Source of the DNA: a virus | Lineage: Duplodnaviria; Heunggongvirae; Uroviricota; Caudoviricetes | IMG/VR virus record: IMGVR_UViG_2571042690_000022 | Reading direction: 5' to 3' (one strand) | DNA: 34,937 nt | Shown here: positions 1 to 34,937 of the stretch, one piece after another | Layout of the letters: every line of letters begins with the position of its first letter | Position numbering within the stretch: the stretch's first letter is position 1 | Program-made: the position numbers and the translations under genes | Notes under the pieces: model-generated | Told to the model about the DNA's origin: nothing | Database searches by the model: none | What the model saw: the letters and a program-made list of their open reading frames with translations, nothing else

Positions 1-390
1 TTACTCTTTTTTCTCCGTATCTGCATCGGGTTCATCAGCAAATAGCTTGCCCTGCATCCGATCCAGTTCTTCTTTTCTTACCCGCTTAACCACGCTGTAG
101 ACCCACTGAAGCGAAACACCAAATTTGCGGGCCAGTTCGTGGTGGTTGCGTCCGTTAAACTCCCTGAAGATTTCCCGGTCGCGCTGACTGACCTTCCATA
201 CCATGCCCATCGGGAAATAAACGTTTTGCCCGCCCCAGACCTGCATCATTCGGTTCGCGACGGCCTGACCAATCTGGTCGGCAACTTCGGGCTCAATATC
301 AATAATCTCGCGAACGGTCTCAGAGGTATGCTGTGCCAGTTCCACCAGGAGTTCCGGCCCCTTACTTCGAAACTGATTCAGGTCGCTCAT
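1..390 (-). CDS. mor: Mor-family (Mor/C) transcriptional activator of middle/late genes
   Basis: 129 aa; C-terminal region GGQNVYFPMG...FNGRNHHELARKFGVSLQWVYSVVKRVR resembles the Mor/C family HTH region as recalled from Mu Mor; last gene of the leftward early operon; stop codon at 1-3. Confidence 0.75.
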   Translation of the reverse strand: MSDLNQFRSKGPELLVELAQHTSETVREIIDIEPEVADQIGQAVANRMMQVWGGQNVYFPMGMVWKVSQRDREIFREFNGRNHHELARKFGVSLQWVYSVVKRVRKEELDRMQGKLFADEPDADTEKKE

Positions 391-811
391 GTTTGACTCC
401 CGCAGCTCTGCGCTGCCACTTCTTCAGTTTCTCAATAACACTGCTTGCCTGTTCAGTACTGAGCCAGCGCAGGGCGCTGATGCCCGTTTCCCGCTTGATC
501 CACCTCGCTAATGCATTTTCTGAACGGTCACGAACAATGCCGGCAGCAGCCATTTCAAGCCATAGCGCACGAATTTTCCTGGACTGCGGATGGTTATCAA
601 GCGGTAAACCGGAGCTGGCTTTTCTGGCTGGTTTAACGCGAAAGCCTTTCTTTTTCATGGATTCCAGCACGCAGTTTAGTTGTGTGGTATCCATTCCTTT
701 GGTTGAGGCTTTACCGGTCAGCCCCTGTAACATCTGGCGGTAGGTGTCTTCATCCATACCCAGTTCATTACGGGCAATATGGATAAGCTGTATCAGGCGT
801 TTTTTCTGCAT
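362..811 (-). CDS. gemA: GemA-like early regulatory protein (DUF1018-type, Mu gp16-like)
   Basis: 149 aa; N-terminus MQKKRLIQLIHIARNELGMDEDTYRQML typical of GemA/DUF1018; RBS AAGGAG about 7 nt upstream of ATG at 811; 29-nt overlap with mor as in Mu gemA-mor. Confidence 0.6.
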   Translation of the reverse strand: MQKKRLIQLIHIARNELGMDEDTYRQMLQGLTGKASTKGMDTTQLNCVLESMKKKGFRVKPARKASSGLPLDNHPQSRKIRALWLEMAAAGIVRDRSENALARWIKRETGISALRWLSTEQASSVIEKLKKWQRRAAGVKHERPESVSK

Positions 812-812
812 A

Positions 813-1019
813 TCATCTCCTTTTTTTCAGTCTGTCGGCAACAATGTCGGTTGCAGCTGGCAGGGTGACTGGCCAGAACAACATGACGGCGGTCATGTAC
901 AGGATGTAATGCGCGGTGTCGTAGTGCCTGCCATAGCCCAGGGAACGATGAAGTCTTGCGCTGCATGATCCTGCGTACATATACCAGAAAAGAAAACAGA
1001 CAATGGTTTCAGTAGTCAT
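813..1019 (-). CDS. small hydrophobic (membrane) protein, hypothetical
   Basis: 68-aa ORF from internal ATG at 1019 with GGAGG RBS just upstream (rc of 1023-1035); hydrophobic segments; the longer 813-1175 ORF start is unsupported. Confidence 0.4.
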   Translation of the reverse strand: MTTETIVCFLFWYMYAGSCSARLHRSLGYGRHYDTAHYILYMTAVMLFWPVTLPAATDIVADRLKKRR

Positions 1020-1239
1020 TCTGAATACCTCCCCATTCGATATGAATATTACGGGCAGCAATGACAGGGTCGTTATTCCACCATGCACCTGACATGTATT
1101 TTTCAACCTGTTCGCGTCCGGCAATAACACCAATTGTGATCCCCGGCCTGACGTTCTTAAAAAAGGCGCGGGCAAAAAGGTATCTGGCAGATATTCGGCA
1201 GGCTTTTAATTTCCGGCTTTTACCTGATAGCGTAATCAT
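1009..1239 (-). CDS. hypothetical early protein
   Basis: 76-aa ORF; start overlaps the stop of the upstream gene (coupled arrangement); no recognisable motif. Confidence 0.3.
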   Translation of the reverse strand: MITLSGKSRKLKACRISARYLFARAFFKNVRPGITIGVIAGREQVEKYMSGAWWNNDPVIAARNIHIEWGGIQNDY

Positions 1240-1919
1240 CTGGCCTCCAGTTTCTGTTGTTCCTGCCCACTGACCGGGCGGTGCAGTCTGACGTTCTGCC
1301 CTTCACGAAACCCCGCATAGCGCGAGGCGTCGCCATTGCGGCTTCTTCCCGGTTTACGCGCCCTGGTGGTTTGCGTCTGCGGGTATTTATGTTCCAGCCA
1401 CTGCTGCATCAGTTCACGCTCATCATCGGTCAGGGCAAAGGACTGTATTTCACTGATAACGGCCAGCACCCAGCCTTCGGCAAACTGGTCTCCACGGCTG
1501 GTGCGGGTGGCGGTTTTTATTCTTTTGTTCTGTGCACTGATATACTGCTGACGCGCCTTTTTCAGCTGACGGGCCAGCACTTCCCAGGTGTATGCAGCCA
1601 GTGCCGCACGTTCCCGGTTGCCGTAGAACCCCACAGACGGATGCGTGCCGGGGTGAATGATGGAGTTAACACCAAATACCTCGCGGATGATGTTCATCAG
1701 GCCCAGCATGTAGCGCGGTGGACGGAGACTGCCTGTCGGCCAGTAGTGACTGATGGTTTCATCAATATCACTCATAGCAATGTCGGAATGTGTGATGCCG
1801 TGAACATCCATCAGTTTACGGGCTCGGCGCAGTGCCAGAGCGGCCTCGTGCGGGTTGCCGGATGCGGCCAGCGCCAGCAACTTTTTCAGTTTCTCAATGT
1901 GTTTATTCTGGTCTGTCAT
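1236..1919 (-). CDS. DUF2786-like early protein
   Basis: Start chosen at ATG 1919 (MTDQNKHIEKLKKLLALAASGNPHEAALALRRARKLM, DUF2786-like N-terminus); ATGA overlap with stop of upstream gene at 1916; GGAG RBS about 10 nt upstream. Confidence 0.5.
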   Translation of the reverse strand: MTDQNKHIEKLKKLLALAASGNPHEAALALRRARKLMDVHGITHSDIAMSDIDETISHYWPTGSLRPPRYMLGLMNIIREVFGVNSIIHPGTHPSVGFYGNRERAALAAYTWEVLARQLKKARQQYISAQNKRIKTATRTSRGDQFAEGWVLAVISEIQSFALTDDERELMQQWLEHKYPQTQTTRARKPGRSRNGDASRYAGFREGQNVRLHRPVSGQEQQKLEAR

Positions 1920-2131
1920 TGTTCTGTATCTCCGGTATTTTTCTGCCGTTTCCATGCCCGGACAGCGTCGGACAGCTCTTTCAGGCTGTATGCTGCTTTA
2001 AGCTTTTCCCATAACCACTGTGTTGTTATGTGCATCAGCAGGGCAGCCAGGGCTGCCCCCGCACTGAGGCATGTCGCCAGGCCAGTAAGAATCAGTGTCC
2101 ATGCGGTGATTTCCCTGAGTATGTCAGCCAT
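1916..2131 (-). CDS. small single-pass membrane protein, hypothetical
   Basis: 71 aa with one hydrophobic helix (WTLILTGLATCLSAGAALAALLM); tightly packed in the early operon. Confidence 0.4.
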   Translation of the reverse strand: MADILREITAWTLILTGLATCLSAGAALAALLMHITTQWLWEKLKAAYSLKELSDAVRAWKRQKNTGDTEQ

Positions 2132-2145
2132 TGAATGCCTCCCGG

Positions 2146-2442
2146 TTACTCGTTCGTGTAAATCACGCCCAGTCGTGCAGCCAGACGTTCCAGTTTTTTC
2201 TGTTTGTGGAAGTCAATCAGCCGGTCCATCCCCTGAAGGCGCAGTTGCTCTGTCATGATTTCCACGTCTGCCAGCTCTGCCGCGAGGTCACTTTCGCTGC
2301 CCTGTCCGTTCAGGTTGCGGGCGGCACTGGCCGCCAGTTCAGCGGCCTCTTCTGCCAGTTTCAGGGCCTGTGCGTCCGGCCCGAAACGCTGCAGGGCCAG
2401 ACGGTAGAGGGCGGTGCGGGTGAGTTCGGTGTTTCGTGTCAT
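2146..2442 (-). CDS. MazG-like nucleoside triphosphate pyrophosphohydrolase (all-alpha NTP-PPase)
   Basis: 98 aa; KLAEEAAELAASAA followed by LAAELADVEIMTEQL matches the paired EExxE and ExxD metal-binding helices of small MazG/HisE-like proteins (from memory). Confidence 0.55.
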   Translation of the reverse strand: MTRNTELTRTALYRLALQRFGPDAQALKLAEEAAELAASAARNLNGQGSESDLAAELADVEIMTEQLRLQGMDRLIDFHKQKKLERLAARLGVIYTNE

Positions 2443-2451
2443 GCCGCGCCC

Positions 2452-2724
2452 TCAGTGCTTCCGGCTGACGGTGATGTGCAGGCCGCCTTCTGCAGTGGTT
2501 TCCATCCGGTACGGCACCTCATGCTCTGCCGTGTGGGTGAGTGTGTTCATCAGTACCTGCAGGGCAGCCTCCTTTCCGTTGGTCGCCACAATGGCCTGTG
2601 TGGCCATGCTGATTAGCGCCGTCAGGACGTGCTTCACATCGGTGAGGTCGCGGCATTCACACTCGTTGACATAGTGTTCAACAAGGGTTCGGGTGCGCTG
2701 TCGTGCTTCCTGTGGGGTAATCAT
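2452..2724 (-). CDS. hypothetical early protein
   Basis: 90-aa ORF in operon context; no recognisable motif. Confidence 0.4.
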   Translation of the reverse strand: MITPQEARQRTRTLVEHYVNECECRDLTDVKHVLTALISMATQAIVATNGKEAALQVLMNTLTHTAEHEVPYRMETTAEGGLHITVSRKH

Positions 2725-2915
2725 TGCGAGTCCTCCCTGTCAGGGCGGGAGAATTCCATGACGGGCACGTCTGCCGAAAAATGCTGGCTGCAGTACGGGC
2801 AGACCAGGGTGACGCGTACCGCAGGGATGTGGTATTTACCGGACATCACGGCGATGGCGCTGTGAAAACGCAGGGCTGTTATATCCCTCTCGCACTGAAT
2901 ACATTTAAATATCAT
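2721..2915 (-). CDS. small zinc-ribbon protein (CxxC-N30-CxxC)
   Basis: 64 aa with CIQCERD and CPYCSQH pairs; first gene after the gam-downstream intergenic gap. Confidence 0.4.
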   Translation of the reverse strand: MIFKCIQCERDITALRFHSAIAVMSGKYHIPAVRVTLVCPYCSQHFSADVPVMEFSRPDREDSQ

Positions 2916-3012
2916 GATTTAATTCTCCTCTGTTTCCGGCGTGCAGAAGCCCGCGGCGCTGACGTCGGAATAAAAAAGAAAATGTTTTTATTAAATAATT
3001 AACGTGGTGTGT

Positions 3013-3543
3013 TTACTGCACATCCTGCTCAAAAGGAATTATTGAAAAATCCTCAATGTCGCTTTTAATGGAAATACCGGGAATATTTTTCACGGCCTCT
3101 TTTTCATTCAGGATAGCGTCTTTATTTATTTCCTCTTTTACACGAATAAAGCGCTCAAGCCCCAGACGTCTCAGTAATTCAATAACATTATCCGCCCCAC
3201 GGATACTGACTGATGGCGGACGGTTTCGCCACTGCACCTCGCCGGTGGTGAGGTTAGCGAACTTCACCTTCCCGTTGCCGGTCAGTTCATCACGGTGTGC
3301 CTCACACCATGTCTGAATACCGGACTGCAGTTCGGCCATGCGTTTTTTCAGGCTCTCGGTGAGCGGGGCATAACGTGCGGTGATATCGCCAATGGCGTCA
3401 TTCATTTCTGTTTCAGCCCTGACCAGTTCACGTTGTGCGTCACCGAGTAGTCTGATTCCCTCAATGACCTCTTCACGTGTCCCCGGCACCCAGAGTGCTG
3501 CTGCGGCCTTGATACGTTTTGCACCTTTTGTACTTTTTGCCAT
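3013..3543 (-). CDS. gam: Gam host-nuclease inhibitor (Mu Gam-like)
   Basis: 176 aa; stretches such as WRNRPPSVSIRGADNVIELLRRLGLERFIRVKEEINKDAIL and IEDFSIIPFEQ closely resemble Mu Gam as recalled. Confidence 0.85.
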   Translation of the reverse strand: MAKSTKGAKRIKAAAALWVPGTREEVIEGIRLLGDAQRELVRAETEMNDAIGDITARYAPLTESLKKRMAELQSGIQTWCEAHRDELTGNGKVKFANLTTGEVQWRNRPPSVSIRGADNVIELLRRLGLERFIRVKEEINKDAILNEKEAVKNIPGISIKSDIEDFSIIPFEQDVQ

Positions 3544-3570
3544 TTTTTATGATTTCTCCAGTTGTGCTGA

Positions 3571-3840
3571 TTACCACAAAGATTCCGGCCACACGACGCG
3601 ACAGCCGTGCAGTTCGAAAACGCCCTGACGGAAATATCCCCTGTGGTCATGTCCGGTATACAGATAACAGGCCTTTCCCTGCTCAAGCATGCGCATGCAA
3701 TGCGCACTCCGGGAAACGCGGATGACAGGTTTGTTACCCCTGATGGTGATGCTTTGTACATCCGTGTTCGTCGCCTTAAGCGCCATAATGGCTGACTGCA
3801 CTTTGCTGATTTGCTGGTTGATACCTGTGGTGGATTTCAT
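3571..3840 (-). CDS. hypothetical early protein between B and gam
   Basis: 89-aa ORF starting 2 nt after the B stop, with AAGGGG RBS inside the B 3' end; the overlapping 3402-3761 ORF is rejected. Confidence 0.5.
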   Translation of the reverse strand: MKSTTGINQQISKVQSAIMALKATNTDVQSITIRGNKPVIRVSRSAHCMRMLEQGKACYLYTGHDHRGYFRQGVFELHGCRVVWPESLW

Positions 3841-3842
3841 TA

Positions 3843-5009
3843 TTAAACCCCTTTGACAACGTCAGCGTTGACCTGTGGAACCCCGATTTCAGCGGCCAGA
3901 TTCATGGCGGCTATTACCAGGTTACTGACGGCCAGCGGATACAGCAGGCTGACCATATTTTTACGGTGACTTCCCGGATTGCTCAGGCGGGCACGTATGG
4001 CATCCACTGCACCGGCGTCCATAATGTCCGTCAGCTGTTTACCGGCCCGTTGCAGTTTGAACGTCAGAAATTCTTCAAGGTTATTGTCCAGAGGCAGAAG
4101 TTCGACCACCTCACAGCGCTGAACGACTTCACGGACTTCCATATTGCGTTCAGACAGTTTTGTCGCCAGTTCCGGCTGGCCAATCAGCACGATGGACAGC
4201 AGTTTTTTGAAACCGGACTCCAGCTCAAAAAAGCGTTTGAGGTGTTTCAGTGTCGGAATGGGCAGACTGTGGGCCTCCTCAATCACCAGAACGTGGCTGA
4301 ACCCCGCCTGGCTGCTGTCTTTCAGGACGCGATGCAACTGGCGAAAACGGGCGTCCTGACTGCGTCTGATGCTTTCCAGTGGTGCGATGGTACTGATAAT
4401 GGCTTCGGCAATAGCTGCTGCCTTCAGGGTTTTCCCTTTCACATCGTTGTCTTCCATAGCGATGATGTATGGCTCGATAACAATTACCGGCGCATTCTCG
4501 CGGTTGATACGTTCAGTCAGGTCGCGGCGCAGCGTGGATTTACCCGCACCGGACTCACCGATGACGGCCATAAACCCACCATGACGGGCTGTCTGGTACA
4601 GCGCCTCACGCACGTAGCGAATGTCCGGGGTGGTGAACACATCATCAGAACCCTGCATGGCTTCGTCGGCGAACGGGTCACGGAAAAGACCAAACGCTTT
4701 TTTGGTTGCTGGAAATAACACCTGTTTTTTGAGTAACATATTCTCTTCCTCACTGAGGCTCGTTTTATCTGTGGTACCCGCTGTACGGGGCGTGGCCGCG
4801 CCCTGTACAGCATCAAAACTCTTCGTTGTATCAATCCCCTGACTTTCCAGCCAGGACGCAAGACGCCGGCGCACTTCTCCGGGGCTGGTGCGGGGCCACG
4901 CGTTATGATTCACAATCTGGGCCAGCGTGGCCTCAGAAACATCGACAGCTCTCGCCACCACCGCCTGTGGAATACGGGCCTCTTTCAGTTGCTGCTTCAG
5001 TACCAGCAT
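3843..5009 (-). CDS. transposition ATPase (Mu B-like/TniB-like AAA+ protein)
   Basis: Walker A GESGAGKST, Walker B-like HVLVIEEAH, N-terminal HTH-like segment; start set to ATG 5009 (MLVLKQQ) with GAGGAGGG RBS; directly downstream of the transposase. Confidence 0.8.
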   Translation of the reverse strand: MLVLKQQLKEARIPQAVVARAVDVSEATLAQIVNHNAWPRTSPGEVRRRLASWLESQGIDTTKSFDAVQGAATPRTAGTTDKTSLSEEENMLLKKQVLFPATKKAFGLFRDPFADEAMQGSDDVFTTPDIRYVREALYQTARHGGFMAVIGESGAGKSTLRRDLTERINRENAPVIVIEPYIIAMEDNDVKGKTLKAAAIAEAIISTIAPLESIRRSQDARFRQLHRVLKDSSQAGFSHVLVIEEAHSLPIPTLKHLKRFFELESGFKKLLSIVLIGQPELATKLSERNMEVREVVQRCEVVELLPLDNNLEEFLTFKLQRAGKQLTDIMDAGAVDAIRARLSNPGSHRKNMVSLLYPLAVSNLVIAAMNLAAEIGVPQVNADVVKGV

Positions 5010-5019
5010 GTTTCCCTCC

Positions 5020-6789
5020 TCAGTTGCCGTTAACAATGCTGATAACACTGCTGCGGGCCGGTGTGGTCAGCGTGGCCATGACTTCATCCAGTGCGGCTTC
5101 CGGTACGCCGTCCGGGTACTGTGCCGTTAACTGGCGGTAATGTTCCGGCGTCCAGGTAAGGCCGTCGGCGCTGAACTTATCGCGCAGGGCTTTCGCGGCC
5201 TCCACATGAGTCATGGGACGTTGTTCAGTGCGCGGCCCGCGTACGTCAGAGGCCTGACCACGCTTCGGCATATAGGCCGGAAGTGTGGTGTCGTCGATAT
5301 GTTTATACGGGTCAAGCCGCCCGCCGAACGGCAGCGCCTTCGCCTTGCGTGCGGCGGCTGCATCTGCGGCGTTGTCTGTACCGGTAACCAGCGCTTCGGT
5401 TTCTTTTGCCGCCATCTGTGCCGGGGTTTCCGGCAGGGCTTTGTAACTTTCGCCAAATACCGCCGCGCCTTCAGCAAAGCCAAACTCGTTCTTTCTGACC
5501 TCTTCGACCAGGAAGAACGTCTCGTGGCCGTCCTCACCGGTCAGAACCACCTGTGCCACATCGCTGCGCCATGGGTTACGGGTAATCATCAGTTTTTCAC
5601 CAACCAGTACGCCCGGTACCGTTGATACGTCAAATTCAGTGCCCCGGAACGAGACACGAAGTTTTGGCGTGACTTTGCGGAGTTCTGGTGCCGCCACAGC
5701 CAGTTCACGACATACCTCAACGGAAGGCGCTTTTTTCAGCTGCTCAGCAGTAATCTTCAGCCAGATATCCGTGCGGGTTTTACCGTGGCGGCTGTGAACA
5801 GCCGTGGCGTTAAAGTGGCTGCGCCATTTCGCGGCCAGCGCGTTGAGTTCTTCCAGACTGTGAACCGGCCGGAACTTCAGACCCGGCTCCAGCTTGCGTT
5901 CGATAATGTCACGCGCCTTTTCCACCTGTCCGGTGGCGCGGGCGTTATGCGGCTTGTGCGCTATCAGGTCGATGCCCAGTGAGCGGCACATGTTTTTCGT
6001 CATACCCGCGGTGTTTGCCGAGCCGGGGTCGAGATAGAGTATTTTCGGCACGCCGTGCAGCACGTCTGCGCCGCCACGCTCCTGCATGGCGTTGATAAGC
6101 ACAGAACACAGGTTCTCACCTGATTCCGCGCCCGTCACATACTCAACGTAAATCCAGCCGCTGGCATGGTCGGTAATCTCGTAACTCCACACGCGGTCAC
6201 TGGCGATACGGGCAAGGTTAGCGGGCTTGTTCTTGTAGAACTTCGCGCTGTCCATCACCTGCAGCCCTTTATGTCCATTGCTCAGGTAGTAAAGCGTGCA
6301 GAGTGAGGCGTCAATCTGCCAGACATGATTGGGATGCAGACTGGCCACTTCGGTATGTGGTGCAGGGGCATCCAGTTGTTCCGGGTGCAGGCCATAGTTA
6401 CGCAGAGCACGGCTGATGGCATCTTCAGACAACGGGAAAAACTCACTGGTGGTTTCATCTGTTCTGCCTGCGGTGATAAAGCCGTTAGCCCGCAGGGTTT
6501 CCACTGCATCTGCGATGGAATAGAGACGCTTACCGTTCTTGCGGGTGGCCTCACGCAGTGTGGCAGATATCAGCGCGGCTTCGTCGCGGGTCAGGGCGCT
6601 GCGCCCGGCATCGGCGCGTTTTTTGCGTTTATCAGTCACAGATACCTCCTTCAGCCTGCGCAGCAGAGTGGCGCGGGACATGCCAAGTTCAGCACAGGCA
6701 GCGTCGTATATTGCACCGCGTTTACCATGCCCCGCGTCACGTGCCGCGCGGGCTGTTTCAACCAGTTTTTCAGTCAGTGCCGGGGTCAT
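5020..6789 (-). CDS. DDE transposase (Mu A-like)
   Basis: 589 aa; candidate DDE residues in WQIDAS, YLDPGS and GQVEKA; gene order ner-like, A, B as in transposable phages. Confidence 0.9.
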   Translation of the reverse strand: MTPALTEKLVETARAARDAGHGKRGAIYDAACAELGMSRATLLRRLKEVSVTDKRKKRADAGRSALTRDEAALISATLREATRKNGKRLYSIADAVETLRANGFITAGRTDETTSEFFPLSEDAISRALRNYGLHPEQLDAPAPHTEVASLHPNHVWQIDASLCTLYYLSNGHKGLQVMDSAKFYKNKPANLARIASDRVWSYEITDHASGWIYVEYVTGAESGENLCSVLINAMQERGGADVLHGVPKILYLDPGSANTAGMTKNMCRSLGIDLIAHKPHNARATGQVEKARDIIERKLEPGLKFRPVHSLEELNALAAKWRSHFNATAVHSRHGKTRTDIWLKITAEQLKKAPSVEVCRELAVAAPELRKVTPKLRVSFRGTEFDVSTVPGVLVGEKLMITRNPWRSDVAQVVLTGEDGHETFFLVEEVRKNEFGFAEGAAVFGESYKALPETPAQMAAKETEALVTGTDNAADAAAARKAKALPFGGRLDPYKHIDDTTLPAYMPKRGQASDVRGPRTEQRPMTHVEAAKALRDKFSADGLTWTPEHYRQLTAQYPDGVPEAALDEVMATLTTPARSSVISIVNGN

Positions 6790-6804
6790 AGCTTGTCTTC
6801 CCTG

Positions 6805-7122
6805 TTATCCGATTCTGGCGGCAATTTTTCTGGCGAGGTCGCACAGTGTTTCGCCATCGCAGGTTTTCACCACGGTATTTACCGGTTGCGGTGCAACTAC
6901 CGGGCGTAATGCTGACTGATTCTGCAGACGTCTTATCTGCTGCATCAGCATCACCTCCATCGTCAGTACAAACGGGTGCGTCTCCTGTGCGGGTACGCAG
7001 ATTTCACCGGAAGGGGTCACCACGCGGAAACCCTGCACCATCTCCGGCAGCAGATTACACAGTGCGTGCCCCAGTGCCTCCGGGCTGTCCATCAGGGTAT
7101 TTTGTGTGTTATTCGTATTCAT
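6805..7122 (-). CDS. hypothetical early protein
   Basis: 105-aa ORF between the upstream early gene and the transposase; no motif recognised. Confidence 0.4.
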   Translation of the reverse strand: MNTNNTQNTLMDSPEALGHALCNLLPEMVQGFRVVTPSGEICVPAQETHPFVLTMEVMLMQQIRRLQNQSALRPVVAPQPVNTVVKTCDGETLCDLARKIAARIG

Positions 7123-8042
7123 TACTGCATATCCTCCGGTCGGTTGATTTCAGGTTCCGGTTCGGTCAGCCAGGCGGGGGCATCGTTACCCGATGGAGCG
7201 GCCTCAAGGTCAAACGTCTCACGTAATGCATGAACACTGCGTTCAATCTGGCAGACCAGACCGGCCATGAAATCTCTGGGGGTATCGATCATGTTTTTGG
7301 TGCAGTATTCACACAGGGTCTCAAAAACACTGGACAGCCGGACGGCGATAGCCGATTCGGCCTCAACCGCTAATGCCGTCACTTCCGCCCGCAATTTTTT
7401 CAGTTCTTCGTCTGGCGGCGGAGGTTGCAGGCGCGATTTCTTCTCCAGTTTTGTGGCCAGTTCGTTGATTTTTTCGTCCTTTCCGGCAAGCACCTGTTGC
7501 TGAGCTGCGTTGGTTTCGCGCGCTTCACGCAGGGCGGCCTTCAGTTCGCGGCTGGTCATGCGATCAATATCATCAAGCGTTGCACCGGCGACGGTTCCAC
7601 CATCAGCTAATGCGTCGAGTTCTTCGTCATCCAGAACCATCAGTTCATATAACTTGGTTTTTCCCAAAACGCTCAGCGCTGAGCGTTTTGGCTGTTCATC
7701 TCCATTGCCGAGAAATTTCACGCTGGCCTGCATCATGCGACGAGCTACCTGTGGTGCTAATCCGAGGTCGTTTTCCAGAATATTTGTGAAATCACCATGC
7801 GGTTCATTTTCTTTTAAGATGATCAGCCGCTTACCCGCTTCCAACATAGATTCAGCACTCTGCGCCATATAAAAACGTGCTTCGTGAACGATGCGTTCAC
7901 GTTCATAAGGCAGTCCATCACCAAACTGCTGCATGATCTCCATGCGATGCTGTGTCATGGCATTCAGGCTGACGTTGAGATCATCCGACAGCGGTACATC
8001 GGCGTTCAGTTCAGTGTTAATCGGTGATTTGGTACGTCCCAT
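7122..8042 (-). CDS. hypothetical early protein (possibly DUF3102-like)
   Basis: 306-aa ORF with AAGGAG RBS about 8 nt upstream of ATG 8042; predicted coiled-coil middle region; family assignment is a recollection only. Confidence 0.45.
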   Translation of the reverse strand: MGRTKSPINTELNADVPLSDDLNVSLNAMTQHRMEIMQQFGDGLPYERERIVHEARFYMAQSAESMLEAGKRLIILKENEPHGDFTNILENDLGLAPQVARRMMQASVKFLGNGDEQPKRSALSVLGKTKLYELMVLDDEELDALADGGTVAGATLDDIDRMTSRELKAALREARETNAAQQQVLAGKDEKINELATKLEKKSRLQPPPPDEELKKLRAEVTALAVEAESAIAVRLSSVFETLCEYCTKNMIDTPRDFMAGLVCQIERSVHALRETFDLEAAPSGNDAPAWLTEPEPEINRPEDMQ

Positions 8043-8052
8043 TGATTACTCC

Positions 8053-8361
8053 TTACAAACGACTACCTGAAATGACACGTTGGTTAATTTCGTTAATACG
8101 ATCCTGTGCACGTGCCATCTCGTTACTGTGGGCCATGGCGATCTGCAGTAACTGGATGCCCGGTGCAAAACGTCCGTTCTCCAGTTTCAGAGCCAGCCCT
8201 TCTTCAATGAGGGTGTTGAGTGCCCGGTTGATGTTTGCCGGTGACTCGTGCAGTGCTGTCGCCAGTTCACCGTTAGAAATACCGTTCAGGGCATGACCGC
8301 GCAGCGCTTTGAGTACCCGGAGGATGCGACTGCCGGAGCTTGAAACATTCGTCTTACTCAT
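8053..8361 (-). CDS. winged-helix DNA-binding protein (IclR/MarR-like HTH)
   Basis: SRILRVLKAL...GISNGELATAL...NINRALNTLIEEGL resembles a wHTH N-terminal domain; start uncertain (8361 or 8367). Confidence 0.45.
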   Translation of the reverse strand: MSKTNVSSSGSRILRVLKALRGHALNGISNGELATALHESPANINRALNTLIEEGLALKLENGRFAPGIQLLQIAMAHSNEMARAQDRINEINQRVISGSRL

Positions 8362-8413
8362 CTGCATACCTCTTTTGCGATATGTGATAACCTTTTACAA
8401 AGACTCAAAATAT

Positions 8414-8602
8414 TTAGGCCGCCTGAGCTGTTGATTTCAGTCCCAACTTCACGGCGATTTCATGGGATTTACCGTAACGGGCTTTGGTCTGCCCGTTGAG
8501 AACGCGGTATACCTCATTGCGGTTGTAGCCGTTTTCTTCTGCCCAGCGGGTGAAAGTGATCCCGCGCTGGCGGAAGAGAGCTTTGACTTGTTCTGCAGTC
8601 AT
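8414..8602 (-). CDS. Ner-like DNA-binding protein (Cro-like early regulator)
   Basis: 62 aa; pattern resembles the Ner/Nlp family; first gene of the leftward operon, divergent from the repressor; AAGGAG RBS 7 nt upstream of ATG 8602. Confidence 0.6.
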   Translation of the reverse strand: MTAEQVKALFRQRGITFTRWAEENGYNRNEVYRVLNGQTKARYGKSHEIAVKLGLKSTAQAA

Positions 8603-8695
8603 CGTTGTCTCCTTTGTTGATGCAATGATGTTTGCCTTATATGTGTTAGATTATTGCTCATAATTATGAGCATATCAAGATAGAGATTCACTTTT
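8603..8695. promoter_or_regulatory. divergent early-promoter / repressor-promoter switch region
   Basis: 93-bp AT-rich gap between divergent ner-like and repressor genes; contains the 8655-8672 palindrome and a TATAAG-like -10 (rc of 8636-8641) suitably placed for the leftward operon. Confidence 0.5.
8655..8672. promoter_or_regulatory. candidate operator: 18-bp perfect palindrome TGCTCATAATTATGAGCA
   Basis: Perfect dyad read directly from the sequence; its right half TTATGAGCA recurs at 8694-8702 overlapping the repressor start codon. Confidence 0.5.
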
Positions 8696-9052
8696 ATGAG
8701 CAAAGATATAGGAGAGCGCGTTATTTCTGTGAGGAAGAAAGCAGGGTTGAACCAGAGAGAATTTGCAGCTCGTTTAGGTATTTCTAATGGTGGTATCAGT
8801 CAGATTGAAAATGGAAAGGCGATGCCTGGAGGGGAGTTTCTGTTAAAGATGCATCAAGAGTTTAATGTTGATGTAAATTGGTTGCTCACTGGAATGAGCA
8901 CAGATGGTATGACTAGAAACCAGAATCAAATTTCCCCAGAAAAACAAAAACTAATAGATACTTTTGACGACATGACACCAGACCAACAACGCTCATTTCT
9001 TGAGATTGGGCGATTCTATACTCAGCCAAAACCAGGAAAAATCGCAGGCTGA
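8696..9052 (+). CDS. XRE-family HTH repressor (lysogeny repressor candidate)
   Basis: 118 aa; N-terminal HTH (LNQREFAARLGISNGGISQIENGK); divergent from the early operon; gene is markedly AT-rich relative to its neighbours; weak or no SD. Confidence 0.75.
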   Translation: MSKDIGERVISVRKKAGLNQREFAARLGISNGGISQIENGKAMPGGEFLLKMHQEFNVDVNWLLTGMSTDGMTRNQNQISPEKQKLIDTFDDMTPDQQRSFLEIGRFYTQPKPGKIAG

Positions 9053-9137
9053 TACTGACCCGGACACAAAGGACAGGTGGTTGATCTGGATGCTTTCAGA
9101 AAACATCGCCAGTGACATAGTGGAAGTTGTTTGGTTT

Positions 9138-9170
9138 ACCGGAAAGCATTGTGCTTTCCGGTTTTGTTTC
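9138..9170 (+). terminator. rho-independent terminator-like hairpin
   Basis: Stem ACCGGAAAGCA (9138-9148), loop TTG, stem TGCTTTCCGGT (9152-9162), then TTTGTTTC; lies between the convergent repressor and dam 3' ends. Confidence 0.5.
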
Positions 9171-9933
9171 AGAAGTTGCAGATTAGCAGTTCACGGCGCG
9201 GCGTGGGTTTACCCGCCAGACTGTAGTTGATATTCACTGTCTGTATGTTCAGTCCAGTGAACACCTCGCGCATCTGCGGGATGTCGTTCACCGAAATTAT
9301 CATTTTTCCTCTGATGCACCGGGCCAGCTCTGCCAGCCGCGAGTAGTTCCCTTCAGGAAAATCCACACCATAGCCTTCCGTACCCAGGTACGGTGGGTCG
9401 CAGTAGAACAGCGTGTGCGGACGATCATAACGCTCAATGCACTGTTGCCAGTCCATGTGTTCTATGACTGTTCTGGAAAGCCGCAGGTGTGCCGCTGACA
9501 GTTCTTCTTCAATACGTAGCAGGTTGAAGCGTGGCGGGGATGTGGTGGAGGTACCGAAGCTGTGCTCTGCCACCTTGCCGCCAAACGCCTGCTTCTGAAG
9601 GTAGTAGAACCGTGCCGCACGCTGGATATCCGTCAGTGTTTCTTCCGGGGTGATCTGCAGCCATTTGTAGATCTGACGGCTGACCAGCGCCCATTTGAAC
9701 TGGCGGACAAATTCTTCCAGGTGATGCTTTACCACCCGGTACAGATTCACCAGTTCACCGTTGATATCATTGATGACTTCGATCTTGCCGGGTGTCTTAA
9801 GAAAATAGAGCGCTGCTGCCCCACAAAACGGCTCCACATAACATTCATGCGCCGGAAACAGCGGCAGAATGTGTTTTGCAAGGCGGCGTTTGCCACCAAT
9901 CCACGGCACGATGGGTAATGTCTGCATTTTCAT
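9169..9933 (-). CDS. dam: Dam-family DNA N6-adenine methyltransferase (orphan, no cognate endonuclease seen)
   Basis: WIGGK, YVEPFCGAAALYF, INDINGELVNLY and FYCDPPY match E. coli Dam motifs as recalled; start set at ATG 9933 (MKMQTLPIV) rather than the ORF-track start at 10023. Confidence 0.85.
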   Translation of the reverse strand: MKMQTLPIVPWIGGKRRLAKHILPLFPAHECYVEPFCGAAALYFLKTPGKIEVINDINGELVNLYRVVKHHLEEFVRQFKWALVSRQIYKWLQITPEETLTDIQRAARFYYLQKQAFGGKVAEHSFGTSTTSPPRFNLLRIEEELSAAHLRLSRTVIEHMDWQQCIERYDRPHTLFYCDPPYLGTEGYGVDFPEGNYSRLAELARCIRGKMIISVNDIPQMREVFTGLNIQTVNINYSLAGKPTPRRELLICNF

Positions 9934-10038
9934 AATCTGCAAGCCTTTTACAATTATTAAAAAATATGGCAGTCTGGTCAGGTCTCGCGAGACTGACTGA
10001 ACCTTGGTCGGCTCACAGCGCATTCCTGTGGGGCGATG

Positions 10039-10068
10039 ACCAGCCCGGCTTTCGGGTGCCGGGCTGGT
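10039..10068. other. strong hairpin (11-bp GC-rich stem, 8-nt loop) in the dam-upstream intergenic region
   Basis: ACCAGCCCGGC (10039-10049) pairs perfectly with GCCGGGCTGGT (10058-10068); followed on the plus strand by CGTTCTTTC. Confidence 0.4.
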
Positions 10069-10123
10069 CGTTCTTTCATGATGCGGCAGGGATGGCGGGA
10101 TTTCTGTTAATGTGGTTTAGGGA

Positions 10124-10339
10124 TTATCCGGGGCGATTTTCTGACCTTATCCGGTCCAGGGCATAAGTAATACCTTCTGCAAAAACAGAAGTATCAAACT
10201 GCTTTTGTATTCCCTGAAAATGAAAAGCGGCACGACAGACACTCAGTTCTCCGCGGTATAACCGGATAATATCTTCCAGAACATTGTTCACTGCTTCAGC
10301 ACGGCGCTGATGTTCTGTTAACGTTAATCGGGGATTCAT
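10124..10339 (-). CDS. hypothetical small protein (71 aa)
   Basis: ORF with strong AAGGAG RBS 7 nt upstream of ATG 10339; lies in an AT-rich patch; start codon overlaps head-to-head with the 10338 plus-strand ORF. Confidence 0.35.
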   Translation of the reverse strand: MNPRLTLTEHQRRAEAVNNVLEDIIRLYRGELSVCRAAFHFQGIQKQFDTSVFAEGITYALDRIRSENRPG

Positions 10340-10742
10340 GATGCACTCCTTAAATGATGATTTTTATGTACTCACCGGCAAAATATTCTGCCGATTACTG
10401 AACACGCATCCGGCACCTCAGGTTTTGATTTATTCTGGTTTTTTCGATATCCCGGACCAGGTTGATCACGACCAGAAAAAGTGCCGGTGTTTTATTGATA
10501 CGCTGATATGGCTTCGGGATAACAGCTATATTCGTTACTCTCAGTTGCTGGCTGTGGGAGCGGCTGATGTCGTCCTCACGGAAAAAACGCTCTGTCTGCT
10601 CAATGCCATGCCGACCTTTCTGCAGCCCCGGCCCGTACCATTTAAAGAGTCACTTCTGGATGCAGTAAAAACCGGTGAAAATGCAGTCATCGCTGAATGC
10701 GTATCCCGGATTATGCGTTACGTGTTTAATGAACGTAAGTGA
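10338..10742 (+). CDS. hypothetical protein (134 aa)
   Basis: Long ORF in AT-rich DNA where chance ORFs are rarer; GGGGA 4-8 nt upstream of tandem ATGs; fills the only gap lacking a minus-strand ORF; reality uncertain. Confidence 0.35.
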   Translation: MMHSLNDDFYVLTGKIFCRLLNTHPAPQVLIYSGFFDIPDQVDHDQKKCRCFIDTLIWLRDNSYIRYSQLLAVGAADVVLTEKTLCLLNAMPTFLQPRPVPFKESLLDAVKTGENAVIAECVSRIMRYVFNERK

Positions 10743-11446
10743 GGTTTATCCGCTGTCTGCATAATCCCGATAGCCAGTGCGAGGGGAAGTAATTCCGGGG
10801 AAACTCTTTCAAACAGCGATGCCCATTCTCCTCTCGCCATCACTCTGTCCAGCCCGCCCTCCAGTTGCATTTCAGCAATCTTCCTGATTTCCCGGAACAA
10901 CGCCGCTTTGATCTCTTCATGCTCAGCTTTATTTTCCGGTGTCAGAAGGTATTCGTCGAAGAACCGGGGAGGCTGGTTAATCGGGATGTGTTCCTGTTTG
11001 CCGTACTTCGGGGACGAACAACATTCTGTTGACTGACCAGTGAGTTTACGTAACTCCTTCATGAGCAGCTCCTGATCGTAAACTGTCATCAGTGCCGCAA
11101 TGGTGGCATGCAGTGCATCGGGCAGTATCCAGGGTTGCCGGCCCGTGGGGCATATAACATCCAGCAGCTCATTCGTCCGACAGATACGCTCCTCGCCGTA
11201 TGACAACAGGCCCTGTCCCGTGTATTCCTCCAGCCTGATCACTGTGCCAGCCCGTGGTTTCTGCCATGTGCTCAGATCATCCCCACTCATACGGCGCTCA
11301 CCGTCCACGTCTGCGGCGTCGACAATGACGCTGTTTCCGAATTCCTGTTTCACCACTTCCTCTATTCGCGCCAGTACGTAACTTTTACCGCTGCCCACAG
11401 GACCGGACACGGTGACAGTGATGACCGGATTCAGTGTCTGCGTCAT
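10718..11446 (-). CDS. P-loop NTPase/kinase-like protein of unknown function
   Basis: 242 aa; Walker A GPVGSGKS at residues 16-23, then hydrophobic strand plus acidic segment SVIVDAADVDGERR; GAGGAG RBS upstream of ATG 11446; divergent from the late lysis operon. Confidence 0.55.
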   Translation of the reverse strand: MTQTLNPVITVTVSGPVGSGKSYVLARIEEVVKQEFGNSVIVDAADVDGERRMSGDDLSTWQKPRAGTVIRLEEYTGQGLLSYGEERICRTNELLDVICPTGRQPWILPDALHATIAALMTVYDQELLMKELRKLTGQSTECCSSPKYGKQEHIPINQPPRFFDEYLLTPENKAEHEEIKAALFREIRKIAEMQLEGGLDRVMARGEWASLFERVSPELLPLALAIGIMQTADKPHLRSLNT

Positions 11447-11508
11447 ATCGTATTCTCCTCTGTGAATAATTCATCGTTTATCCTGCACATCCCGTATCCC
11501 CGGCTCTC

Positions 11509-11526
11509 TTAACGCGCTTTAAAATC
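11509..11526 (+). promoter_or_regulatory. late-promoter motif copy 1 (TTAACGCGCTTTAAAATC) upstream of lysis genes
   Basis: One of four copies of TTAA-N6-TTAAWATC, each in a late intergenic gap 32-56 nt before a start codon. Confidence 0.45.
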
Positions 11527-11576
11527 CTTCGCGCCCTGTATTTGTGATGCTGTCTCCACCAGATAAGGAGACACAC

Positions 11577-11927
11577 ATGAAAAACCTGAAAAAATTCATT
11601 CCCCCTGTTAAAAAACCTCGCCTCAGCGGCTGGCTGCTGACCTCAGTGCTGTTGCTGGGCACCATCGCTCTGGTCTCACCACAGCAGCTGCCTGTTGTGA
11701 TCTACAAGCTGGCACTCATCACGCTGGCAGCAGTGCTGGGTTACTGGCTTGACCGTTCGCTCTTCCCCAAAGCCCGTCCCGGTCAGTACCTGAAACATGA
11801 CGACAGGCTGATGGCTGAAGGGCGTTTCCCGGTACAGACCGGCCTTCACCTGGTGTTTTCTGCTGCGTTAATCCGCCGTGCACTGATTGTTGCAGCGGTC
11901 TGCCTGGCTGTTGCGATGGGGCTTTAA
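11577..11927 (+). CDS. holin-like membrane protein
   Basis: 116 aa from ATG 11577 with AAGGAG RBS 7 nt upstream; 2-3 predicted TM helices; immediately precedes the endolysin. Confidence 0.5.
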   Translation: MKNLKKFIPPVKKPRLSGWLLTSVLLLGTIALVSPQQLPVVIYKLALITLAAVLGYWLDRSLFPKARPGQYLKHDDRLMAEGRFPVQTGLHLVFSAALIRRALIVAAVCLAVAMGL

Positions 11928-11929
11928 TC

Positions 11930-12670
11930 ATGAACTGGCCGCAGATCACCTGGATTGTATGCATGTCCCTGAAACTGGCTTTCGAAGCCTTTCGGGTCTT
12001 CATCAGAACCGAACGCCTGTCAGTCCGCGCCGGGACCTTTCTGGTTCATATGGCATGGGTATTCTTTGTCGCAATGTTGCTCTGGTGTGGCGGCTTTTTC
12101 AGCCAGGCATGCGCAGCACAACCTCCGCAGGCTGCGCTGCAGTATCGCGATGATGTGATCCGTAATGCCCGGCTTGAATGGGGACTGTCTGCGCCGGTGG
12201 CCGATTTCGCCGCGCAACTGCATCAGGAAAGCGGCTGGCGACCTGATGCGATCTCGCCGGCTGGCGCTCAGGGACTGGCGCAGTTCATGCCTGCCACTGC
12301 CGACTGGATAAGCCAGTTGATACCGATGCTGAGCAGTCGTGAGCCGTTTAATCCGGCATGGGCTATCCGGGCGCTGGTCAGCTATGACCGCTGGCTGTGG
12401 CAGCGTGTCAGCGCCGCCAGTGACTGCGAGCGTATGGCCATGACACTGTCGGGCTATAACGGTGGTCTGGGCTGGGTACAACGGGACAGGCGGCTTGCAT
12501 CACAGAAAGGTCTGGACAGCACCCGCTGGTTCGGACATGTCGCCACGGTGAATGCCGGACGCAATGCGGCCAGCTGGCGGGAGAACCGCCATTATCCGCA
12601 GCGCATCCTGCGCGAACTGGCACCGCGATATCTCACATGGGGAGGCAGCAGTTGTGTGGCATCTGGTTAA
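11930..12670 (+). CDS. endolysin, lytic transglycosylase (SLT domain) with N-terminal hydrophobic segment
   Basis: QLHQESGWRPDAISPAGAQGLAQFMPAT contains the catalytic ES and GxxQ motifs of SLT lytic transglycosylases; N-terminus has hydrophobic stretches (signal or SAR-like). Confidence 0.75.
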   Translation: MNWPQITWIVCMSLKLAFEAFRVFIRTERLSVRAGTFLVHMAWVFFVAMLLWCGGFFSQACAAQPPQAALQYRDDVIRNARLEWGLSAPVADFAAQLHQESGWRPDAISPAGAQGLAQFMPATADWISQLIPMLSSREPFNPAWAIRALVSYDRWLWQRVSAASDCERMAMTLSGYNGGLGWVQRDRRLASQKGLDSTRWFGHVATVNAGRNAASWRENRHYPQRILRELAPRYLTWGGSSCVASG

Positions 12671-13304
12671 AAAGCTGCCGTGGCGCGGCATTCTGCTGGC
12701 CATTCTTATCAATGCCTTTCTGGTCGGCCTGTATGCCATGGGATACAGAAGTGGTCATGACTCTGCAAAGCGTGACGGTGATACCGCGCTAAGTCAGTTG
12801 CAGTCAGCATTTGACGCGTACAAAACGGAGCAGGCAACGCTTGAGAATGCTGCGCTGCGGGCCTGGGCCAGACGGTATCAGGAGCAGGTGGCCGCCGGGC
12901 AGCGGGCTGAAGCCGGTTATCTTGAGCAGATTGCTCAACTGGAGAGCCGGAACAAACAACTACAGGGGCAAATTAACGATGTCACACAGCGCTGGATTGA
13001 TGAAAAAGGTAAGAGTCATCCCATTGAGTGCGTGTTTACTCGCGGTTTCGTGCGCCAGTACAACGCCGCACTCGGATATGACAACGCATCCGTCGACACC
13101 GGTCATTCAGACTCAGTTGCCGCCACTGGCACCCGCTCTGGCACAGCGACCGGGCAACCTGAAACCACTGACACCCGGTTACGCGATTCGGGTGTCTCCC
13201 AGCGTGACGTTCTCGCCAACATCATCGACAACGCATGGCAATGTCGTCGCTGGCGGAACCAGATAAACGCGCTGCTGGATGAACGGGAAGGATTACAGAA
13301 ATGA
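12654..13304 (+). CDS. Rz-like i-spanin
   Basis: GTG start at 12654 with GGGGAGG RBS 8 nt upstream; N-terminal TM (WRGILLAILINAFLVGLYAMGY) then long helical region; contains an embedded +1 frame lipoprotein ORF. Confidence 0.55.
   Translation: MWHLVKKLPWRGILLAILINAFLVGLYAMGYRSGHDSAKRDGDTALSQLQSAFDAYKTEQATLENAALRAWARRYQEQVAAGQRAEAGYLEQIAQLESRNKQLQGQINDVTQRWIDEKGKSHPIECVFTRGFVRQYNAALGYDNASVDTGHSDSVAATGTRSGTATGQPETTDTRLRDSGVSQRDVLANIIDNAWQCRRWRNQINALLDEREGLQK
13000..13266 (+). CDS. Rz1-like o-spanin (outer-membrane lipoprotein) embedded in Rz
   Basis: +1 frame ORF inside Rz: MKKVRVIPLSAC... with lipobox-like LSAC/AVSC and a proline-rich mature part; alternative start at ATG 12979. Confidence 0.5.
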   Translation: MKKVRVIPLSACLLAVSCASTTPHSDMTTHPSTPVIQTQLPPLAPALAQRPGNLKPLTPGYAIRVSPSVTFSPTSSTTHGNVVAGGTR

Positions 13305-13627
13305 CACTGCAGGTTGAATTCTGGACGGTGGTGAGTTTTCTGCTCACCTTCATGAGGTTTGTGGGAGGGCTCGCCAAATGGTTGTTCAGTAAAACAGAAG
13401 AACGCCAGGCGGCACGATTCGCCTCCCTTGAACAGGCCCTGCAACAATCCGCCTCCAACTGGGGCGAGCTGGAAAAAGAATTTATGCGATTTAAAGCGGA
13501 TTTACCGCTGAATTATGTCCGTCGAGAGGATTATATCCGTGGCCAGACAGTCATTGAGGCCAAACTGGACGCGCTTTATAACAAACTGGAAGTGGTACAG
13601 CAGTACCGCAATACCGGAGGTCAATAA
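13301..13627 (+). CDS. small membrane protein of the late operon (Mu gp25-like position)
   Basis: 108 aa with N-terminal TM helix; coupled to flanking genes. Confidence 0.45.
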   Translation: MTLQVEFWTVVSFLLTFMRFVGGLAKWLFSKTEERQAARFASLEQALQQSASNWGELEKEFMRFKADLPLNYVRREDYIRGQTVIEAKLDALYNKLEVVQQYRNTGGQ

Positions 13628-13938
13628 TGGTCGATATTACCCGGGTACGCCGCGAATCCCTGCGCTGGAGTCTGCTGGTTGCCCTGAACAAGACCCGCCC
13701 TTACACCGCCAGCGAGACGCTGCTGCTGGATGTGTCCCGTGCCATCTACCCGGACACCACACCGCTGGAACTGCGCCGCGAACTGGATTATCTGGCTGAC
13801 CGTAAAATGGTTGAGCTGGAGAAAAAACCTTCTGGCGACTGGTTTGCTGACCTGACCCGCCTCGGCGTAGACCTGGTGGAATACACCGTGGAATGTGGTC
13901 CGGGTATTGCCCGCCCGGAAAAGTACTGGAGTGAATAA
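13627..13938 (+). CDS. hypothetical late protein (Mu gp26-like position)
   Basis: 103-aa ORF, start overlapping the previous stop; no motif recognised. Confidence 0.45.
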   Translation: MVDITRVRRESLRWSLLVALNKTRPYTASETLLLDVSRAIYPDTTPLELRRELDYLADRKMVELEKKPSGDWFADLTRLGVDLVEYTVECGPGIARPEKYWSE

Positions 13939-14483
13939 TGGCCAGACGCAGCACAATAGAAAAGCTGCCGGAAGACGTGCGCCGCTGGCTTGAACGGGCG
14001 CTGACTGAATCCGGCTTCAGCGGGTATAACGAGCTGGAGTCACTGTTGCGTGAGCGGGGGTACGTCATCAGCAAATCCGCTATCCATCGCTATGGACAGA
14101 AGATTGAGCGCCGCTATGGTGCTATCCGTGCGGCAACAGAAGCGGCCCGCATGCTGACCGAAGGCGCAGCAGACGATCAGGATGCGCGTTCGGAGGCTGT
14201 GATAGCCCTTATTCAGACCGAGCTGTTCGAGAGTATTGTCCAGTTGCAGGAGGCGGAAGAAGGCGAAGTCGATCCTAAAGAACGCGTGGCCCTGCTGTCG
14301 AAGGTGGCGAAGAATGTGGCTACGCTGTCCCGCGCGTCCGTCAACCTCAAAAAGTTCCAGTCTGAAGTACGGGCCAGAGCGCAGCAGGCAGCCAGCAACG
14401 CCGAGAAAATTGCCCGTAAGGGGGGACTGTCAAGCGACGCAGTACAGGCGCTTCGTCGCGAGATTCTGGGGATTGCCACATGA
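13938..14483 (+). CDS. Mu gp27-like protein (DUF3486), terminase small-subunit candidate
   Basis: 181 aa directly upstream of the large terminase; N-terminal region resembles DUF3486/gp27 of Mu-like phages (recollection). Confidence 0.6.
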   Translation: MARRSTIEKLPEDVRRWLERALTESGFSGYNELESLLRERGYVISKSAIHRYGQKIERRYGAIRAATEAARMLTEGAADDQDARSEAVIALIQTELFESIVQLQEAEEGEVDPKERVALLSKVAKNVATLSRASVNLKKFQSEVRARAQQAASNAEKIARKGGLSSDAVQALRREILGIAT

Positions 14484-16075
14484 CAAAATCATCCGGAGTG
14501 ATTTTAAACGCCGCTGGCGGCGGCCCCGAAGGGATGAGTCCCATGGACGGGAGGAATAACCTTGCTCCCGTTTTGCCTGATACCTCGGCGCTGGATGCCC
14601 CTCCCGTTCTGTTGCCTTACCAGCAGCGCTGGGTGGCAGACACCTCTCCGCTTAAGGTGATAGAAAAGAGCCGTCGTACCGGTATTACATGGGCTGAGGC
14701 ATCCGATAACGTACTGACCGCCGCCTCTTCTGCGCCAGCAGGCGGGATGAATGTGTATTACATCGCTTATAACCAGGACATGACCGTCGAATACATTCAG
14801 GCGTGTGCGATGTGGGCACGGGCATTCAACTATGCGGCCAGTGAAATTGAAGAAGGATTCTGGGAAGAGGACGACGACGACAAACACATCAAGACTTACA
14901 CCATCAAATTTCCTGACTCCGGCTTTCGTATTGTTGCGCTCTCCAGCCGCCCGTCTAACCTGCGTGGCCGTCAGGGTATTATTGTTATCGACGAAGCGGC
15001 GTTCCATGAGCAACTGGACGAACTGCTGAAAGCGGCGCTGGCGATGCTTATCTGGGGGGGAAAGGTACGCGTTATCTCCACCCATGACGGTGACGACAAT
15101 CCGTTCAATACGCTTATCGGGGATATCCGTGCCGGACGTCAGGGAGGCAGCATACATCGCATCACTTTCCGGGAAGCCGTATCTGAGGGGCTGTTCCGGC
15201 GCGTCTGTCTGCGCACCGGGAAGGAATGGTCGGAGGCATCCGAGCAGGCCTGGATGGCATCGGTGTACAAATTCTACGGTGCCGGCGCATCCGAAGAGCT
15301 TGACTGTATTCCGGCCAACGGTGGCGGTGCCTGGCTGTCCCGTGCCCTGATAGAGTCCCGCATGTCCGCTGATACGCCGGTATTGCGTCTGACCTGCAAG
15401 GAAGGTTATGAACTGCTGTCTGATGAGGTTCGCTTCCGCGAGACGCAGGACTGGCTTGATGAGTATCTGAAACCATTGCTGGAGGCACTCCCCACTGATG
15501 CCCGCTCTTTCCTGGGGCGCGACTTTGGCCGTAGCGGTGATTTGTCGGTGGACTATCCCCTGCTGCAGGAGAAGAACCTGGTACGACGCGTGCCATTCGT
15601 ACTGGAGCTGCGTAACGTGCCGTTCAGACAGCAGGAGCAAATCACCTGGTATCTGATGGATGGCCTGCCCGGTCTGCTGGGTGCAGCGTTTGATGCCCGT
15701 GGTAATGGTGCCTATCTGGCTGAATACGCCATGCAGCGCTACGGCTCCGGCCGGGTTCAGCAGGTGATGCCAACCGAAGGCTGGTACCGGGAGCATATGC
15801 CTCCGGTCAAAGCTGCACTGGAAGACGGCAACCTGGTGGACTTACCAAAGGATGAAGACACACTGGATGACCTGCGGGCCGTTCAGGTGGTGAACGGTGT
15901 CCCCCGCGTACCGGAGCAACGCTCAAAAGCAAAGGCTGACGGTGGTAAACGCCACGGGGATTCAGCCATCGCACTGGCGCTGGCGTATTTCGCCAGCCGT
16001 GAAATTAACAAAGGGCCGGTGAAGGCAAGCTCACGCCGTCGTCGTCAGGCGGCCCGTATGCTGGAGGGATTCTGA
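14480..16075 (+). CDS. terminase large subunit (Mu gp28-like)
   Basis: 531 aa; ATPase-like segments (GIIVIDEAAF Walker B-like) and C-terminal acidic nuclease-like region; position before the portal. Confidence 0.85.
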   Translation: MTKSSGVILNAAGGGPEGMSPMDGRNNLAPVLPDTSALDAPPVLLPYQQRWVADTSPLKVIEKSRRTGITWAEASDNVLTAASSAPAGGMNVYYIAYNQDMTVEYIQACAMWARAFNYAASEIEEGFWEEDDDDKHIKTYTIKFPDSGFRIVALSSRPSNLRGRQGIIVIDEAAFHEQLDELLKAALAMLIWGGKVRVISTHDGDDNPFNTLIGDIRAGRQGGSIHRITFREAVSEGLFRRVCLRTGKEWSEASEQAWMASVYKFYGAGASEELDCIPANGGGAWLSRALIESRMSADTPVLRLTCKEGYELLSDEVRFRETQDWLDEYLKPLLEALPTDARSFLGRDFGRSGDLSVDYPLLQEKNLVRRVPFVLELRNVPFRQQEQITWYLMDGLPGLLGAAFDARGNGAYLAEYAMQRYGSGRVQQVMPTEGWYREHMPPVKAALEDGNLVDLPKDEDTLDDLRAVQVVNGVPRVPEQRSKAKADGGKRHGDSAIALALAYFASREINKGPVKASSRRRRQAARMLEGF

Positions 16076-17571
16076 TGGCGAGGGGTATCTGGGTTTCACC
16101 CGATGAATTTGTTGCTTTTTCTGAGCCTCAGAAATCACTGACCGCGCAGATTGCCTCCCGCAGCCGCGCGATCGACTTTTACGGACTGGGCATGTATCTG
16201 CCCAATCCTGATCCCATTCTCAAGGCTCAGGGACGGGATATCCGTATCTACCGCGAACTGCGCACCGACCCGCTGGTCGGGGGCTGTATCCGCAGACGTA
16301 AAGCAGCGCTCAAATCGCTGGAGCGTGGACTGGAGCGTGGTCACGCCTCTGCCCGGGTCTTCCGTTTCATCCGCGACATGCTCGACGATCTGGATCTGTC
16401 CCGCATCATCGGTGAAATGAGCGATGCCGTGCTCTACGGGTATCAGCCCTGTGAAATCATGTGGGGCCGTTCGGTCAGGTCGTGGGCGGTGACGGATATT
16501 GTCGGCAAACCGCCTGAGTGGTTTCAGTTTGATACGGACAACTGCCTGCGCTTTCGGGCGCGTGATGCGGGTGTGGAGGGTGAGCTGCTGTCACCGTCAA
16601 AATTCGTGGTGCCGGCACAGGATGCCTCGTATGACAATCCTTACGGTTTCCCGGACCTGTCCATGTGCTTCTGGCCGGTCGCCTTCAAGAAAGGCGGGAT
16701 GAAATTCTGGCTCCGCTTTGCCGAAAAGTTTGGCTCCCCGTGGGTGATCGGTAAGCACCCGAGGGGCGCAAATGATGCAGAGATTGAAAAACTGCTGGAC
16801 TCCATGGAGCAGATGGTGGAGGACGCGGTGGCCGCCATCCCCGATGACAGCAGTATTGAGCTCAGGGCAGCGGATGGCAAGGCAGACAGCAGCGAGGTAT
16901 TTCGCGAGCTGATCACACTGTCACGCAGTGAGATCTCCATTGCATTACTCGGTCAGAATCAGACCACGGAAGCGAACAGTAACAAGGCCTCTGCACAGGC
17001 CGGGCTGGAGGTAACGGCTGATATCCGCGATGCGGATGCGGACATCATTCAGGCGGCAGTGAATCAGGTCATCAGAACGGTGGTCACCCTGAACTTCGGC
17101 GATGTGCCGTGTCCGGTCTGGGCCATGTGGGAACAGGAGGCCATTGATGACACCCGTGCCACCCGCGACGAAAAACTCACCCGGGCGGGTCTGCGTCTGA
17201 CCCCGCAGTACTTCAAGCGTGAGTACCAACTGCAGGACGGCGATATTGACGAGACACCACCGTCGGAACGCCAGAATAACATGCTGCCGCTGTCATTTGC
17301 CGAGGCGATTGATGCTGATATTCAGGCTCAGCAGCAGCTTGACGACGCGCTGGACATTCTGATGAACGGAGGCGCGTTAAATGGCACGCTGGAACCCGTC
17401 CTGGCACCTCTGTTCAGGCGGGTCGAAAACGGGGTTAACCCGTCTGAGCTGCTGGGCGAACTGGCGGAGCTCTACCCTCAGATGAACACGGACGATCTGC
17501 AGGAGCGGCTGGCCCGCATTCTCTTTGTGGCAAATATCCGGGGACGTCTGCATGAGCGTGACAACGGCTGA
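16075..17571 (+). CDS. portal protein (Mu gp29-like, DUF935)
   Basis: 498 aa immediately after terminase, TGATG start/stop overlap; size and position typical of Mu-type portal. Confidence 0.8.
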   Translation: MARGIWVSPDEFVAFSEPQKSLTAQIASRSRAIDFYGLGMYLPNPDPILKAQGRDIRIYRELRTDPLVGGCIRRRKAALKSLERGLERGHASARVFRFIRDMLDDLDLSRIIGEMSDAVLYGYQPCEIMWGRSVRSWAVTDIVGKPPEWFQFDTDNCLRFRARDAGVEGELLSPSKFVVPAQDASYDNPYGFPDLSMCFWPVAFKKGGMKFWLRFAEKFGSPWVIGKHPRGANDAEIEKLLDSMEQMVEDAVAAIPDDSSIELRAADGKADSSEVFRELITLSRSEISIALLGQNQTTEANSNKASAQAGLEVTADIRDADADIIQAAVNQVIRTVVTLNFGDVPCPVWAMWEQEAIDDTRATRDEKLTRAGLRLTPQYFKREYQLQDGDIDETPPSERQNNMLPLSFAEAIDADIQAQQQLDDALDILMNGGALNGTLEPVLAPLFRRVENGVNPSELLGELAELYPQMNTDDLQERLARILFVANIRGRLHERDNG

Positions 17572-18373
17572 ACTGGCGTACTGCATGACGCTTCCCCCGA
17601 AGCGGGCAATCAACTACCTGAAGTCCAAAGGATATCAGATTACCTGGGACTGGGAAGAAATGTGGCAGGAGGCCCATGCCCGCGCCTTTACCGTTGCTAA
17701 AGTGACCCGCCTGGATATCCTGGAAGATATTCGCGGGGCACTGCAGCAGGCTGTCGATGAAGGAAAAACCGATCGCTGGTTCCGGCAGGAGCTGGAGCCG
17801 GTGCTGAAGCGTAAGGGATGGTGGGGACCACGTGACACGACTGACCCGGTAACGGGTGAGCCGGTCACCATTCAGCAGGGCAGTCCGTGGCGGCTCGATA
17901 CCATCTTTCGCACCAATATGTCCGTACTCTACAGCGCCGGTCGTTGGGCGGAACAGATGGAAAACGTCGACGACAGGCCGTACTGGATGTATACCGGCAT
18001 CAACGACAGCCATACCCGCAGGAGCCATCTGGCGCTGCATGGTCTGGTGCTGCGCTGGGATGACCCGTTCTGGCAGGCATTTTACCCGCCGAACGGCTGG
18101 CGCTGCCGCTGTAGTGTTATTGCCCTGAGTGCGGCGGATGTACGTGCCCGTGGCCTGAAGGTTATCAGCTCCGGCTCTGCCATGGGCCAGGAACTGAAAC
18201 TGGTCTCAGAGAAAACCGGCGAAATGCGGAACGTGGCCACCTTTAATACCGGCACCACGAAGGTGACCACCGACGTCGGCTGGTCTTATGCTCCGGGGGC
18301 AGCATACCGTCCCGACCTGGCCCGCTATCAGGGTACGCTTCAGCCACTGGCACAACAGGAACTGAGAGGATAA
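17552..18373 (+). CDS. head morphogenesis protein (Mu F-like, gp30)
   Basis: ATG 17552 (MSVTTAELAY...) chosen; position after the portal; conserved C-terminal region with WRCRCSV motif. Confidence 0.7.
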   Translation: MSVTTAELAYCMTLPPKRAINYLKSKGYQITWDWEEMWQEAHARAFTVAKVTRLDILEDIRGALQQAVDEGKTDRWFRQELEPVLKRKGWWGPRDTTDPVTGEPVTIQQGSPWRLDTIFRTNMSVLYSAGRWAEQMENVDDRPYWMYTGINDSHTRRSHLALHGLVLRWDDPFWQAFYPPNGWRCRCSVIALSAADVRARGLKVISSGSAMGQELKLVSEKTGEMRNVATFNTGTTKVTTDVGWSYAPGAAYRPDLARYQGTLQPLAQQELRG

Positions 18374-18375
18374 CA

Positions 18376-18834
18376 ATGGCTTCCGATAACCTGGTCAGTA
18401 TCACCATTAACGATAAGTCCCTGCGCCGGAGCCTCCGTGCGCTGGATCTTGCTGCCACAGACCTGGAGCCCGCGATGCGCAAAATCGCCGGAACCCTGCT
18501 GGCGGAAACACAGTTTAACTTTCTTGATGAGGGGCGTCCGGGGTGGATGCCCTCGCTGGCAGCGGAAGAACGTGACGGGCAGACACTGCAGGATACCGGG
18601 CGTCTGATGGGGTCAGTATCAACCGACCATGACGACCGGCAGGCTGTTGTGGGGACCAACGTTGTTTACGGTGCCATTCACCAGTTCGGGGGTAAAACGG
18701 GGCGTAATGAGTCTGTTGAACTTCCGGCCCGCCCGTTCCTGCCGGTGACGGGGGATGGAGAACTACAGCCTGAAGTGGTAATCCCCATCCTCGATACCAT
18801 TGTCCGCCATCTTGAATCAGCGGCCCGTCGCTGA
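18376..18834 (+). CDS. virion morphogenesis protein (Mu G-like, gp31)
   Basis: 152 aa; position and size match Mu G; followed by a 214-bp intergenic gap. Confidence 0.65.
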   Translation: MASDNLVSITINDKSLRRSLRALDLAATDLEPAMRKIAGTLLAETQFNFLDEGRPGWMPSLAAEERDGQTLQDTGRLMGSVSTDHDDRQAVVGTNVVYGAIHQFGGKTGRNESVELPARPFLPVTGDGELQPEVVIPILDTIVRHLESAARR

Positions 18835-18879
18835 GTTTTCTCTCTTCAGGCGGGTGATTTATCATTGCCAGCGAATGAG

Positions 18880-18922
18880 GGGCTGTATTACCTTTATAAA
18901 GGCTTTACAGCCTCTGTTTTAT
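18880..18922 (+). terminator. terminator-like imperfect hairpin after gene G
   Basis: GGCTGTA (18881-18887) pairs with TACAGCC (18906-18912) around an internal CCTTTATAAAGG palindrome, followed by TCTGTTTTAT. Confidence 0.4.
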
Positions 18923-18975
18923 AACCGCCTCCGGTTCACCGCATTGCTTTCCCTGTCCTTCTCCCCTGATGTTTT

Positions 18976-18993
18976 CTAAAGCAGATTAAAATC
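18976..18993 (+). promoter_or_regulatory. late-promoter motif copy 2 (CTAAAGCAGATTAAAATC) upstream of gene I
   Basis: Same 18-bp architecture as copy 1; followed at identical spacing (23 nt) by the shared octamer CTGTCTCC (19017-19024; copy 1 has it at 11550-11557). Confidence 0.45.
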
Positions 18994-19048
18994 GCCGGGC
19001 CTGCATTTCTCACAAACTGTCTCCGACAACATAACGCGGGACAGCAAA

Positions 19049-20164
19049 ATGTCAGCCATTCACATTTTTAAAGCCGGTACTCATACCGATATGCACGGCA
19101 AAAAACTGCCGTTCACGCCAGACGATCTTGCCGCCTGCGTGAAAGCCTATGACCCGTCCGTCCATGAAGCACCACTCGTGATTGGTCATCCCAGAACGGA
19201 AGACCCGGCGTGGGGCTGGGTGAAAGCCCTGTCGCTCAGCGGCGTCGATCTGATGGCAGAGCCTGCCCAGCTGGACCCGCAGTTTGCTGAGATGGTCACC
19301 GACGGACGATTCAAAAAAGTGTCCGCCTCTTTCTACCTCCCGGATTCACCGTCCAATCCGAAGCCCGGCGTGCTCTACCTTCGCCATGTGGGCTTTCTCG
19401 GGGCACAGCCACCTTCCGTCAAGGGGCTGAAACAGGTGTCCTTCAGTGAGCAGGAAGAAGGTGTGGTGGAGTTCGCCGACTGGCAGGCCATCACGAATGC
19501 CTCCCTGTGGGGAAAGCTGCGCGATTTTCTGATCGCCCGCTTCAGTCTGGACGAGGCAGAAAAAGTCCTGCCGGAATGGCAGCTCAACAGTCTGCGCGAA
19601 GAGGCGTACCGCGACACACTGTCGCAGGATGCAGCAGGTGCACAATTCAGTGAGACAGGCCCGGGGCCGTCTTCCGCAAGTAACGAGGAATCATCGATGA
19701 CAAAAGAAGAGATTGAAGCCCTTCAGGAGGAGAACCGCCGCCTGAAGCAGCAGGCTGCTGATCGCGATGCGCGTGATGCACAGGTCAGACAGGAGCAACT
19801 GCATAAGGACAATGTGGCCTTTGCAGAAAAACTGGTCGCAGAGGGCCGTCTGGCTCCCCGCGCCTCCTCCGTGGTGGTTGCCCTGCTGGATGCCGTCGCC
19901 GGTGGCGACAAGCCGGTGGAGTTTGCTGAGGGGGAAAGCCGCACACCGCTGGCCACCGCCTTTCGTTCATTGCTCTCCGACGGGGAGCCGGTGATGAATT
20001 TCGCCGAACAGGCCACAAAAGAGCGTGTCGGCGACACGGTGAAGGTGGATGTGGCAGAGTTTGCGGAAGCCGATCCTGAGCGTCTGGCCCTGCATCAGAA
20101 AGCAGTGGCCCTGTCCAAAAAAGAAGGCATCAGCTATGAGGCTGCTGTCGCACGCTGCCTGTAA
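19049..20164 (+). CDS. head protease/scaffold protein (Mu I-like)
   Basis: 371 aa; N-terminal region resembles Mu I; C-terminal helical charged region typical of scaffold; position before the major capsid. Confidence 0.7.
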   Translation: MSAIHIFKAGTHTDMHGKKLPFTPDDLAACVKAYDPSVHEAPLVIGHPRTEDPAWGWVKALSLSGVDLMAEPAQLDPQFAEMVTDGRFKKVSASFYLPDSPSNPKPGVLYLRHVGFLGAQPPSVKGLKQVSFSEQEEGVVEFADWQAITNASLWGKLRDFLIARFSLDEAEKVLPEWQLNSLREEAYRDTLSQDAAGAQFSETGPGPSSASNEESSMTKEEIEALQEENRRLKQQAADRDARDAQVRQEQLHKDNVAFAEKLVAEGRLAPRASSVVVALLDAVAGGDKPVEFAEGESRTPLATAFRSLLSDGEPVMNFAEQATKERVGDTVKVDVAEFAEADPERLALHQKAVALSKKEGISYEAAVARCL

Positions 20165-20178
20165 TTTAAGGAGAGAGC

Positions 20179-21132
20179 ATGTCTGATTACTTAAAAGGTA
20201 AACGTGTCGTTGATCCGGTACTGACCAGTATCGCCCGTGGCTATAAAAATGCCGCATTCATCGGCGAACGTATTTTCCCCGTCGTGCTGACGGACAAGGA
20301 AGGCGTGCGTGTACCGACCTTCGGGAAAACCGCCTTTGTGGAATATGACACCGAGCGTGCCGTCGGGGCGGACAGCAATGTTCTGGTCCGTGAAAAAACA
20401 GGCACGCTGGACCTGGTGCTGGGTGAACACGATCTGGCTGCGCCGGTGGACTATCGCGAGCAGGCGGAGTCCATGTTTAACGAAGAGAGCAAGGCCATCC
20501 GTCGCGCCACGAATGGCGTGAACCTGCGCCGTGAACTTATCGCTGCCCGTCTGGCTCAGGATGAAAAGGTCTACCGTACCGGGCACGTCAAAAAACTGAC
20601 AGCCAGTGATCGCTGGGCCGGTGGTAAGGGGGACCCCATCGGGGTGATTGAAGCCGGTATGGAAGCGGTCCGTACGGCCACGGGGCTGCGTCCTAACCTG
20701 ATGACCATGGGGGCCGGCGTGATGGCGCTGCTGAAGTTCCACCCGGCGATTCAGGCCGCCATCGGAGCCAACGAACGCAAGCGCATCACCACAGAAATCC
20801 TGCAGGACCTCTTTCAGATCGAAGAGATCGTCATCGGTGCCCCAGTCTCCCTGCCGTCCATGAAAGCGGCAATGGATAAGAACAGCGTGCCGGCGGATAT
20901 CTGGGGAGACAATCTGATGCTGCACTATGTCGGCAAACCGCAGCCGGGGGCGGACAGCGCGGACGAGAACGAGCCGTCCTTCGGCTACACCCTGCGTCGT
21001 AAGGGGATGCCTGTTGCCGACAAATACGACGGAGCCGGTGGCAAGGTGAAGTACTGCCGTTATACCGATATCTACAAAGTCGCCGTGGTTGGTGGCGATG
21101 CCGGGTATCTCATTACCGGTATCAGTAAATAA
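20179..21132 (+). CDS. major capsid protein (Mu T-like)
   Basis: 317 aa; AAGGAG RBS; position after protease/scaffold; size typical of Mu-type major head subunit. Confidence 0.8.
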   Translation: MSDYLKGKRVVDPVLTSIARGYKNAAFIGERIFPVVLTDKEGVRVPTFGKTAFVEYDTERAVGADSNVLVREKTGTLDLVLGEHDLAAPVDYREQAESMFNEESKAIRRATNGVNLRRELIAARLAQDEKVYRTGHVKKLTASDRWAGGKGDPIGVIEAGMEAVRTATGLRPNLMTMGAGVMALLKFHPAIQAAIGANERKRITTEILQDLFQIEEIVIGAPVSLPSMKAAMDKNSVPADIWGDNLMLHYVGKPQPGADSADENEPSFGYTLRRKGMPVADKYDGAGGKVKYCRYTDIYKVAVVGGDAGYLITGISK

Positions 21133-21141
21133 GGAGGCGTT

Positions 21142-21480
21142 ATGGGAACCACTCAGCAGGTCATTCTGATCACAACCGTAACGGCAGGGGCAGCACTGGC
21201 ACAGCAGCGTTTTGTCGGGGCAGATAATACCCCCTGTAAAGCCGGTGCCGCAGCGCTCGGGGTTGCCGAAGTGGATGCTGTTACCGGCGACAGCACGCCG
21301 GTGAGCGTTCTGGGCATTATTGCTGTCGAGGCCGGGGCCGCTGTCAGCCGTGGTGTGGCTGTTCAGTCAGATGCTCAGGCCAGAGCCGTGCCGCAGTCCG
21401 GCGACGGTAAATCCTGTGGTATTGCACTTGATGAAGCCGGGGGTGAAGGCGACGTCATTCGTATCCTGCGCGGGGTGTGA
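21142..21480 (+). CDS. DUF2190-like small head protein
   Basis: 112 aa, Gly/Ala/Val-rich; immediately after the major capsid as in Mu-like phages. Confidence 0.5.
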   Translation: MGTTQQVILITTVTAGAALAQQRFVGADNTPCKAGAAALGVAEVDAVTGDSTPVSVLGIIAVEAGAAVSRGVAVQSDAQARAVPQSGDGKSCGIALDEAGGEGDVIRILRGV

Positions 21481-21481
21481 C

Positions 21482-21928
21482 ATGTACTGCACCCTGGAGG
21501 ATTTGCTTGCGCAGGTGCCGGAGCGGACGCTTATCGAGCTCACCAGTGAAGAGATGGACTTCGACTCACCTGCAACAGTGAATACCCGTGTGGTGGACAG
21601 CTGTATCCGCTATGCCGACGAGCTGATTGATGCCCATCTGCGCGGACGCTATATCCTGCCACTGGCAGAGATACCGACTGTTCTGCGGGACATTGCCATC
21701 ACGCTGGTCCGTTACCGGCTCTACGCCCGCCGCCCGGAAGGTGACCTCCCGGATACGGTGAAGGATGACCACAAAGAAGCGCTGCGGCAACTCAGGGAGT
21801 TACGTGATAACAGGCTCACGCTGGGGCTGCCGTCCACTCAGAAAGATGTGCCTGAGCCTGGCGAGTTTCGTGTACGCAGTCGCCCGGCCACTTTCGGCGG
21901 TCGTGACGGTTTACTGGAGAAATACTGA
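21482..21928 (+). CDS. Mu gp36-like protein (DUF1320), head-tail connector candidate
   Basis: Start set to ATG 21482 just after the upstream stop (148 aa); conserved synteny. Confidence 0.5.
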   Translation: MYCTLEDLLAQVPERTLIELTSEEMDFDSPATVNTRVVDSCIRYADELIDAHLRGRYILPLAEIPTVLRDIAITLVRYRLYARRPEGDLPDTVKDDHKEALRQLRELRDNRLTLGLPSTQKDVPEPGEFRVRSRPATFGGRDGLLEKY

Positions 21929-22392
21929 TGAACGTTCTGCCCGTCCTTGATGCGGTACTGGCCCGGTTACGCGAGAAGCTGCCGCAACTGCAGGTGGAGT
22001 ACTTCCCGGAGAAACCGGCTGAATATCGCCTGAACCATCCGGTTGGCGCGTTGCTGTTGAGCTATGCCGGTTCGCGCTTTGACAGGCCGGATGATACCGG
22101 TGCGGTGATCCAGTCTCAGACTATCCAGCTCTGCGTCACGGTGGTCTTCCGCCAGCTCAACGGTAAAAAAGGGGCGATTAATGTCCTGGATGCTGTCCGC
22201 CGCATTCTCGGTGGCCACACCCCGCCCGGCTGCCGCCGCCGTATCTGGCTGACCCGCGAGGTGTTTATCGGTGAAGTCAGGGGGCTGTGGCAGTACGCCC
22301 TCGACTTCGCGACTGAAAGCGTCTTTATCGAAGACAGCGATTTACCGTCCGGCCCGCTGTTAACCGAAGTGAACTATGAGGAAAGCGAGTGA
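21928..22392 (+). CDS. Mu gp37-like protein (DUF1834)
   Basis: 154 aa, coupled start; synteny. Confidence 0.5.
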   Translation: MNVLPVLDAVLARLREKLPQLQVEYFPEKPAEYRLNHPVGALLLSYAGSRFDRPDDTGAVIQSQTIQLCVTVVFRQLNGKKGAINVLDAVRRILGGHTPPGCRRRIWLTREVFIGEVRGLWQYALDFATESVFIEDSDLPSGPLLTEVNYEESE

Positions 22393-22643
22393 TGAAAGAA
22401 TACCGCTATTCCGGCCCGGCCAGCGGCGTCACGCTGTCGGACGGAACCGAAATCCTGCTCTGGCCGGGGAAGACGGTTTCCCTGCCGGAGGAGCATGACT
22501 ACGTGAAGGTACTGGTGGCGCTGAAACATCTGACGCCGGTACCTGAAGAGACTAAACCCGCCGGCACACCGGCTGTGCAGTCACCAAAGCGCAGAAGCAG
22601 CAGTGACAGCGAAGTGAAAACGGAGGACACCCATGGCAGCTAA
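22389..22643 (+). CDS. hypothetical small late protein
   Basis: 84 aa with low-complexity C-terminus; directly upstream of the tail sheath. Confidence 0.45.
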   Translation: MMKEYRYSGPASGVTLSDGTEILLWPGKTVSLPEEHDYVKVLVALKHLTPVPEETKPAGTPAVQSPKRRSSSDSEVKTEDTHGS

Positions 22644-24060
22644 CTATCTGCATGGTCCCGAAACCATTGAGGTGGAAAACGGTGCCCGCCCGGTTAAAAC
22701 GGTGAAATCTGCCGTTATTGGCCTGATTGGTACCGCCCCGATGGGGGATGTCAATACGCTGGTACAGTGCCTGTCTGAGAAAGACGCAGCGGCATTTGGC
22801 AGCCAGTTCACCGGCTTTACCATTCCGCAGGCGCTGGATGCGATTTATGACCATGGTGCAGGCACCGTTCTGGTCATTAACGTCCTCGACCCGGCGAAAC
22901 ATAAAACGGCGATCGAGGATGAGGTGGTTACCTTTGACAAATCGACAGGGCAGGCCAGACTGGCGCATCCGGTTGTCGCTAATGTGGTGGTGAAAAACAG
23001 TGAAGGCAGCACCACCCACACGGCGAACACGGACTACCGTGTTGATGCGCAGGCGGGTGTGCTCACGAACCTGGGCAAGGCTATTGAGGCCGGTGGCAGC
23101 GTGAAGGTGAGCTATGAGTACGCGGACCCGTCGAAGGTGACTGCGGCGGACATCATCGGCGGGGTGAACAGCGCCGGAAACCGAACCGGCATGAAGCTGC
23201 TTAACGACAGCTTCAACCTGTACGGCTATTTCGCCAAAATTCTGATTGCGCCGGTGTTCTGCACCCAGAAGAGTGTCGCAGTTGAGCTTATCGCCATGGC
23301 AGAGAAGCTGGGCGCGGTAACCTACATTGATGCGCCTGTCGGTACCACCTTTGCACAGGCTCTGGCAGGTCGTGGCCCGGAAGGCACCATCAACTTCAAT
23401 ACCAGCTCCGACCGCGTCCGTCTGTGCTATCCGCATGTGAAGGTATATGACCCGGTGACAAACACAGAGCGTCTGGAGCCGCTCAGCCAGCGTGCAGCAG
23501 GTCTGCGTGCCAGAGTCGATCTGGACAAGGGCTACTGGTGGTCATCCTCCAATCAGGAGATTCTGGGGATCACCGGCGTGGAGCGCCAGCTGTCCGCGAT
23601 GATTGATGACCCGCAGAGTGAGGTGAACCTGCTTAACGAACAGGGGATCACCACGGTATTCAGCAGTTACGGCAGCGGCCTTCGTCTGTGGGGTAACCGG
23701 ACGGCAGCATGGCCAACGGTCACCCATATGCGTAACTTTGAGAACGTTCGCCGCACCGGTGATGTGATCAACGAGTCCATTCGTTATTTCAGCCAGCAGT
23801 ACATCGACATGCCGATTACTCAGGCGCTGATTGATGCACTGACGGAGTCGGTCAACGCCTACGGTCGCAAAATGACTGGTGATGGTGCGGTACTGGGCTT
23901 CCGTTGCTGGTTTGATCCGGCCCGCAATCCGGAGACGGAGCTGGCCGCCGGGCACCTGTTGCTGAGCTACAAATATACGCCACCACCGCCGCTGGAGCGA
24001 CTGACGTTTGAGACTGAGATCACCTCGGAATACCTGTTAACCCTGAAAGGGGGCAACTGA
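22633..24060 (+). CDS. tail sheath protein (Mu L-like)
   Basis: 475 aa; size, position before the tube gene and conserved C-terminal region typical of contractile tail sheath. Confidence 0.85.
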   Translation: MAANYLHGPETIEVENGARPVKTVKSAVIGLIGTAPMGDVNTLVQCLSEKDAAAFGSQFTGFTIPQALDAIYDHGAGTVLVINVLDPAKHKTAIEDEVVTFDKSTGQARLAHPVVANVVVKNSEGSTTHTANTDYRVDAQAGVLTNLGKAIEAGGSVKVSYEYADPSKVTAADIIGGVNSAGNRTGMKLLNDSFNLYGYFAKILIAPVFCTQKSVAVELIAMAEKLGAVTYIDAPVGTTFAQALAGRGPEGTINFNTSSDRVRLCYPHVKVYDPVTNTERLEPLSQRAAGLRARVDLDKGYWWSSSNQEILGITGVERQLSAMIDDPQSEVNLLNEQGITTVFSSYGSGLRLWGNRTAAWPTVTHMRNFENVRRTGDVINESIRYFSQQYIDMPITQALIDALTESVNAYGRKMTGDGAVLGFRCWFDPARNPETELAAGHLLLSYKYTPPPPLERLTFETEITSEYLLTLKGGN

Positions 24061-24581
24061 TGTCAAAGATTGAGATAAACCGCATCACGAATGCCAACAT
24101 CTATCTGGATGGTACTAACCTGCTGGGACGGGCTGAGGAAGTTAAACTCCCCGATGTCTCCATGATTATGCAGGAACACAAGGCGCTGGGGATGGTGGGT
24201 AAGGTGGAACTCCCGGCTGGTTTTGACAAACTGGAAGGCGAAATCAAATGGAACAGCTTTTACCGCGATGCGATGCTGTCTGCCGCGAACCCGTACAGGT
24301 CGCTGGCACTGCAGTGTCGTTCCAGCGTCCAGCGCTACAGCTCGCAGGGGCTGATTGACGAAATCCCGCTGGTCACCTTCCTGACGATTATGTTCAAGAA
24401 GAACCCGCTGGGGACGTTCAAACAGCACGAGAACGCCGAGTTCTCCAGTAGCTTCACCTGCACGTATATCAGACAGGTACTGGATGGTGAAGAGCTGCTG
24501 CAACTGGACTATCTGGCCAACATCTTCCGGGTCGGCGGTGTTGATCAACTGACTGACTACCGTATCAATATCGGGGGCTGA
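24060..24581 (+). CDS. tail tube protein (Mu M-like)
   Basis: 173 aa immediately after the sheath with overlapping start. Confidence 0.8.
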   Translation: MSKIEINRITNANIYLDGTNLLGRAEEVKLPDVSMIMQEHKALGMVGKVELPAGFDKLEGEIKWNSFYRDAMLSAANPYRSLALQCRSSVQRYSSQGLIDEIPLVTFLTIMFKKNPLGTFKQHENAEFSSSFTCTYIRQVLDGEELLQLDYLANIFRVGGVDQLTDYRINIGG

Positions 24582-24583
24582 CG

Positions 24584-24865
24584 GTGAGTGTTGAACTGAC
24601 GGATAAAGGAGGACGATGTGCGGCACTGGGCATGTCAAATGGTACGTGGTTTACCCTCCTTGATATTCCGGGGGTGGAAACCCTTTTTAATACCCGTAAA
24701 ACCAATGACCCGATTGACTGCACACGTTCAAAGGCCCGCAAACTGGCGGATTTGATTGAAGCATGGGAGCCTCCCGACCACTGGTTCTCCGGCATCGGCA
24801 AATCTGAGGGAAAGACGCTTCTCATCGCTTTCCTGCGTAACTGCAAGGGGTTTCGCACTTGCTGA
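24584..24865 (+). CDS. hypothetical protein between tube and tail chaperone
   Basis: 93-aa ORF followed by a terminator-like hairpin; no motif recognised. Confidence 0.4.
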   Translation: MSVELTDKGGRCAALGMSNGTWFTLLDIPGVETLFNTRKTNDPIDCTRSKARKLADLIEAWEPPDHWFSGIGKSEGKTLLIAFLRNCKGFRTC

Positions 24866-24871
24866 CATCAC

Positions 24872-24896
24872 AGGGGCTCCGGCCCCTTCTTCTTAA
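24872..24896 (+). terminator. terminator-like hairpin after the sheath/tube block
   Basis: AGGGGC (24872-24877), loop TCCG, GCCCCT (24882-24887), then TCTTCTTAATCTCCTTT. Confidence 0.45.
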
Positions 24897-24910
24897 TCTC
24901 CTTTAATATC
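24893..24910 (+). promoter_or_regulatory. late-promoter motif copy 3 (TTAATCTCCTTTAATATC) upstream of tail chaperone
   Basis: Third copy of TTAA-N6-TTAAWATC, 53 nt before ATG 24963. Confidence 0.4.
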
Positions 24911-24962
24911 CGTCACGCGCTTCTCCCGACATACTGCCCTGAACTTACACAGGAGCACAATC

Positions 24963-25298
24963 ATGTCACAGACCCCATCCGATACTTTTAAATTGTCTTA
25001 TCCCTTCACCACTGCTGCAGGCACCAGAATTGAGCTGGTTGAACTGAAACGCCTGACGGTAAAAGACCTGAAGCAGGTGCGCAAAATCAGCAAAAACCCG
25101 GCAGACTGGGACGAACCGCTGATTGCCCGCAGTACTGGTCTTCTCCCGGAGGATCTCGACAATATGGATCTGGCTGATTACCTGCAGTTACAGAAACGAT
25201 TTCAGCTCATCACGGGGATGGGTGAGAGCAACCAGGGCGCTGACGCAGGCGCAGGGGCTGCTGGCGAGATGGTTCCGGTTTCAGCCGGGGGAGATTGA
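24963..25298 (+). CDS. tail assembly chaperone (G-like ORF)
   Basis: 111 aa between tube and tape measure, overlapped by a +1 frame ORF, the conserved two-ORF chaperone arrangement of tailed phages. Confidence 0.5.
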   Translation: MSQTPSDTFKLSYPFTTAAGTRIELVELKRLTVKDLKQVRKISKNPADWDEPLIARSTGLLPEDLDNMDLADYLQLQKRFQLITGMGESNQGADAGAGAAGEMVPVSAGGD

Positions 25299-25380
25299 TG
25301 CCCTCGATACTGACGATCTGGAGATGTGGCTGGAGCAGGCTGAAGAGCAAATCAAAAGCGAGTACGGCGACAAATCATAG
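25123..25380 (+). CDS. tail chaperone frameshift extension (GT-like), +1 frame
   Basis: +1 frame ORF overlapping the chaperone 3' end; a GGGGG run at 25287-25291 three codons before the chaperone stop could mediate a +1 slip; exact site unverified. Confidence 0.4.
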   Translation: MPAVLVFSRRISTIWIWLITCSYRNDFSSSRGWVRATRALTQAQGLLARWFRFQPGEIDALDTDDLEMWLEQAEEQIKSEYGDKS

Positions 25381-25385
25381 TACAG

Positions 25386-25406
25386 ACAGCCGCCAGTAGC
25401 GGCTGT
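25386..25406 (+). terminator. hairpin (attenuator/terminator-like) before tape measure gene
   Basis: ACAGCCGC (25386-25393), loop CAGTA, GCGGCTGT (25399-25406), then pyrimidine-rich tract; tape-measure RBS GGAGG at 25442-25446. Confidence 0.4.
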
Positions 25407-25455
25407 TCTGCGTTATCCCCTCACGTCTTTTCACCTTCCCCGGAGGTTAACCACT

Positions 25456-28407
25456 ATGTCGGGACAGTTTTCAGTCGGCGTTGTTATCGGCGGGATGATT
25501 GGCAGCACATTCCGTTCTGCAATGAGCGGTACCCGCCGTGCGCTTGATTCCCTGAGCGATACCTCACGCCGCCTGCAGGAACGTCAGAACGCTTTAACCC
25601 GTGCAACAGAACGTTATGGTCAACTGGGTTCTTCCCGGATGCAGCATCTCAACAGCGAGCTGCTGCGGGTAAGCCGCACCATGGAGCAAATTGAGCGCCA
25701 GCAGCGCCGTCTGTCAGCGGCATCCGCTACCAGTGATGCGCTGAAAGCTAACCGCATGGCGCTGTATGGTCAGGGGATTGAAGCGTATGGCATGGCACAG
25801 ACTGTTTATCATACGGTTTCCCCTGCCGTTCAGCAGTCCATGTCTTTTCAGGACAAAATGATTGATATGTCGATCACCGCAAAATATGACAATAAAACGC
25901 GGGATGCACTTGCCGGACAGATAAAAGGCTGGGCGCTTAAATACAATCAGTATCAGGATGAGCTGCAGGAGGCGATGGGTTCACTCATCAGCGACAATAT
26001 TGATAATGTGTCAGATATCGGTTTTCTGATGCCGGATATTGCCCGCGCGGCAACGGCAACACGCACGTCTGCTCAGGACTGGGCAAAAGTGGCCGCAGTC
26101 TGGCAAAACTCCCTGAAAGGCGCGGCCAGAGATTTTGGTGCCGTTCAGAATATTATGGCTTATGCCGGTGACCAGGGGTCATTTGAAATCCCGGATCAGG
26201 TCAAGTGGATGCAGTCCCTGGCCCCAATGATGGCGGGTATTGCCAGTGGAAAAGAGGCTGTTGCTGAAATCGGGGCCAGTCTCCAGATAGCAAAAATCGG
26301 TGCAGGTTCCACCGACGAAGCAGCCAATAATTTTAAAAACTTTCTTACCAAAATTTTTGCCCGCGATACTCAGAAACAGTTTGCTGATCTGGGTATTGAT
26401 TTGCAGGGATCTATTGCGAGTTATAAAGCTGCGGGGATCTCTCCGATTGAAGGGATGTTGAGTGTTATAGAACGTTACCTCAATGCCAAAAGCCCCGAAG
26501 CGCTGGCCGGCTTCAAATCAGCCATGAAAATAAAGAATGATACGGCAAGAGATGAGGCACTTCAGGCTCTGGCGAAAAACTTTGGTCTGGGCGATATGTT
26601 CGCGGATATGCAGGTCATGGCATTTATCCGCCCGATGCTGGCCAACATGGACAGATATCGAGAGATCCGTGCCGGTGCTCTCAGGGCTGCGGATAACGAT
26701 TTGCTTGCCAGTGCTTATGATCAGCGGCTGAAATCTCCCCTTGAAGCCACTAAAACACTTATGGTCAGCAGTCGCGATCTGGCAATTACGCTGGGCGATC
26801 AATTAGCTCCATCTTTTATTTCTCTGACTCAGGACTTGCTCCCACTCATTCAGGGGACAAAACACTGGGTGGCGACTCACCCGCAATTTGTCAGTGGGGC
26901 TTTTAAGCTCATCAGTGCGCTCCTTGCGATTAAGATAGCGACTGTTGGTCTCAAACTGGGGCTGAATCTCCTTATTTCCCCCTTTGTGAACGTCTGGAAA
27001 ACTGCTGTTTTACTCCGGACCAACTGGCATCGACTGACTACCGCACTCGGAGAAGGTGGCAAATTACGCTGGCTTGTCACTGGATTCAGCCGACTGACCA
27101 GCGGAGGACTGAAACTCAGCAAAGTTCTGGCGGGCAGCCTCGTTCGCGGTTTTATGAGCGCTGCACGTGCCGTTCTCTGGATTGGGCGAGCGCTGATGAT
27201 GAATCCCATCGGTCTCGTTATCACCGCTGTCGCGGCAGCAGCTTACCTTATCTACCGCAACTGGGGGGCAGTCAGTGGCTGGTTTAAACAGCGCTGGGCT
27301 GACATTCAGGAAGCCTTTAACGGCGGTATCGCGGGAACTGGTAAGCTGCTGATTAACTGGTCGCCGGCAGGCCTGCTCTATAAAGCCTTTGCGGCTGCGC
27401 TGAAATATTTCGGCGTTACTCTGCCGGCAAAGTTCACCGACTTCGGTGGCCATCTTATCGACGGTTTGATTAACGGTATCAAAAACAAATGGGGGTCGCT
27501 CAAATCCAGTGTAACCGGAATGGGTGACAGCATCAGTAGCTGGTTTAAACAATGCTGGGCTGACATTCAGGAAGCCTTTAACGGCGGTATCGCGGGAACT
27601 GGTAAGCTGCTGATTAACTGGTCGCCGGCAGGTCTGCTCTATAAAGCCTTTGCAGCTGCGCTGAAATATCTTGGTGTTGATCTGCCGGCAAAGTTTACCG
27701 ACTTCGGTGGCCATCTTGTCGATGGTCTGATTAACGGTATCAAAAACAAATGGGAGTCGCTCAAATCCAGTGTAACCGGAATGGGCGACAGCATCAGTGG
27801 CTGGTTCAGCGAAAAGCTGGGCATTCATTCGCCGAGCCGCGTGTTTATGGGCTTTGGTGACAATATCGCGCAGGGGGCCGCCATTGGCCTGCAGCGGACC
27901 ACTCCGCTTGCAGCTCTGGCCGGGCAGCGAATGGCCAGTGAACTGCTCCCCAGAATGCCCGTGAGCATTCAGGGGCCAGAAATACGGGATAACACTTCAG
28001 GTGTTCGCTTCAGTATGCCGTTGCCCGATATCAATGGGTTTATGTCGTCTGCTAAAAATGCGATCGGAGCCGTAATCAATAGTTTGTCTTCCATGCCCGC
28101 TATTCCGCTCTCCACCCGGGCATCGATTTTACCAGGGCAACGTCTGGCAAATGAGATGACACCGGATGTTCCCCGTATCCCCTCGCCTGAAATCCTGGCT
28201 GCCGGATATTCAGGCCGTGGTGCAGCTGCAACCGGCGGTGGAACGTCTGGTGGTATCCAGGTCAGCTTTAATCCTCAGTTTTTCCTCAATGGCAGGGAAA
28301 CCACAGCGCCTGCAGGACTGACTGGTGCCCTGAATATGAGTCTGCATGAGCTGGAAAAAATGCTGGAGCGTCTGCTGGCTCAGAAACAACGTAAGGAGTA
28401 CCGCTGA
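25456..28407 (+). CDS. tail tape measure protein
   Basis: 983 aa, largest gene; helical/Ala-rich composition; position after the chaperone pair; contains an internal 87-aa tandem duplication. Confidence 0.85.
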   Translation: MSGQFSVGVVIGGMIGSTFRSAMSGTRRALDSLSDTSRRLQERQNALTRATERYGQLGSSRMQHLNSELLRVSRTMEQIERQQRRLSAASATSDALKANRMALYGQGIEAYGMAQTVYHTVSPAVQQSMSFQDKMIDMSITAKYDNKTRDALAGQIKGWALKYNQYQDELQEAMGSLISDNIDNVSDIGFLMPDIARAATATRTSAQDWAKVAAVWQNSLKGAARDFGAVQNIMAYAGDQGSFEIPDQVKWMQSLAPMMAGIASGKEAVAEIGASLQIAKIGAGSTDEAANNFKNFLTKIFARDTQKQFADLGIDLQGSIASYKAAGISPIEGMLSVIERYLNAKSPEALAGFKSAMKIKNDTARDEALQALAKNFGLGDMFADMQVMAFIRPMLANMDRYREIRAGALRAADNDLLASAYDQRLKSPLEATKTLMVSSRDLAITLGDQLAPSFISLTQDLLPLIQGTKHWVATHPQFVSGAFKLISALLAIKIATVGLKLGLNLLISPFVNVWKTAVLLRTNWHRLTTALGEGGKLRWLVTGFSRLTSGGLKLSKVLAGSLVRGFMSAARAVLWIGRALMMNPIGLVITAVAAAAYLIYRNWGAVSGWFKQRWADIQEAFNGGIAGTGKLLINWSPAGLLYKAFAAALKYFGVTLPAKFTDFGGHLIDGLINGIKNKWGSLKSSVTGMGDSISSWFKQCWADIQEAFNGGIAGTGKLLINWSPAGLLYKAFAAALKYLGVDLPAKFTDFGGHLVDGLINGIKNKWESLKSSVTGMGDSISGWFSEKLGIHSPSRVFMGFGDNIAQGAAIGLQRTTPLAALAGQRMASELLPRMPVSIQGPEIRDNTSGVRFSMPLPDINGFMSSAKNAIGAVINSLSSMPAIPLSTRASILPGQRLANEMTPDVPRIPSPEILAAGYSGRGAAATGGGTSGGIQVSFNPQFFLNGRETTAPAGLTGALNMSLHELEKMLERLLAQKQRKEYR
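27273..27806 (+). repeat. near-perfect 261-bp in-frame tandem duplication inside the tape measure gene
   Basis: Unit beginning ...GCTGGTTTAAACA recurs with 261-nt offset (27301 vs 27562), a handful of mismatches; protein WFKQ(R/C)WADIQEAFNGGIAGTGKLLINWSPAGLLYKAFAAALKY... repeated. Confidence 0.85.
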
Positions 28408-29291
28408 TGTTTGCCGTACTGGGTGATATTGAGTTTGAGCTGATTACCTACTGGGACGGCTTCGAGGCCACGTTCGGCGTCGATTATGCGGAGCATGCCC
28501 GCATCGGGGGTAAGCCTGGTCTGCAGTTCGTCGGCGACAGGCTGGACGAAATCCAGATAACTCTGGTTTTCCATCAGCATTATTGTGTACCCGATGTGGA
28601 GCTGGCGAGACTGCGAACAGCCATGAAAGCCCATCAGGCACTGGCGCTGGTCTTCGGCAACGGTGACTATCGCGGCTGGTTCGTGATCACCGATGTGACT
28701 GCAACCAGCGAGCAGACTGACAGTACCGGCAACGTGCTGGCTGTCAGTGCCACCGTGTCTCTCCGGGAATACACCGGTGACCCGAAAAATCCTCTGCAAC
28801 CACCGGCAATACGCACGAAGCTCCCGGGTGTCGGGGCGGTCTCCGGTGCCATACCTTCACCTTCAGGGGTGGCGCAGTTCATCCGCAACGGCGTCAACTA
28901 TGCGAAACAGGCGCAGTCTGTACTCCAGACCACTATCAGCGCCGTTCGGGTGACACAGAAAATGAAGGATAACCCCGTTGTCGCACTGACCCGTGTGCCG
29001 GGGCTGATGAGCGGACTGGGTAATATCTCCGGGGCTCTGGGGAAAAGTGTTCCGGCGTTTAACGCACTCTCTGAATCCATGCCCGATGCCATCAGTCTGG
29101 CCAGAACAGCCAGCGAAGCAGCCACGTATGTACAGCAGGCACAGTCTGCGCTGAGTGGTGTGGACAAAAGAAATATTGCAGGTGCTCTGGATACCGTTTC
29201 CGGGCAGCTTAACGCCGTCGGCACAGCATTCAACCGCATGTCTCCGGGATTAAGTGCAATGGCCGCCAGAATACTGACGAGGAGTGTGTGA
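28407..29291 (+). CDS. tail protein (Mu N / DNA circularisation protein-like, short form)
   Basis: 294 aa immediately after tape measure; N-terminus MFAVLGDIEFE typical of this position in Mu/P2-type tails; assignment by synteny. Confidence 0.55.
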   Translation: MFAVLGDIEFELITYWDGFEATFGVDYAEHARIGGKPGLQFVGDRLDEIQITLVFHQHYCVPDVELARLRTAMKAHQALALVFGNGDYRGWFVITDVTATSEQTDSTGNVLAVSATVSLREYTGDPKNPLQPPAIRTKLPGVGAVSGAIPSPSGVAQFIRNGVNYAKQAQSVLQTTISAVRVTQKMKDNPVVALTRVPGLMSGLGNISGALGKSVPAFNALSESMPDAISLARTASEAATYVQQAQSALSGVDKRNIAGALDTVSGQLNAVGTAFNRMSPGLSAMAARILTRSV

Positions 29292-29503
29292 TGTTTCTTG
29301 AACATGTTACCCGTGACGGAGAGCGCTGGGATTCGCTGGCATGGCAGTACTACGGTGACCCGCTGGGCTATCCCCGGATTATTGCCGCCAATCCGCACGT
29401 GGCCATCACGCCGGTGCTGCCCTCCGGGCTGTTGTTACTGATCCCGGTGATTGAGGCTGAAGAAGCCCGTACAGAAGAGGATATTGCCCCATGGCTGAGA
29501 TAA
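29288..29503 (+). CDS. tail protein X-like (LysM-like)
   Basis: 71 aa; WQYYGDP...IIAANPHV...LPSGLLLLIP pattern resembles P2 gpX-type proteins (recollection). Confidence 0.55.
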   Translation: MMFLEHVTRDGERWDSLAWQYYGDPLGYPRIIAANPHVAITPVLPSGLLLLIPVIEAEEARTEEDIAPWLR

Positions 29504-30645
29504 ACAGCACTGCGCAAGTCACATCAGCGTTAACCGGCGTCAGCGATGTGCTGACACCGGTGTTCACTCTGTGGTATCTGCAGAAAAACATCACCTCTGA
29601 TATCGCGCCTTATGTCACCCGTGTGACCTGGAGCGATAACATCAAAAATGAGTCCGATACCATTGAGGTGGAGCTGGACGACACCGATGGCCGCTGGCTG
29701 GATAAATGGTATCCGGGCAAGGGTGACACGCTGACGCTGAAAATGGGCTATCAGGGCGAGAAGCTGCTGTCCTGCGGTACGTTCTCTATAGACGAGATCG
29801 AAGTGAGTTCGCCCGCTTCCGTTGTTTCTATCCGTGGGGTGGCCACCTCGGTTAACAGTGCCCTGCGGACTAAAACCAGTCGTGGTTTTGAGAACACCAC
29901 GCTGGCAGCTGTTGCGGGGCGGATTGCCAGAAAGCACCGGCTGAAACTGGTGGGCAGCATTGAGTCCATCAGAATCGACCGGGTGACCCAGTATGCTGAA
30001 ACCGACGTGGGTTTTCTGCGCCGGCTGGCCAGCGAGTATGGTTATGCAGTGAAAGTGGTCAGTGACCAGCTGATTTTTTCTCATCTGGCCACACTGCGCA
30101 GTCAGGAGCCGGTCAGGCAGTTAAAACCGCAGGATGTGGCCCGCTTTTCCCTGCGTGACACCATCAACCGGGTCTATAAATCTGCAAAGGTAAAACACCA
30201 GAAAAGCAGCAGTAAAAAACTGATCGTCTACGAAGCTGATGGTGGTACCCGTGAAAGCGACAAAAAGCTCAAAGGTGGTAAGGTTACCAGCGCTGACTCA
30301 CTTAAAGTTAACAGCCGCGTCAGCGACCCGGACAGTGCCCGGATTAAAGCGGATTCAGCACTGGCCAGACATAACGAATACCAGCAGAACGGCTCCCTGA
30401 CGCTGACGGGAACACCTCAACTGACAGCAGGCAACAAAATTGAACTGGTGAGTTTTGGGCAGTTATCCGGGCCATGGCTCATAACCACTGCCCGCCATGC
30501 GTTTGACCGTAACAGCGGCTACACCACAGAGCTGGAAGTGGCACGGGGGCCAGTCACAAGAGGGAAAAAACAAAAAACTCAGAAACTCACGGTTTATCAC
30601 CCGGATGGCAGTACATCGACGGTGATTAAGGAGAAGAAAAAATGA
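29491..30645 (+). CDS. baseplate hub protein (gpD-like / Mu P-like)
   Basis: 384 aa; synteny before the spike protein. Confidence 0.65.
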   Translation: MAEINSTAQVTSALTGVSDVLTPVFTLWYLQKNITSDIAPYVTRVTWSDNIKNESDTIEVELDDTDGRWLDKWYPGKGDTLTLKMGYQGEKLLSCGTFSIDEIEVSSPASVVSIRGVATSVNSALRTKTSRGFENTTLAAVAGRIARKHRLKLVGSIESIRIDRVTQYAETDVGFLRRLASEYGYAVKVVSDQLIFSHLATLRSQEPVRQLKPQDVARFSLRDTINRVYKSAKVKHQKSSSKKLIVYEADGGTRESDKKLKGGKVTSADSLKVNSRVSDPDSARIKADSALARHNEYQQNGSLTLTGTPQLTAGNKIELVSFGQLSGPWLITTARHAFDRNSGYTTELEVARGPVTRGKKQKTQKLTVYHPDGSTSTVIKEKKK

Positions 30646-31238
30646 CTGGTGTCACTCGTCAGGTCGGTACGGTCAGTGCCGTTGATGCCGACAGGGTTCA
30701 GGCCCGCGTTCGTCTGCCTGAATGCGATAACCTGCGCACAAACTGGCTTAACGTGCTGCAGCGCAATACCCAGGATAACAAAGATTACTGGCTCCCTGAC
30801 GTGGGGGAGCAGGTTGAGGTGCTGCTCGATGCCAACGGCGAGGATGGTGTTATTCTGGGCGCGGTGTATTCAGACGTCGATAAACCACCGTTCAGTGACA
30901 AAAATATCCGGGGAACCCGGTTTGCTGATGGTGCAGAGTACAGCTACAACCGGAAGACGCACACTCTGATCATCCGGGGCGGCATTGAGCATATTGTCAT
31001 TGAGTGTGGTGCTGATGTGGTATTGAAAACACAGAAAGCCACGATTGACGCACCGGAAACCGAACTTACCGGAGATCTGCGTGTCAGGGGTAAGCTGATT
31101 TACGAAGGAGGCATGGCGGGTTCTGGTGGTGAAGGTGTTACCGCGACCATCCATGGCAATATCGAGATTAAAGGGAATGTCCATGCCACGGGCAGTATGT
31201 TGTCTGATGGCGAAAACTCCAGCCACCACTCCCACTGA
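30642..31238 (+). CDS. baseplate spike / assembly protein V-like (Mu gp45-like)
   Basis: 198 aa; position and size typical of gpV-type spike; C-terminal Gly-rich region. Confidence 0.65.
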   Translation: MTGVTRQVGTVSAVDADRVQARVRLPECDNLRTNWLNVLQRNTQDNKDYWLPDVGEQVEVLLDANGEDGVILGAVYSDVDKPPFSDKNIRGTRFADGAEYSYNRKTHTLIIRGGIEHIVIECGADVVLKTQKATIDAPETELTGDLRVRGKLIYEGGMAGSGGEGVTATIHGNIEIKGNVHATGSMLSDGENSSHHSH

Positions 31239-31243
31239 GCTTT

Positions 31244-31261
31244 TTAAACGCCTTTAATATC
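31244..31261 (+). promoter_or_regulatory. late-promoter motif copy 4 (TTAAACGCCTTTAATATC) upstream of baseplate genes
   Basis: Fourth copy of TTAA-N6-TTAAWATC, 32 nt before ATG 31293; followed by the hairpin at 31275-31292. Confidence 0.4.
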
Positions 31262-31292
31262 AGCGTTCCCGCACGGGGGCAATACTGCCCCC

Positions 31293-31640
31293 ATGAAAAC
31301 AACCTCAGTATTCTGGCAACCAGCCCTGCAGGCTCCCGGCGAAATTGTCCGGGGGCTGGATGATATCCGGCAGGCGATTCAAATTATCCTGCGGACTCCC
31401 CGCGGCAGCGACCCGCATCGCCCGGAGTTCGGCAGCAATCTGCATCTTTATATCGACTGGCCTGTAGACCGGGCCATTCCGCATGTGGTGCGCGAATCCG
31501 TCGATGCCATCCGGCGCTGGGAGCCCCGCTGCCAGCTTATGTCAGTTAAACCCGCCGTCGACGGCGAACATCTTACGCTCCGGGTGAGCTGGAAAGGCTC
31601 AGACGGACAGACCCGGACTCAGGAGCTGCTATGGCGCTGA
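31293..31640 (+). CDS. baseplate protein (GPW/gp25-like, Mu gp46-like)
   Basis: 115 aa; size and position before the J-like gene typical of the gpW/gp25 wedge protein. Confidence 0.7.
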   Translation: MKTTSVFWQPALQAPGEIVRGLDDIRQAIQIILRTPRGSDPHRPEFGSNLHLYIDWPVDRAIPHVVRESVDAIRRWEPRCQLMSVKPAVDGEHLTLRVSWKGSDGQTRTQELLWR

Positions 31641-32734
31641 CAGAACCCGATTTTATTGAACGCGATGCCGACAAAATCACGGCAGAAATGATTGCGAAGT
31701 ATGAAGCGGATACCGGCAAAACGCTGTACCCGGCACAGGCAGAACGTCTGCTGATTGATCTGTGGGCCTATCGCGAAATGCTGGTCAGGGTTGCGGTACA
31801 GGAGGCAGCAAAGCAGAATCTGGTCGCCTTTGCCCGTGAGCCGATGATTGATTACCTCGGTGAACTGGTCGGTGTATACCGTCTTGCCGCGCAGCCTGCC
31901 ACCACCACGCTCCAGTTCTCCGTAGATGAGGCACTGGCCATTGATGTGCTGATCCCGGCAGGCACCCGCGTCAGCGCTTCCGACAGCGTTATTTTTGCCA
32001 CCGATACAGATGTGGTACTGAAGGCCGGATTGCTGCTGGTCAATGTCACGGCCACCTGTACCGAACCCGGTACCGCTGGTAACGGCTGGCAACCTGCGCA
32101 GGTCAGTCAGTTACTCGATGAGATTGATAACGTTAACCTGCTGGTGAGCAATCTGATGGCCAGTTCCGGCGGTTCAGAACAGGAAGACGATGACAGGCTC
32201 CGGGAGCGTATCAGGCTGGCCCCGGAGTCATTCACCAATGCCGGAAGCCGTGGCGCATACCGCTTTCATGCCATGCAGGCCCATCCCAACATTGTCGATG
32301 TTGCTGTGCTTTCCCCGGTTCCCGGGACCGTAGATCTGTATCCGCTGCTCAGTACCGGTCTGCCGGACGGCGGTGTTCTCACGCTGGTAGAGAGTTTCTG
32401 CTCTGATGAGAAAGTCAGGCCACTCACTGATACAGTGCGGGCTAAAACACCAGTGAAGGTGGATTACACCATTGAAGCCAGGATTACGATCTATCGTGAT
32501 CAGGATGCCAGGTCTGTAAAAGATGCCGCTAACAGCGCCATACAGAACTGGGTGGCATCACGTGCCGCCACGCTGGGGCGCGATATTGTCCCCAGCCAGA
32601 TTATCAGTGCATTGTCCGTTTCCGGGGTGTACCAGGTTGAACTGGTGACACCGGCACTGCGGGTGGTGGCAGAAAACGAATGGGCAAACTGTACGGCAAT
32701 CACTCTTAACATGACTGGAGTGTCTGATGACTGA
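31631..32734 (+). CDS. baseplate J-like protein (Mu gp47-like)
   Basis: 367 aa; synteny W-J-I; coupled starts. Confidence 0.75.
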   Translation: MALTEPDFIERDADKITAEMIAKYEADTGKTLYPAQAERLLIDLWAYREMLVRVAVQEAAKQNLVAFAREPMIDYLGELVGVYRLAAQPATTTLQFSVDEALAIDVLIPAGTRVSASDSVIFATDTDVVLKAGLLLVNVTATCTEPGTAGNGWQPAQVSQLLDEIDNVNLLVSNLMASSGGSEQEDDDRLRERIRLAPESFTNAGSRGAYRFHAMQAHPNIVDVAVLSPVPGTVDLYPLLSTGLPDGGVLTLVESFCSDEKVRPLTDTVRAKTPVKVDYTIEARITIYRDQDARSVKDAANSAIQNWVASRAATLGRDIVPSQIISALSVSGVYQVELVTPALRVVAENEWANCTAITLNMTGVSDD

Positions 32735-33305
32735 GCCATTACAACTCCCGCCACCGCTTGAGGGTGATATCAGTCTCAGGACGCTGGGAAGACTGGCAGG
32801 ACGGCTGGATAACATCGACCTGAGCGTACTGATGGTCTTTCTCGTCGATATCGTCGACAGTTCCGCGCTGCCATGGCTGGGCGAGCAGTTCTCACTGTCT
32901 GGCGATGGCTGGGAGCTGGCGGAATCGGACGATGTTCGCCGCATGCTTATAAAAGCAGCCATCGAACTGCACCGGTATAAAGGGACGCCGTGGTCAATCC
33001 GGGAAGTTATCCGCCGTTTTGGCTTTGGTGAAGTGGATCTGATTGAAGGCACAGGTCGTCTCAGTTACGACGGCAATCGCAGCTATAACGGACTGTTTGT
33101 TCATGGAGATGCAGCCGCCTGGGCAGTTTATCGCGTTATTCTGAAACAGCCCATTACTAACGATCAGGCCGCGATGCTGCGTCAGACGCTGGCTGCATTT
33201 GCACCGGCCCGCTGCCATCTGGCCAGCCTGGAGTATCAGTCTGTGGCCATTCGCTATAACAATACCGCCATCCATGATGGCAGTTATAACCACGGGAGCA
33301 GTTGA
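32727..33305 (+). CDS. tail protein (P2 gpI-like / Mu gp48-like)
   Basis: 192 aa following the J-like gene and preceding the tail fiber. Confidence 0.6.
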   Translation: MTEPLQLPPPLEGDISLRTLGRLAGRLDNIDLSVLMVFLVDIVDSSALPWLGEQFSLSGDGWELAESDDVRRMLIKAAIELHRYKGTPWSIREVIRRFGFGEVDLIEGTGRLSYDGNRSYNGLFVHGDAAAWAVYRVILKQPITNDQAAMLRQTLAAFAPARCHLASLEYQSVAIRYNNTAIHDGSYNHGSS

Positions 33306-33514
33306 TTATGGGAAACCTGAATGAAACAGAAAAGTGGGAAGAAAATATCTATCAACTGGAGACATCAGATCCGGTTCTGGGTGGTGCAGACGGGATATCA
33401 AATCGAGCCCCCCGGCAACTGGCAAACAGGACGAAATGGCTGAAGAAGAAAACGGAGGAAGCCGCACAGTCACTGGCTGAACACGTACGTTCCCGTAACC
33501 ACCCGGACGCGACA

Positions 33515-33960
33515 CTGACAGCTAAGGGGTTCACCCAACTGAGCAGTGCCACCAACAGCACCTCTGAAACGCTGGCCGCCACACCAAAAGCGGTCAAGGC
33601 TGCATACGACCTGGCAGCCGGCAAGGCGCCTGCCAGCCACACTCACCCGTGGAGTCAGATAACGGGAGTGCCTGCGGCTTCACTGACGGCAAAAGGCACC
33701 GTACAACTGAGCAGCGCCACGGACAGTCAATCAGAAACTGAGGCTGCCACGCCGAAGGCGGTCAAGGCTGCATACGACCTTGCAGCCGGCAAGGCGCCCG
33801 TCAGCCACACTCACCCGTGGAGTCAGATAACGGGAGTGCCTGCTGCCTCGCTGACGGCAAAAGGCACCGTACAATTGAGCAGTGCCATCAACAGCACGTC
33901 TGAAATACTGGCCGCCACACCGAAAGCGGTCAAGGCTGCATACGATCTGGCAAACGGAAA
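33515..33960 (+). repeat. three tandem in-frame 168-bp (56-aa) repeats inside the tail fiber gene (approximate span)
   Basis: CTGAC(A/G)GC units begin at 33515, 33683 and 33851; protein repeat LTAKGxxQLSSAxxSxSExxAATPKAVKAAYDLAxGK, a typical phage tail fibre repeat. Confidence 0.7.
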
Positions 33961-34159
33961 ACAACCGGCAGATGCCACGCTCACTGCTCTGGCAGGACTT
34001 GCCACTGCAGCAGATCGGTTGCCTTATTTTACCGGAGCAGACCGCGCAGAGCTGGCAACCCTTACAGCTATTGGTCGCGCTATTATCGCTAAGGGCAGTA
34101 TAAAAGATGTCCTCAATTACCTTGGTTTAGGAGAAGGCTCGGCGCTACCCGTTGGTGTG

Positions 34160-34421
34160 CCTGTTCCGTGGCCCACCGCCACACCGCCAGCAGGCTGGTT
34201 AAAGTGCGACGGGCGCGCCTTTACAAAAGAACAATATCCTGTTCTGGCCAGAGTCTACCCGACCCTCCGTCTTCCCGATTTACGCGGTGACCTGTTCCGT
34301 GGCCCACCGCCACACCGCCAGCAGGCTGGTTAAAGTGCGACGGGCGCGCCTTTACAAAAGAACAATATCCTGTTCTGGCCAGAGTCTACCCGACCCTCCG
34401 TCTTCCCGATTTACGCGGTGA
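34160..34421 (+). repeat. perfect 131-bp direct tandem duplication (2 copies) within the tail fiber gene
   Basis: Copy 1 at 34160-34290 and copy 2 at 34291-34421 are identical by eye; 131 is not a multiple of 3. Confidence 0.85.
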
Positions 34422-34769
34422 GTTTATCCGTGGATGGGACGACGGGCGCAAAGTTGATACAGGACGTAAGTTGCTGTCCGCACAAGGGGCAACGCTGTTA
34501 AGAACAGCAATGCTGGATTATTATAACCAGGACACTACGGGAACCTCGGGGATAGTCGGCATGGGATTCAACAATGAAGATTCCATTACAGACCTTCGTG
34601 AGGGCAGCTTTAAAATGCCGGACGGGACAACATTCAGCGATCCTGTCGTGGCAATGTCAGACAATGGTATGCAGGCTACTATTCTGACCTCTATCAGAAG
34701 CGGGTATGCGAAGGGTATCACTGTCAGACCCCGTAGCATTGCACTTAATTACATTGTGAGGGCAGTTTA

Positions 34770-34937
34770 ATGAGTAACACTGCAGTTCTGGATGAAAACG
34801 GTATCGCCACTGTAGCGGGCGATATCACTGTATATCACTATGACGAGGAAACCCGGGAATACACCTCATCCTCTGTGGAGTATCTCGCCCTTGGGGTGGG
34901 TACTCCGGCACATTCGTGCGCCGATGCACCGCCGGAG
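34770..34937 (+). CDS. tail fiber assembly protein (chaperone), 3' end truncated by window
   Basis: ATG at 34770 overlaps the tail fibre stop (TAATG); N-terminus resembles Tfa-type proteins; ORF runs off the window end. Confidence 0.55.
   Translation, partial: MSNTAVLDENGIATVAGDITVYHYDEETREYTSSSVEYLALGVGTPAHSCADAPPE

Follow-up and report, generated by a model that had tools for sequence, protein, structure and literature searches.

A transposable Escherichia coli prophage of the BcepMu lineage with early and late modules on opposite strands

The stretch of viral DNA considered here (the window; 34,937 nucleotides, record IMGVR_UViG_2571042690_000022) carries a Mu-like early module that is read leftward and a late module that is read rightward, which raises the question of whether the arrangement belongs to one element, to two prophages lying end to end, or to a genome that was recently rearranged. 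The source of the window was almost certainly a single transposable prophage of the BcepMu lineage, about 37 kb long, of which the window covers nucleotides 164 to ∼34969; 163 bp at the left end and ∼2.1 kb at the right end are missing from it. Judging from sequence identity, the window corresponds to most of an element that has already been described, prophage Phi2 of E. coli ST131 strain EC958, which is the same element as phage PhiKM. Identity to EC958 Phi2 was 99.98% over window positions 1 to 34302, and identity to PhiKM (PQ738613.1) was 100% over the common sequence (∼34 kb), with the same gene order, Dam gene (M.EcoMIV), and invertase crossover site (PMC4134206, PMC4659465). PhiKM was deposited as an isolated phage and is listed in GenBank under Bcepmuvirus. 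Its record is a rearranged "partial genome," rotated and with a sequencing gap, in which 343 bp of non-phage DNA adjoin the left end; these would fit, but do not prove, virion DNA with variable host sequence at its flanks, as in replicative transposition with headful packaging. A reading of the window as a mere rotation of that record was rejected, both because the window covers 683 bp more of the invertible segment and because the left end is missing from it. The prophage was present in 646 of 5,426 E. coli genomes (∼12% of complete E. coli genomes).

The gene content and strands within the window were as follows. Pfam matches and strands bore out the first-pass annotation, which had read the early genes (ner-like, transposase, ATPase, gam, gemA, and mor) as running leftward to position 1; mor is the last gene of this leftward operon, and its stop codon is formed by window bases 1 to 3. 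The repressor and the entire lysis, head, and tail cluster were confirmed to run rightward, with head and tail genes on the plus strand to position 34333. All genes in the window other than the tail fiber gene were intact. The start of the ATPase gene is placed at 5009 in RefSeq. The DUF3102 and HTH genes of the early operon matched BcepMu gp10 and gp12, respectively (tblastn), and the 105-aa early protein had no BcepMu match.

Features of the window, with positions in window coordinates
Feature	Position	Strand	Evidence or content
mor	1-390	-	Pfam PF08765, E = 1.3e-43; 54% to BcepMu gp01; 30% to Mu Mor, opposite strand
gemA (gp16 family)	362-811	-	Pfam PF06252, E = 8e-41; BcepMu gp02 on same strand, Mu gemA on opposite strand
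Small early genes	813-2915	-	DUF2786/DUF7168 protein, 1236-1955; NTP pyrophosphohydrolase-like, 2146-2442; others
gam, host-nuclease inhibitor	3013-3543	-	Pfam PF07352, E = 1e-40; 61.5% to Mu Gam
ExeA-like AAA ATPase	3843-5048	-	Pfam AAA_22, E = 4e-20; 59% to BcepMu gp08
DDE (rve) transposase, BcepMu/B3 (Tn552-like) lineage	5020-6789	-	Pfam rve; 68% to BcepMu gp09
Promoter-proximal early genes	6805-8367	-	105-aa protein; DUF3102 protein, 7122-8042; IclR-type HTH regulator, 8053-8367
ner-like small HTH, first gene of early operon	8414-8602	-	Weak HTH_31/HTH_35 Pfam; 46% to BcepMu gp16
Divergent control region	8603-8695		Leftward sigma-70-like promoter
cI/Cro-type HTH repressor	8696-9052	+	Pfam HTH_3, E = 5e-15; Phage_CI_repr, E = 2e-5
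Variable accessory region	9169-11446		Dam-type methylase and three ORFs
D12-class Dam-type adenine methylase	9169-10023	-	Pfam and PADLOC methyltransferase matches
Accessory ORF	10124-10339	-	
Accessory ORF	10338-10742	+	
Accessory ORF	10718-11446	-	
Late-promoter candidate 1	11510-11525	+	TAACGCGCTTTAAAAT; 51 nt before holin ATG; syntenic BcepMu copy at 11486
Lysis genes and start of head genes	11577-18834	+	Holin, SLT endolysin, Rz-like spanin; TerS, TerL, portal, Mu F-/G-like head genes
Holin	11577-11927	+	Pfam
SLT endolysin	11930-12670	+	Pfam
Late-promoter candidate 2	18977-18992	+	TAAAGCAGATTAAAAT; 56 nt before protease/scaffold gene; syntenic BcepMu copy at 18813
Protease/scaffold, major capsid, head completion, tail sheath, tail tube	19049-24865	+	44-76% to BcepMu gp32-gp40
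Late-promoter candidate 3	24894-24909	+	TAATCTCCTTTAATAT; directly after hairpin 24872-24887
Tail chaperone, tape measure, P2 U/X/D/V-like tail/baseplate genes	24963-31238	+	Tape measure, 25456-28407
Late-promoter candidate 4	31245-31260	+	TAAACGCCTTTAATAT; 32 nt before gpW-like gene; syntenic BcepMu variant at 30775
Baseplate W/J/I-like, tail fiber H, start of tail-fiber assembly gene	31293-34937	+	

The suggestion in the first-pass annotation that BcepMu-type Mu-like phages have opposed early and late modules was supported by synteny, by the taxonomy of PhiKM, and by published descriptions (PMC3091646, PMC2771037, PMC5977238). Homologues of 35 of 51 genes were detected in BcepMu (NC_005882, type of Bcepmuvirus) by tblastn, at 31 to 76% amino acid identity, all of them collinear and on the same strand. 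In BcepMu, genes 1 to 13 are bottom-strand genes and genes 17 to 52 are top-strand genes, with the lysogeny control region at the interface (PMC2771037). The element likewise has a bottom-strand early cluster directed toward the left end with Mor as the last gene, and a control region with the repressor at the strand interface (PMC2771037, PMC3091646); an rve transposase from the Tn552/IS1604-like lineage together with an ExeA-like ATPase; TG...CA termini with repeated transposase-binding sites (PMC2628397, PMC2771037); and transposition into many sites, accompanied by a short target duplication. Also common to both are a holin-SLT-Rz cassette for lysis, head genes like those of Mu, and tail genes like those of P2. 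The differences are a Mu-type gam that BcepMu lacks, the accessory-region Dam methylase, an invertible tail fiber segment with a Gin-like invertase where BcepMu has no inversion system (PMC2771037), and the BcepMu acyltransferase gp53, which had no match in the element. Megablast of the window gave no BcepMu nucleotide match, and the protein identities are those given above, although PhiKM is nonetheless placed under Bcepmuvirus in GenBank; genus-level practice of the ICTV is ∼70% nucleotide identity over the genome.

Comparison with Mu (NC_000929), which is also a transposable temperate myovirus with TG...CA ends, gave a mixed picture. The two share homologues of Mor, GemA, Gam, TerL, the portal, head proteins F and G, and the Gin invertase (77% identity), and their early blocks have the same functional order (repressor, ner, transposase, ATPase, gam, gemA, and mor). 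However, in tblastn searches mor, gemA, and gam matched Mu on the opposite strand and in reversed order, whereas TerL, the portal, F, G, one baseplate gene, and the tail fiber matched on the same strand, so that, relative to the late genes, the early block is mirrored. The C, Mom, and Com genes of Mu are absent, and the tail is P2-like, unlike that of Mu. The traits of Muvirus that the element does not have are homologues of Mu A and B, the Mu orientation, and sequential Mor and C activators. The earlier description of the early genes as A- and B-like held for function but not for sequence: the DDE transposase and the ExeA-like ATPase are functional analogues of Mu A and Mu B, but sequence homology was not detected (tblastn, no match at E ≤ 1), Mu A having no match anywhere in the element and Mu B only one, spurious, match to the entire element (E = 0.13). 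Because the transposase and ATPase are not homologous to Mu A and B, the "inversion relative to Mu" denotes analogous modules in mirror-image arrangement, and an actual inversion event is not demonstrable.

The same mirror-image early block is found in B3 (AF232233, Beetrevirus), with Mor and GemA at a left end that starts with TGA and has similar repeats, transposase genes B and A on the minus strand, followed on the plus strand by a c2-like repressor, holin, and endolysin. The window's transposase is 56% identical to B3 transposase A. B3 itself is a siphovirus whose tail genes are unrelated, and it differs in host and in GC content. These comparisons show that the mirror-image early block goes with the Tn552/B3-type transposase rather than with the type of tail. 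For B3, inversion of the early operon has been published (PMC5977238). Since this layout is the defining, published organization of BcepMu-like and B3-like phages, the orientation was already known and is not unusual.

It was also considered whether the orientation arose by recent inversion, or by assembly error, in one genome of an otherwise Mu-oriented phage. The matching PhiKM record is itself rearranged, partial, and gapped, and the window contains a suspicious 131-bp tandem duplication. However, more than 600 independently assembled complete E. coli genomes have the same orientation, as do Klebsiella phage KP12, Escherichia phage Phi06_2974 B, BcepMu, and B3. Among 69 phage records there was no Mu-oriented relative with this type of transposase, which lay at ∼5 to 8 kb on the minus strand wherever a record started at the left end. 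A recent inversion or error therefore seems very improbable.

The ends of the element were located just outside the window, in line with the earlier statement that no end repeats lie within it: 163 bp to the left of position 1, so that host DNA starts 163 bp past the mor stop codon, and ∼2.1 kb to the right of the window end. Other genomes supplied the junctions that define them, four independent ones on the left and three on the right; strain N73 (L006), whose copy is internally deleted and truncated on the right, contributed a left junction only. The termini read 5'-TGATTAG...GCGCATCA-3', and each end has two GATAWWT sites at the positions that they occupy in BcepMu (14 to 20 and 37 to 43), an architecture that aligns with both BcepMu ends. 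Three independent insertions, in ycaL, an FHIPEP pseudogene, and gspL, were flanked by 6-bp target duplications (TTCTTC, GCCTCC, and CCTGGG, respectively) rather than the 5-bp duplication that had been expected. The target duplication of Mu is 5 bp. The reconstructed empty site matched 800 of 800 bases unbroken in Nissle 1917 and others and was intact in thousands of genomes. Further copies lie next to cysE, yehK, and genes encoding SWIM, WGR, and phosphopantetheine-binding proteins, and there are many different insertion sites across E. coli.

These junctions bear directly on the alternative, raised in the first-pass annotation, that two separate prophages abut tail to tail or head to head somewhere within 9053-11576. 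Divergent gene orientation and the lower GC content (0.46 to 0.51) and mixed strands of the accessory region between the blocks would fit such a junction. However, at three independent chromosomal sites a single pair of inverted ends with a single 6-bp duplication brackets the entire 37 kb, and the empty site is intact without either half. Neither half is complete alone, the left block having no structural genes and the right block no transposase or activator, and BcepMu and B3, which are sequenced phage genomes, are arranged likewise. No end-like sequence was found within the window with a regular expression for the two-site architecture or with short blastn searches using the terminal segments, which returned only chance matches of 9 to 14 nt. 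The interval 9053-11576 is linked to the phage: its accessory region was present in 626 of the 5,426 genomes, about the count for the prophage itself, and encodes PHROG phage families (4490, 2266, and 3787). Because this interval contains neither end-like sequence nor host DNA, the two-prophage alternative is refuted, and its residual probability is negligible. As both ends lie outside the window, the status of the locus as a single element rests on the near-identical copies in other genomes; no observation spoke against it. This widespread ST131 prophage can now be filed correctly as a BcepMu/B3-type transposable phage, and the false lead of a rearrangement or of fused prophages is removed.

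The region between the two strand clusters has the features of an immunity switch. The leftward promoter consists of a -35 element, TTGATA (8678-8673), and a -10 element, AATAAT (8655-8650); the 17-nt spacer between them is occupied by the perfect 18-bp palindrome TGCTCATAATTATGAGCA (8655-8672). The repressor start codon is overlapped by a third half-site, TTATGAGCA (8694-8702). The palindrome and third half-site are putative repressor operators. A strong hairpin terminator (9138-9162) follows the repressor gene. The D12 methylase in the accessory region beyond it is M.EcoMIV of EC958 (PMC4659465). In two relatives (L007 and L010) this region is swapped for other genes, and a PADLOC search for defense systems in the accessory genes of the window and of L007 returned the methyltransferase only and assigned no defense system.

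Taken with the gene order, this arrangement suggests how the element may work. In the central switch the operator would cover the leftward promoter, with the cI-type repressor read rightward on one side and the 8.6-kb early operon read toward the left end on the other. Lifting of repression would allow the early operon to supply the transposition machinery, which would act on the TG...CA ends with their paired GATAWWT sites and generate the 6-bp target duplications. Mor, as the last early product, would then activate the genes for lysis, head, and tail, which are read rightward, probably through four promoters without a -35 element that share TAA-N5-WTTAAWAT.

It is possible that the layout is as described but that this copy is a fixed, non-inducible remnant in which the regulatory scheme no longer operates. 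The ST131 element occupies the same ycaL site in 358 genomes, insertions of ISEc23 or IS1 are frequent in the element, the copy in strain N73 is degraded, and the window's tail fiber gene is frameshifted. However, every other gene in the window is intact, PhiKM, with its 34 kb of identical sequence, was submitted as an isolated phage, and closely related copies occur at many sites, with up to three copies in some genomes, which indicates recent transposition. A remnant seems unlikely, but appreciably less so than the alternatives considered above.

The element has a single Mor/C-type activator. The earlier remark that no C-like second activator is present held for the whole 37-kb element, in which Mu C and Mu Mor both matched only mor. 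A 16-bp motif lies upstream of each of four late gene groups. This motif, TAA-N5-WTTAAWAT, occurred four times, only on the plus strand and only in gaps between late genes; it was defined post hoc, from the very sites that it describes. Of the four syntenic positions in BcepMu, three have the motif. The second candidate is preceded by hairpins (18817-18834 and 18900-18913). In the Pm, Plys, PI, PP, and Pmom regions of Mu nothing was shared with the motif, and there was a single relaxed match elsewhere in Mu. A sigma-70 consensus scan of the late cluster gave matches no more common than in shuffled sequence, and none at the motif sites. We tentatively propose that BcepMu-type phages may use a two-step cascade, compared with the three steps of Mu, in which a single Mor directly activates four late promoters that carry the motif and are without -35 elements; we regard this as a possibility rather than as the expected outcome. 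The motif was not described in the literature examined, but it may already have been published, because Summer 2004 (BcepMu) and Braid 2004 (B3) fell outside that coverage. The exact ends, 6-bp target duplication, candidate operator, and four candidate late promoters are useful for annotating or engineering the prophage.

At the right of the window, the tail fiber H gene extends from 33302 to 34333 and then continues out of frame to 34770, where the tail-fiber assembly gene begins, itself truncated at the end of the window. The crossover site of the DNA invertase lies at 34110-34135, and all sequence to its right is inside the invertible segment (PMC4134206, Table 3). The tail fiber gene is broken by a frameshift from a 131-bp tandem duplication; the extra copy (34160-34421) is perfect and sets the window apart from EC958 Phi2 and PhiKM. 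This duplication suggests that the window's copy of the element may be defective or misassembled.

Pfam gene calls and their strands bore out the proposal of the first-pass annotation that the early and late modules of the window are oppositely oriented. The early operon extends 8.6 kb toward the left end, with mor as the last gene. Two explanations had been offered for this arrangement, a BcepMu-type layout or two inversely abutting prophages. In order to compare the layout with those of known phages, 51 window proteins were used as tblastn queries against complete phage genomes. BcepMu matched 35 of the 51, with order and strand conserved in all cases and with similar start positions for the holin (11555 in BcepMu, 11577 in the window) and TerS (13778 versus 13938). 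Pseudomonas phage B3, the transposase of which is 56% identical to that of the window, also had the window layout. These results support the BcepMu-type reading.

Features of the window, and the loci carrying the element ends
Feature	Position	Strand	Remark
Mor	1-390	-	Pfam
GemA	362-811	-	Pfam
Gam	3013-3543	-	Pfam
AAA_22 ATPase	3843-5048	-	Pfam
rve transposase	5020-6789	-	Pfam
HTH regulator	8053-8367	-	Pfam
ner-like HTH protein	8414-8602	-	Pfam
cI-type repressor	8696-9052	+	Pfam
D12 Dam methylase and three function-unassigned ORFs	between repressor and holin		
Holin, SLT endolysin	holin from 11577	+	Pfam
Head and tail genes	3' of lysis genes	+	
TAA-N5-WTTAAWAT copies	11510-11525; 18977-18992; 24894-24909; 31245-31260	+	
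Ends and 6-bp target duplications	L002 11838-12000; L003 4573-4632		outside window

Nine of the 51 proteins had matches in Mu. The Mu genes for TerL, portal, F, G, one baseplate protein and the tail fibre were on the same strand as their window counterparts, whereas mor, gemA and gam were on the opposite strand in reversed order. Therefore, considering also the layout of BcepMu and B3, the early block mirrors that of Mu, as initially suggested. The annotated Mu and BcepMu records display both layouts, one each, and the layout of the group is described in the part of PMC3091646 that cites Summer et al. Because neither the transposase nor the ATPase of the element resembles Mu A or B in sequence, "inversion" describes the layout and not a reconstructed event.

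The BcepMu backbone of the element carries two Mu-type modules that are absent from BcepMu, gam (61.5% identity to Mu Gam) and a gene for a Gin-like invertase (77% identity to Mu Gin) at the right end, outside the window (positions 36398-36937 of the element in strain EC958). The right end also has an invertible tail-fibre segment; an inversion system is lacking in BcepMu (PMC2771037). A further difference from BcepMu is the Dam methylase in the accessory region. All of these amount to ordinary mosaicism.

The element itself has already been deposited and described, and its layout is the textbook one of a known group. In megablast searches, window positions 1-24000 matched Escherichia phage PhiKM (PQ738613.1) with 100% identity; its 34,674-bp record, designated a "partial genome", is placed in Bcepmuvirus by GenBank. 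For the same positions, identity was ∼86% to both Klebsiella phage KP12 and Escherichia phage Phi06_2974 B. Of 5426 complete E. coli genomes, 646 contained this stretch. ST131 strains, including EC958 and JJ1887, matched the right part of the window, and direct alignment of positions 1-34302 with EC958, where the element spans 37,048 bp, gave 99.98% identity. The crossover site Phi2_5prime of EC958 prophage Phi2 (PMC4134206, Table 3) was located at 34110-34135, and the Dam-type methylase is M.EcoMIV of PMC4659465. Because position, invertible tail-fibre segment and Dam homologue agree, the element is EC958 prophage Phi2. The PhiKM record is rotated, so that the left phage end is internal (20234-20739). 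Adjoining this end are 343 bp that do not belong to the phage and bear the annotation Fe2+ ABC transporter permease; they are either host flank or packaged host DNA.

The possibility of two abutting prophages was evaluated at the element ends. Four independent left junctions were compared, in PhiKM, ycaL (ST131), cysE (N73) and an FHIPEP pseudogene (AF23), and their flanks part directly before 5'-TGATTAGACTTGAGATAAATG, which places the left end 163 bp before the window begins. On the right side, three junctions terminate in ...CATTTATCGCGCGGCGCATCA-3'. TG...CA ends with repeated sites, as anticipated in the first-pass annotation, were thus found outside the window, but the flanking direct repeats (TTCTTC, GCCTCC and CCTGGG) are 6 bp long rather than the expected 5 bp. 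Such termini have been noted for BcepMu-type elements with rve transposases (PMC2628397). Both element ends align with both BcepMu ends, sharing invariant TGA (positions 1-3) and GATA..T (positions 14-20 and 37-43), and the B3 left end resembles them. The ST131 insertion interrupts ycaL just past its start codon; RefSeq places a ycaL start within the left phage end.

An 800-bp empty-site construct, in which one copy of the duplication joins the left flank to the right flank, was matched unbroken (800/800 bases) in strains including Nissle 1917, and at least 80% of it was covered in 4953 genomes. A single pair of ends with 6-bp duplications and an intact empty site argue against two abutting prophages. 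Furthermore, no end-like sequence was found inside the window, and region 9053-11576 encodes PHROG phage families and was found in 626 genomes, approximately the number carrying the prophage. Together with the exchange of genes by relatives between the same flanking genes, this refutes the two-prophage alternative.

That exchange takes place between the repressor and the holin (window 9169-11446; 10938-13110 and 28444-30616 in the relatives' loci L007 and L010), where the flanking genes on both sides are constant and the contents differ. The window has the Dam methylase and three function-unassigned PHROG proteins; the relatives encode proteins of 328 and 193 aa and a 158-aa P-loop protein with the annotation "ABC transporter ATPase", the gene for which shares the 3' part of the 242-aa ORF of the window (10718-11446). 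PADLOC made no defence assignment for the accessory genes.

Within the region, the best sigma-70-like promoter is in the 93-bp gap at 8603-8695; it is directed leftward and matches 10 of 12 consensus positions. Its 17-nt spacer is occupied by a perfect 18-bp palindrome, TGCTCATAATTATGAGCA (8655-8672), and a third half-site, TTATGAGCA (8694-8702), overlaps the repressor start codon. The palindrome and third half-site are likely to serve the cI-type repressor as operators. Downstream of the repressor gene is a strong terminator (9138-9162). Across the full element, Mu C and Mu Mor queries both matched only mor, so there is one activator rather than two, in agreement with the earlier report that a C-like second activator was lacking.

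The 16-bp pattern TAA-N5-WTTAAWAT occurs exactly four times, always in the late cluster. The copies lie 32 to 56 nt ahead of the genes that open late gene groups, which are those for the holin, the protease, the tail chaperone and gpW. The chance expectation of 0.01 matches is not an independent test because the pattern was derived from the same four sites. The pattern recurs in BcepMu at 11486, 18813 and 30775, which correspond by synteny to three of the four sites; Mu late promoter regions differ from it. None of the four sites has a -35/-10 consensus, and hairpins precede two of them. These sites are candidate Mor-dependent late promoters.

A perfect 131-bp tandem duplication (34160-34421), absent from EC958, starts 25 bp downstream of the crossover site and shifts the reading frame, so that the tail-fibre ORF ends at 34333 instead of 34770. 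Either genuine recombination or misassembly of the invertible segment could account for the duplication. The tape measure gene has internal repeats of ∼261 bp (27254-27806), and the tail fibre gene has 2.5 copies of a 168-bp repeat (33536-33952); about four more copies in the relative at L007 give a 667-aa fibre. Many ST131 copies of the prophage have an IS1 insertion in gam (L002, 15013-15880) or an ISEc23 insertion, and the N73 copy is truncated on its right side and has lost a large internal part, which suggests that the prophage is decaying in some lineages.

Follow-up and report, generated by a model that had tools for sequence, protein, structure and literature searches.

In phage Mu, the part of the early operon that corresponds in position to the genes described here is a semi-essential early (SEE) region with host-modulating functions (kil, gam and gem). 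The region runs from kil to gemA and mor, with gp11 to gp15 located between gam and gemA. Short, packed genes that are singly dispensable and turn over are also present in the 'ea' region of P22, the nin region of lambda and the 'regions of genomic plasticity' of Pseudomonas Mu-like phages (PMC4378225).

The window analysed here is the whole stretch of 34,937 nucleotides of IMG/VR virus record IMGVR_UViG_2571042690_000022. The sequence matches Escherichia phage PhiKM (Bcepmuvirus) with 100% identity. Its early genes lie on the minus strand, with the Mor end adjoining host DNA. The interval 813-2915 on the minus strand comprises seven real, tightly packed, translationally coupled early genes, extending from gam to gemA. 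The features of the interval and its boundaries are as follows.

3013-3543, minus strand: gam, encoding the Mu Gam / Ku-like DNA-end binding protein; upstream boundary (Pfam Phage_Mu_Gam, 9.9e-41)
2916-3012, minus strand: AT-rich gap of 97 nt between gam and the zinc-ribbon gene
2721-2915, minus strand: predicted Cys4 zinc-ribbon protein, 64 aa (open reading frame and phrog_3401)
2452-2724, minus strand: orf90, soluble protein, 90 aa (open reading frame and phrog_3691)
2146-2442, minus strand: predicted MazG-like protein, single-domain, 98 aa (open reading frame and phrog_2245)
1916-2131, minus strand: tm71, 71 aa (open reading frame and phrog_3958)
1236-1919, minus strand: predicted DUF2786-DUF7168 protein, 227 aa (Pfam and phrog_421)
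1009-1239, minus strand: orf76, 76 aa (open reading frame and phrog_3681)
813-1019, minus strand: tm68, 68 aa (open reading frame and phrog_6436)
362-811, minus strand: gemA (gp16 family); downstream boundary (Pfam GemA, 8.3e-41)
1-390: mor, following gemA

The original prediction had equated this location with the Mu region of host-modulating functions, and the placement is correct, as the run sits in the early operon from gam to gemA-mor. The early-operon position is the same in both phages and the flanks are homologous, with phmmer matches to the Mu proteins Gam (4.5e-66), GemA (4.1e-24) and Mor (3.4e-13). In both, the flanks enclose small genes in dense succession, most of them without assigned function. 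However, the likeness to Mu does not extend to the proteins of the run. A phmmer --max comparison of the seven proteins with Mu proteins, in a 16-protein database, gave no match better than E 0.01 (6 bits or less), and none of the seven was orthologous to gp11-gp15, kil or gp6-gp9. The early arm also differs from that of Mu: its orientation is inverted with respect to the late genes, an arrangement shared with BcepMu- and B3-type phages. With the P22-like accessory regions there is literal sharing, since orf76 and a DUF550/PF04447 enzyme occur both in a P22-like phage and in the PhiKM-type lineage; in contrast to those regions and to their lambda and Pseudomonas equivalents, only about half of the run is accessory, and the rest is backbone of the lineage. 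We consider it probable, with moderate confidence, that 813-2915 is the counterpart of the Mu SEE region in a BcepMu-type E. coli prophage, composed of a backbone layer and a cassette layer.

Coding status and operon structure

All seven open reading frames are present on the minus strand between gam and gemA, tightly coupled, as originally proposed. Each is called by RefSeq (PGAP), and each of the encoded proteins has a PHROG family match (1e-34 to 1e-77). The junctions consist of three ATGA overlaps, one 11-nt overlap and otherwise gaps of 1-14 nt, and a Shine-Dalgarno-like motif precedes most start codons; the overlaps and motifs support translational coupling. The sole sizeable non-coding stretch of the run is 2916-3012, which ends with a GAGGAG Shine-Dalgarno motif. 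No consensus promoter, terminator or Rfam match was identified in this gap or in the interior of the run. Presumably the run is transcribed as part of a single leftward early operon, in which the seven genes would be co-transcribed with the transposase genes A and B, gam, gemA and mor.

The ratio of non-synonymous to synonymous change (pN/pS) was calculated as a pooled pairwise value over the distinct alleles from 84 related loci, the pairs of which are not phylogenetically independent. The values were 0.20 for the zinc ribbon, 0.46 for orf90, 0.14 for the MazG-like gene, 0.49 for tm71 (from just 21 allele pairs), 0.16 for the DUF2786-DUF7168 gene, 0.28 for orf76 (0.21 relative to KP12) and 0.29 for tm68. 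The annotated frame had the lowest pN/pS among all six frames for each of the seven. All seven open reading frames thus evolve as proteins under purifying selection, and the synonymous-site bias, the absence of which would have refuted the original prediction, is present throughout (pN/pS 0.14-0.49).

It is extremely improbable that some of the frames have arisen by chance or conceal a true gene on the opposite strand. This reading draws on the PhiKM GenBank record, in which a plus-strand frame at 2781-3002 is called and the zinc ribbon is omitted, and on the relatively high pN/pS of orf90 and tm71 (0.46-0.49). In the comparisons that were informative, however, the plus-strand frame at 2781-3002 had pN/pS values of 2.39 and 0.91, whereas the minus-strand frame was the lowest of six in all seven cases; furthermore, the zinc-ribbon cysteines are invariant or nearly so, and a PHROG family exists for every one of the seven.

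Backbone genes and exchangeable cassettes

The distribution of the genes was determined from a presence/absence matrix of the 84 related loci together with gene maps. This comparison across related prophages, which had been suggested at the outset, separated three backbone genes from four that are swapped in and out. The zinc ribbon, the DUF2786-DUF7168 protein and the tm68 family form a near-universal backbone of this enterobacterial phage lineage, while orf90, the MazG-like gene, tm71 and orf76 are cassettes that related prophages have acquired, lost or exchanged. The zinc ribbon had a tblastn match in 76 of the 84 loci and is the only open reading frame of at least 50 aa between B and gemA in a minimal locus (L085). 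The tm68 family was present in 79 loci at 32-100% identity, always directly upstream of gemA.

Among the cassettes, orf90 was found in 51 of the 84 loci, with alleles that are 42-100% identical, and the N-terminal half of the gene is itself mosaic. Its start forms an ATGA overlap with the zinc-ribbon stop codon, and its family match is phrog_3691 (4.2e-56); no Pfam, NCBIfam (curated-threshold) or PADLOC match was obtained. The tm71 gene was present in 29 loci, confined to the E. coli branch, and is lacking from two otherwise collinear prophages (L003 and L004), in which MazG adjoins DUF2786. In relatives, the slot between the MazG-like and DUF2786 genes is empty or holds tm71, a 127-aa open reading frame with a tm71-like gene, or a PF04447 dATP/dGTP pyrophosphohydrolase (4.7e-44).

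The orf76 gene is broken by an IS3-family element in one locus (L039) and replaced in another (L043). It has a low GC content (45.5%) and encodes a basic protein (pI 10.2; phrog_3681, 6.5e-55) with homologues of 66-73% identity in a P22-like Salmonella phage and in a siphovirus. In the P22-like phage the homologue is located in the early-left 'ea'-type region, near TraR/DksA, DUF4222, EaA/DUF550 and methylases; in the siphovirus it lies between erf/ssb and int. From these contexts, orf76 is predicted to be a mobile cassette common to unrelated temperate phages (lambdoid/P22-like). The backbone trio is accordingly the place to look for core early functions, and the four cassettes the place to look for host-adaptive functions.

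Predicted properties of the encoded proteins

The 64-aa product of the first gene after gam is a predicted Cys4 zinc ribbon of the form CxxC-x30-CPxC (phrog_3401, 1.6e-40). Its relatives were collected with a profile built from locus-derived sequences, as the first search gave mostly frameshifted or fused variants. A set of 8 diverse sequences showed no variation at C5, C8, C39 and C42, and in a set of 29 these residues were invariant or at least 90% conserved; homologues with the conserved cysteines, all from Enterobacterales, reach down to about 21% identity. The AF2 model (pLDDT 89.7) has two zinc knuckles and a three-stranded sheet. No Pfam match above the cut-off was obtained for the protein itself; one homologue carries the precomputed zinc-ribbon domain PF13717. 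In IMG the protein is labelled RPC12/RpoP-like, and in the model two CxxC knuckles clamp the three-stranded sheet in the manner of the NrdR, RpoP and RPC12 ribbons. The best PDB match by Foldseek was the NrdR N-terminal zinc ribbon, although the match was weak and not significant (E 0.15, TMq 0.48), and in contrast to those ribbons this is a stand-alone, non-basic protein of Enterobacterales prophages (pI 6.8; 7 K+R against 7 D+E; acidic tail). The Cys4 layout noted in the original prediction is thus retained; the accompanying suggestion of a nucleic-acid-binding regulator is tenuous, drawing on the weak NrdR likeness for a protein that is not basic. A reading as a YacG-like gyrase inhibitor was considered and dropped, as YacG was absent among the Foldseek fold matches and its cysteine spacing differs from that of the zinc ribbon.

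The 227-aa protein is predicted to belong to the DUF2786 and DUF7168 families, both domains scoring above the gathering score in N-to-C order. Within the 239-aa open reading frame, DUF2786 (PF10979) spans residues 20-56 (4.8e-11; 42.9 bits, cut-off 23.9) and DUF7168 (PF23771) residues 58-201 (1.1e-25; 90.4 bits, cut-off 25.5). The start is the ATG at 1919 and not that at 1955, as the homologue alignment and PGAP both begin at M12. The protein is basic (pI 10.1; phrog_421, 2e-77), and its DUF2786 part is an N-terminal helical hairpin. A search of the AF2 model (pLDDT 85.5) against the PDB with Foldseek gave no match (best E 0.24, TM 0.24), and a sequence search of solved structures gave nothing meaningful. 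KH-domain-like fragments (Foldseek probability 0.7-0.8, TM of about 0.5 on 73-aa targets) were rejected as a basis for nucleic-acid binding. In BFVD, 30 fold matches were obtained at E <= 1e-3, with DUF2786/DUF7168 proteins matching at E down to 1e-10. All 30 are uncharacterised phage proteins, some of them from lytic and jumbo phages, and both Gram-positive and Gram-negative hosts are represented. The models thus point to a pan-phage fold family that occurs in phages of all lifestyles.

Homologues were present in 171 phage records, among which the 227-aa protein is an ordinary member of the family. In the B3-like Pseudomonas phage JD18 the homologue lies two genes upstream of GemA-Mor, a neighbourhood shared with the present locus; in the D3112-like Pseudomonas phage JBD24 it is gp17, in the early region; and in lytic Stenotrophomonas phages it is found within replication modules. 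When viral contigs were scanned with the DUF2786 alignment, every match came from the same lineage, and no new gene context emerged. The literature searched for DUF2786, DUF7168, PF10979 and PhiKM contained no functional study, and a genetically tractable Mu-like phage of E. coli would offer a convenient way to assign the family a function.

According to the original prediction, no frame of the run matched a function. This overlooked the 98-aa gene, which is predicted to encode a divergent MazG-like, all-alpha NTP pyrophosphohydrolase on the basis of its PHROG match, a conserved motif and its database names. The main match is to phrog_2245, 'nucleoside triphosphate pyrophosphohydrolase' (5.5e-34), followed by the 'MazG-like' families phrog_4856 (1.3e-4) and phrog_1992 (0.004). 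As in the MazG superfamily, the domain is about 100 aa long and has an intact acidic metal-binding motif, EExxE-x20-ExxD (E31, E32, E35, E56 and D59); the spacing of 20 fits the family rule, under which ExxD follows EExxE by 12-28 residues. The homologue search gave 1625 clusters, and in 70 diverse homologues (29-68% identity) the motif residues were invariant or at least 90% conserved. Weak Pfam matches were seen in some of these 70, to MazG in 8 and to PRA-PH in 4. In contrast to typical members of the superfamily, the 98-aa protein itself is too divergent to pass the Pfam MazG or PRA-PH cut-offs (PRA-PH 0.023; 15.5 bits, cut-off 21.3) or to match a solved structure: sequence searches with a single sequence, a 6-sequence profile and a 70-sequence profile yielded nothing meaningful, and the NCBIfam search gave only a weak hisI match under the curated cut-off. 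Alignment with hhalign brought the acidic motifs of the family into register with those of E. coli MazG (probability 0.8%) and of a PF04447 protein (probability <1%), and with such negligible probabilities both alignments were set aside. In one divergent homologue (L081) the first part of the motif reads EKxxE and the glutamate of ExxD is missing; catalysis may thus not extend to the whole family. Small single-domain MazG-like enzymes are known from phages and integrons; here the gene is a phage early gene. The protein is named 'nucleoside triphosphate pyrophosphohydrolase family protein' by PGAP and 'NTP pyrophosphatase (non-canonical NTP hydrolase)' by IMG, two independent pipelines whose names match.

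Two membrane proteins had been proposed. The tm71 protein (phrog_3958, 1.1e-41) has a single clear hydrophobic span at approximately residues 9-33, with a 19-residue Kyte-Doolittle maximum of 1.98, and a charged C-terminal tail. The tm68 protein (phrog_6436, 1.2e-44), whose gene abuts or overlaps gemA, is aromatic-rich and has two hydrophobic stretches. As these are weaker, with a borderline maximum of 1.52, its assignment as a membrane protein is probable and not certain; it is probably a two-span membrane hairpin with a conserved AELHR..GF..RY loop. The proposal thus holds for tm71 and, as regards hydrophobicity, for tm68. The NCBIfam (curated cut-offs) and PADLOC scans of the six small proteins yielded nothing.

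Possible roles of the run

The MazG-like protein is the only one of the run with a concrete predicted chemistry. Its expected activity is that of a small, metal-dependent (d)NTP pyrophosphohydrolase of the all-alpha type, which would convert NTP to NMP and PPi and act on the nucleotide pool early in the lytic cycle; its targets may be non-canonical dNTPs or nucleotide alarmones and signals. On the favoured reading as a counterpart of the Mu SEE region, the backbone trio would contribute to the early programme of the phage itself: alongside Gam and GemA, these proteins would act on DNA in transposition and replication, possibly with a membrane-linked step. We infer these roles for the zinc ribbon and the DUF2786-DUF7168 protein from synteny and conservation; roles of the membrane proteins are likewise proposed.

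The original prediction regarded the small genes as candidates for host interaction or anti-defence. The early position and the turnover of part of the set agree with this, whereas the three backbone genes and the absence of PADLOC, PHROG anti-restriction or Mu matches do not. In its strongest form, in which host immunity would be inhibited by most if not all of the small proteins, expressed first after induction or infection, and the MazG-like enzyme would clear defence-made alarmones, signals or toxic nucleotide analogues, we consider the idea unlikely. In its favour, the small early proteins are encoded in close succession, some of them are exchanged between close relatives, and the orf76 homologue adjoins DNA methylases in the P22-like phage. 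Pseudomonas Mu-like phages likewise carry small accessory genes in the left arm, some accessory genes being anti-CRISPRs (PMC4378225). In addition, Atd1, the anti-TIR MazG-like pyrophosphatase of Pectobacterium phage PcCB7V, protects against TIR-STING toxicity through (p)ppGpp depletion (bioRxiv 10.1101/2022.06.09.495361). However, the link to Atd1 is a literature precedent based on MazG-likeness. The seven proteins had no match in PADLOC or among the PHROG host-takeover, anti-restriction and anti-CRISPR families, and their PHROG hits are classed as 'unknown function' or 'other'. The low pN/pS and deep synteny of the three conserved backbone genes are also unlike what is typical of fast-turnover counter-defence genes; since the trio is near-universal and DUF2786 is syntenic or early in B3-like and D3112-like phages, it fits such cargo poorly. 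The spread of DUF2786-DUF7168 across lytic and jumbo phages, with hosts both Gram-positive and Gram-negative, further argues against a host-specific target. An anti-defence role is possible mainly for the MazG-like enzyme, with Atd1 as the precedent.

Two more specific proposals, taken jointly, seem rather improbable. The MazG-like enzyme and the PF04447 enzyme that shares its slot in relatives could form a counter-defence module destroying nucleotide-derived immune molecules, either alarmones, by analogy with Atd1, or chain-terminating or modified NTPs produced by defence enzymes of the host; or else the zinc ribbon, the DUF2786-DUF7168 protein and tm68 could make up an unrecognised core accessory module of transposable-phage replication, acting with Gam and GemA, in which case a pan-phage fold without a solved relative would gain its first function. 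A host-killing or division-blocking role similar to that of Mu Kil, with the hydrophobic proteins and possibly the zinc ribbon hitting septation, the envelope or gyrase in lytic growth, is in our view quite improbable. The clear transmembrane span of tm71 and the two hydrophobic stretches of tm68 would suit it, and in the Mu annotation and references cited in PMC12407980 Kil is described as a septation inhibitor and gem is linked to supercoiling. Nevertheless, none of the proteins was homologous to Kil or to another early protein of Mu, the kil-equivalent position directly after B is occupied by a different 89-aa gene (3571-3840), and tm71 is dispensable in many intact-looking prophages. Overall, the region looks like an ordinary semi-essential early region of mostly hypothetical proteins, typical for such a phage, and no result on 813-2915 overturns the current understanding.

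Of 5426 complete E. coli genomes, 629 carry the interval, inserted at varied sites, and the carriers include ST131 strains such as JJ1886. The prophage thus occurs in roughly every ninth complete genome of the species, and with so wide a distribution its early genes would be expressed in many clinical isolates upon prophage induction.

Coding status and layout of the early operon

The original prediction had described a tightly coupled run of small early ORFs between gam and gemA. This run, of seven genes, was present at 813-2915 (minus strand): all seven ORFs are annotated as genes by RefSeq, and each matched its own PHROG family (1e-34 to 1e-77). The pN/pS was calculated by the pooled Nei-Gojobori method over the distinct alleles from 84 related loci, collected from E. 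coli prophages, the Klebsiella phage KP12 and 80 IMG/VR contigs. The values for the seven genes lay between 0.14 and 0.49; as the allele pairs are phylogenetically non-independent, and those for tm71 are few, they show coding constraint and nothing finer. In a six-frame control, the lowest pN/pS was always in the annotated frame (7/7 genes). All seven ORFs are genes, with the synonymous-site bias that had been named as a check on the prediction.

The minus-strand early operon runs from the transposase gene through the following genes, listed in operon order.

Early operon genes after the transposase gene, with window coordinates, strand and, where calculated, pN/pS
3843-5009, minus: B/ExeA-like ATPase
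3571-3840, minus: 89-aa gene; 0.18
3013-3543, minus: gam; 0.04 (comparison)
2721-2915, minus: zinc ribbon, 64 aa; 0.20
2452-2724, minus: orf90, 90 aa; 0.46
2146-2442, minus: MazG-like gene, 98 aa; 0.14
1916-2131, minus: tm71, 71 aa; 0.49 (few allele pairs)
1236-1919, minus: DUF2786-DUF7168 gene, 227 aa; 0.16
1009-1239, minus: orf76, 76 aa; 0.28
813-1019, minus: tm68, 68 aa; 0.29
362-811, minus: gemA; 0.14 (comparison)
1-390, minus: mor

The tight coupling was borne out by three ATGA overlaps, one 11-nt overlap and remaining gaps of 1-14 nt, and a Shine-Dalgarno-like motif precedes most starts in the run. The sole sizeable intergenic stretch in the segment separates gam from the zinc-ribbon gene and consists of 97 AT-rich non-coding nucleotides (2916-3012; TTAATTATTTAATAAAAACATTTTCTTTTTTATT...). 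No consensus promoter, terminator or Rfam match was found in this gap, which might act as an internal promoter or as a binding site for a nucleoid protein. Just outside the interval, the 89-aa gene lies directly after B, in the position of Mu kil. It encodes a basic protein (pI 9.9) that matches phrog_2041 and has no Pfam match, and one allele is named 'HI_1482 family protein' by PGAP. This early gene is as uncharacterised as the seven.

The prophage is very common, and already sequenced and annotated. The first 5.1 kb of the window showed 100% identity to the Escherichia phage PhiKM (Bcepmuvirus), and the 2.1-kb interval was present in 629 of 5426 complete E. coli genomes, nearly always on the chromosome and in no more than three copies per genome. 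The insertion sites differ (beside ycaL-cmk, within the aga operon, beside ybaV, and beside a truncated fimbrial usher gene), as expected of a transposable phage. Since mor is directly adjoined by host DNA, the orientation of the early arm is opposite to that in Mu and agrees with the BcepMu- and B3-type phages. The GenBank record of PhiKM omits the zinc ribbon and calls a plus-strand 'hypothetical protein' ORF at 2781-3002. The pN/pS of this ORF was 2.39 and 0.91 in the informative comparisons, which involved divergent relatives; it is very likely a misannotation and almost certainly not a gene.

Backbone and exchangeable genes

The comparison across related prophages, proposed with the original prediction, used a presence/absence matrix and gene maps of the 84 loci. 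It separated three near-universal backbone genes from four variable ones, here termed cassettes. The zinc ribbon gave a tblastn match in 76/84 loci, always as the first gene after gam or the gam replacement. The DUF2786-DUF7168 gene was present in 74 loci, and the tm68 family, which always abuts or overlaps gemA, in 79. Between B and gemA, the minimal locus L085 has no other ORF of at least 50 aa than the zinc ribbon, which there matches a protein from Photorhabdus luminescens.

The cassettes comprise the MazG-like gene (70/84 loci), orf90 (51/84, with a mosaic N-terminal half), orf76 (51/84) and tm71 (29/84). In some loci lacking the MazG-like gene, the region is filled by unrelated ORFs of 56 and 67 aa. 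The slot between the MazG-like and DUF2786 genes is a hot spot: it is empty in L003 and L004, and is occupied in others by tm71, in L031 by a 127-aa ORF and a tm71-like gene, and in L045 by a PF04447 dATP/dGTP pyrophosphohydrolase. The GC content of orf76 is low (45.5%), and its homologues (66-73% identical) were found in the early-left 'ea'-type region of a P22-like Salmonella phage, in the company of TraR/DksA, DUF4222, an EaA/DUF550 protein (two genes away in L092) and two methylases. A further homologue was located in a siphovirus, with erf/ssb on one side and int on the other. In one prophage, orf76 is broken after codon 38 by an IS3-family element (L039:3424-4637), with orfA and a DDE orfB on the opposite strand.

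The encoded proteins

The original prediction held that no gene in the run matched a core function, and thereby overlooked the 98-aa gene, whose product is a predicted NTP pyrophosphohydrolase. The protein matched phrog_2245 'nucleoside triphosphate pyrophosphohydrolase' (5.5e-34) and, more weakly, two further MazG-like PHROGs; PGAP (in recent annotation) and IMG independently call it an NTP pyrophosphohydrolase. In an alignment of 70 homologues, E31, E32, E35, E56 and D59 were invariant or nearly so. These residues form the pattern EExxE-x20-ExxD, the metal-binding signature of the MazG/all-alpha NTP pyrophosphohydrolase superfamily. An exhaustive HMMER search returned 1625 related clusters, among which single-domain proteins of about 90-100 aa were numerous. 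Pfam MazG or PRA-PH was weakly matched by 12 of the 70 homologues; the 98-aa protein itself fell below the curated Pfam and NCBIfam cut-offs, sequence searches for a solved structure found none, and hhalign of the family against E. coli MazG aligned the motifs without statistical support. As the motif was found but a match to a curated model was not reached, the protein was labelled MazG-like, and not a confirmed member of the superfamily.

The enzyme is predicted to act early in lytic growth, cleaving (d)NTPs into pyrophosphate and monophosphates. Its purpose might be the house-cleaning of non-canonical dNTPs, alarmone removal (a role reported for Atd1, a MazG-like protein of a phage; bioRxiv 10.1101/2022.06.09.495361), or something else. 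The PF04447 (formerly DUF550) protein of L045 (L045:3616-4107; 163 aa, 4.7e-44) is encoded immediately after the MazG-like gene, placing two nucleotide pyrophosphohydrolases in tandem. The recurrence of a second such enzyme in the same slot of relatives suggests that nucleotide-pool handling is selected at this position. One branch (L077:3611-4123) encodes a MazG-like protein of 170 aa, in which 70 extra C-terminal residues run into the start of the DUF2786 gene, either through addition of a domain or as a read-through variant.

Structure prediction and Foldseek, also proposed earlier, covered the 227-aa protein and the zinc ribbon. The 227-aa protein carries DUF2786 and DUF7168, both above the Pfam cut-offs, and is basic (pI 10.1). 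Its AlphaFold model was confident (pLDDT 85.5), apart from a low-confidence C-terminal tail with a conserved GQEQxKL motif. The model matched no solved fold (best E 0.24, TM 0.24), but matched 30 uncharacterised phage proteins in BFVD (E <= 1e-3) from very diverse sources (Sinorhizobium phiM12, Delftia PhiW-14, Bacillus SP-15, and Gordonia and Mycobacterium phages). The searched literature held no functional study of DUF2786 or DUF7168. The protein is an ordinary member of its family. In the B3-like Pseudomonas phage JD18, a DUF2786 gene precedes GemA-Mor by two genes; lytic Stenotrophomonas phages carry one within the DNA replication module; and in the D3112-like phage JBD24 it is the early-region gene gp17. 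In JBD30, a close relative of JBD24, gp13 is Gam and gp20 is GemA (PMC12407980). In L045 (2457-3068) and most of the Klebsiella-type loci L045-L076, an unrelated 203-aa DUF3164 protein (Pfam 3e-80) takes the place of gam, flanked by the 89-aa gene and the zinc ribbon. A DUF3164 gene directly adjoins the DUF2786 gene in JD18, and the protein may stand in for Gam or work with it.

The Cys4 layout claimed for the zinc ribbon was upheld, with four cysteines invariant or nearly so among homologues and a confident model (pLDDT 89.7) of two knuckles and a three-stranded sheet. As to its claimed likeness to nucleic-acid-binding regulators, the best fold matches were to the N-terminal ribbon of the repressor NrdR and not significant (E 0.15, TM 0.48), and the protein is not basic. 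The family was confined to Enterobacterales prophages. No informative family match was found for orf90, orf76, tm71 or tm68 in Pfam, NCBIfam or PADLOC. Of the two supposed membrane proteins, tm71 has a single clear span, whereas tm68 has two weaker hydrophobic stretches flanking a conserved AELHR..GF..RY loop.

Relation to the Mu early region

The interval was read as the BcepMu-lineage counterpart of the semi-essential early region of Mu. The equivalence proposed originally holds for position, but the shared proteins are only Gam, GemA and Mor, and searches for Mu homologues of the seven proteins found none (0/7). The region is an ordinary early segment that combines backbone and accessory genes, with one predicted enzyme and six proteins without known function. 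On the grounds of conservation, of synteny and of the position of DUF2786 genes in replication modules of lytic phages, the three backbone genes most likely act in the early programme of the phage itself, together with Gam and GemA. The cassettes are exchangeable early genes, comparable to those of the nin region of lambda, the ea region of P22 and the plasticity regions described for Pseudomonas Mu-like phages (PMC4378225).

The host-interaction or anti-defence reading initially put forward for the whole run was retained only in part. The cassettes, and the MazG-like gene in particular, might have an anti-defence role. For the three backbone genes among the seven, the conservation pattern argues against one. 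PADLOC models, and PHROGs with an anti-restriction or host-takeover annotation, were matched by none of the seven proteins.

In the most reduced relative, some 460 nt between B and the zinc-ribbon gene (L085:4252-4713) contain no ORF of at least 40 aa and may be what is left of a decayed early region. Public assemblies also hold in-frame fusion products from the zinc-ribbon homologue search (P0016 and P0004). One joins zinc-ribbon residues 1-26 to a C-terminal portion of Mor, implying that gemA and the entire run have been deleted, and the other joins the zinc-ribbon N-terminus to the C-terminus of orf90; both look like deletion derivatives of the prophage.

Follow-up and report, generated by a model that had tools for sequence, protein, structure and literature searches.

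The question raised by this locus is what kind of protein is encoded at 2146..2442 (-) and what it might do for the phage that carries it. The window, by which the whole analysed stretch of 34,937 nucleotides of phage DNA is meant, had been described in an earlier note as carrying here a MazG-like pyrophosphohydrolase gene in its early accessory region. The open reading frame gives a product of 98 aa (MTRNTELTRTALYRLALQRFGPDAQALKLAEEAAELAASAARNLNGQGSESDLAAELADVEIMTEQLRLQGMDRLIDFHKQKKLERLAARLGVIYTNE), and both acidic motifs named in that note, EEAAELA (residues 31-37) and AELADVEIM (residues 55-63), were read from its sequence. The product corresponds to XRL29418.1 of Escherichia phage PhiKM and is identical to RefSeq WP_001295929.1. 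A Shine-Dalgarno sequence, GAGGG, was read directly from the sequence at 2449..2453 (-), 6 nt 5' of the ATG, where it overlaps the TGA stop codon (2452..2454) of an upstream ORF of 90 aa; this overlap is a tight, operon-style junction. Full-length homologues with 65-75% identity were found in Salmonella, Citrobacter, Enterobacter, Dickeya, Proteus and Yersinia, and 621 of 5426 complete E. coli genomes (11%) carried the MazG-like gene, always on the chromosome. Pairwise dN/dS values, calculated against three diverged E. coli copies and the copy of Klebsiella phage KP12, lay between 0.05 and 0.38 and were mostly 0.1-0.2. The frame 2146..2442 is a real gene under purifying selection and not a chance frame.

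The window was 100% identical to Escherichia phage PhiKM (PQ738613.1, genus Bcepmuvirus) over the compared segment 1200..3600, and it is essentially this BcepMu-like transposable phage, in whose GenBank record XRL29418.1 is named 'hypothetical protein'. The MazG-like gene belongs to a long minus-strand operon and is located between gam and gemA/mor. On its 5' side are the genes of a ner-like HTH protein (8053..8367, -), a DUF3102 protein (-, between the ner-like gene and the transposase gene), a DDE transposase (5020..6789, -), a MuB-like ATPase (3843..5048, -) and Gam (3013..3543, -), the last separated from the MazG-like gene by small ORFs. One of these, at 2721..2915 (-), encodes 64 aa with a zinc-ribbon-like CxxC-x30-CxxC pattern and matched PHROG 3401 (E 1.6e-40). 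Directly 3' of the MazG-like gene lies the gene of a hydrophobic protein of 71 aa (1916..2131, -) matching PHROG 3958, a family of no known function, followed by that of a DUF2786/DUF7168 protein of 239 aa (1236..1955, -), which matched PHROG 421 and is a conserved neighbour in many copies, and by gemA (362..811, -) and mor (1..390, -). This gene order is that of the early and 'semi-essential' region of Mu, and the placement of the gene in an early accessory region is a reasonable one on the evidence of synteny.

The best sigma-70-like match on the minus strand, TTGATA-17-AATAAT at 8650..8678 (-), was obtained in a consensus scan in which the number of sites was no higher than in shuffled sequences. 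By analogy with the early operon of phage Mu, this site is tentatively assigned as the early promoter that probably drives the operon containing the MazG-like gene. The gene of a CI-like repressor (8696..9052, +) diverges from it and is adjoined by that of a D12-class N6-adenine DNA methyltransferase (9169..10023, -; Pfam E 8.7e-29), which is outside the early operon; DNA methylase genes are also found beside relatives of the MazG-like gene in other phages. In Klebsiella phage KP12 the MazG-like gene occupies the same relative position but has different immediate neighbours. The gene that follows it also varies among the E. coli copies, some of which lack the 71-aa gene, so that the DUF2786 gene is then located directly 3' of the MazG-like gene. 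Because of these differing neighbours, the MazG-like gene behaves as an independent cassette. Scans of the window for tRNAs and Rfam families gave no match.

Several further observations were made on the annotation of the window. The 71-aa protein (1916..2131) has one strongly hydrophobic stretch, judged by eye to span about residues 11-33. The 64-aa ORF at 2721..2915 (-) is called as a gene in RefSeq E. coli (WP_001295928.1), while the PhiKM record has a CDS on the opposite strand there (record positions 23520-23741), the counterpart of which in the window is 2724..3002 (+); this CDS is probably a wrong-strand call. Long antisense ORFs at 1257..2258 (+) (333 aa) and 2131..2616 (+) (161 aa) overlap early genes including the MazG-like gene, and they are most likely non-coding frames kept open by the G+C-rich coding sequence of the minus strand. 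The match to PhiKM extended to about position 34254 and was then lost (34255..34937 versus PQ738613.1 4296..4801). Beyond this point the window has a different C-terminal region of the tail fibre and an ORF that starts at 34771 and is cut by the window end; from its N-terminal sequence, we take it to be a tail-fibre-assembly gene. At the same place PhiKM has a minus-strand ORF oddly annotated as 'Fe2+ ABC transporter permease protein 2' and then continues straight into mor. These differences point to a host-range cassette that is either alternative or invertible, and to a PhiKM record that is permuted or artefactually joined.

The family of the 98-aa protein was clearest in searches of phage protein families. 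PHROG 2245, 'nucleoside triphosphate pyrophosphohydrolase', was matched with an E-value of 5.5e-34 and 118.9 bits, residues 1-97 being aligned to positions 113-211 of the 218 in the profile. Three further PHROGs of phage MazG-like or NTP-PPase proteins gave weak matches (E 1e-4 to 0.03). The curated domain models gave scores below their cut-offs. Pfam PRA-PH (PF01503) scored 15.5 bits against a gathering threshold of 21.3 (E 0.023), Pfam MazG (PF03819) likewise missed its gathering threshold and gave no match to the window protein at E<=10, and the sole NCBIfam match was HisE TIGR03188 with 14.6 bits against 42.7. Among 22 close homologues, sub-threshold matches were found to PRA-PH in 17 and to MazG in 11, the latter all with E>=0.019. 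Among 80 distant relatives, Pfam MazG was matched at E<0.01 by 22, with a best value of 2.2e-5. A word-indexed search found more than 7,000 proteins, and none of the 120 best-scoring among those listed had a precomputed Pfam domain. An exhaustive HMMER search with the 22-sequence alignment recovered 10,445 cluster representatives at E<=1e-3, of which 1,916 had E<=1e-10.

The outcome of searches against the PDB depended on the query. With the single protein, phmmer returned only noise (IWS1, designed repeats) and no MazG, and the profile of the 22 sequences, which are enterobacterial, likewise returned no MazG and only noise at E>0.2. With the profile of the 80 sequences, which are diverse relatives of 30-50% identity, the matches included Bacillus MazG 5ie9 (E 0.0075), iMazG 2q73/2q5z, YpjD 2gta and Sulfolobus MazG 1vmg (E 0.36). 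The alignment to 5ie9 was in register, with EExxE on TEEMGE and ExxD on EELGD. The best E-value in this search, 7.8e-4, belonged to residues 8-76 of 3zta chain A, the N-terminal helical domain of a STAS-domain stressosome-type protein with an 'EIAD.V.IM' match; as the EExxE motif is missing from this alignment, the match was rejected as a coincidental helical similarity. Comparison of the 80-sequence profile with an E. coli-type MazG alignment by hhalign gave P-values of 2.8e-4 for the N domain and 4.6e-4 for the C domain. The reference consisted of E. coli MazG and seven homologues from phage-collection records, split into domains, and the hhalign probabilities were 33-41% because this eight-sequence alignment is shallow. 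The register was again right, the motifs falling on E38E39xxE42/E58xxD61 of the N domain and E171E172xxE175/E193xxD196 of the C domain of E. coli MazG. When the single E. coli MazG sequence served as the reference, the alignment was limited to 9 columns around ExxD (E 0.082). Some relatives (P0052, P0058 and others) are 150-240 aa long and have the domain at the C-terminus or in two matched stretches, the latter of which would be tandem MazG-like domains; Pfam scans of their extensions revealed no convincing fused partner domain.

The predicted structure was in agreement with the sequence matches. AlphaFold2 with the 80-sequence alignment gave a model with a pLDDT of 96.3, and all five models reached at least 95.2. 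The model consists of two long antiparallel helices, at about residues 9-44 (with a kink at G21-P22) and 50-90, joined by a loop at 45-49. Such a pair of helices is half of a four-helix bundle, as expected for an all-alpha protomer, and the model has exactly the hairpin form of the minimal MazG unit as defined in the literature. In a Foldseek search of the BFVD viral models the top matches were 'nucleoside triphosphate pyrophosphohydrolase' proteins (E 5.6e-5 to 5.6e-4, TM 0.74-0.81). A first AlphaFold model, built on a narrow alignment, had been unstable, with a best pLDDT of 90.5 and values from 57 to 90 among the five models, and was superseded by the 80-sequence model. A Foldseek search of the PDB with that first model returned nothing below E 0.5, and HISN2, 5ie9, 2gta, 4qgp and 3crc were in the top 50.

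The residues that would bind metal were highly conserved. The codons of the first acidic motif, E31-E32-A-A-E35 (EExxE) in helix 1, lie at 2338..2352 (-), and those of the second, E56-L-A-D59 (ExxD) in helix 2, at 2266..2277 (-); both motifs were aligned to those of 5ie9 and E. coli MazG. In the 80-sequence alignment E31 and D59 were present in all 80 sequences, E35 and E56 in 79 and E32 in 78, which corresponds to conservation of 78-80/80 for the first motif and 79-80/80 for the second. Also conserved were Q25 (79/80), Q66 (80/80) and, in the same alignment, the basic patch K80-Q-K-K83-L-E-R86 in the C-terminal half of helix 2 (codons at 2185..2205, -), with K80 in 68, K83 in 78 and R86 in 79 of the 80 sequences. 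The window protein retains all of these residues, including the four-ligand arrangement E-x-x-E on one helix (E32, E35) and E-x-x-D on the next (E56, D59), and these four are predicted to be the Mg2+ ligands. The equivalent quartet is Glu35, Glu38, Glu54 and Asp57 in 1vmg (PMC2954211) and Glu119, Glu122, Glu138 and Asp141 in M. tuberculosis MazG (PMC10014863). The patch K80/K83/R86 may bind the triphosphate, a role modelled on the basic residues Lys175, Arg182 and Lys194 of C. jejuni dUTPase (PMC10014863). At position 55 the window protein has Ala, the enterobacterial clade A, G or S, and 61 of the 80 relatives Glu; this residue is outside the four core ligands, and Ala there could alter the binding of additional metal ions. 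At position 45 the window protein and the enterobacterial clade have Asn versus Arg in the family consensus. The residues form the pattern expected of a conserved catalytic site and do not point to a degenerate pseudo-enzyme.

Membership of the 98-aa protein in the MazG/HisE/dimeric dUTPase (all-alpha NTP pyrophosphohydrolase) superfamily is thus supported by PHROG 2245, the PDB profile search, hhalign and the predicted structure, and the assignment made in the earlier note held. The superfamily match was found at the level of profile and structure, and the metal-binding acidic residues are not lost in the aligned homologues. The classification as a MazG-type NTP pyrophosphohydrolase is already known. 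Older RefSeq E. coli records name WP_001295929.1 'hypothetical protein', the newest ones 'nucleoside triphosphate pyrophosphohydrolase family protein', and PHROGs and RefSeq phage records annotate the family of the 98-aa protein as a pyrophosphohydrolase too. It is an ordinary, already catalogued phage accessory enzyme. No biochemical or phenotypic study of any member of the PHROG 2245-type family was found in the literature.

With moderate confidence, we regard the protein as a minimal single-domain all-alpha NTP pyrophosphohydrolase that most likely sanitises or re-balances the (d)NTP pool. According to the model, each 98-aa chain would form one long antiparallel helical hairpin, and by analogy with Sulfolobus MazG (1vmg) two chains would pack into a four-helix bundle and possibly further into a tetramer. 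In the assembled enzyme E32 and E35 of helix 1 and E56 and D59 of helix 2 would coordinate Mg2+, while K80, K83 and R86 would hold the triphosphate. The enzyme would then split an NTP or dNTP at its alpha-beta phosphoanhydride bond, yielding a monophosphate and pyrophosphate. The gene would be transcribed with the early operon of the BcepMu-like transposable phage, and the enzyme would most likely serve to sanitise or re-balance dNTPs, either non-canonical ones or certain canonical ones, during transpositional replication of the phage with host polymerases. Distant relatives occur in phages of Clostridium, Fusobacterium, Cellulophaga, Vibrio and Bifidobacterium, and their neighbours include DNA polymerase A, ThyX, DNA methylases, a VapE-like primase-helicase and an SNF2 helicase. 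This setting in replication and nucleotide modules favours sanitation or balancing of the nucleotide pool during phage DNA synthesis. House-cleaning is nevertheless only one of several roles compatible with the data.

The same fold and chemistry would serve an enzyme directed at (p)ppGpp, which would blunt the stringent response and toxin-mediated abortive infection and act as an anti-defence or host-takeover factor, the candidate role put forward in the earlier note. The precedent is Atd1 of Pectobacterium phage PcCB7V, a single-domain MazG-like protein that hydrolyses ppGpp with a Km of about 50 uM (bioRxiv 10.1101/2022.06.09.495361), is inactive on rNTPs and cGG (bioRxiv 10.1101/2022.06.09.495361), and relieves TIR-STING and retron-TIR toxicity (bioRxiv 10.1101/2022.06.09.495361; PMC10419184). 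The MazG-like gene lies in the early region of a temperate transposable phage, a variable region of the kind in which accessory and anti-host genes typically occur, and this would also suit such a role. However, the other phage MazG-like PHROGs were matched only with the weak E-values given above (1e-4 to 0.03), PADLOC gave no match for the MazG-like protein or five neighbours and no other defence-related match was obtained, and the distant relatives are located in replication and nucleotide-metabolism modules, not beside known anti-defence genes. We regard (p)ppGpp as an unlikely substrate of the protein.

A distinctly less probable version, again with unchanged fold and chemistry, is that the enzyme destroys a nucleotide of host immunity, for example the dITP of Kongming or the chain-terminating ddhNTPs of prokaryotic viperins. 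Non-canonical dNTPs are immune messengers that phages counter enzymatically (bioRxiv 10.1101/2024.12.20.629578), MazG-type enzymes hydrolyse non-canonical NTPs (PMC10014863), and MazG-like domains are also effectors in conflict systems (bioRxiv 10.64898/2026.01.15.699771). The known anti-Kongming factor, however, is a dNMP phosphatase and not a MazG protein (bioRxiv 10.1101/2024.12.20.629578), and Atd1 did not act on cGG (bioRxiv 10.1101/2022.06.09.495361). Cyclic oligonucleotides are unlikely substrates because, as their mechanism implies, all-alpha NTP pyrophosphatases need a free triphosphate, and this is consistent with the inactivity of Atd1 on cGG. We give a low probability to the idea that the protein is no general house-cleaning enzyme but specialises in counter-defence, clearing at an early stage of infection a nucleotide signal or poison made by the host, be it (p)ppGpp, as with Atd1, or a non-canonical (d)NTP (dITP or the ddhNTPs, for example).

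Even less probable is a non-catalytic helical-hairpin protein that would bind and inhibit a host protein. The model for such a host inhibitor is Aqs1 of DMS3 and comparable small proteins that other Mu-like phages make early. A phosphoribosyl-ATP pyrophosphatase (HisE) of histidine biosynthesis or an encapsulated-ferritin-like di-iron protein is hardly credible, as the HisE scores are far under the curated cut-offs, the gene is phage-borne with no his genes nearby, and the family has neither the conserved His or Tyr of a ferroxidase centre nor a sequence match to ferritin-like families.

The pyrophosphohydrolase assignment gives a confident identity, that of a minimal MazG-type nucleotide pyrophosphatase whose metal site is intact, to the 'hypothetical protein' of PhiKM and of hundreds of older E. 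coli annotations. The gene resides on a prophage that is very common in E. coli, and the widespread family to which it belongs may tune dNTP pools or counter nucleotide-based immunity.

Compared with known members of the superfamily, the phage protein differs from HisE (PF01503; 1yvw, 6j22, 7bgm) in its sub-threshold scores, in being carried by a phage and in its context, the neighbours being phage early genes instead of genes of the histidine pathway. E. coli MazG (b2781; 3cra/3crc), a chain of 263 aa, comprises two MazG domains in tandem and is encoded on the chromosome beside mazEF-relA, whereas the phage protein is a single domain of 98 aa that scores under the Pfam MazG threshold. The MazG of Sulfolobus solfataricus (SSO3215 in the PDB title; 1vmg) is likewise a minimal MazG but is archaeal and cellular, whereas the protein described here is phage-borne; the motif spacing is 16 residues in 1vmg and 21 in the phage protein, and the profile match is weak (E 0.36).

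Two phage enzymes were compared as well. The MazG of cyanophage S-PM2 was long proposed to act on (p)ppGpp. It neither binds nor hydrolyses (p)ppGpp and prefers dGTP and dCTP (PMC6850273). Like the PhiKM protein it is a phage-borne MazG-type pyrophosphohydrolase, but it belongs to the canonical MazG family, while the PhiKM protein is in a separate PHROG. Atd1, like the 98-aa protein, is encoded by a phage and consists of one MazG catalytic domain that carries paired catalytic motifs. To our knowledge, an anti-defence phenotype has been demonstrated for no other phage MazG-like protein. In an indirect comparison, no Pectobacterium phage was among the tblastn matches (E<1e-3) of the 98-aa protein or of the family representative, and PcCB7V was also missing from the tblastn matches of E. 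coli MazG. The two assayed phage MazG-like enzymes thus disagree on (p)ppGpp, the cyanophage MazG not acting on it and Atd1 hydrolysing it.

The proteins of the PHROG 2245 phages, which include Clostridium phages phiCP39-O, phiCP26F (gp47) and phiCT19406B and Cellulophaga phage phi10:1, belong to the same sequence family as the PhiKM protein, and tblastn with the family representative recovered these phages and PhiKM together. They share with the PhiKM protein a length of about 90-100 aa and the residues Y13, A16, G21, Q25, EExxE, ExxD, Q66, K83 and R86, although the identity to it is just 35-45%. The enterobacterial clade has Ala, Gly or Ser where Glu is usual at position 55, and Asn for Arg at position 45. 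While the genes of those phages are located in replication or nucleotide modules of siphoviruses and jumbo phages, the PhiKM gene lies in a Mu-like early operon.

Follow-up and report, generated by a model that had tools for sequence, protein, structure and literature searches.

An operator-like palindrome in the early promoter of the BcepMu-like Escherichia prophage PhiKM and its probable recognition by a 434-type repressor

The divergent control region of PhiKM

The DNA analysed here, a stretch of 34,937 nucleotides that we call the window, is the Escherichia phage PhiKM, a BcepMu-like transposable prophage carried by approximately 390 of 5426 complete E. coli genomes (~7%), many of them from human clinical isolates. 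Its commonness in these genomes, and the fact that the phage record (GenBank PQ738613, with Bcepmuvirus as taxonomy) leaves the repressor gene unannotated, are both reasons why its switch matters. The control region is of the Bcepmuvirus type, with a gp16-family gene that is divergent from a cro/cI-like gene and lies upstream of the regulators and the rve transposase. The leftward gene (8414-8602, minus strand) is the first early gene and encodes an HTH protein of 62 residues, which scores 97 bits against the BcepMu_gp16 family (TIGR04111; cut-off 34) and which we refer to as 'Ner-like', its score against the Pfam Ner family, HTH_35, being 17.9 bits (E = 0.003), below the cut-off of 25. The operon continues with an IclR-like gene, a DUF3102 gene and the transposase gene, the product of which matches rve only in Pfam. 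On the other side of the control region, the plus-strand gene at 8696-9052 encodes a putative immunity repressor of 118 residues, and 93 bp separate its ATG at 8696 from the start codon of the leftward gene (8600-8602), as stated in the initial annotation. Downstream of the repressor gene there is a hairpin resembling an intrinsic terminator (9138-9162, plus strand), with an 11-bp stem containing six G-C pairs and a TTTGTTT tail.

In the monomer model, residues 5-65 of the repressor form an HTH domain of five helices, which a disordered linker joins to a C-terminal domain of two helices (81-91 and 95-109). The protein matches Pfam HTH_3 at 4.6e-15 (55.8 bits, against a cut-off of 23), and also HTH_19, and the 434 repressor is matched at E = 3.4e-8; the helices of the model between residues 5 and 65 superpose on DNA-bound P22 c2 at 1.2 A, with a TM of 0.91, and SinR and DdrO are the best full-length structural matches. 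A Pfam search gave no match to Peptidase_S24 in this protein. Over its full length, the repressor is 31% identical to RepC of the Pseudomonas phage Fc02, and its invariant Gly66 aligns with Gly64 of RepC. RepC was identified as the immunity repressor of Fc02 by the ts mutation G64E and by plasmid-borne immunity, and its heat inactivation causes the promoter pE to fire into ner and the early genes (PMC9936078). Experimental demonstration of this role is confined to the Fc02 homologue, and by analogy we assign the same role to the window protein.

The sequence TGCTCATAATTATGAGCA, noted in the initial annotation as a perfect 9+9 palindrome, is indeed found at 8655-8672. It can be written as TGCTCA-TAATTA-TGAGCA and is designated O1, the predicted primary operator. 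In a scan of positions 6700-9300, the sole strong sigma-70 promoter-like match was the early promoter Pe (TTGATA-17-AATAAT; 8650-8678, minus strand), with its -35 at 8678-8673, its -10 at 8655-8650 and 10 of 12 consensus matches. The palindrome had been thought to overlap the -35 region of this promoter, but its position proved to be different: it abuts the -35, fills the spacer between the -35 and the -10, and touches the first base of the -10. This layout recurs in 51 distinct related loci and in BcepMu itself. The leader transcribed from Pe contains a further motif, GATGCAATGATG (8619-8635; GCAA-N6-TTGC), which might be bound by the gp16/Ner-like protein or act as a 5'-UTR element; CATC(A/T)TTGCATC is at least 80% conserved in 53 distinct leaders, from Enterobacterales to Nitrosomonadales.

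For the repressor gene, the same scan gave no plus-strand promoter with 9 or more of 12 matches, and we found no mapped transcription starts for PhiKM. Two elements might nevertheless serve. One is a candidate rightward extended -10, TGTTAGATT (8644-8652, plus strand), which overlaps the -10 of Pe; TGnTAGATT is retained in the enterobacterial relatives, though within a block that is conserved anyway. The other is a candidate -10, GAGATT (8683-8688, plus strand), which lies 7 nt before the ATG and overlaps the left arm of the second site described below, and a GAnnTT-like hexamer stands at the same distance from the ATG in the lineages with the same recognition helix. Use of GAGATT would yield a leaderless repressor mRNA; the sequence has no Shine-Dalgarno element upstream of the repressor ATG.

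By itself the palindrome is only mildly unusual, because at least one perfect 9+9 palindrome occurs in 14% of shuffled windows, with 0.16 expected per window. No second match to the 18-mer was found within the window, even with three mismatches allowed, and the exact 9-bp arm occurs three times in 35 kb, all at the control region, while chance matches to the 12 specified arm bases are expected at ~0.002 per window (34,920/4^12). The placement of the palindrome in the 93-bp control region, together with the additional arm copies 30 and 228 bp away, is far from chance.

Exchange of the palindrome with the HTH domain among relatives

In nine heteroimmune relatives, the BLAST breakpoints place the end of homology to the window at 8654-8656, that is, at the first base of the palindrome, and homology resumes at 8885-8938 or past the repressor gene. 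The exchanged segment (8655-8885, plus strand, with a right junction that varies by relative between 8885 and 8938) comprises the -35 of Pe, O1, the second site O2 and the coding sequence of the HTH domain, and has the appearance of an exchangeable immunity cassette. Each heteroimmune relative has another 18-bp dyad at the coordinate of O1, followed by a TTGACA-like -35, and perfect 7-bp outer arms were found in 43% of 51 distinct promoter spacers, compared with 0.5% of shuffled ones.

A separate set of nine diverged lineages has the recognition helix of the window repressor and, in all of them, including one that is entirely without a Ner-like gene, TGCTCA-N6-TGAGCA is kept. The arms of O1 are invariant in these lineages, with variation in the 6 bp between them and in the flanks, and the spacing between O1 and O2 is 27-30 bp; invariant arms around a variable centre suggest the constraint typical of a protein-binding site. 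Relative L002, with an HTH domain 26% identical to that of the window, has GGTGCAGATTACCTCACC as its O1, and L101-L103, which have C-terminal domains 85-95% identical to that of the window and a different HTH domain, have TGTCTAAAAAATTAGACA. L152 and L154 carry the window's recognition helix on a different C-terminal domain, in the case of L152 in the context of a non-Ner phage, and both retain TGCTCA-N6-TGAGCA. Natural domain swaps in both directions thus point to an operator specificity that follows the HTH domain.

The mapping of helix to operator is not one-to-one, because the same operator arms also go with another repressor lineage, whose recognition helix differs. It is conceivable, if rather doubtful, that the immunity unit of ~230 bp, made up of the -35 of Pe, the two intergenic operators and the HTH domain, is exchanged as a self-contained cassette whose two recombination junctions fall on operators (O1 on the left, and O3 at the LTG domain boundary on the right), and that TGCTCA-N6-TGAGCA is read by both the IS[NS]GGISQIE and the ARNT[IL]YNW lineages. 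If two helices do read one operator, phages of different genera could be cross-immune, and the repressor could be exchanged while the operators stay unchanged.

The proposal in the initial annotation that the palindrome is an operator, through which the divergent XRE-family repressor shuts off the leftward early operon, has strong comparative support, because the dyad lies in the core of the early promoter, switches with the HTH domain and is constant in the nine same-helix lineages. Further support comes from the homologue Fc02 RepC, for which experiments have established the role of immunity repressor and have shown that the promoter on the ner side becomes active once RepC is inactivated (PMC9936078). 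On this comparative evidence, the prophage-encoded 434/P22-like repressor almost certainly uses O1, inside the promoter of the transposase operon, as its main operator.

A second site at the repressor start and a third within the gene

The right half of the palindrome, TTATGAGCA, recurs at 8694-8702, where it spans the ATG (8696) of the 118-residue HTH reading frame. This copy, described earlier as a repeated half-site, is real; however, it is not a lone half but the strong arm of a full second site, O2 (GATTCA-CTTTTA-TGAGCA; 8685-8702), the centre of which lies 30 bp from that of O1 and which is predicted to be a weaker operator. The right arm of O2 is perfect and holds the start of the repressor gene (ATG AGC A), and the left arm is degenerate, with three of six matches. 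In the nine lineages the right arm is perfect throughout, and the left arm retains only T4/A6, a conservation that could instead reflect the -10-like GAGATT element.

A predicted intragenic operator, O3 (TGCTCA-CTGGAA-TGAGCA; 8883-8900), has zero arm mismatches and overlies the codons for W-L-L-T-G-M-S at the junction between the HTH and C-terminal domains. It had been missed in the first reading of the sequence. Its centre lies 228 bp from that of O1 and 198 bp from that of O2, a spacing set by the length of the protein. Its arms are perfect in eight of the nine lineages, with the centre varying at synonymous or M/V positions. The exception is the same-helix lineage L152, from which O3 is missing; among the other immunity types searched, a third site was not detected in L002, L003, L101 or Fc02, is clear in the window and ARNT types, and is plausible in L006 (+259) and in the GAGAAC-type loci (+175). 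O3 is therefore not essential to the design.

It could be argued that O1 alone is a genuine operator, and that the copies at the ATG and within the gene are by-products of coding for Met-Ser and for Leu-Leu-Thr-Gly-Met-Ser, respectively, with no regulatory role. Such an explanation accords with the overlap of both O2 and O3 with conserved amino acids, with the weak left arm of O2 and with the absence of O3 from L152 and several other immunity types, but the use of codons makes it unlikely. Among 17 conserved six-fold-degenerate codons compared in five lineages, four are invariant, and three of these four lie in operator arms, namely the AGC codon of Ser2 in O2, and CTC of Leu64 and AGC of Ser68 in O3 (Fisher's exact test, p ~0.006); that is, the Ser and Leu codons of this class in the arms are constant, but 13 of the 14 elsewhere are not. 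The residue that follows Ser68 varies (T/N/S), yet its codon always begins with A, so that the arm is preserved, and a Thr-to-Ser change in L155 is encoded by AGT, which likewise keeps the arm. Furthermore, the lineage with the unrelated helix has perfect copies placed independently, 237-266 bp downstream, in another codon context (IAQKYEQ), and the expectation for extra copies by chance is ~0.002 per window. The pattern suggests that O3 is conserved beyond the needs of the coding sequence, through selection at the level of the DNA.

Other candidate sites were considered and rejected. The 28-bp perfect palindrome at 7664-7691 has GCTCA/TGAGC arms but a 4-bp spacing, and is absent from relatives that are ~80% identical. 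Two further sites, TGTTCA-N6-TGAACA at 9246-9263, for which the relatives checked showed no conservation, and a one-mismatch site at 23060-23077, were treated as chance matches.

Reading of the palindrome and relation to known switches

The initial annotation also raised the Ner-like protein as a possible binder of the palindrome, and such a Cro-like protein could be either its sole reader or share it with the repressor, as lambda Cro does with CI. The Ner-like gene is the first gene downstream of Pe and encodes a small HTH protein, and in lambdoid switches shared operators are the rule. The comparison with relatives contradicts this assignment and makes it very improbable, because the Ner-like protein of L002 is 100% identical to that of the window while the dyad differs, so the site belongs to the HTH domain of the repressor rather than to Ner. 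The Ner-like protein is also conserved (82-87% identity) in L004, L006, L009, L010 and L015, which are heteroimmune relatives with unrelated dyads, whereas the palindrome persists in L152 and L157, where the first gene is not Ner-like; a more plausible site for the Ner-like protein is the separately conserved leader motif at 8619-8635. The IclR-like early protein was rejected as a reader in the same way, WP_000047758.1 being common to L002 and L003, whose dyads differ.

We find it hardly credible that the dyad acts instead as an RNA hairpin in the rightward repressor transcript, where it could attenuate expression, influence stability or hide the start codon. The arms of the dyad are able to pair with each other, and a transcript would also allow the O1 left arm to pair with the O2 right arm over the AUG, but the fold is no better than that of shuffled sequences (z = -1.64, with 13 of 200 shuffles folding equally well), there is no U-tract after the hairpin, and O2, with one perfect and one degenerate arm, is unable to form one. 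The sequence of the arms is fixed across lineages, whereas an RNA stem predicts compensatory changes, and the dyad both lies upstream of the Pe transcription start and switches together with the HTH domain. A chance occurrence of the palindrome in AT-rich intergenic DNA, which the frequency of such palindromes in shuffled windows would allow, is effectively refuted by the comparative data, namely the exact fit to the promoter spacer, the invariant arms in nine lineages, the replacement of the palindrome by different dyads in heteroimmune relatives, at exactly its coordinate, and the two further arm copies nearby.

The reading we prefer, with a probability of about 0.85, is that the 118-residue immunity repressor has its high-affinity operator in the palindrome, O1, with O2 and O3 as further sites. 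Sequence and comparison establish the sites, where they stand with respect to the promoter and how they co-vary with the HTH domain, and from this we infer how binding, cooperativity, autoregulation and looping might operate. A repressor dimer on TGCTCA-N6-TGAGCA would occupy the entire 17-bp spacer of Pe and thereby exclude RNA polymerase, which would silence the operon of the gp16/Ner-like, transposase and replication genes in the lysogen; the repressor would likewise keep out superinfecting phages that share this immunity type. O2 most likely gives cooperative binding and lets the repressor curb its own synthesis, which the initial annotation had considered possible, although autoregulation is the weakest step of the scheme, because we could not place the promoter from which the repressor gene is transcribed. 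O3 most likely raises the local concentration of repressor or closes a loop of ~200-230 bp with O1 and O2. The two-helix C-terminal domain of the model and its matches to SinR and DdrO are suggestive of repressor oligomers that may bridge the sites.

The predicted switch resembles those of 434, P22 (c2) and lambda (CI) in the fold of the repressor HTH domain, in having dyad-symmetric operators of 18 bp that are conserved in the outer arms and variable in an AT-rich centre, in a compact divergent control region where the operators and the core of the lytic promoter overlap, in the presence of several sites of graded quality and in an immunity region that can be swapped between heteroimmune relatives. 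It differs from them in that the repressor has no S24 peptidase or RecA-cleavable C-terminal domain, its C-terminus being a two-helix module of ~40 residues, and in that the divergent gp16/Ner-like product is encoded outside the cassette and cannot share the operators. In addition, the window has two intergenic sites and one intragenic site instead of three sites in tandem, and the phage is transposable and BcepMu-like rather than lambdoid.

Mu is a transposable phage with a repressor gene divergent from the early operon, in which a small DNA-binding negative regulator comes first and is followed by the transposase, and its repressor acts at several operators. The window shares with the Mu c/Ner system this transposable lifestyle and the divergence of the repressor from an early operon led by a small regulator. 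The repressors themselves are unlike, that of the window having an XRE/434-type HTH domain, whereas Mu c is a winged-helix protein related to the N-terminus of the transposase.

BcepMu, a Burkholderia phage and the type member of Bcepmuvirus, has the same arrangement as the window, with the transposase, regulators and gp16 leftward and the cro/cI-like gp17 rightward. In its control region a dyad (GGTATGCGTTTGATTACC) stands directly before the -35, TGTCAA, and is repeated across the ATG of gp17, but both the operator sequence and the HTH domain of the repressor differ from those of the window. The repc-ner region of Fc02, a B3-family phage, likewise has a homologous repressor, a divergent ner-like gene and a short intergenic region, in which the promoters pE and pC2 overlap (PMC9936078). 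We found in it TGGGAC-N6-GTCCCA, followed by the -35, together with a half-site just before the ATG, which is the layout of the window with a different operator sequence; the operators were left unmapped in the published study (PMC9936078). In the Fc02 lysogen, repc is transcribed mainly from a distal promoter, pC1, via the overlapping genes olg1 and olg2 (PMC9936078), and no counterpart of pC1, olg1 or olg2 was identified in the window. Our search of the literature found no mapping of BcepMu or B3 operators, the only relevant work being the Fc02 transcriptome paper.

The position of O3 is reminiscent of TP901-1 CI (OR, OL and OD; PMC7250872), lac O1/O2 and gal OE/OI, where an operator at the promoter is accompanied by an auxiliary intracoding copy a few hundred bp away. 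The window repressor shares with those systems a short HTH domain followed by a putative helical oligomerization domain, SinR and DdrO being its best full-length structural matches. Unlike in those systems, O3 lies within the repressor's own gene, and both looping and oligomerization beyond a dimer are here predictions.

The PhiKM switch is a new example of a familiar type and opens no new mechanism, but it confirms that transposable phages of the BcepMu/B3 type run a 434-like, and not a Mu-like, switch. With the repressor, its three operators and Pe defined, there is a handle with which to predict mutually immune BcepMu-like prophages, a basis for virulent or inducible derivatives and a guide to lysogen transcriptome data. 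The ~25 orthogonal natural repressor/operator pairs on one promoter scaffold are, in addition, possible regulatory parts.

The palindrome and the early promoter

Direct reading of the sequence confirmed that TGCTCATAATTATGAGCA, at 8655-8672, is a perfect 9+9 palindrome (O1, a candidate operator), and the start codons of the 62-aa (-) and 118-aa (+) ORFs on either side of it are separated by 93 bp, both as the initial annotation had it. No near match to the 18-mer was found elsewhere in the window, and the exact 9-mer TTATGAGCA occurs three times, always in the region of O1 and the second candidate, O2. Shuffling the window gave an expectation of 0.16 perfect 9+9 palindromes, with at least one in 14% of shuffles, so the argument for function is drawn from position and conservation rather than from the mere presence of a palindrome. 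The sole sigma-70-like match in 6700-9300 is the leftward early promoter Pe: TTGATA (8678-8673), a 17-bp spacer and AATAAT (8655-8650), agreeing at 10 of 12 positions. O1 makes up the spacer and the first base of the -10, rather than overlapping the -35 as had been proposed, and a protein on O1 would exclude RNA polymerase from Pe.

The window matches Escherichia phage PhiKM (PQ738613), a member of the genus Bcepmuvirus, at 100% identity, and of 5426 complete E. coli genomes approximately 390 carry this region at ≥99% identity. The first leftward gene (8414-8602, - strand) encodes the 62-aa Ner-like HTH protein, which the BcepMu_gp16 family model TIGR04111 recognises with 97 bits (cut-off 34) and which scores below threshold for Pfam HTH_35/Ner. 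It is followed, on the same strand, by genes for an IclR-like HTH protein, a DUF3102 early protein (7122-8042), a 105-aa protein (an ORF call with no Pfam match) and an rve-family transposase. The DUF3102 gene contains a 28-bp perfect palindrome (CCAAAACGCTCAGC/GCTGAGCGTTTTGG, 7664-7691; approximately 1e-4 expected by chance per window), bordered by A/T runs in the manner of a bidirectional terminator; its core, GCTCA..TGAGC, is similar to the operator arms, though spaced by 4 bp, and it was seen only in loci identical to this phage, being missing from relatives of about 80% identity.

The leader of the early operon carries the motif GATGCAATGATG, or GCAA-N6-TTGC, at 8619-8635. Its mRNA-strand form, CATC(A/T)TTGCATC, lies just 5' of the Shine-Dalgarno sequence and is at least 80% conserved among 53 distinct gp16-linked leaders, ranging from Enterobacterales to Pseudomonas, Xanthomonadales and Nitrosomonadales. 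The motif may serve the gp16/Ner-like protein as a site of autoregulation, or be a 5'-UTR element. In the close relative L157, whose repressor is 78% identical and which has the same three sites, the first gene behind this leader (859-1407) encodes a 182-aa Mor-domain protein, and the gp16-like gene comes next.

Sites at the start of and within the repressor gene

For comparison we used 80 bacterial-genome loci anchored on the gp16/Ner-like protein, together with E. coli variants, viral contigs selected by their repressor or by the operator pattern, and contigs with more distant repressor homologues. Nine lineages share the repressor helix IS[N/S]GGISQIE, their repressors being 57-78% identical where the alignment covers the full length. 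The O1 arms, TGCTCA/TGAGCA, are invariant in all nine, with variation in the six bases between them, in the -35 and in the DNA separating the operators. The repeat of TTATGAGCA reported at 8694-8702 is present and spans the ATG (8696) of the 118-aa + strand ORF, but it is not a mere half-site: it includes the right arm of a second predicted operator, O2 (8685-8702), found 27-30 bp from O1 in all nine lineages. This right arm is a perfect TGAGCA throughout and includes the start codon, ATG or GTG followed by AGC A; the left arm is degenerate (GATTCA, ATTTCA, TGTTTA or GGATCA).

Searching the window for TGCTCA-N6-TGAGCA returned a second zero-mismatch match, TGCTCACTGGAATGAGCA at 8883-8900 (O3), for which the chance expectation is approximately 0.002 per window. 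O3 covers the codons W-L-L-T-G-M-S at the boundary of the HTH and C-terminal domains; its arms are perfect in eight of the nine lineages, and its centre varies at synonymous positions and at an M/V residue. The domain-swap relatives L101-103 have no O3 left arm, as expected, and among the loci compared several of the other immunity types gave no O3 match. Two further sites, TGCTCACGAACCTGGGCA (23060-23077; one mismatch, inside overlapping long ORFs at 22552-24060) and TGTTCAGTCCAGTGAACA (9246-9263; a perfect dyad that departs from the arms at two positions, in the 3'-terminal part of the Dam methylase gene and not conserved in the relatives checked), are probably chance matches.

That O2 and O3, both overlapping codons, are a by-product of coding is disfavoured by codon usage. 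Among 17 conserved codons with six-fold degeneracy, only four stay the same in all of five lineages, and three of these, S2, L64 and S68, all lie in operator arms (Fisher exact p ~0.006); Ser2 is always AGC, despite the six Ser codons. The residue after Ser68 varies, yet its codon always begins with A, and a Thr-to-Ser change in L155 uses AGT, preserving the arm. The same arms are used by repressors with another helix, ARNT[IL]YNW (L023, L024, L057, L105-L149; Pseudomonas and metagenomic viral contigs, N-domain ~24% identical). In these loci O2 spans an ATG-AGC start, and a perfect copy occurs 237-266 bp downstream inside the gene, in a different codon context, which suggests that a distal site has been selected for independently. 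The sharing of arms may stem from descent of the cassette from one ancestor, from convergence or from cross-recognition. Action of the dyad as an RNA hairpin is not supported, the fold reaching only z = -1.64 against shuffles, the arm sequences being fixed with no compensatory change, and the O2 arms being asymmetric.

The protein that the dyad follows

In nine heteroimmune relatives, which differ in repressor HTH and dyad, homology to the window spans the ner-side gene and leader and ends at 8654-8656, restarting at 8885-8938 or past the gene. On its left side the exchangeable immunity segment therefore begins with the first base of the palindrome. At the O1 coordinate every heteroimmune relative has its own 18-bp dyad with a TTGACA-like -35 immediately after it (for example GGTGCAGATTACCTCACC, TATCCCAATAATGGGATA, GAGAAC-N4-GTTCTC, GGTAGAAAATTTTCAACC, TATACACAAACGTGTATA and TGTCTAAAAAATTAGACA), a layout also seen in BcepMu gp16/gp17 and in Fc02. 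Perfect 7-bp outer arms occur in 43% of 51 distinct spacers, compared with 0.5% of shuffles.

L002 has a Ner-like protein 100% identical to that of the window, an HTH domain only 26% identical and GGTGCAGATTACCTCACC as O1; L101-103 combine a C-terminal domain 85-95% identical with a different HTH and TGTCTAAAAAATTAGACA; and L152 and L154 have the window's recognition helix, a different C-terminal domain and TGCTCA-N6-TGAGCA. Because of these combinations, the dyad, judged by sequence comparison, tracks the repressor HTH domain and not Ner, the IclR-like protein or the repressor C-terminus. Reading of the palindrome by the Ner-like protein is contradicted by L002, by L157 and by L152, which has no Ner-like gene but a divergent 80-aa gene and a pRha-domain gene instead; a palindrome by chance is excluded by the conservation.

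The repressor and the predicted switch

The rightward product is an HTH_3 protein (Pfam, 4.6e-15) whose N-terminal domain is nearest to 434 repressor and P22 c2. In its AlphaFold model (mean pLDDT 80), five helices (5-65) are joined by a disordered linker to a C-terminal pair of helices; the modelled N-domain superposes on DNA-bound P22 c2 at 1.2 Å, and the best full-length structural matches are SinR and DdrO. No S24 peptidase domain was found in the 118 residues. GenBank PQ738613 lacks the gene (29435-29791, window 8696-9052) and has a 41-aa opposite-strand ORF called inside it; RefSeq E. coli genomes label the product 'helix-turn-helix domain-containing protein'. The gene is itself mosaic: the two-helix C-terminal domain (ISPEKQKLIDTFDDMTPDQQRSFLEIGRFYTQPKPGKIAG; 8885-9052, residues ~64-118) is 51-95% identical in heteroimmune repressors with unrelated HTH domains (L002, L003, L006, L101, L104, P0020 and P0023) and also ends an unrelated 177-aa protein (P0024), which suggests, at the sequence level, a common oligomerisation module or induction target. 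A strong intrinsic-terminator-like hairpin, with an 11-bp stem and TTTGTTT after it, occupies 9138-9162 between the repressor and Dam methylase genes, which converge.

In the best-supported mechanism, a repressor dimer on O1 would block Pe, and hence the transposase and replication operon, giving lysogenic maintenance and immunity. Fc02 RepC, 31% identical to the window repressor, is an immunity repressor by experiment (G64E ts allele and plasmid-borne immunity), and when heat inactivates it, pE is switched on and reads into ner and the early genes (PMC9936078); G64 aligns with window G66, an invariant column in alignment A2. O2 would add cooperativity and negative autoregulation, and O3 might raise local occupancy or loop ~200-230 bp via the two-helix C-terminal domain. 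No promoter of the repressor's own was found in 6700-9300, and its ATG has no Shine-Dalgarno sequence; possible arrangements are a conserved extended -10, TGTTAGATT (8644-8652), overlapping the Pe -10, a leaderless start with GAGATT (8683-8688) 7 nt before the ATG, or, by analogy with Fc02, a distal promoter.

The system is thus, as predicted from sequence, a repressor-operator switch of the 434/P22 c2 type carried by a BcepMu/B3-type transposable phage, and not by homology a Mu c/Ner switch. It departs from the lambdoid model in that the repressor has no autocleavage domain, the divergent small regulator sits outside the immunity cassette and there is a predicted intragenic auxiliary operator, which recalls the TP901-1 CI three-operator system (PMC7250872), lac and gal. 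In the literature we found no mapped operators from this phage group. Mechanistically the system is no surprise; its use lies in annotation, immunity typing and engineering.

What the first reader, a model, noticed from the sequence alone, without database searches (positions are those of the whole stretch)
9053..11576. Cargo segment between the immunity switch and the late operon: orphan Dam, P-loop kinase-like protein and two small ORFs
Between the repressor and the first late promoter lie genes with no role in the Mu-type core set: a Dam-family methyltransferase (9169-9933), a 242-aa P-loop protein (10718-11446) and two small ORFs in a patch of about 42-45 percent GC (manual count) against about 52-58 percent elsewhere. 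They lie on the minus strand diverging from the late operon, apart from the plus-strand 134-aa ORF. This is the most likely place in the window for an accessory system (exclusion, defence or anti-defence), but the sequence alone does not show which.
Basis: partly seen in the sequence, partly recalled or inferred. Interest (0 to 1): 0.7.

Follow-up and report, generated by a model that had tools for sequence, protein, structure and literature searches.

The report
Variable accessory slot of a Mu-like prophage
The stretch between the repressor and the lysis genes of this common E. coli ST131 prophage is a swap-prone slot holding four real genes (a DNA methylase, a small protein paired with a winged-helix protein, and a patchwork protein with an ATP-binding-type motif); they are separate modules, not one recognisable defence system, and three of them have unknown functions.

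Summary
All four ORFs sit at the stated coordinates and strands, and the two small ORFs form a lower-GC patch (44-46% against 55% for the window).

The window is a BcepMu-like transposable prophage. It is 100% identical to phage PhiKM and to the prophage beside ycaL in ST131 strains JJ1887 and EC958.

The repressor-to-holin interval is variable among relatives: BcepMu, Klebsiella KP12, Serratia and other E. coli prophages carry different gene sets there. "Cargo slot" is therefore supported.

The four genes occur independently of one another, so they are modules, not one system.
- **Dam** is very probably the published orphan methylase M.EcoMIV. It is under strong purifying selection, is poorly transcribed in lysogens, and its target site is unknown.
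- **The 134-aa protein** is a winged-helix protein. It lies start-to-start with a small ORF, as its relatives do in the GpA-GpQ defence hotspot of P2-like phages.
- **The 242-aa protein** is a mosaic. A roughly 75-residue N-terminal domain carries a Walker-A motif; it is not a recognisable kinase.

PADLOC finds no defence system apart from the methylase. My best reading is a moron-type slot with a self-modification methylase, a mobile regulator cassette and an unknown modular protein. Interest is moderate.

The parts
8696..9052 (+). Immunity repressor (118 aa, HTH_3/cI-like). It marks the left border of the slot and has the lowest GC in the area (40.9%).
   Evidence: Pfam HTH_3 E 4.6e-15 and Phage_CI_repr; PHROG transcriptional repressor families; GC.
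9138..9162 (+). Terminator-like hairpin (11-bp stem plus TTTTGTTT) after the repressor gene, just before the Dam stop codon.
   Evidence: Terminator scan and inverted repeat I19.
9169..9933 (-). Orphan D12-class N6-adenine DNA methyltransferase (254 aa), very probably the published M.EcoMIV of ST131 prophage Phi2. The DPPY and SAM-binding motifs are present.
   Evidence: PF02086 E 6e-29 and TIGR00571 116.6 bits against a cut-off of 114.85; PADLOC MTase_II 371 bits; alignment to DpnM and EcoDam structures; dN/dS 0.04-0.11; PMC4659465; the same prophage beside ycaL in EC958.
9934..10123 (.). Intergenic region between Dam and the 71-aa gene. It holds overlapping promoter-like sites on both strands (9927-9954 +, 9981-9953 -) and a perfect 12-bp GC hairpin at 10038-10069. 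Serratia has an equivalent hairpin followed by a T-run on the + strand.
   Evidence: (I15). The promoter-like matches are no more numerous than in shuffled sequence.
10124..10339 (-). 71-aa soluble protein (phrog_4490), function unknown and fast-evolving. Its start codon overlaps that of the 134-aa gene, and its AAGGAG ribosome-binding site lies inside the first codons of that gene.
   Evidence: PHROG 177 bits over 71/71; Serratia homologue with pairwise E 3e-11; dN/dS 0.5-0.6; sequence.
10338..10742 (+). 134-aa winged-helix protein (phrog_2266). It is oriented antisense within the leftward gene row, and its 3' end overlaps the 242-aa gene by 25 nt. It is dispensable: internally deleted or truncated in some relatives.
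10718..11446 (-). 242-aa mosaic protein (phrog_3787). Residues 1-75 form a small domain with GPxGxGKS, E50, W61 and E74. The middle and C-terminal modules also occur in shorter or separate proteins elsewhere. The gene sits head-to-head with the holin gene.
   Evidence: the AF2 model is unusable (pLDDT 45).
11447..11576 (.). Divergent control region. A late-promoter-like box, TTTAAAATC at 11518-11526 with a downstream GCTGTC, is shared with three other late intergenic regions. No such box faces leftward.
11577..11927 (+). Holin (Holin_2-3), first late gene and right border of the slot.
   Evidence: Pfam E 1.1e-41; PHROG holin.

Best explanation
Positions 9053-11576 are the variable central accessory slot of a BcepMu-like transposable prophage (ST131 Phi2 / PhiKM). 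The slot lies between the immunity repressor and the lysis/late operon. It holds three independently assorting modules, not one system.

1. **Orphan methyltransferase.** A Dam-family (D12) N6-adenine methyltransferase, very probably the published M.EcoMIV. It belongs to a lineage conserved across temperate proteobacterial phages. I infer that it is made mainly outside lysogeny and methylates replicating phage DNA, giving protection from restriction or marking phage DNA. Its target site need not be GATC.
2. **Head-to-head cassette.** A winged-helix protein (134 aa) and a small protein (71 aa) with overlapping start codons. The winged-helix gene also sits, in the same start-to-start geometry with an unrelated small ORF, in the GpA-GpQ defence hotspot of P2-like phages. 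I infer that the winged-helix protein is a local regulator. Its gene is embedded antisense in the leftward gene row (242 aa, then 71 aa, then Dam) and would damp that row by repression and/or convergent transcription.
3. **Modular protein.** A 242-aa protein whose conserved roughly 75-residue N-terminal domain carries a Walker-A-type loop, joined to exchangeable C-terminal modules. Its role is unknown; I suspect a nucleotide- or phosphate-binding adaptor.

**Shown:** gene reality, folds and motifs, variability of the slot, independence of the modules, and selection patterns. **Inferred:** timing of expression, the methylase's purpose, the regulatory role of the winged-helix protein, and any phenotype.
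For: **Identity of the element.** The segment is 100% identical to PhiKM and to ST131 chromosomes, and the organisation is BcepMu-type.

**Variable slot.** BcepMu carries gp18-20. KP12 carries a 177-aa gene, Dam and a 188-aa gene. E. coli A24, C9 and 8178 carry other sets. Serratia carries Dam, a 73-aa gene, a 139-aa gene and an 89-aa gene. Of 635 E. coli genomes with a match, only 459 have at least 80% of the segment.

**Independence of the modules.**
- Dam occurs without the 71/134 pair, and in KP12 also without the N-terminal domain of the 242-aa protein (KP12; L033, L035, L036).
- The Walker-A-domain gene occurs without Dam (L027-L032, L034).
- The winged-helix gene occurs in P2-like phages with neither.

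**Dam.** Catalytic motifs are present. dN/dS is 0.04-0.11, and the E. coli and Serratia proteins are 84% identical against 71% for the holin. Homologues at 58-66% identity occur in temperate phages of Burkholderia, Vibrio, Pseudomonas, Shewanella and Acinetobacter. Published RT-PCR shows low transcription in the EC958 lysogen, and no motif was assigned (PMC4659465).

**Geometry.** Overlapping starts and ribosome-binding sites are seen in the sequence and recur in five other phages or prophages.

**Defence databases.** PADLOC finds nothing but methyltransferase models.
Against: - No expression data exist for three of the four genes.
- No sigma-70-like promoter was found for the 242-aa gene, and the promoter-like matches are no more numerous than in shuffled sequence.
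- The late-promoter box is absent on the leftward strand. Nothing therefore shows when the leftward genes are transcribed, or that they form one transcript.
- The hairpin at 10038-10069 may separate the 71-aa gene from Dam.
- The winged-helix protein has a neutral pI of 6.8, which is atypical for a DNA binder. It could bind protein or RNA instead.
- Strong conservation of Dam, and the fixed position of the 242-aa gene next to the holin in all 22 IMG/VR E. coli-type loci that span the junction, could mean phage-intrinsic roles rather than 'accessory' ones.
Confidence: 0.6

Rival explanations
1. The winged-helix/71-aa pair, alone or with the 242-aa protein, is an uncharacterised anti-phage (superinfection exclusion or abortive infection) or anti-defence module. 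It would move between defence hotspots of different temperate phage families.
For: Winged-helix homologues lie in the GpA-GpQ hotspot of P2-like phages. Their neighbours there include a retron type VI RT+HTH, a Fic protein (SoFic/PDC-S04-like), a YobI-ATPase and an AAA_15 protein. In phage Midge and in Kluyvera L060 the hotspot holds little apart from the winged-helix gene and a few small ORFs of unknown function. The literature reports that empty hotspots are rare and that many unknown hotspot genes are defensive (PMC13586616). The patch has low GC. The 71-aa protein evolves fast, with dN/dS 0.5-0.6.
Against: There are no PADLOC, Pfam or NCBIfam hits and no effector-type domain. The winged-helix gene is deleted or truncated in 3 of 12 prophages that carry the 71-aa gene. 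The small partners in BcepMu-type and P2-type phages are not homologous (hhalign probability 0.1), which argues against a fixed two-protein machine. In P2-like phages the gene keeps a fixed place while cargo changes on either side, as a flanking or regulatory gene would.
Confidence: 0.17
2. The leftward genes (242 aa, 71 aa, Dam) are a phage-intrinsic operon with a role in the lytic cycle. It would be a functional analogue of Mu com-mom (late DNA modification), or a regulator of transposition or packaging through methylation. On this reading they are not accessory cargo.
For: The gene order and strand are the same in E. coli and Serratia relatives. In L036 the Walker-A-domain gene is followed directly by Dam. 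Dam is under very strong purifying selection and is more conserved than the holin. Transcription in lysogens is low (PMC4659465). The related Dam in the Shewanella Mu-like phage MuM16-1 lies at the right genome end, where Mu carries mom.
Against: BcepMu, E. coli 8178-type, C9-type (L027-L032) and A24-type prophages lack Dam. BcepMu, KP12 and 8178 lack the Walker-A domain. The shared late-promoter box is absent on the leftward strand. A strong hairpin lies between the 71-aa gene and Dam.
Confidence: 0.15
3. All four genes form one new multi-gene defence system: a methyltransferase for self-marking, a P-loop ATPase motor or sensor, and a regulator (a minimal BREX- or R-M-like system).
For: A methyltransferase and a Walker-A protein sit together in an accessory slot. 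There are weak PADLOC Walker-A hits (Csx3-AAA, mad8, SngB, HerA; E 0.003-0.05), and a PD-Lambda-5_B methyltransferase hit.
Against: The components assort independently. There is no nuclease or other effector ORF. The Walker-A domain is only about 75 residues and matches ATPases only over the loop and helix. The PADLOC hits are motif-level only.
Confidence: 0.04

Closest known systems
M.EcoMIV (EC958_1101) and the lineage of phage orphan Dam-like D12 methyltransferases (homologues in phiE125, KS9, VP882 and MuM16-1)
   Same: The enzyme class is the same (PF02086, with the DPPY and SAM motifs). The window's prophage is present beside ycaL in EC958. The published description fits: a prophage Phi2 orphan methyltransferase, 100% identical in JJ1886.
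   Different: It is only distantly related to E. coli Dam: 67 bits against an equivalog cut-off of 441. In the alignment the EcoDam positions I recall as the GATC contacts, K9 and R124, are P and A here. GATC specificity is therefore unproven, and the paper assigned no motif.
Central region of Burkholderia phage BcepMu (gp17 repressor, gp18-gp20, gp21 holin)
   Same: The genome architecture is the same, with divergent early and late arms. A cI/Cro-like repressor is followed by non-core genes, then holin, SLT, Rz and Rz1.
   Different: None of gp18-20 is related to the four genes here. All BcepMu slot genes are on the late strand. BcepMu has no methyltransferase and no Walker-A domain.
GpA-GpQ (old/tin) defence hotspot of P2-like phages
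   Same: Both are swap-prone slots in a temperate phage. They share a homologous winged-helix gene with a start-to-start small ORF (PMC9122126 and PMC13586616).
   Different: The phage family and the position in the genome differ. No recognised defence system is present in this window.
Mu com-mom late DNA-modification operon
   Same: Both are DNA-modification genes in a transposable phage that are not needed for lysogeny and are apparently silent in the lysogen.
   Different: The enzyme is unrelated: Mom is an acetamido-adenine modifier, whereas this is a SAM-dependent methyltransferase. The location and strand differ, and there is no late-promoter box upstream.
P-loop NTPases and nucleotide kinases
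   Same: The GPxGSGKS Walker-A loop is followed by a helix, in a strand-loop-helix-strand arrangement.
   Different: The conserved unit is only about 75 residues and occurs alone as 70-90-aa proteins. No conserved Walker B aspartate is present, and no family-level hit was found. The guanylate kinase match has E 0.5.

Membership tests
Dam family / D12-class N6-adenine DNA methyltransferase (PF02086, TIGR00571) | Profile match above the curated threshold | tested here: met
   PF02086 102 bits (cut-off 22). TIGR00571 116.6 bits (cut-off 114.85), which only just passes.
Dam family / D12-class N6-adenine DNA methyltransferase (PF02086, TIGR00571) | Catalytic DPPY motif and N-terminal SAM-binding motif | tested here: met
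   The 'FYCDPPYLG' and 'EPFCGAAALYF' stretches align with the corresponding motifs of DpnM and EcoDam.
Dam family / D12-class N6-adenine DNA methyltransferase (PF02086, TIGR00571) | GATC target specificity (true Dam) | tested here: inconclusive
   The E. coli Dam equivalog model gives 67 bits against a cut-off of 441. In the alignment EcoDam K9 and R124 are P and A here; that these are the GATC contacts is my recollection. The paper reports no motif for M.EcoMIV. Methylome data are needed.
Dam family / D12-class N6-adenine DNA methyltransferase (PF02086, TIGR00571) | Orphan status (no cognate restriction endonuclease adjacent) | tested here: met
   The neighbouring genes are the repressor, the 71-aa gene, the winged-helix gene and the 242-aa gene. 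No nuclease domain appears in Pfam, PADLOC or NCBIfam.
P-loop NTPase / nucleotide kinase | Walker A motif GxxxxGK[ST] | tested here: met
   GPVGSGKS at residues 15-22. G20 and K21 are invariant across 22-37 homologues.
P-loop NTPase / nucleotide kinase | Full alpha/beta NTPase core with a conserved Walker B, and a family-level profile match | tested here: not met
   The best Pfam hit, AAA_30, scores 16.5 bits against a cut-off of 27 and covers only residues 11-49. PDB guanylate kinase has E 0.5. The conserved unit is about 75 residues, and D43 is not conserved.
P-loop NTPase / nucleotide kinase | NTPase fold in a confident structure model | tested here: inconclusive
   The AF2 model has mean pLDDT 45.5, with only 12 near-identical sequences in the alignment.
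Known anti-phage defence systems (PADLOC-DB 2.0) | Significant match of the constituent proteins to a system's models | tested here: not met
   The 71-aa and 134-aa proteins have no hit. The 242-aa protein has only Walker-A-level hits (E at least 0.003). Dam matches generic MTase_II and orphan methyltransferase models.
Winged-helix (MarR/PadR/Zalpha-like) nucleic-acid-binding proteins | Winged helix-turn-helix fold | tested here: met
Winged-helix (MarR/PadR/Zalpha-like) nucleic-acid-binding proteins | Sequence membership of a named family (for example DUF2513, MarR) | tested here: not met
   No Pfam or NCBIfam hit at E up to 0.1 or 1. Only the source's own label on the 53%-identical Serratia homologue P0012 says DUF2513.
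Winged-helix (MarR/PadR/Zalpha-like) nucleic-acid-binding proteins | Sequence-specific DNA binding or repression | not testable with these tools
   Requires EMSA or reporter assays. The pI of 6.8 neither supports nor excludes it.
Type II toxin-antitoxin module (considered for the 71/134 pair) | Co-directional bicistronic operon with a recognisable toxin or antitoxin domain | tested here: not met
   The genes are divergent with overlapping start codons. No toxin or antitoxin family hit was found.
Phage 186 Tum antirepressor (considered because of its size and its position in the same GpA-to-right-end / GpA-GpQ region of 186-type P2-like phages) | Sequence or profile similarity to Tum | tested here: not met
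   hhalign probability 0.2 and BLASTP E 5.7.
Mor/C-dependent late operon (mom-like) | The late-promoter box shared by the late units lies upstream, on the coding strand | tested here: not met
   TTTAAWATC boxes lie at 11518, 18985, 24902 and 31253 on the + strand only. None is on the minus strand within 9053-11576.
BcepMu-like transposable phage (Bcepmuvirus-type organisation) | DDE (rve) transposase, ExeA-like ATPase, Mor, GemA and Gam on one arm; holin, SLT and Mu-type head and tail genes on the other | tested here: met
   RefSeq and GenBank annotation of identical DNA, and comparison with BcepMu.

The most novel reading that the evidence does not exclude
The winged-helix gene and its start-to-start small ORF are a previously unrecognised mobile cassette that travels between the accessory or defence hotspots of unrelated temperate phages (BcepMu-like and P2-like). 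It would act either as a compact anti-phage or exclusion module, or as a portable switch that gates neighbouring cargo through overlapping divergent translation starts and antisense transcription. Separately, the roughly 75-residue Walker-A domain of the 242-aa protein would be a new minimal P-loop domain family used as a common head for exchangeable C-terminal modules.
Probability: 0.2. Interest if true: 0.7.

Novelty: new member of a known kind. Interest (0 to 1): 0.42.

Why it matters
This prophage segment is present in about 8-12% of complete E. coli genomes (459-635 of 5426), including the pandemic ST131 clade C.

- Knowing that the repressor-to-holin interval is the swap slot of enterobacterial BcepMu-like phages tells future defence and anti-defence screens where to look in this phage family.
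- The methylase M.EcoMIV belongs to a very conserved lineage of temperate-phage enzymes whose target site is still unknown. Finding that site would explain part of the ST131 methylome and how the phage escapes restriction.
- The winged-helix cassette links this slot to the well-studied P2 defence hotspot.
- The short Walker-A domain is a cheap, testable candidate for a new small nucleotide-binding domain.

None of this is established as a new mechanism yet.

Tried and rejected
- **Structure of the 242-aa protein.** The AF2 model had pLDDT 45 and was unusable, so no fold search was run.
- **Profile search of the N-terminal domain against the PDB.** Only Walker-A loops of ABC transporters, kinases and designed P-loop proteins matched.
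- **Pfam on 37 homologues.** Only Walker-A-level AAA and ABC hits below threshold.
- **Exhaustive HMMER search.** It gave 60 cluster representatives, all uncharacterised. Two long repeat proteins (P0116, P0151) were spurious.
- **Genome-contig scan for the domain.** It was swamped by Walker-A pattern matches and returned only 2 loci.
- **Distant stand-alone homologues (L037-L041).** They lie in unrelated temperate-phage contexts that gave no clue.
- **BFVD fold search for the winged-helix protein.** Nothing significant. The afdb50 library was unavailable.
- **Tum antirepressor idea.** Rejected.
- **Homology between the 71-aa protein and the 63-aa P2-type partner.** Rejected.
- **LexA boxes.** None in the relevant intergenic regions.
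- **Rfam.** No hit in the window.
- **Direct repeats flanking the 71-aa gene** (10102-10125 and 10313-10336, 75% identity). I saw no equivalent repeat on reading the Serratia sequence, so this is probably chance.
- **The 29-nt repeat 8382-8410 / 9935-9963.** The shared core is of a length expected by chance.
- **The idea that the winged-helix gene is a simple insertion.** Rejected. L020 and L025 keep its first 16-17 and last 9 or so codons, so they are deletion derivatives.
- **Literature on specificity of the 64-66% identical phiE125 and VP882 methylases.** Not retrievable here. I recall reports that both are active adenine methylases, but this is unverified and I did not use it.


Full report
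**What the window is.** The segment and its flanks are 100% identical to Escherichia phage PhiKM (PQ738613, classed in Bcepmuvirus) and to a prophage inserted beside ycaL in E. coli ST131 chromosomes such as JJ1887 and EC958.

The organisation matches Burkholderia phage BcepMu.
- A leftward early arm occupies window 1-8602. It carries Mor, GemA, Gam, an ExeA-like ATPase, a DDE transposase, a DUF3102 protein, an IclR-type HTH protein and a Ner-like protein.
- A cI-like repressor lies on the other strand at 8696-9052.
- A rightward late arm starts with the holin (11577), followed by SLT, Rz and Mu-type head and tail genes.

The finding covers the interval between the repressor and the holin.

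**Checking the observation.**
- All four ORFs are at the stated coordinates and strands.
- GC content is 44.4% for the 71-aa gene and 46.2% for the 134-aa gene. Dam and the 242-aa gene are at 53%, and the whole window is at 55% (the profile is). The 'low-GC patch' is therefore real but limited to the two small ORFs. The repressor gene is lower still, at 40.9%.
- The ORFs are genuine genes. Dam hits PF02086. The other three match PHROG families over their full length. Serratia prophages with strongly diverged DNA keep homologous proteins in the same order.

**Is the interval variable?** Yes.

| Phage or prophage | Content between repressor and holin |
|---|---|
| BcepMu | gp18-gp20, unrelated, all on the late strand |
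| Klebsiella KP12 | 177-aa gene, Dam, 188-aa gene |
| E. coli A24 and C9 | Larger repressor plus 328-aa gene, a 182- or 193-aa gene, and a short Walker-A-domain gene; no Dam |
| E. coli 8178 | DUF2441 protein; no Dam and no Walker-A gene |
| Serratia | Dam, 73-aa gene, 139-aa gene, and an 89-aa protein that matches only the C-terminal module of the 242-aa protein |

In 24 IMG/VR loci of this phage group:
- 15 have Dam, 7 lack it, and 2 are cut off before that position.
- 9 have an intact 134-aa gene, 1 has a truncated copy and 2 have an internal deletion.
- Of the 12 loci that carry neither an intact nor a damaged 134-aa gene, 10 clearly lack it and 2 are cut off before that position.

Among 5426 complete E. 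coli genomes, 635 match part of the segment and 459 match at least 80% of it. The 'cargo slot' description stands.

**Dam.**
- The protein has the DPPY catalytic motif and the SAM-binding motif. It aligns along its length with DpnM and E. coli Dam structures. No nuclease gene is nearby, so it is an orphan enzyme.
- It fits the published M.EcoMIV (EC958_1101). That enzyme is described as a D12-class orphan methyltransferase on prophage Phi2, 100% identical in JJ1886 (PMC4659465). EC958 carries this same prophage beside ycaL. I could not verify the old locus tag directly.
- The paper found its mRNA to be well below that of dam in mid-log lysogens. It could assign no methylation motif.
- In the alignment, the E. 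coli Dam positions I recall as the GATC contacts (K9, R124) are not conserved here. The Dam equivalog model scores only 67 bits against a cut-off of 441. GATC specificity is therefore unproven.
- The gene is under strong purifying selection, with dN/dS of 0.04-0.11. It is more conserved between E. coli and Serratia prophages (84%) than the holin (71%).
- Homologues at 58-66% identity occur in temperate phages of Burkholderia, Vibrio, Pseudomonas, Shewanella (a Mu-like phage) and Acinetobacter.
- This pattern fits a phage-serving enzyme that modifies phage DNA better than it fits a host-serving moron. Timing and purpose remain inferences.

**The 134-aa and 71-aa pair.**
- The family is spread across Enterobacterales. 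It occurs in two settings: this slot of BcepMu-like prophages in E. coli and Serratia, and the GpA-GpQ interval of P2-like phages. The GpA-GpQ interval is the main described defence hotspot of P2-like phages (PMC9122126, PMC13586616).
- In P2-like phages its neighbours include a retron type VI RT+HTH, a Fic protein, a YobI-ATPase and an AAA_15 protein.
- Wherever an upstream small ORF is annotated or called (the three P2-like phage genomes, the Salmonella loci L045-L048, Klebsiella L056 and the Serratia loci L042-L044), the winged-helix gene starts head-to-head with it. The start codons overlap by 2 nt or nearly abut. Gene calling omitted such an ORF in the other loci examined. In this window each gene's Shine-Dalgarno sequence lies inside the other's first codons.
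- The small partners differ between the two settings. The 71-aa protein is homologous to the Serratia 73-aa protein (pairwise E 3e-11). It shows no detectable relation to the 63-aa P2-type partner.
- The winged-helix gene is dispensable. L020 and L025 carry an internal deletion that keeps only its ends, and L019 has a truncated copy.
- The 71-aa gene evolves fast, with dN/dS of 0.5-0.6.
- The winged-helix gene lies antisense between the 242-aa gene and the 71-aa gene. It is convergent with the 242-aa gene, with a 25-nt overlap. Its transcription would therefore oppose any leftward read-through. My best guess is a local regulator cassette. A defence or anti-defence role is not excluded.

**The 242-aa protein.**
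- Only residues 11-49 match anything known, and only as a Walker-A loop followed by a helix.
- An exhaustive HMMER search found 60 cluster representatives. The conserved part is the first 75 or so residues, a strand-GPxGxGKS-helix-strand unit with conserved E50, W61 and E74. It occurs alone as 70-90-aa proteins, or is fused to unrelated C-terminal regions of up to about 290 residues.
- The putative Walker B aspartate is not conserved. A profile search of the PDB again found only P-loop motifs, including designed minimal P-loop proteins.
- Close relatives exist that lack residues 52-124, and others that lack the C-terminal half. The Serratia gene in this position encodes only the C-terminal module.
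- The structure model was poor, at pLDDT 45. 'Kinase-like' is therefore not supported. It is a mosaic protein with an uncharacterised mini P-loop-type head.
- In the 22 IMG/VR loci that span the junction, the gene lies head-to-head with the holin gene. BcepMu, KP12 and the 8178-type prophage lack it altogether. Its dN/dS of 0.2-0.3 indicates a functional protein.

**Regulatory signals.**
- Four + strand intergenic regions ahead of late gene blocks share a TTAA-N6-7-TTAAWATC element plus a downstream AnACTGyC. The boxes lie at 11518, 18985, 24902 and 31253. They probably mark the activator-dependent late promoters.
- No such box faces leftward inside the segment. The leftward genes are therefore not late genes by this criterion, and the mom-like reading is weakened.
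- A terminator follows the repressor gene at 9138-9162.
- A perfect 12-bp hairpin at 10038-10069 lies between the 71-aa gene and Dam. Serratia has an equivalent hairpin followed by a T-run on the + strand.
- The sigma-70-like matches are no more numerous than in shuffled sequence.

**Are the four genes one system?** No. Each module occurs without the others. There is no effector-type domain. PADLOC recognises only the methyltransferase.

**Verdict.**
This is the variable accessory slot of a BcepMu-like prophage, but its contents are a mosaic of independent modules:
  - a known though functionally unresolved orphan methylase;
  - a mobile winged-helix cassette shared with the P2 hotspot;
  - a modular protein with a short Walker-A domain.
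- As a kind of feature it is ordinary, a phage moron or hotspot region. The specific families are uncharacterised and cheap to test, so interest is moderate.

Noticed in passing
window 11500-11579, 18967-19051, 24884-24965, 31235-31295 (+ strand): Four intergenic regions ahead of late gene blocks share TTAA-N6-7-TTAAWATC and a downstream AnACTGyC element. They are probably the Mor/C-type activator-dependent late promoters of this phage. With up to 1 mismatch the box occurs 15 times in the window, against 6.6 expected.
   Followed up: partly
window 9927-10080; L042 5636-5785: The Dam to 71-aa intergenic region is recognisably conserved between E. coli and Serratia prophages. It ends in a strong GC hairpin that in Serratia is followed by a T-run on the + strand. 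It could be a + strand terminator, or a small transcript of about 115 nt starting at a promoter-like site at 9927-9954. Rfam has no match.
   Followed up: partly
window 10320-10360: The start codons of the 71-aa (-) and 134-aa (+) genes overlap at 10338-10339, and each gene's Shine-Dalgarno sequence lies within the other's first codons. There is therefore no intergenic space for promoters. The same geometry recurs in P2-like phages with a non-homologous small ORF.
   Followed up: yes
L006 4556-5792; L007 1068-2108; L057 1-3555; L058 852-3544: In P2-like prophages the winged-helix homologue sits next to different defence-type cargo: a retron type VI RT plus HTH, a Fic protein (SoFic/PDC-S04-like), a YobI-ATPase, and an AAA_15 protein with a 368-aa partner.
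   Followed up: partly
L021 6588-7052: One E. coli relative carries a second, divergent winged-helix paralogue (154 aa, 27% identity) between the 71-aa gene and Dam.
   Followed up: no
L020 and L025 5745-5800, against window 10391-10717: Two prophages with different repressor types share the same internal deletion of about 330 bp in the winged-helix gene, with short microhomology (CGCA.AAT) at the junction.
   Followed up: partly
whole window: GATC is under-represented: 89 sites against about 133 expected from base composition. This agrees with the published under-representation of GATC in EC958 prophages.
   Followed up: no
window 8993-9118 and 10338-10742, against PQ738613 annotation: The PhiKM GenBank record leaves the 134-aa gene unannotated. 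It does annotate a 41-aa ORF overlapping the repressor 3' end, which is probably spurious. RefSeq annotates the 134-aa gene.
   Followed up: no
L008-L010, locus 2700-4300; BcepMu gp17-gp18: Other immunity types of this phage group pair a larger repressor (153 aa) with a co-directional 328-aa protein of unknown function that has no Pfam or PADLOC hit. The ST131 type has the 118-aa repressor alone, followed by a terminator.
   Followed up: no
window 8382-8410 and 9935-9963: A 29-nt imperfect repeat (72% identity, core CCTTTTACAA) lies upstream of both the IclR-type HTH gene and Dam. The shared core is short enough to be chance.
   Followed up: no

Follow-up and report, generated by a model that had tools for sequence, protein, structure and literature searches.

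The locus described here lies in a window of 34,937 nucleotides, by which we denote the whole stretch of phage DNA analysed, and comprises the genes and features compiled in Table 1. As the earlier note had stated, the methylase gene is convergent with the repressor gene, from which it is separated by a gap of 116 bp, and within the phage it occupies a central position between the repressor and the lysis cassette (holin). Its placement next to the repressor holds for the window but is not conserved, since an extra gene of 177 aa is inserted between the two in Klebsiella-type copies. The gap harbours a strong hairpin (11 pairs, 3-nt loop, -17.6 to -19.5 kcal/mol, z = -3.5 to -5.6) whose subsequent T-run extends into the stop codon (9169-9171) of the methylase. 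The terminator scan reported this hairpin on the plus strand only; in the minus-strand direction the stem runs into AAACCAAAC. Since the T-run is confined to the plus strand, the element qualifies as a canonical intrinsic terminator solely of the repressor transcript. Hence, of the proposal that both genes share a terminator hairpin, the hairpin itself stands, while the U-tract serves the repressor strand alone.

Table 1. Features of the methylase locus (window coordinates; a dot denotes no strand).
Feature	Position	Strand	Basis and remarks
HTH_3/CI-like repressor gene, 118 aa	8696..9052	+	PF01381 4.6e-15, Phage_CI_repr 1.8e-5, PHROG transcriptional repressor families
Predicted intrinsic terminator of the repressor transcript	9138..9169	+	Hairpin 9138-9162, then T-run TTTTGTTT 9162-9169; terminator scan, inverted repeat, folding
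Solitary D12-class (alpha-group) SAM-dependent DNA methyltransferase CDS, 254 aa	9169..9933	-	ORF, profiles, RefSeq match
Shine-Dalgarno-like AAGG	9944..9947	-	10 nt upstream of the ATG at 9933; read from sequence
Sigma-70-like promoter match (CTGACC, 17 nt, AATAAT)	9953..9981	-	Consensus scan, 9/12; weak
Perfect 12-bp palindrome GTCTCGCGAGAC	9982..9993	.	Directly upstream of the -35-like hexamer
GC-rich perfect 12-bp stem with 8-nt loop	10038..10069	.	Inverted-repeat search; followed on the plus strand by GTTCTTTCAT

The methylase reading frame, which ends at 9169 with the stop codon included, offers two possible starts, one at 9933 (254 aa) and one at 10023 (284 aa). The longer version, which is the one annotated in phage PhiKM, was rejected because a 1-nt indel within 9934-10023 breaks its frame in Klebsiella-type relatives. 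Together with the AAGG upstream of it and the conservation of its ATGAAA in Klebsiella-type copies, this broken frame supports the start at 9933. At the Shine-Dalgarno-like site, AAAAGGCTT is kept in the Klebsiella copies as well as in that of KP12, and the NCBI PGAP annotation in E. coli genomes likewise gives the 765-bp/254-aa version (WP_000783854.1).

The predicted protein matches the D12 class N6-adenine methyltransferase profile PF02086 over profile positions 1-248 of 253 with E = 6e-29 and a score of 102 bits at a cutoff of 22 bits, and by sequence its assignment to the D12 methyltransferases lies far beyond chance. The translation contains W11-x-G-G-K15, E34-P-F-C-G38-A-A, N55-D56 and D179-P-P-Y182 and thereby the motif order of the alpha group, namely the SAM-binding GGK and FxGxG-like motifs followed by the target-recognition region and a C-terminal DPPY. 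Throughout 77 diverse relatives G13, K15, G38, D56 and D179-Y182 are invariant, and the GGK, FxGxA and DPPY motifs are invariant or nearly so. The AlphaFold2 model (pLDDT 94, pTM 0.91) adopts, according to Foldseek, a Dam-like fold with a TM score of 0.80-0.85 to E. coli Dam (2G1P, 4RT*). Comparison with the 81%-identical Klebsiella copy yields a dN/dS of 0.09, from which it follows that the gene is under purifying selection. The description of a phage-borne methyltransferase gene is thus borne out for an intact member of the D12/Dam superfamily with all cofactor and catalytic motifs. The DPPY motif favours adenine as the target base, yet M.CbeI, likewise a DPPY enzyme, methylates the N4 of cytosine.

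No nuclease or defence-system match was obtained for the neighbours of the methylase (71, 134 and 242 aa), which agrees with the earlier observation that no restriction endonuclease gene is adjacent. Copies of 81-86% identity (KP12, Klebsiella) have other flanking genes but retain the methylase and a region of 170 bp upstream of it. Since the flanking genes differ between relatives, the methylase is to be regarded as solitary.

A comparison over 3.5 kb showed complete identity (100%) between the window and Escherichia phage PhiKM (Bcepmuvirus). The same element carries a DDE transposase, an ExeA/MuB-like ATPase, Gam, GemA, Mor and a BcepMu gp16-family protein; by this transposase and these Mu/BcepMu-type early genes the carrier is a transposable phage of the Mu/BcepMu/B3-like kind. 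The methylase is identical to WP_000783854.1, which is present in strain 4/1-1 and in EC958. In the latter it is located within a BcepMu-like prophage; the invertible segment with the tail fibres (1,005,540-1,007,607) marks this prophage as the published Phi2, and no other methylase is annotated in its examined part. M.EcoMIV (EC958_1101, PF02086), published in 2015 as an orphan Dam homologue, has been placed on Phi2 of the ST131 strain EC958 (Forde et al. 2015, PMC4659465). We therefore identify WP_000783854.1 as M.EcoMIV of prophage Phi2. Accordingly, the gene is already known, having carried a name in both REBASE and published work since 2015, and is a routine, catalogued orphan methylase of a phage. 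The region is matched in 632 of 5426 complete E. coli genomes (about 12%); within ST131 the prophage occurs in clades B and C and is absent from clade A (Forde et al., PMC4659465).

The affiliation to a “Dam family” proposed in the earlier note is valid at the level of the D12 superfamily but does not extend to Dam proper. The protein exceeds the cutoff of the “dam” subfamily model TIGR00571 just barely (116.6 bits versus 114.85) and fails the Dam equivalog model NF008152 with 67 bits at a cutoff of 441. Those residues by which E. coli Dam reads GATC, K9, Y119, N120, L122, R124 and P134 (PMC4417163), align to P10, F117, G118, K120, A122 and S129 of the methylase. Thus R124, which discriminates the fourth base pair, is replaced by alanine and P134 by serine within a recognition hairpin that is three residues shorter than in Dam, and N120 and K9 give way to glycine and proline, respectively. 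Within the methylase family the R124 column is variable, with V, D and R being commonest, while H29, R86, R151 and E158, all of them absent from E. coli Dam, are nearly invariant. With 127.6 bits for the N4-cytosine methylase M.CbeI and 115.8 bits for E. coli Dam, a profile of the family matches the former as well as it does the latter. The best PADLOC match is to a distinct model for type II methyltransferases, MTase_II (371 bits), which is generic and carries no information on specificity, while the best “orphan methyltransferase” model reaches 96.7 bits. Judged from these residues, the target sequence is probably not read by a Dam-type hairpin.

A true GATC-specific Dam isoenzyme such as T4 Dam or P1 Dmt would keep the rapidly replicating phage DNA fully GATC-methylated and might thereby protect it from MboI/DpnII-type enzymes or MutH, or time phage functions. 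We consider this alternative possible but unlikely. Besides the residues and model scores given above, it is opposed by the scarcity of GATC in the prophage (0.53 of expectation) and by the REBASE listing of 2015, in which M.EcoMIV figures as a putative type IIA enzyme, that is, one with an asymmetric site and not Dam (PMC4659465). Apart from the TIGR00571 match, it is favoured by the GATC enzymes DpnM and E. coli Dam being the best sequence matches among solved structures. AlwI recognises GGATC and hence a site with a GATC core. It is the AlwI methylase which the GenBank note on phiE125 gp27, a homologue of 65% identity, names as similar. Furthermore, in the methylome published for EC958 GATC is masked by the Dam of the host (PMC4659465), and an enzyme acting on GATC would, as observed, add no motif to it. 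The target site may therefore still contain GATC, concealed by host Dam methylation. As the affiliation to Dam holds at the superfamily level only, the suggested test of DpnI, DpnII or MboI sensitivity is informative only if this is the case, and more generally a “Dam-family” annotation does not imply GATC specificity. As to another candidate site, an enrichment of GATATC was rejected, its 23 copies facing a Markov expectation of 22.4.

The sigma-70-like match upstream of the methylase is doubtful or activator-dependent since its -10 hexamer is not conserved in relatives. The adjoining palindrome GTCTCGCGAGAC is invariant in five aligned copies and unique in the window, and it is possibly a candidate binding site of a regulator. 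As a shared activator site of the Mor/C type it was rejected on account of this uniqueness and of its near-matches, 13 of which were found against 14.4 expected. Shared 11-mers between the methylase upstream region and the rest of the window amounted to chance matches only, and no activator site common to this region and other operons of the window was detected. Farther upstream, the GC-rich stem lies within the conserved 170 bp and folds with z = -4 on both strands. In Klebsiella copies it displays one compensatory change from C-G to T-A and one broken pair. An Rfam scan of 8300-11700 at E <= 1, which includes this stem, returned no match. Likewise, no ORF with a Com-like zinc finger (CxxC...CxxC) was found near 9934-10360, and the sole small ORF of this type in the window is located far off, near 2900 on the minus strand. 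A Com-like regulator upstream of this methylase, unlike in B3 and Mu, was therefore rejected.

Most likely, the methylase serves to methylate the phage DNA during lytic growth and thus to protect it against restriction. We consider it reasonably probable that it is a stand-alone, active D12 methyltransferase of the BcepMu-type prophage Phi2 which acts in a Mom-like self-protection of the phage. In the lysogen the gene would be kept nearly silent. After induction it would be expressed and the enzyme would methylate the many replicating phage copies before packaging, so that the progeny DNA would enter the next host pre-protected against restriction enzymes cutting the same site. If active, the methylase would shape the restriction barriers which the phage and the DNA transduced by it are able to cross. 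Against this role count the central position of the gene, which is not at the right end, the lack of a Com-like gene beside this copy, and the weak, non-conserved promoter in conjunction with no shared activator site having been found. With regard to the lysogen, transcription of M.EcoMIV in EC958 (mid-log, LB) is significantly lower than that of dam; no methylation motif could be assigned to the enzyme, all m6A motifs of EC958 having been attributed to others, and the authors predicted it to be inactive under the conditions used (PMC4659465). Silence in the lysogen is, however, not a rule throughout the clade, since gene 27 of phi1026b (65% identical) is appreciably expressed in a Burkholderia lysogen (RPKM 21,563; PMC2920897).

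The same data bear on the idea that the methylase is an epigenetic regulator of lysogenic conversion which, expressed from the prophage, methylates the host chromosome and either alters host gene expression or “vaccinates” the host against incoming restriction-modification systems. Its location in an accessory region beside the immunity genes, where cargo expressed in the lysogen is often found, the wide distribution of the prophage and the expression of phi1026b gene 27 would suit such a function. In view of the low transcription, the lack of an assignable motif and the predicted inactivity of M.EcoMIV in EC958, we nonetheless judge it very unlikely, and the suggestion of the earlier note that the enzyme might alter host gene expression is disfavoured. 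Exceedingly improbable is a methylase of relaxed, nearly sequence-independent specificity as in Hia5 and Hin1523, or a non-adenine, N4-cytosine enzyme like M.CbeI, since, despite a hairpin devoid of the Dam specificity residues and matching M.CbeI in length and F-x-G-x-V pattern, and despite the fact that a DPPY motif as such permits N4 methylation, the target-recognition region shows strong conservation, many of its positions being nearly invariant, which fits a defined site, the 1000 sequences closest to Hia5 do not include B3 ORF48, and the homologous gp27 of phiE125 is reportedly an adenine methylase. In its favour, the prophages FluMu and Pnme1 carry Dam-related non-specific enzymes in the place of mom (PMC3299994).

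The preferred reading of a Mom-like protection in lytic growth draws on the relatives of the methylase. By sequence it belongs to a clade typified by ORF48 of phage B3, to which it is 64% identical over the full length (E = 3e-124) and which comprises 674 cluster representatives at E <= 1e-30. Transposable phages carry members of this clade repeatedly; these often occupy the place that mom takes in Mu, and at times a Com regulator precedes them. In B3 itself, ORF48 follows the Com-like ORF47, and a Comamonas element contains a Com gene in overlap with a 58%-identical methylase. In MuM16-1, UMP151, Aussie, RR1-B and Lsp-JY19 the homologue is located behind the tail-fibre genes at the right end, i.e. 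in the mom position, and in a Mu-like metagenomic contig it follows baseplate and tail genes. Early genes of transposable phages are present in the three of these checked: in Aussie and RR1-B there is a repressor together with transposase A/B, in UMP151 a transposase along with a BcepMu gp16-family gene. Shewanella phage MuM16-1 is Mu-like according to its publication, in which another methylase, KASIA_p114, was tested and not the 62%-identical homologue. For no member of the clade of more than 65% identity has a demonstrated activity been reported (PMC4659465, PMC3299994). Among the transposable phages of Alpha-, Beta- and Gammaproteobacteria the clade is common. Going further, one might suppose that the M.EcoMIV/B3 ORF48 clade as a whole is the Mom equivalent of many transposable phages, with a non-Dam recognition (whether of a new, defined site or with a specificity as relaxed as that of Hia5) and with expression switched on exclusively in lytic growth via the conserved structured upstream region 9934-10078; this generalisation we regard as decidedly speculative and rather doubtful.

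Ultimately, we compared the methylase with known systems. M.EcoMIV of Phi2 in EC958 is, by our identification, the same protein in the same BcepMu-like prophage without any sequence difference. Phage B3 is likewise transposable and shares the inverted layout of the early region, including a BcepMu-type holin, an SLT endolysin, DUF3102 and the transposase. It possesses a DNA adenine methylase in place of Mom (Drozdz et al. 2012, PMC3299994). This ORF48, whose methylase activity is putative (PMC3299994), resides inside the tail gene cluster directly behind the Com homologue, whereas the methylase of the window, encoded on the opposite strand and lacking a Com gene beside it, has the repressor gene on one side and the lysis genes on the other.

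To Mu Mom, which together with Com forms a late, tightly controlled DNA-modification module protecting the phage DNA from restriction, there is a functional analogy only: Mom, an unrelated member of the acyltransferase superfamily, produces acetamido-adenine, whereas the protein of the window is a predicted SAM-dependent methyltransferase. Hia5, Hin1523 and Nme1821 are Dam-related DPPY enzymes which replace Mom in Mu-like prophages and are silent in the lysogen (PMC3299994). In contrast to the methylase, they form a separate, much more divergent clade of non-specific adenine methylases with about 15% identity to M.MboIA.

The GATC-specific enzymes of solved structure, E. coli Dam, DpnM and T4 Dam, share with the methylase the fold (TM 0.8 for E. 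coli Dam and DpnM, about 0.7 for T4 Dam), the motif order and the DPPY catalytic loop. Yet they are just 24-25% identical to it, and compared to theirs the beta-hairpin by which it would read DNA is shorter and has neither R124 nor P134. In the length and pattern of this hairpin the methylase rather resembles M.CbeI (PDB 7M6B), an alpha-class N4-cytosine methylase which also carries DPPY and gives a comparable profile score. M.CbeI is, however, 21-22% identical to the methylase and of non-phage origin, being the methylase required for the transformation of Caldicellulosiruptor bescii with DNA from E. coli.

The open reading frame of the methylase, which ends on the minus strand at 9169, can begin at 9933 (254 residues), at 9927 or, mechanically, at 10023 (284 residues). 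Support for 9933 comes from the sequence, as an AAGG motif lies 10 nt 5' of this codon, ATGAAA together with AAAAGG is kept at the start in related copies, and the longer frame is disrupted in such copies by a 1-nt indel located between 9934 and 10023. NCBI PGAP gives a 765-bp gene of the same extent, WP_000783854.1, annotated as "DNA adenine methylase". The 284-residue version in the GenBank record of Escherichia phage PhiKM (PQ738613.1), whose positions 29435-29857 and 29908-30762 correspond to window 8696-9118 and 9169-10023, is over-long; the RefSeq annotation of the identical prophage includes the 254-residue methylase and the repressor WP_000031013.1. In the PhiKM record the CI-like repressor gene is unannotated and a 41-residue minus-strand ORF overlapping its 3' end is present instead. 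The translated protein matches Pfam PF02086 (D12-class N6-adenine methyltransferase, 6e-29) over the whole model and contains the motifs W-x-G-G-K (11-15), E-P-F-C-G-A-A (34-40), N-D (55-56) and D-P-P-Y (179-182). When 77 diverse relatives are aligned, G13, K15, G38, D56 and D179-Y182 prove invariant, and the AlphaFold2 model made from this alignment (pLDDT 94, pTM 0.91) superimposes on E. coli Dam with a TM of 0.80-0.85, which predicts a Dam-like fold. Since, in addition, dN/dS amounts to 0.09 against the 81%-identical Klebsiella copy, the gene is real, intact and under purifying selection, which bears out the phage methylase that the earlier note had placed at 9169-9933.

Between 8000 and 11500 the window is 100% identical to PhiKM, a member of the genus Bcepmuvirus whose source is uropathogenic E. 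coli. Of 5426 complete E. coli genomes, 632 match the stretch 8600-10400, nearly always on the chromosome, and in 402 the match extends over at least 80% of its length. GATC is rarer in the prophage than expected from a Markov model (89 observed, 168 expected, ratio 0.53; the adjoining EC958 chromosome gives 0.85) and is missing from a stretch of 6.1 kb across the early/transposase arm (1138-7287); CTAG occurs a single time in the window. GATC-free regions in EC958 prophages were noted earlier by Forde et al. (PMC4659465). In EC958, the ST131 reference strain, WP_000783854.1 is encoded at 1,031,787-1,032,551 within a BcepMu-like prophage. The invertible tail-fibre segment of prophage Phi2 (1,005,540-1,007,607; PMC4134206) falls on the tail side of this prophage, which is therefore Phi2. 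Forde et al. 2015 assigned to Phi2 a type II orphan methylase with a PF02086 domain, M.EcoMIV (EC958_1101; PMC4659465), and the retrieved part of the EC958 prophage has no annotated methylase other than WP_000783854.1. We thus conclude that the methylase gene of the window is M.EcoMIV, a known gene and a typical phage orphan methylase. Among annotated E. coli proteins, over 80 are 100% identical to M.EcoMIV, which is missing in ST131 clade A, and for none of its homologues of more than 65% identity is the recognition site known (PMC4659465).

The designation "Dam-family" in the earlier note holds for the superfamily (PF02086, TIGR00571) and is too specific beyond it, the interpretation being otherwise largely right. 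The TIGR00571 "dam" model is passed barely (116.6 bits, cutoff 114.85), while the Dam equivalog model NF008152 yields 67 bits against a cutoff of 441, and the methylase shares 24-25% identity with E. coli Dam and DpnM. The profile of the methylase family scores DpnM at 132.8 bits, M.CbeI (7M6B) at 127.6, E. coli Dam at 115.8 and T4 Dam at about 52; PADLOC assigns 371 bits to a distinct model for type II methyltransferases, compared with 96.7 for the best "orphan methyltransferase" model. In E. coli Dam, K9 and Y138 recognise the first base pair, Y119 intercalates, N120 forms a base hydrogen bond, L122 and P134 contact the third base pair and R124 reads the G of the fourth, discrimination being lost in R124A (PMC4417163). 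According to a MAFFT and a HMMER profile alignment, which agree, R124, L122, P134, Y119, N120 and K9 correspond to A122, K120, S129, F117, G118 and P10 of the methylase, whose hairpin has three residues fewer. Within the family the column aligned to R124 varies, V, D and R being commonest, and H29, R86, R151 and E158, nearly invariant there, are absent from E. coli Dam. That the methylase is a true GATC-specific Dam isoenzyme is, with these GATC-reading residues missing, rather unlikely. A GenBank note on phiE125 gp27, 65% identical to the methylase, gives the AlwI methylase as similar. AlwI has the asymmetric site GGATC. This likeness may explain the provisional REBASE label of M.EcoMIV, type IIA with an asymmetric site (PMC4659465). 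If the site had a GATC core, host Dam would conceal its methylation in the published EC958 methylome; a site devoid of GATC would have to stay unmethylated in the lysogen. The modest interest of the methylase resides in a hairpin which is not Dam-like and in a widespread clade without any member of determined recognition site.

Features around the methylase gene in the window
Feature	Position	Strand	Remarks
BcepMu gp16-family Ner-like gene	8414-8602	-	divergent from repressor
HTH_3/CI-like repressor gene	8696-9052	+	118 aa; left of methylase
Hairpin in convergent gap	9138-9162		11-bp stem, 3-nt loop
Promoter-like site	9927-9954	+	
Perfect palindrome GTCTCGCGAGAC	9982-9993		conserved in relatives; unique in window
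GC stem, 12 bp	10038-10069	both	retained in relatives; one pair changed compensatorily, C-G to T-A
Three function-unassigned genes	10124-11446	-, +, -	right of methylase; 71 aa (-) phrog_4490, 134 aa (+) phrog_2266, 242 aa (-) phrog_3787

A gap of 116 bp separates the convergent methylase and repressor genes. The hairpin therein had been proposed as a terminator shared by both; it is indeed present, yet its stem is followed by a T-run, TTTTGTTT, on the plus strand only, where it overlaps the methylase stop codon, and by AAACCAAAC on the minus strand. It accordingly constitutes a canonical terminator of the repressor transcript and, for the methylase transcript, would be at best a hairpin without a U-tract. 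A Klebsiella copy harbours a different hairpin in the equivalent gap. In the 93 bp that separate the divergent repressor and Ner-like genes, a perfect 18-bp palindrome, TGCTCATAATTATGAGCA (8655-8672), overlaps the -10 of an early promoter-like site (8678..8650, minus strand), and an extra half-site, TTATGAGCA (8694-8702), overlaps the repressor start codon at 8696; both are probably immunity operators. Further left, winged-helix and DUF3102 genes are found and, in identical prophage copies, also DDE transposase, ExeA/MuB-like ATPase, Gam, GemA and Mor genes. Among the three small genes on the right, the 134-residue one overlaps both neighbours with its ends and the 242-residue product carries an N-terminal P-loop, GPVGSGKS. 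Beyond them follow holin and SLT endolysin genes and, in the PhiKM and EC958 copies, head and tail genes. As a DUF2441 gene replaces this block in Klebsiella-type relatives, we regard it as a variable cargo slot of BcepMu-like prophages.

About 170 bp 5' of the methylase (window 9934-10078) are conserved to the same degree as the methylase coding sequence in comparison with the 81-86%-identical Klebsiella and KP12 copies. Besides the GC stem and the palindrome GTCTCGCGAGAC, they include a small CACAG...CTGTG stem, and they gave no Rfam match. With the GC stem followed by GTTCTTTCAT on the plus strand and the promoter-like site on that strand, this stretch could represent a terminator, an antisense/divergent RNA of about 100 nt or a regulatory leader. 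The methylase itself has a weak sigma-70-like promoter (9953-9981), the -10 of which relatives do not keep.

In mid-log LB culture, M.EcoMIV is transcribed significantly less than dam, shows no assignable methylation pattern and was predicted to be inactive (PMC4659465). For this enzyme, nearly silent and without assignable motif in the EC958 lysogen (PMC4659465), the most likely course is expression after prophage induction; it would then methylate the replicating phage DNA, so that progeny DNA would enter the next host protected from restriction. An epigenetic regulator serving lysogenic conversion seems improbable given such silence, which is, however, not universal in the clade, since phi1026b gene 27 is appreciably expressed in its Burkholderia lysogen (PMC2920897). 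An enzyme of relaxed specificity or an N4-cytosine methylase is highly improbable, although M.CbeI is an alpha-class N4-cytosine enzyme carrying DPPY (PMC8616854); B3 ORF48 of Pseudomonas phage B3, a clade member, is not included among the 1000 closest relatives of Hia5/Hin1523, the non-specific enzymes that take the place of Mom in further Mu-like prophages (PMC3299994).

The family comprises 674 clusters at E <= 1e-30 in a search of 1.84 billion representatives, and a word-index search returned homologues of 85-89% identity from Salmonella, Klebsiella, Enterobacter, Citrobacter, Serratia, Yersinia and others. Enterobacterial relatives were examined in Klebsiella phage KP12 and on five bacterial chromosomes. 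There the methylase occupies the same BcepMu-like prophage slot, between CI-like repressor and holin, flanked by a DUF2441 gene and a 177-residue gene instead of the three small genes of the window. As the methylase and about 170 bp of conserved upstream DNA move together while the flanks differ, there is good evidence that the methylase stands alone as a module instead of being one partner in a restriction-modification system, in line with the term "orphan" in the earlier note. Outside transposable phages the clade includes gene 27 of phiE125 and phi1026b (65%), and copies about 40% identical are carried by many Clostridium perfringens plasmids. Clostridium, mostly C. perfringens, accounts for 136 of 234 matching plasmid records, often with the gene at the record start (e.g. 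NC_011412.1, 471-1226). Several PLSDB "plasmids" of 36-41 kb bearing the family (NZ_CP083453.1, NZ_CP062157.2, CP075758.1, NZ_CP010721.1 and others) look like genomes of phages, possibly transposable ones, that were submitted as circular plasmids; in the two records checked, the methylase is adjoined by genes for phage tail and lysis functions.

The clade is tied to transposable phages and to the positions of Mom and Com, the modification gene of Mu and its regulator. No Com gene was found beside the methylase of the window. A 36.9-kb Comamonas element harbours a Com-family gene overlapping a 58%-identical methylase, and a Mu-like metagenomic contig shows baseplate and tail genes followed by the methylase. 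Of three phages checked for transposable-phage early genes, Aussie and RR1-B possess transposase A/B together with a repressor, and UMP151 encodes a transposase along with a member of the BcepMu gp16 family; MuM16-1 is Mu-like according to its publication. B3 ORF48 (64% identity) lies immediately behind ORF47, which is homologous to Mu Com, and B3 is described as having a DNA adenine methylase in place of Mom (PMC3299994). In Shewanella MuM16-1, Pseudomonas UMP151, Sinorhizobium Aussie, Rhizobium RR1-B and Leptolyngbya Lsp-JY19 the methylase lies at the right genome end after the tail-fibre genes, which is the com-mom position of Mu.

What the first reader, a model, noticed from the sequence alone, without database searches (positions are those of the whole stretch)
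10124..10742. Two small ORFs with head-to-head overlapping start codons in an AT-rich patch
The minus-strand 71-aa ORF starts at 10339 (strong AAGGAG RBS) and the plus-strand 134-aa ORF starts at 10338, so their start codons overlap on opposite strands. Both cannot have conventional upstream promoters; either one is spurious or each promoter lies inside the other gene. The patch has distinctly lower GC than its neighbours, suggesting separate acquisition.
Basis: seen in the sequence. Interest (0 to 1): 0.5.

Follow-up and report, generated by a model that had tools for sequence, protein, structure and literature searches.

The report
Conserved head-to-head phage gene pair
Two small prophage genes that point away from each other and share the four bases CATG as their start codons are both real, and the same arrangement recurs in many unrelated temperate phages, so it looks like a compact, uncharacterised gene cassette rather than an annotation artefact.

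Summary
A 71-aa ORF (S, minus strand, 10124-10339) and a 134-aa ORF (L, plus strand, 10338-10742) share the palindrome CATG (10337-10340) as start codons. Each ribosome-binding site lies in the first codons of the other gene. The patch has 45.7% GC against 55.2% for the window.

Neither ORF is spurious. L belongs to a family with 195 cluster representatives and models as a winged-helix protein. S models as a three-helix bundle. In related P2/186-like phages both show frame-specific purifying selection (pN/pS 0.09-0.24).

The CATG arrangement recurs in 8 of 11 sampled L lineages: BcepMu-like prophages, the P2 gpA-gpQ defence hotspot, a P2-like lysis cassette and a P4-like satellite. Gene callers often miss S.

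Natural L deletions in both clades keep S and a 5' stub of L of about 14-19 codons. This places S in the leftward P-loop-S-Dam operon, with L nested antisense in it.

I infer mutually exclusive expression through convergent transcription and paired 5' ends. This is not shown, because no promoter scored above background. Protein function is unknown. I rate it a new variant of a known kind, of moderate interest.

The parts
10124..10339 (-). S gene: 71 aa, predicted three-helix bundle (PGAP WP_001069611.1; phrog_4490)
   Evidence: ORF list and PGAP annotation. AF2 model has pLDDT 90.9. Homologues occur in Serratia, in Salmonella and in loci L044, L033 and L043. S is kept intact when L is deleted.
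10338..10742 (+). L gene: 134 aa (133 if it starts at 10341), a winged-helix domain plus a C-terminal helical hairpin (PGAP WP_000972294.1; phrog_2266)
10337..10340 (.). CATG palindrome that holds both start codons
   Evidence: Sequence. The same CATG junction is found in 8 of 11 sampled L lineages.
10346..10351 (-). Shine-Dalgarno AAGGAG of S, lying in codons 3-5 of L
   Evidence: Sequence. Equivalent GGAGG, AGGAG or GAGG motifs occur at the same place in most other lineages.
10330..10334 (+). Weaker SD-like GGGGA of L, lying in codons 2-4 of S
   Evidence: Sequence. AGGGAA and GGTGAG occupy the same place in relatives.
10035..10080 (+). Plus-strand intrinsic-terminator-like hairpin with a U-rich tail just beyond the S stop codon; it bounds the region that can hold L's promoter
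   Evidence: Fold energy -34.2 kcal/mol, z -4.1. The minus-strand reading has no U tail. The tool's scan calls an equivalent terminator in L004; a weaker equivalent hairpin (z -1.8) is present in L030.
10718..11446 (-). Upstream gene of the leftward unit: a 242-aa P-loop-like protein whose 3' end overlaps the 3' end of L by 25 nt (context)
   Evidence: It lies directly upstream of S in the L-deletion variant L039.
9169..9933 (-). Downstream gene of the leftward unit: DNA adenine methylase (context)
   Evidence: Pfam MethyltransfD12, E = 9e-29. Start as annotated by PGAP.

Best explanation
Both ORFs are genuine genes. Together they form a conserved, mobile two-gene accessory cassette of temperate phages: a small three-helix protein (S) and a winged-helix protein (L). 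They are encoded back to back, with start codons sharing the palindrome CATG and no intergenic DNA.

Because each ribosome-binding site lies in the first codons of the partner gene, each mRNA leader must be antisense to the partner's translation-start region.

In this prophage S is most likely read as part of the leftward unit P-loop gene -> (antisense of L) -> S -> Dam. L is read rightward from a weak or factor-dependent promoter inside S. L is therefore a gene nested antisense in an operon.

The expected result is mutually exclusive expression. Convergent RNA polymerases would interfere with each other, and the two 5' regions could pair and mask both ribosome-binding sites at once. L, as a winged-helix protein, is the likely DNA-binding regulator of the unit.

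Shown here: the geometry, the coding status of both genes, the conservation of the arrangement, the folds, and the operon context from the deletion variants. Inferred: the promoters, the interference or antisense mechanism, DNA binding by L, and any S-L interaction.
For: Geometry and ribosome-binding sites. PGAP annotates both genes in most of about 500 E. coli genomes. The annotators of phage Midge placed each RBS inside the other gene.

S: pLDDT 90.9. An HMM of Mu-type S, searched against 641 six-frame ORFs from 12 loci, ranks exactly the CATG-abutting ORFs of L044 (E = 3e-10), L033 (1e-3) and L043 (0.03) on top.

Frame-specific purifying selection in the P2-type clade: S pN/pS 0.11-0.24 (p from 0.03 to 1.5e-6), L 0.09-0.19 (p from 2e-6 to 7.5e-20). 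Out-of-frame readings give pN/pS mostly about 1 or above (0.44-4.3), none significantly below 1.

The CATG junction occurs in 8 of 11 L lineages and in four kinds of backbone.

Two independent natural L deletions keep S plus a 5' stub of L (17 codons in L039, about 14-19 in L037) that carries S's SD. In L039 this puts S 53 nt behind the P-loop gene.

A plus-strand terminator lies just beyond the S stop codon.

Synonymous diversity in P2-type L dips at codons 1-16 and 33-52 (permutation p = 0.015), as expected if S's leader or promoter is embedded there.
Against: No sigma-70-like promoter inside either ORF scores above shuffled sequence, and candidate positions are not conserved between clades. 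No synonymous-site dip was found in S.

S alleles in the P2-type clade recombine independently of L: S dS is saturated where L dS is 0.56. S also survives without L. Both facts argue against tight functional dependence.

P2-type S is not detectably homologous to Mu-type S.

Within the window's own E. coli clade L looks relaxed. There are 6 nonsynonymous and 0 synonymous differences between the window and L016, and truncated or deleted alleles exist.

There are no transcript data, and no function is assigned to either protein.
Confidence: 0.55

Rival explanations
1. The genes are neighbours by architecture only. S is an ordinary member of a leftward phage operon. L is an unrelated moron that inserted antisense right against S's start codon. 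The overlap reflects genome compaction, and the two genes are not coupled in regulation or function.
For: L deletions leave S intact in two clades. S and L have different recombination histories. Other L-family genes are antisense insertions in phage operons without an S partner (L025, L031, L042).
Against: S and L travel together with the identical CATG junction into four different backbones: BcepMu-like prophages, the P2 gpA-gpQ hotspot, a P2-like lysis cassette and a P4-like satellite. This holds in 8 of 11 lineages whose L proteins share only about 25-33% identity. Independent insertions would not recreate the same junction, nor the same S family.
Confidence: 0.2
2. The pair is a toxin-antitoxin-like, abortive-infection or superinfection-exclusion module. 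One protein is the effector and the other neutralises it, and the head-to-head layout sets their ratio. This concerns function and could coexist with the expression model above.
For: The cassette sits in known defence and moron hotspots, next to a reverse transcriptase plus HTH, Fic, GNAT, a ComEC-like gene, a HipA_2-like gene and an AbiJ-like gene. Rousset et al. 2022 describe the gpA-gpQ locus as a defence hotspot (PMC9122126).
Against: No PADLOC hit for any of the five S and L proteins scanned. No toxin or enzymatic domain was found in Pfam. S-only variants exist with L deleted. The cassette usually accompanies variable cargo rather than being the cargo. Known type II toxin-antitoxin pairs are co-directional operons.
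Confidence: 0.2
3. One of the two ORFs is a spurious reading frame.
For: The GenBank record of phage PhiKM annotates only S. Some PGAP records omit S. Metagenome gene callers often omit S.
Against: Both show frame-specific purifying selection, family-level conservation and confident folds. The omissions affect S even in loci where its homology is significant, so they are misses by the gene callers. One possible reason, from my own recollection and not checked here, is that common callers disallow 5'-5' overlaps.
Confidence: 0.03

Closest known systems
Face-to-face (convergent) promoter switches of P2/186-type phages (186 pR/pL, P2 Pe/Pc)
   Same: Divergent genes whose promoters point at each other, so that their transcripts overlap at the 5' ends and interfere. 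They occur in temperate phages of the same group that carries one clade of this cassette. (PMC7498355 and PMC5001618 were listed. The details given here are from my own knowledge.)
   Different: In those switches an intergenic region holds both promoters and the operators, and the genes are the phage's central lysis-lysogeny regulators. Here there is no intergenic DNA, the start codons overlap, the promoters are unidentified, and the cassette is accessory and can be deleted.
Excludon / divergent genes with overlapping 5' transcripts (Listeria excludons; scbA-scbR of Streptomyces)
   Same: Oppositely oriented genes whose mRNAs are mutually antisense, giving either-or expression or a bistable switch (PMC4179725 and PMC3134472, listed).
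   Different: Those cases rest on mapped transcripts. Here only the geometry forces the overlap, no transcript has been observed, and the overlap reaches the start codons themselves.
Phage morons and cargo of the P2 gpA-gpQ and P4 hotspots
   Same: Low-GC accessory genes placed between or antisense to core operons of temperate phages. The P2-type clade of the cassette sits in the gpA-gpQ hotspot (PMC9122126).
   Different: The cassette matches no PADLOC model. It tends to sit beside the variable cargo rather than vary with it.
MarR/PadR-type winged-helix regulators and DUF2513 (YjcQ-like)
   Different: No Pfam model matches above noise. L has its own N-terminal helix and C-terminal helical hairpin. 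DNA binding is untested.
Type I toxin-antitoxin loci in which an antisense RNA covers the RBS (for example symE/symR)
   Same: An RNA transcribed from the opposite strand is complementary to the Shine-Dalgarno and start codon of its partner (from my own knowledge).
   Different: Here both strands encode conserved proteins, and no toxin is evident.

Membership tests
Winged-helix (MarR/PadR-like) DNA-binding fold | Helix-turn-helix followed by a beta-hairpin wing | tested here: met
Winged-helix (MarR/PadR-like) DNA-binding fold | Sequence-specific DNA binding or transcriptional regulation | not testable with these tools
   Needs EMSA, ChIP or reporter assays.
Pfam MarR / PadR / DUF2513 (YjcQ) families | Score above the family's gathering threshold | tested here: not met
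   No such hit for the window's L, the Serratia homologue P0012, the P2-type homologues or 53 family members. A profile search of the PDB gives YjcQ (2hgc) only at E = 0.36.
Known anti-phage defence systems (PADLOC-DB v2) | Match of either protein to a defence-system model | tested here: not met
   No hit at E <= 1 for the S and L proteins of the window and of phage Midge, the Serratia S protein and the Serratia L homologue P0012.
Type II toxin-antitoxin module | Co-directional two-gene operon with a recognisable toxin domain | tested here: not met
   The genes are divergent. No toxin domain was found in Pfam or PADLOC.
Excludon / convergent-promoter switch | Divergent genes whose transcripts must overlap in antisense | tested here: met
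   There is zero intergenic distance, and each SD lies inside the partner's coding sequence. This is forced by the geometry alone.
Excludon / convergent-promoter switch | Mapped promoters and reciprocal effects on expression | tested here: inconclusive
   Promoter scans do not exceed shuffle background. A synonymous-site dip in P2-type L is suggestive only. Transcript data are needed.
PHROG families phrog_4490 (S) and phrog_2266 (L) | Significant full-length HMM match | tested here: met
   E = 7e-53 and 2.6e-44. Both families are labelled 'unknown function'.

The most novel reading that the evidence does not exclude
The S-L cassette is a widespread, self-contained genetic toggle with no intergenic DNA. 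The two mRNAs are mutual antisense RNAs that mask both ribosome-binding sites. L is a winged-helix repressor made in the lysogen and S is its antagonist made during lytic or SOS transcription. The toggle gates expression of adjacent hotspot cargo such as Fic, HipA-like, ComEC-like or RT systems, or of a phage function. This would be a new class of compact phage switch, and one that gene callers systematically miss.
Probability: 0.2. Interest if true: 0.75.

Novelty: new variant of a known kind. Interest (0 to 1): 0.55.

Why it matters
If the inferred coupling is real, this is the most compact form of a convergent-transcription or antisense switch: two protein-coding genes with no intergenic DNA and shared start-codon bases. 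It is conserved across phage families and sits in the hotspots that carry defence cargo. It would be a simple, portable system for testing how transcriptional interference and mRNA-mRNA pairing set either-or expression. It might also explain how hotspot cargo is kept silent or switched on. In practical terms, the S partner is often left out of annotations, so such pairs are under-counted.

Tried and rejected
- **Rfam, 8000-12000 at E <= 1:** no RNA family.
- **Pfam, PADLOC and a PDB sequence-profile search:** no informative family for S or L.
- **Foldseek of L against BFVD:** nothing below E = 0.05.
- **afdb50 fold library:** not available.
- **Genome-contig scan with the Mu-type L alignment:** found nothing. 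A second scan with the P2-type alignment gave 4 loci.
- **hhalign of Mu-type against P2-type S:** no detectable homology.
- **Promoter hunting:** the tool's scans and my own position-weight scan gave no hit above shuffles and no position conserved between clades.
- **Leaderless-mRNA idea for L:** rejected, because no -10 element lies at a suitable distance from the ATG and SD-like motifs are present.
- **Locus L008 (75% S homologue):** riddled with frameshifts, probably assembly noise, and not used.
- **Variation within the window's own E. coli clade:** too sparse for a selection test.
- **Literature searches by protein accession and for 'overlapping start codons':** nothing found.

Full report
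**Context.** The window is a BcepMu-like (Mu-type transposable) prophage. Over the 1.6-kb stretch around the finding that was searched (9900-11500), it is 100% identical to Escherichia phage PhiKM and to prophages in hundreds of E. coli genomes, many of them ST131. The finding lies between two regions. On one side is the immunity region: a plus-strand repressor at 8696-9052, with a Ner-like gene and the transposase operon running leftward. On the other side is the rightward lysis and late operon, with the holin starting at 11544. Between them the genes are, in order: Dam methylase (minus, 9169-9933), S (minus, 10124-10339), L (plus, 10338-10742) and a 242-aa P-loop-like gene (minus, 10718-11446).

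**Observation.**
- The junction is CATGATG. S starts on the complement of 10337-10339 and L starts at 10338-10340.
- S's AAGGAG (10351-10346) lies 6 nt from its ATG, inside codons 3-5 of L.
- A weaker GGGGA (10330-10334) precedes L, inside codons 2-4 of S. Its spacing fits the second ATG (10341) better, so in this phage the two start codons either overlap by 2 nt or are 1 nt apart.
- GC is 45.7% for S+L against 55.2% for the window, in the lowest 1.6% of equal-sized windows.

**Both genes are real: evidence for L.**
- L hits phrog_2266.
- A profile search of 1.84 billion cluster representatives returns 195 proteins at E <= 1e-3. Nearly all are 125-150 aa and match over their full length.
- With a 77-sequence alignment, AlphaFold2 gives pLDDT 90.4.
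- No Pfam, PADLOC or PDB sequence family matches.

**Both genes are real: evidence for S.**
- S hits phrog_4490.
- It has recognisable homologues in Serratia (31% identity) and Salmonella prophages.

**Selection.** In the P2/186-type clade, where divergence is sufficient, both genes show strong purifying selection that is specific to the reading frame. S has pN/pS 0.11-0.24 and L has 0.09-0.19. The same DNA read out of frame gives pN/pS mostly about 1 or above (0.44-4.3), none significantly below 1.

**The arrangement is conserved.** The same CATG head-to-head junction, with a good SD for S inside L's first codons in most lineages, occurs in:
- Serratia-type BcepMu-like prophages (L004-L007);
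- a Salmonella BcepMu-like prophage (L030);
- P2/186-like phages and prophages, including Midge, FSL SP-004, Klebsiella ST147-VIM1phi7.1 and prophages of Citrobacter, Escherichia, Entomohabitans, Scandinavium and E. coli.

I then checked seven L-family loci where the gene callers had reported no divergent partner. Four carry an uncalled minus-strand ORF of 64-88 aa that starts exactly at a CATG on L's ATG:
- L033, in a P4-like satellite;
- L040;
- L044, a BcepMu-like phage, between an AbiJ-like gene and the holin;
- L043, inside a P2-like lysis cassette.

An HMM built only from Mu-type S proteins was searched against all 641 six-frame ORFs of at least 40 aa from 12 loci. Its top three hits are exactly the ORFs of L044 (3e-10), L033 (1e-3) and L043 (0.03). 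The S proteins of the P2-type clade and of L040 are not detectably related to these. They may be a diverged or a second type of partner.

In total, 8 of 11 sampled L lineages carry the arrangement, although their L proteins share only 25-33% identity. Under a simple random-sequence model the chance expectation is about 1.2% per lineage.

**How the genes are probably expressed (inference).** Two natural deletion variants are informative.
- In E. coli SCU-105 (L039), the same prophage lacks about 325 nt of L. It keeps L's first 17 codons, which carry S's SD, and its last 10 or so. S remains an open frame, with only its last few residues changed by a small insertion, and now lies 53 nt downstream of the P-loop gene on the same strand, followed by Dam.
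- In E. coli PKF8 (L037), and probably in Salmonella phages SW9 and SI22 (whose matches also cover only 48% of the query; their sequences were not read), the P2-type L is likewise reduced to a 5' stub of about 14-19 codons while S stays intact.

S therefore behaves as a member of a leftward operon that reads antisense through L.

For L, a stable hairpin with a U-rich tail lies on the plus strand only, just beyond the S stop codon (10035-10080; -34 kcal/mol, z -4.1). The tool's scan calls an equivalent terminator in Serratia, and a weaker equivalent hairpin is present in Salmonella. L's promoter should therefore lie within the 216 nt of S.

Neither the tool's scan nor my own position-weight scan finds a sigma-70 promoter above shuffle background, and candidate positions are not conserved between clades.

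In the P2-type clade, synonymous diversity in L dips at codons 1-16 and 33-52 (permutation p = 0.015). This is compatible with S's leader, or a promoter, being embedded there. S shows no such dip.

The geometry alone guarantees one thing: any leadered S mRNA is complementary to L's start region, and the reverse also holds. Convergent transcription and RNA pairing that mask both ribosome-binding sites are thus the most economical mechanism. This remains unproven.

**Caveats on coupling.**
- S alleles in the P2-type clade have a different history from L. Between L022 and L023, S dS is saturated while L dS is 0.56.
- S persists without L.
- In the window's own E. coli clade L may be under relaxed constraint. 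There are 6 nonsynonymous and 0 synonymous differences against L016, truncated alleles in L009 and L018 that may be assembly errors, and the deletion in L039.

These points keep alive the rival view that the two genes are only neighbours. That view is hard to square with the pair moving together into four kinds of phage backbone.

**Function.** Function is unknown.

The cassette sits in accessory regions. One is the P2 gpA-gpQ locus next to cos, which Rousset et al. 2022 describe as a hotspot of anti-phage systems (PMC9122126). There it lies beside variable cargo: a reverse transcriptase plus HTH, GNAT, Fic, a ComEC-like gene and a DinI/Tum-like gene. The others are a P4-like satellite hotspot upstream of a HipA_2-like gene, a position next to an AbiJ-like gene, and a lysis cassette.

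In several loci L is the first gene of a plus-strand cargo unit (L024 Fic, L035 ComEC-like, L033 HipA_2-like). This suits a regulator. No defence-system model matches.

**Verdict.** What is there is a conserved, largely unannotated head-to-head cassette of a winged-helix protein and a small helical protein. It is probably an antisense-nested accessory unit with either-or expression. I rate it a new variant of known convergent-transcription or excludon-type arrangements. Interest is moderate, and would be higher if transcript mapping confirms the coupling.

Noticed in passing
window 9934-10123: The 190-nt Dam-S intergenic region holds a second inverted repeat (about 9975-10000), a motif GGCTCACAG that recurs in the Serratia (as a one-mismatch variant, GACTCACAG) and Salmonella relatives, and then the plus-strand terminator hairpin. 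A minus-strand promoter-like site (CTGACC-17-AATAAT, 9981..9953) could drive Dam on its own. A plus-strand -35-like TTTACA lies upstream of the hairpins, so a short plus-strand RNA ending at the terminator is possible. Rfam has no match.
   Followed up: partly
window 10718-11446 (minus): A 242-aa protein with an N-terminal Walker-A-like motif (GPVGSGKS) gets only weak AAA, KAP and HerA-like hits. Its 3' end overlaps the 3' end of L by 25 nt. A homologue is present in the Salmonella relative L030, but a non-homologous 89-aa gene replaces it in Serratia.
   Followed up: partly
window 9169-10023 (minus): The Dam ORF can be read as 284 aa from 10023. PGAP starts it at 9933 (254 aa), whereas the PhiKM record uses the long form.
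   Followed up: no
PhiKM record PQ738613 (L001) compared with RefSeq prophages (L002): The GenBank phage record annotates S but neither L nor the HTH repressor gene at window 8696-9052. Instead it calls a 41-aa ORF on the opposite strand. PGAP records differ on whether S is called.
   Followed up: partly
L022:312-340 and the aligned positions in L023-L038: A nearly invariant non-coding block, GATAACATATTGATATAGATC, lies immediately beyond the S stop codon in all P2/186-type loci. It contains a GATC site and, on the minus strand, a perfect match to the IHF consensus as I recall it (WATCAANNNNTTR). It also overlaps a -35-like TTGATA that could serve L.
   Followed up: partly
L022:960-1010 and phage 186 30366-30413: A conserved hairpin directly after the L stop codon in P2/186-type loci is also present in phage 186, which lacks the cassette. 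This marks the right-hand insertion boundary, next to the DinI/Tum-like gene.
   Followed up: no
L043:2254-2508: In a P2-like lysis cassette the gene caller reports a 77-aa plus-strand ORF over the same DNA where an 85-aa minus-strand S homologue lies (HMM E = 0.03). One of the two calls is probably wrong.
   Followed up: partly
window 8650-9162: The immunity region has the lowest GC of the neighbourhood (38-43%). It contains a strong minus-strand promoter-like site (TTGATA-17-AATAAT, 8678..8650) for the early operon, and a terminator (9138-9162) after the repressor gene.
   Followed up: no
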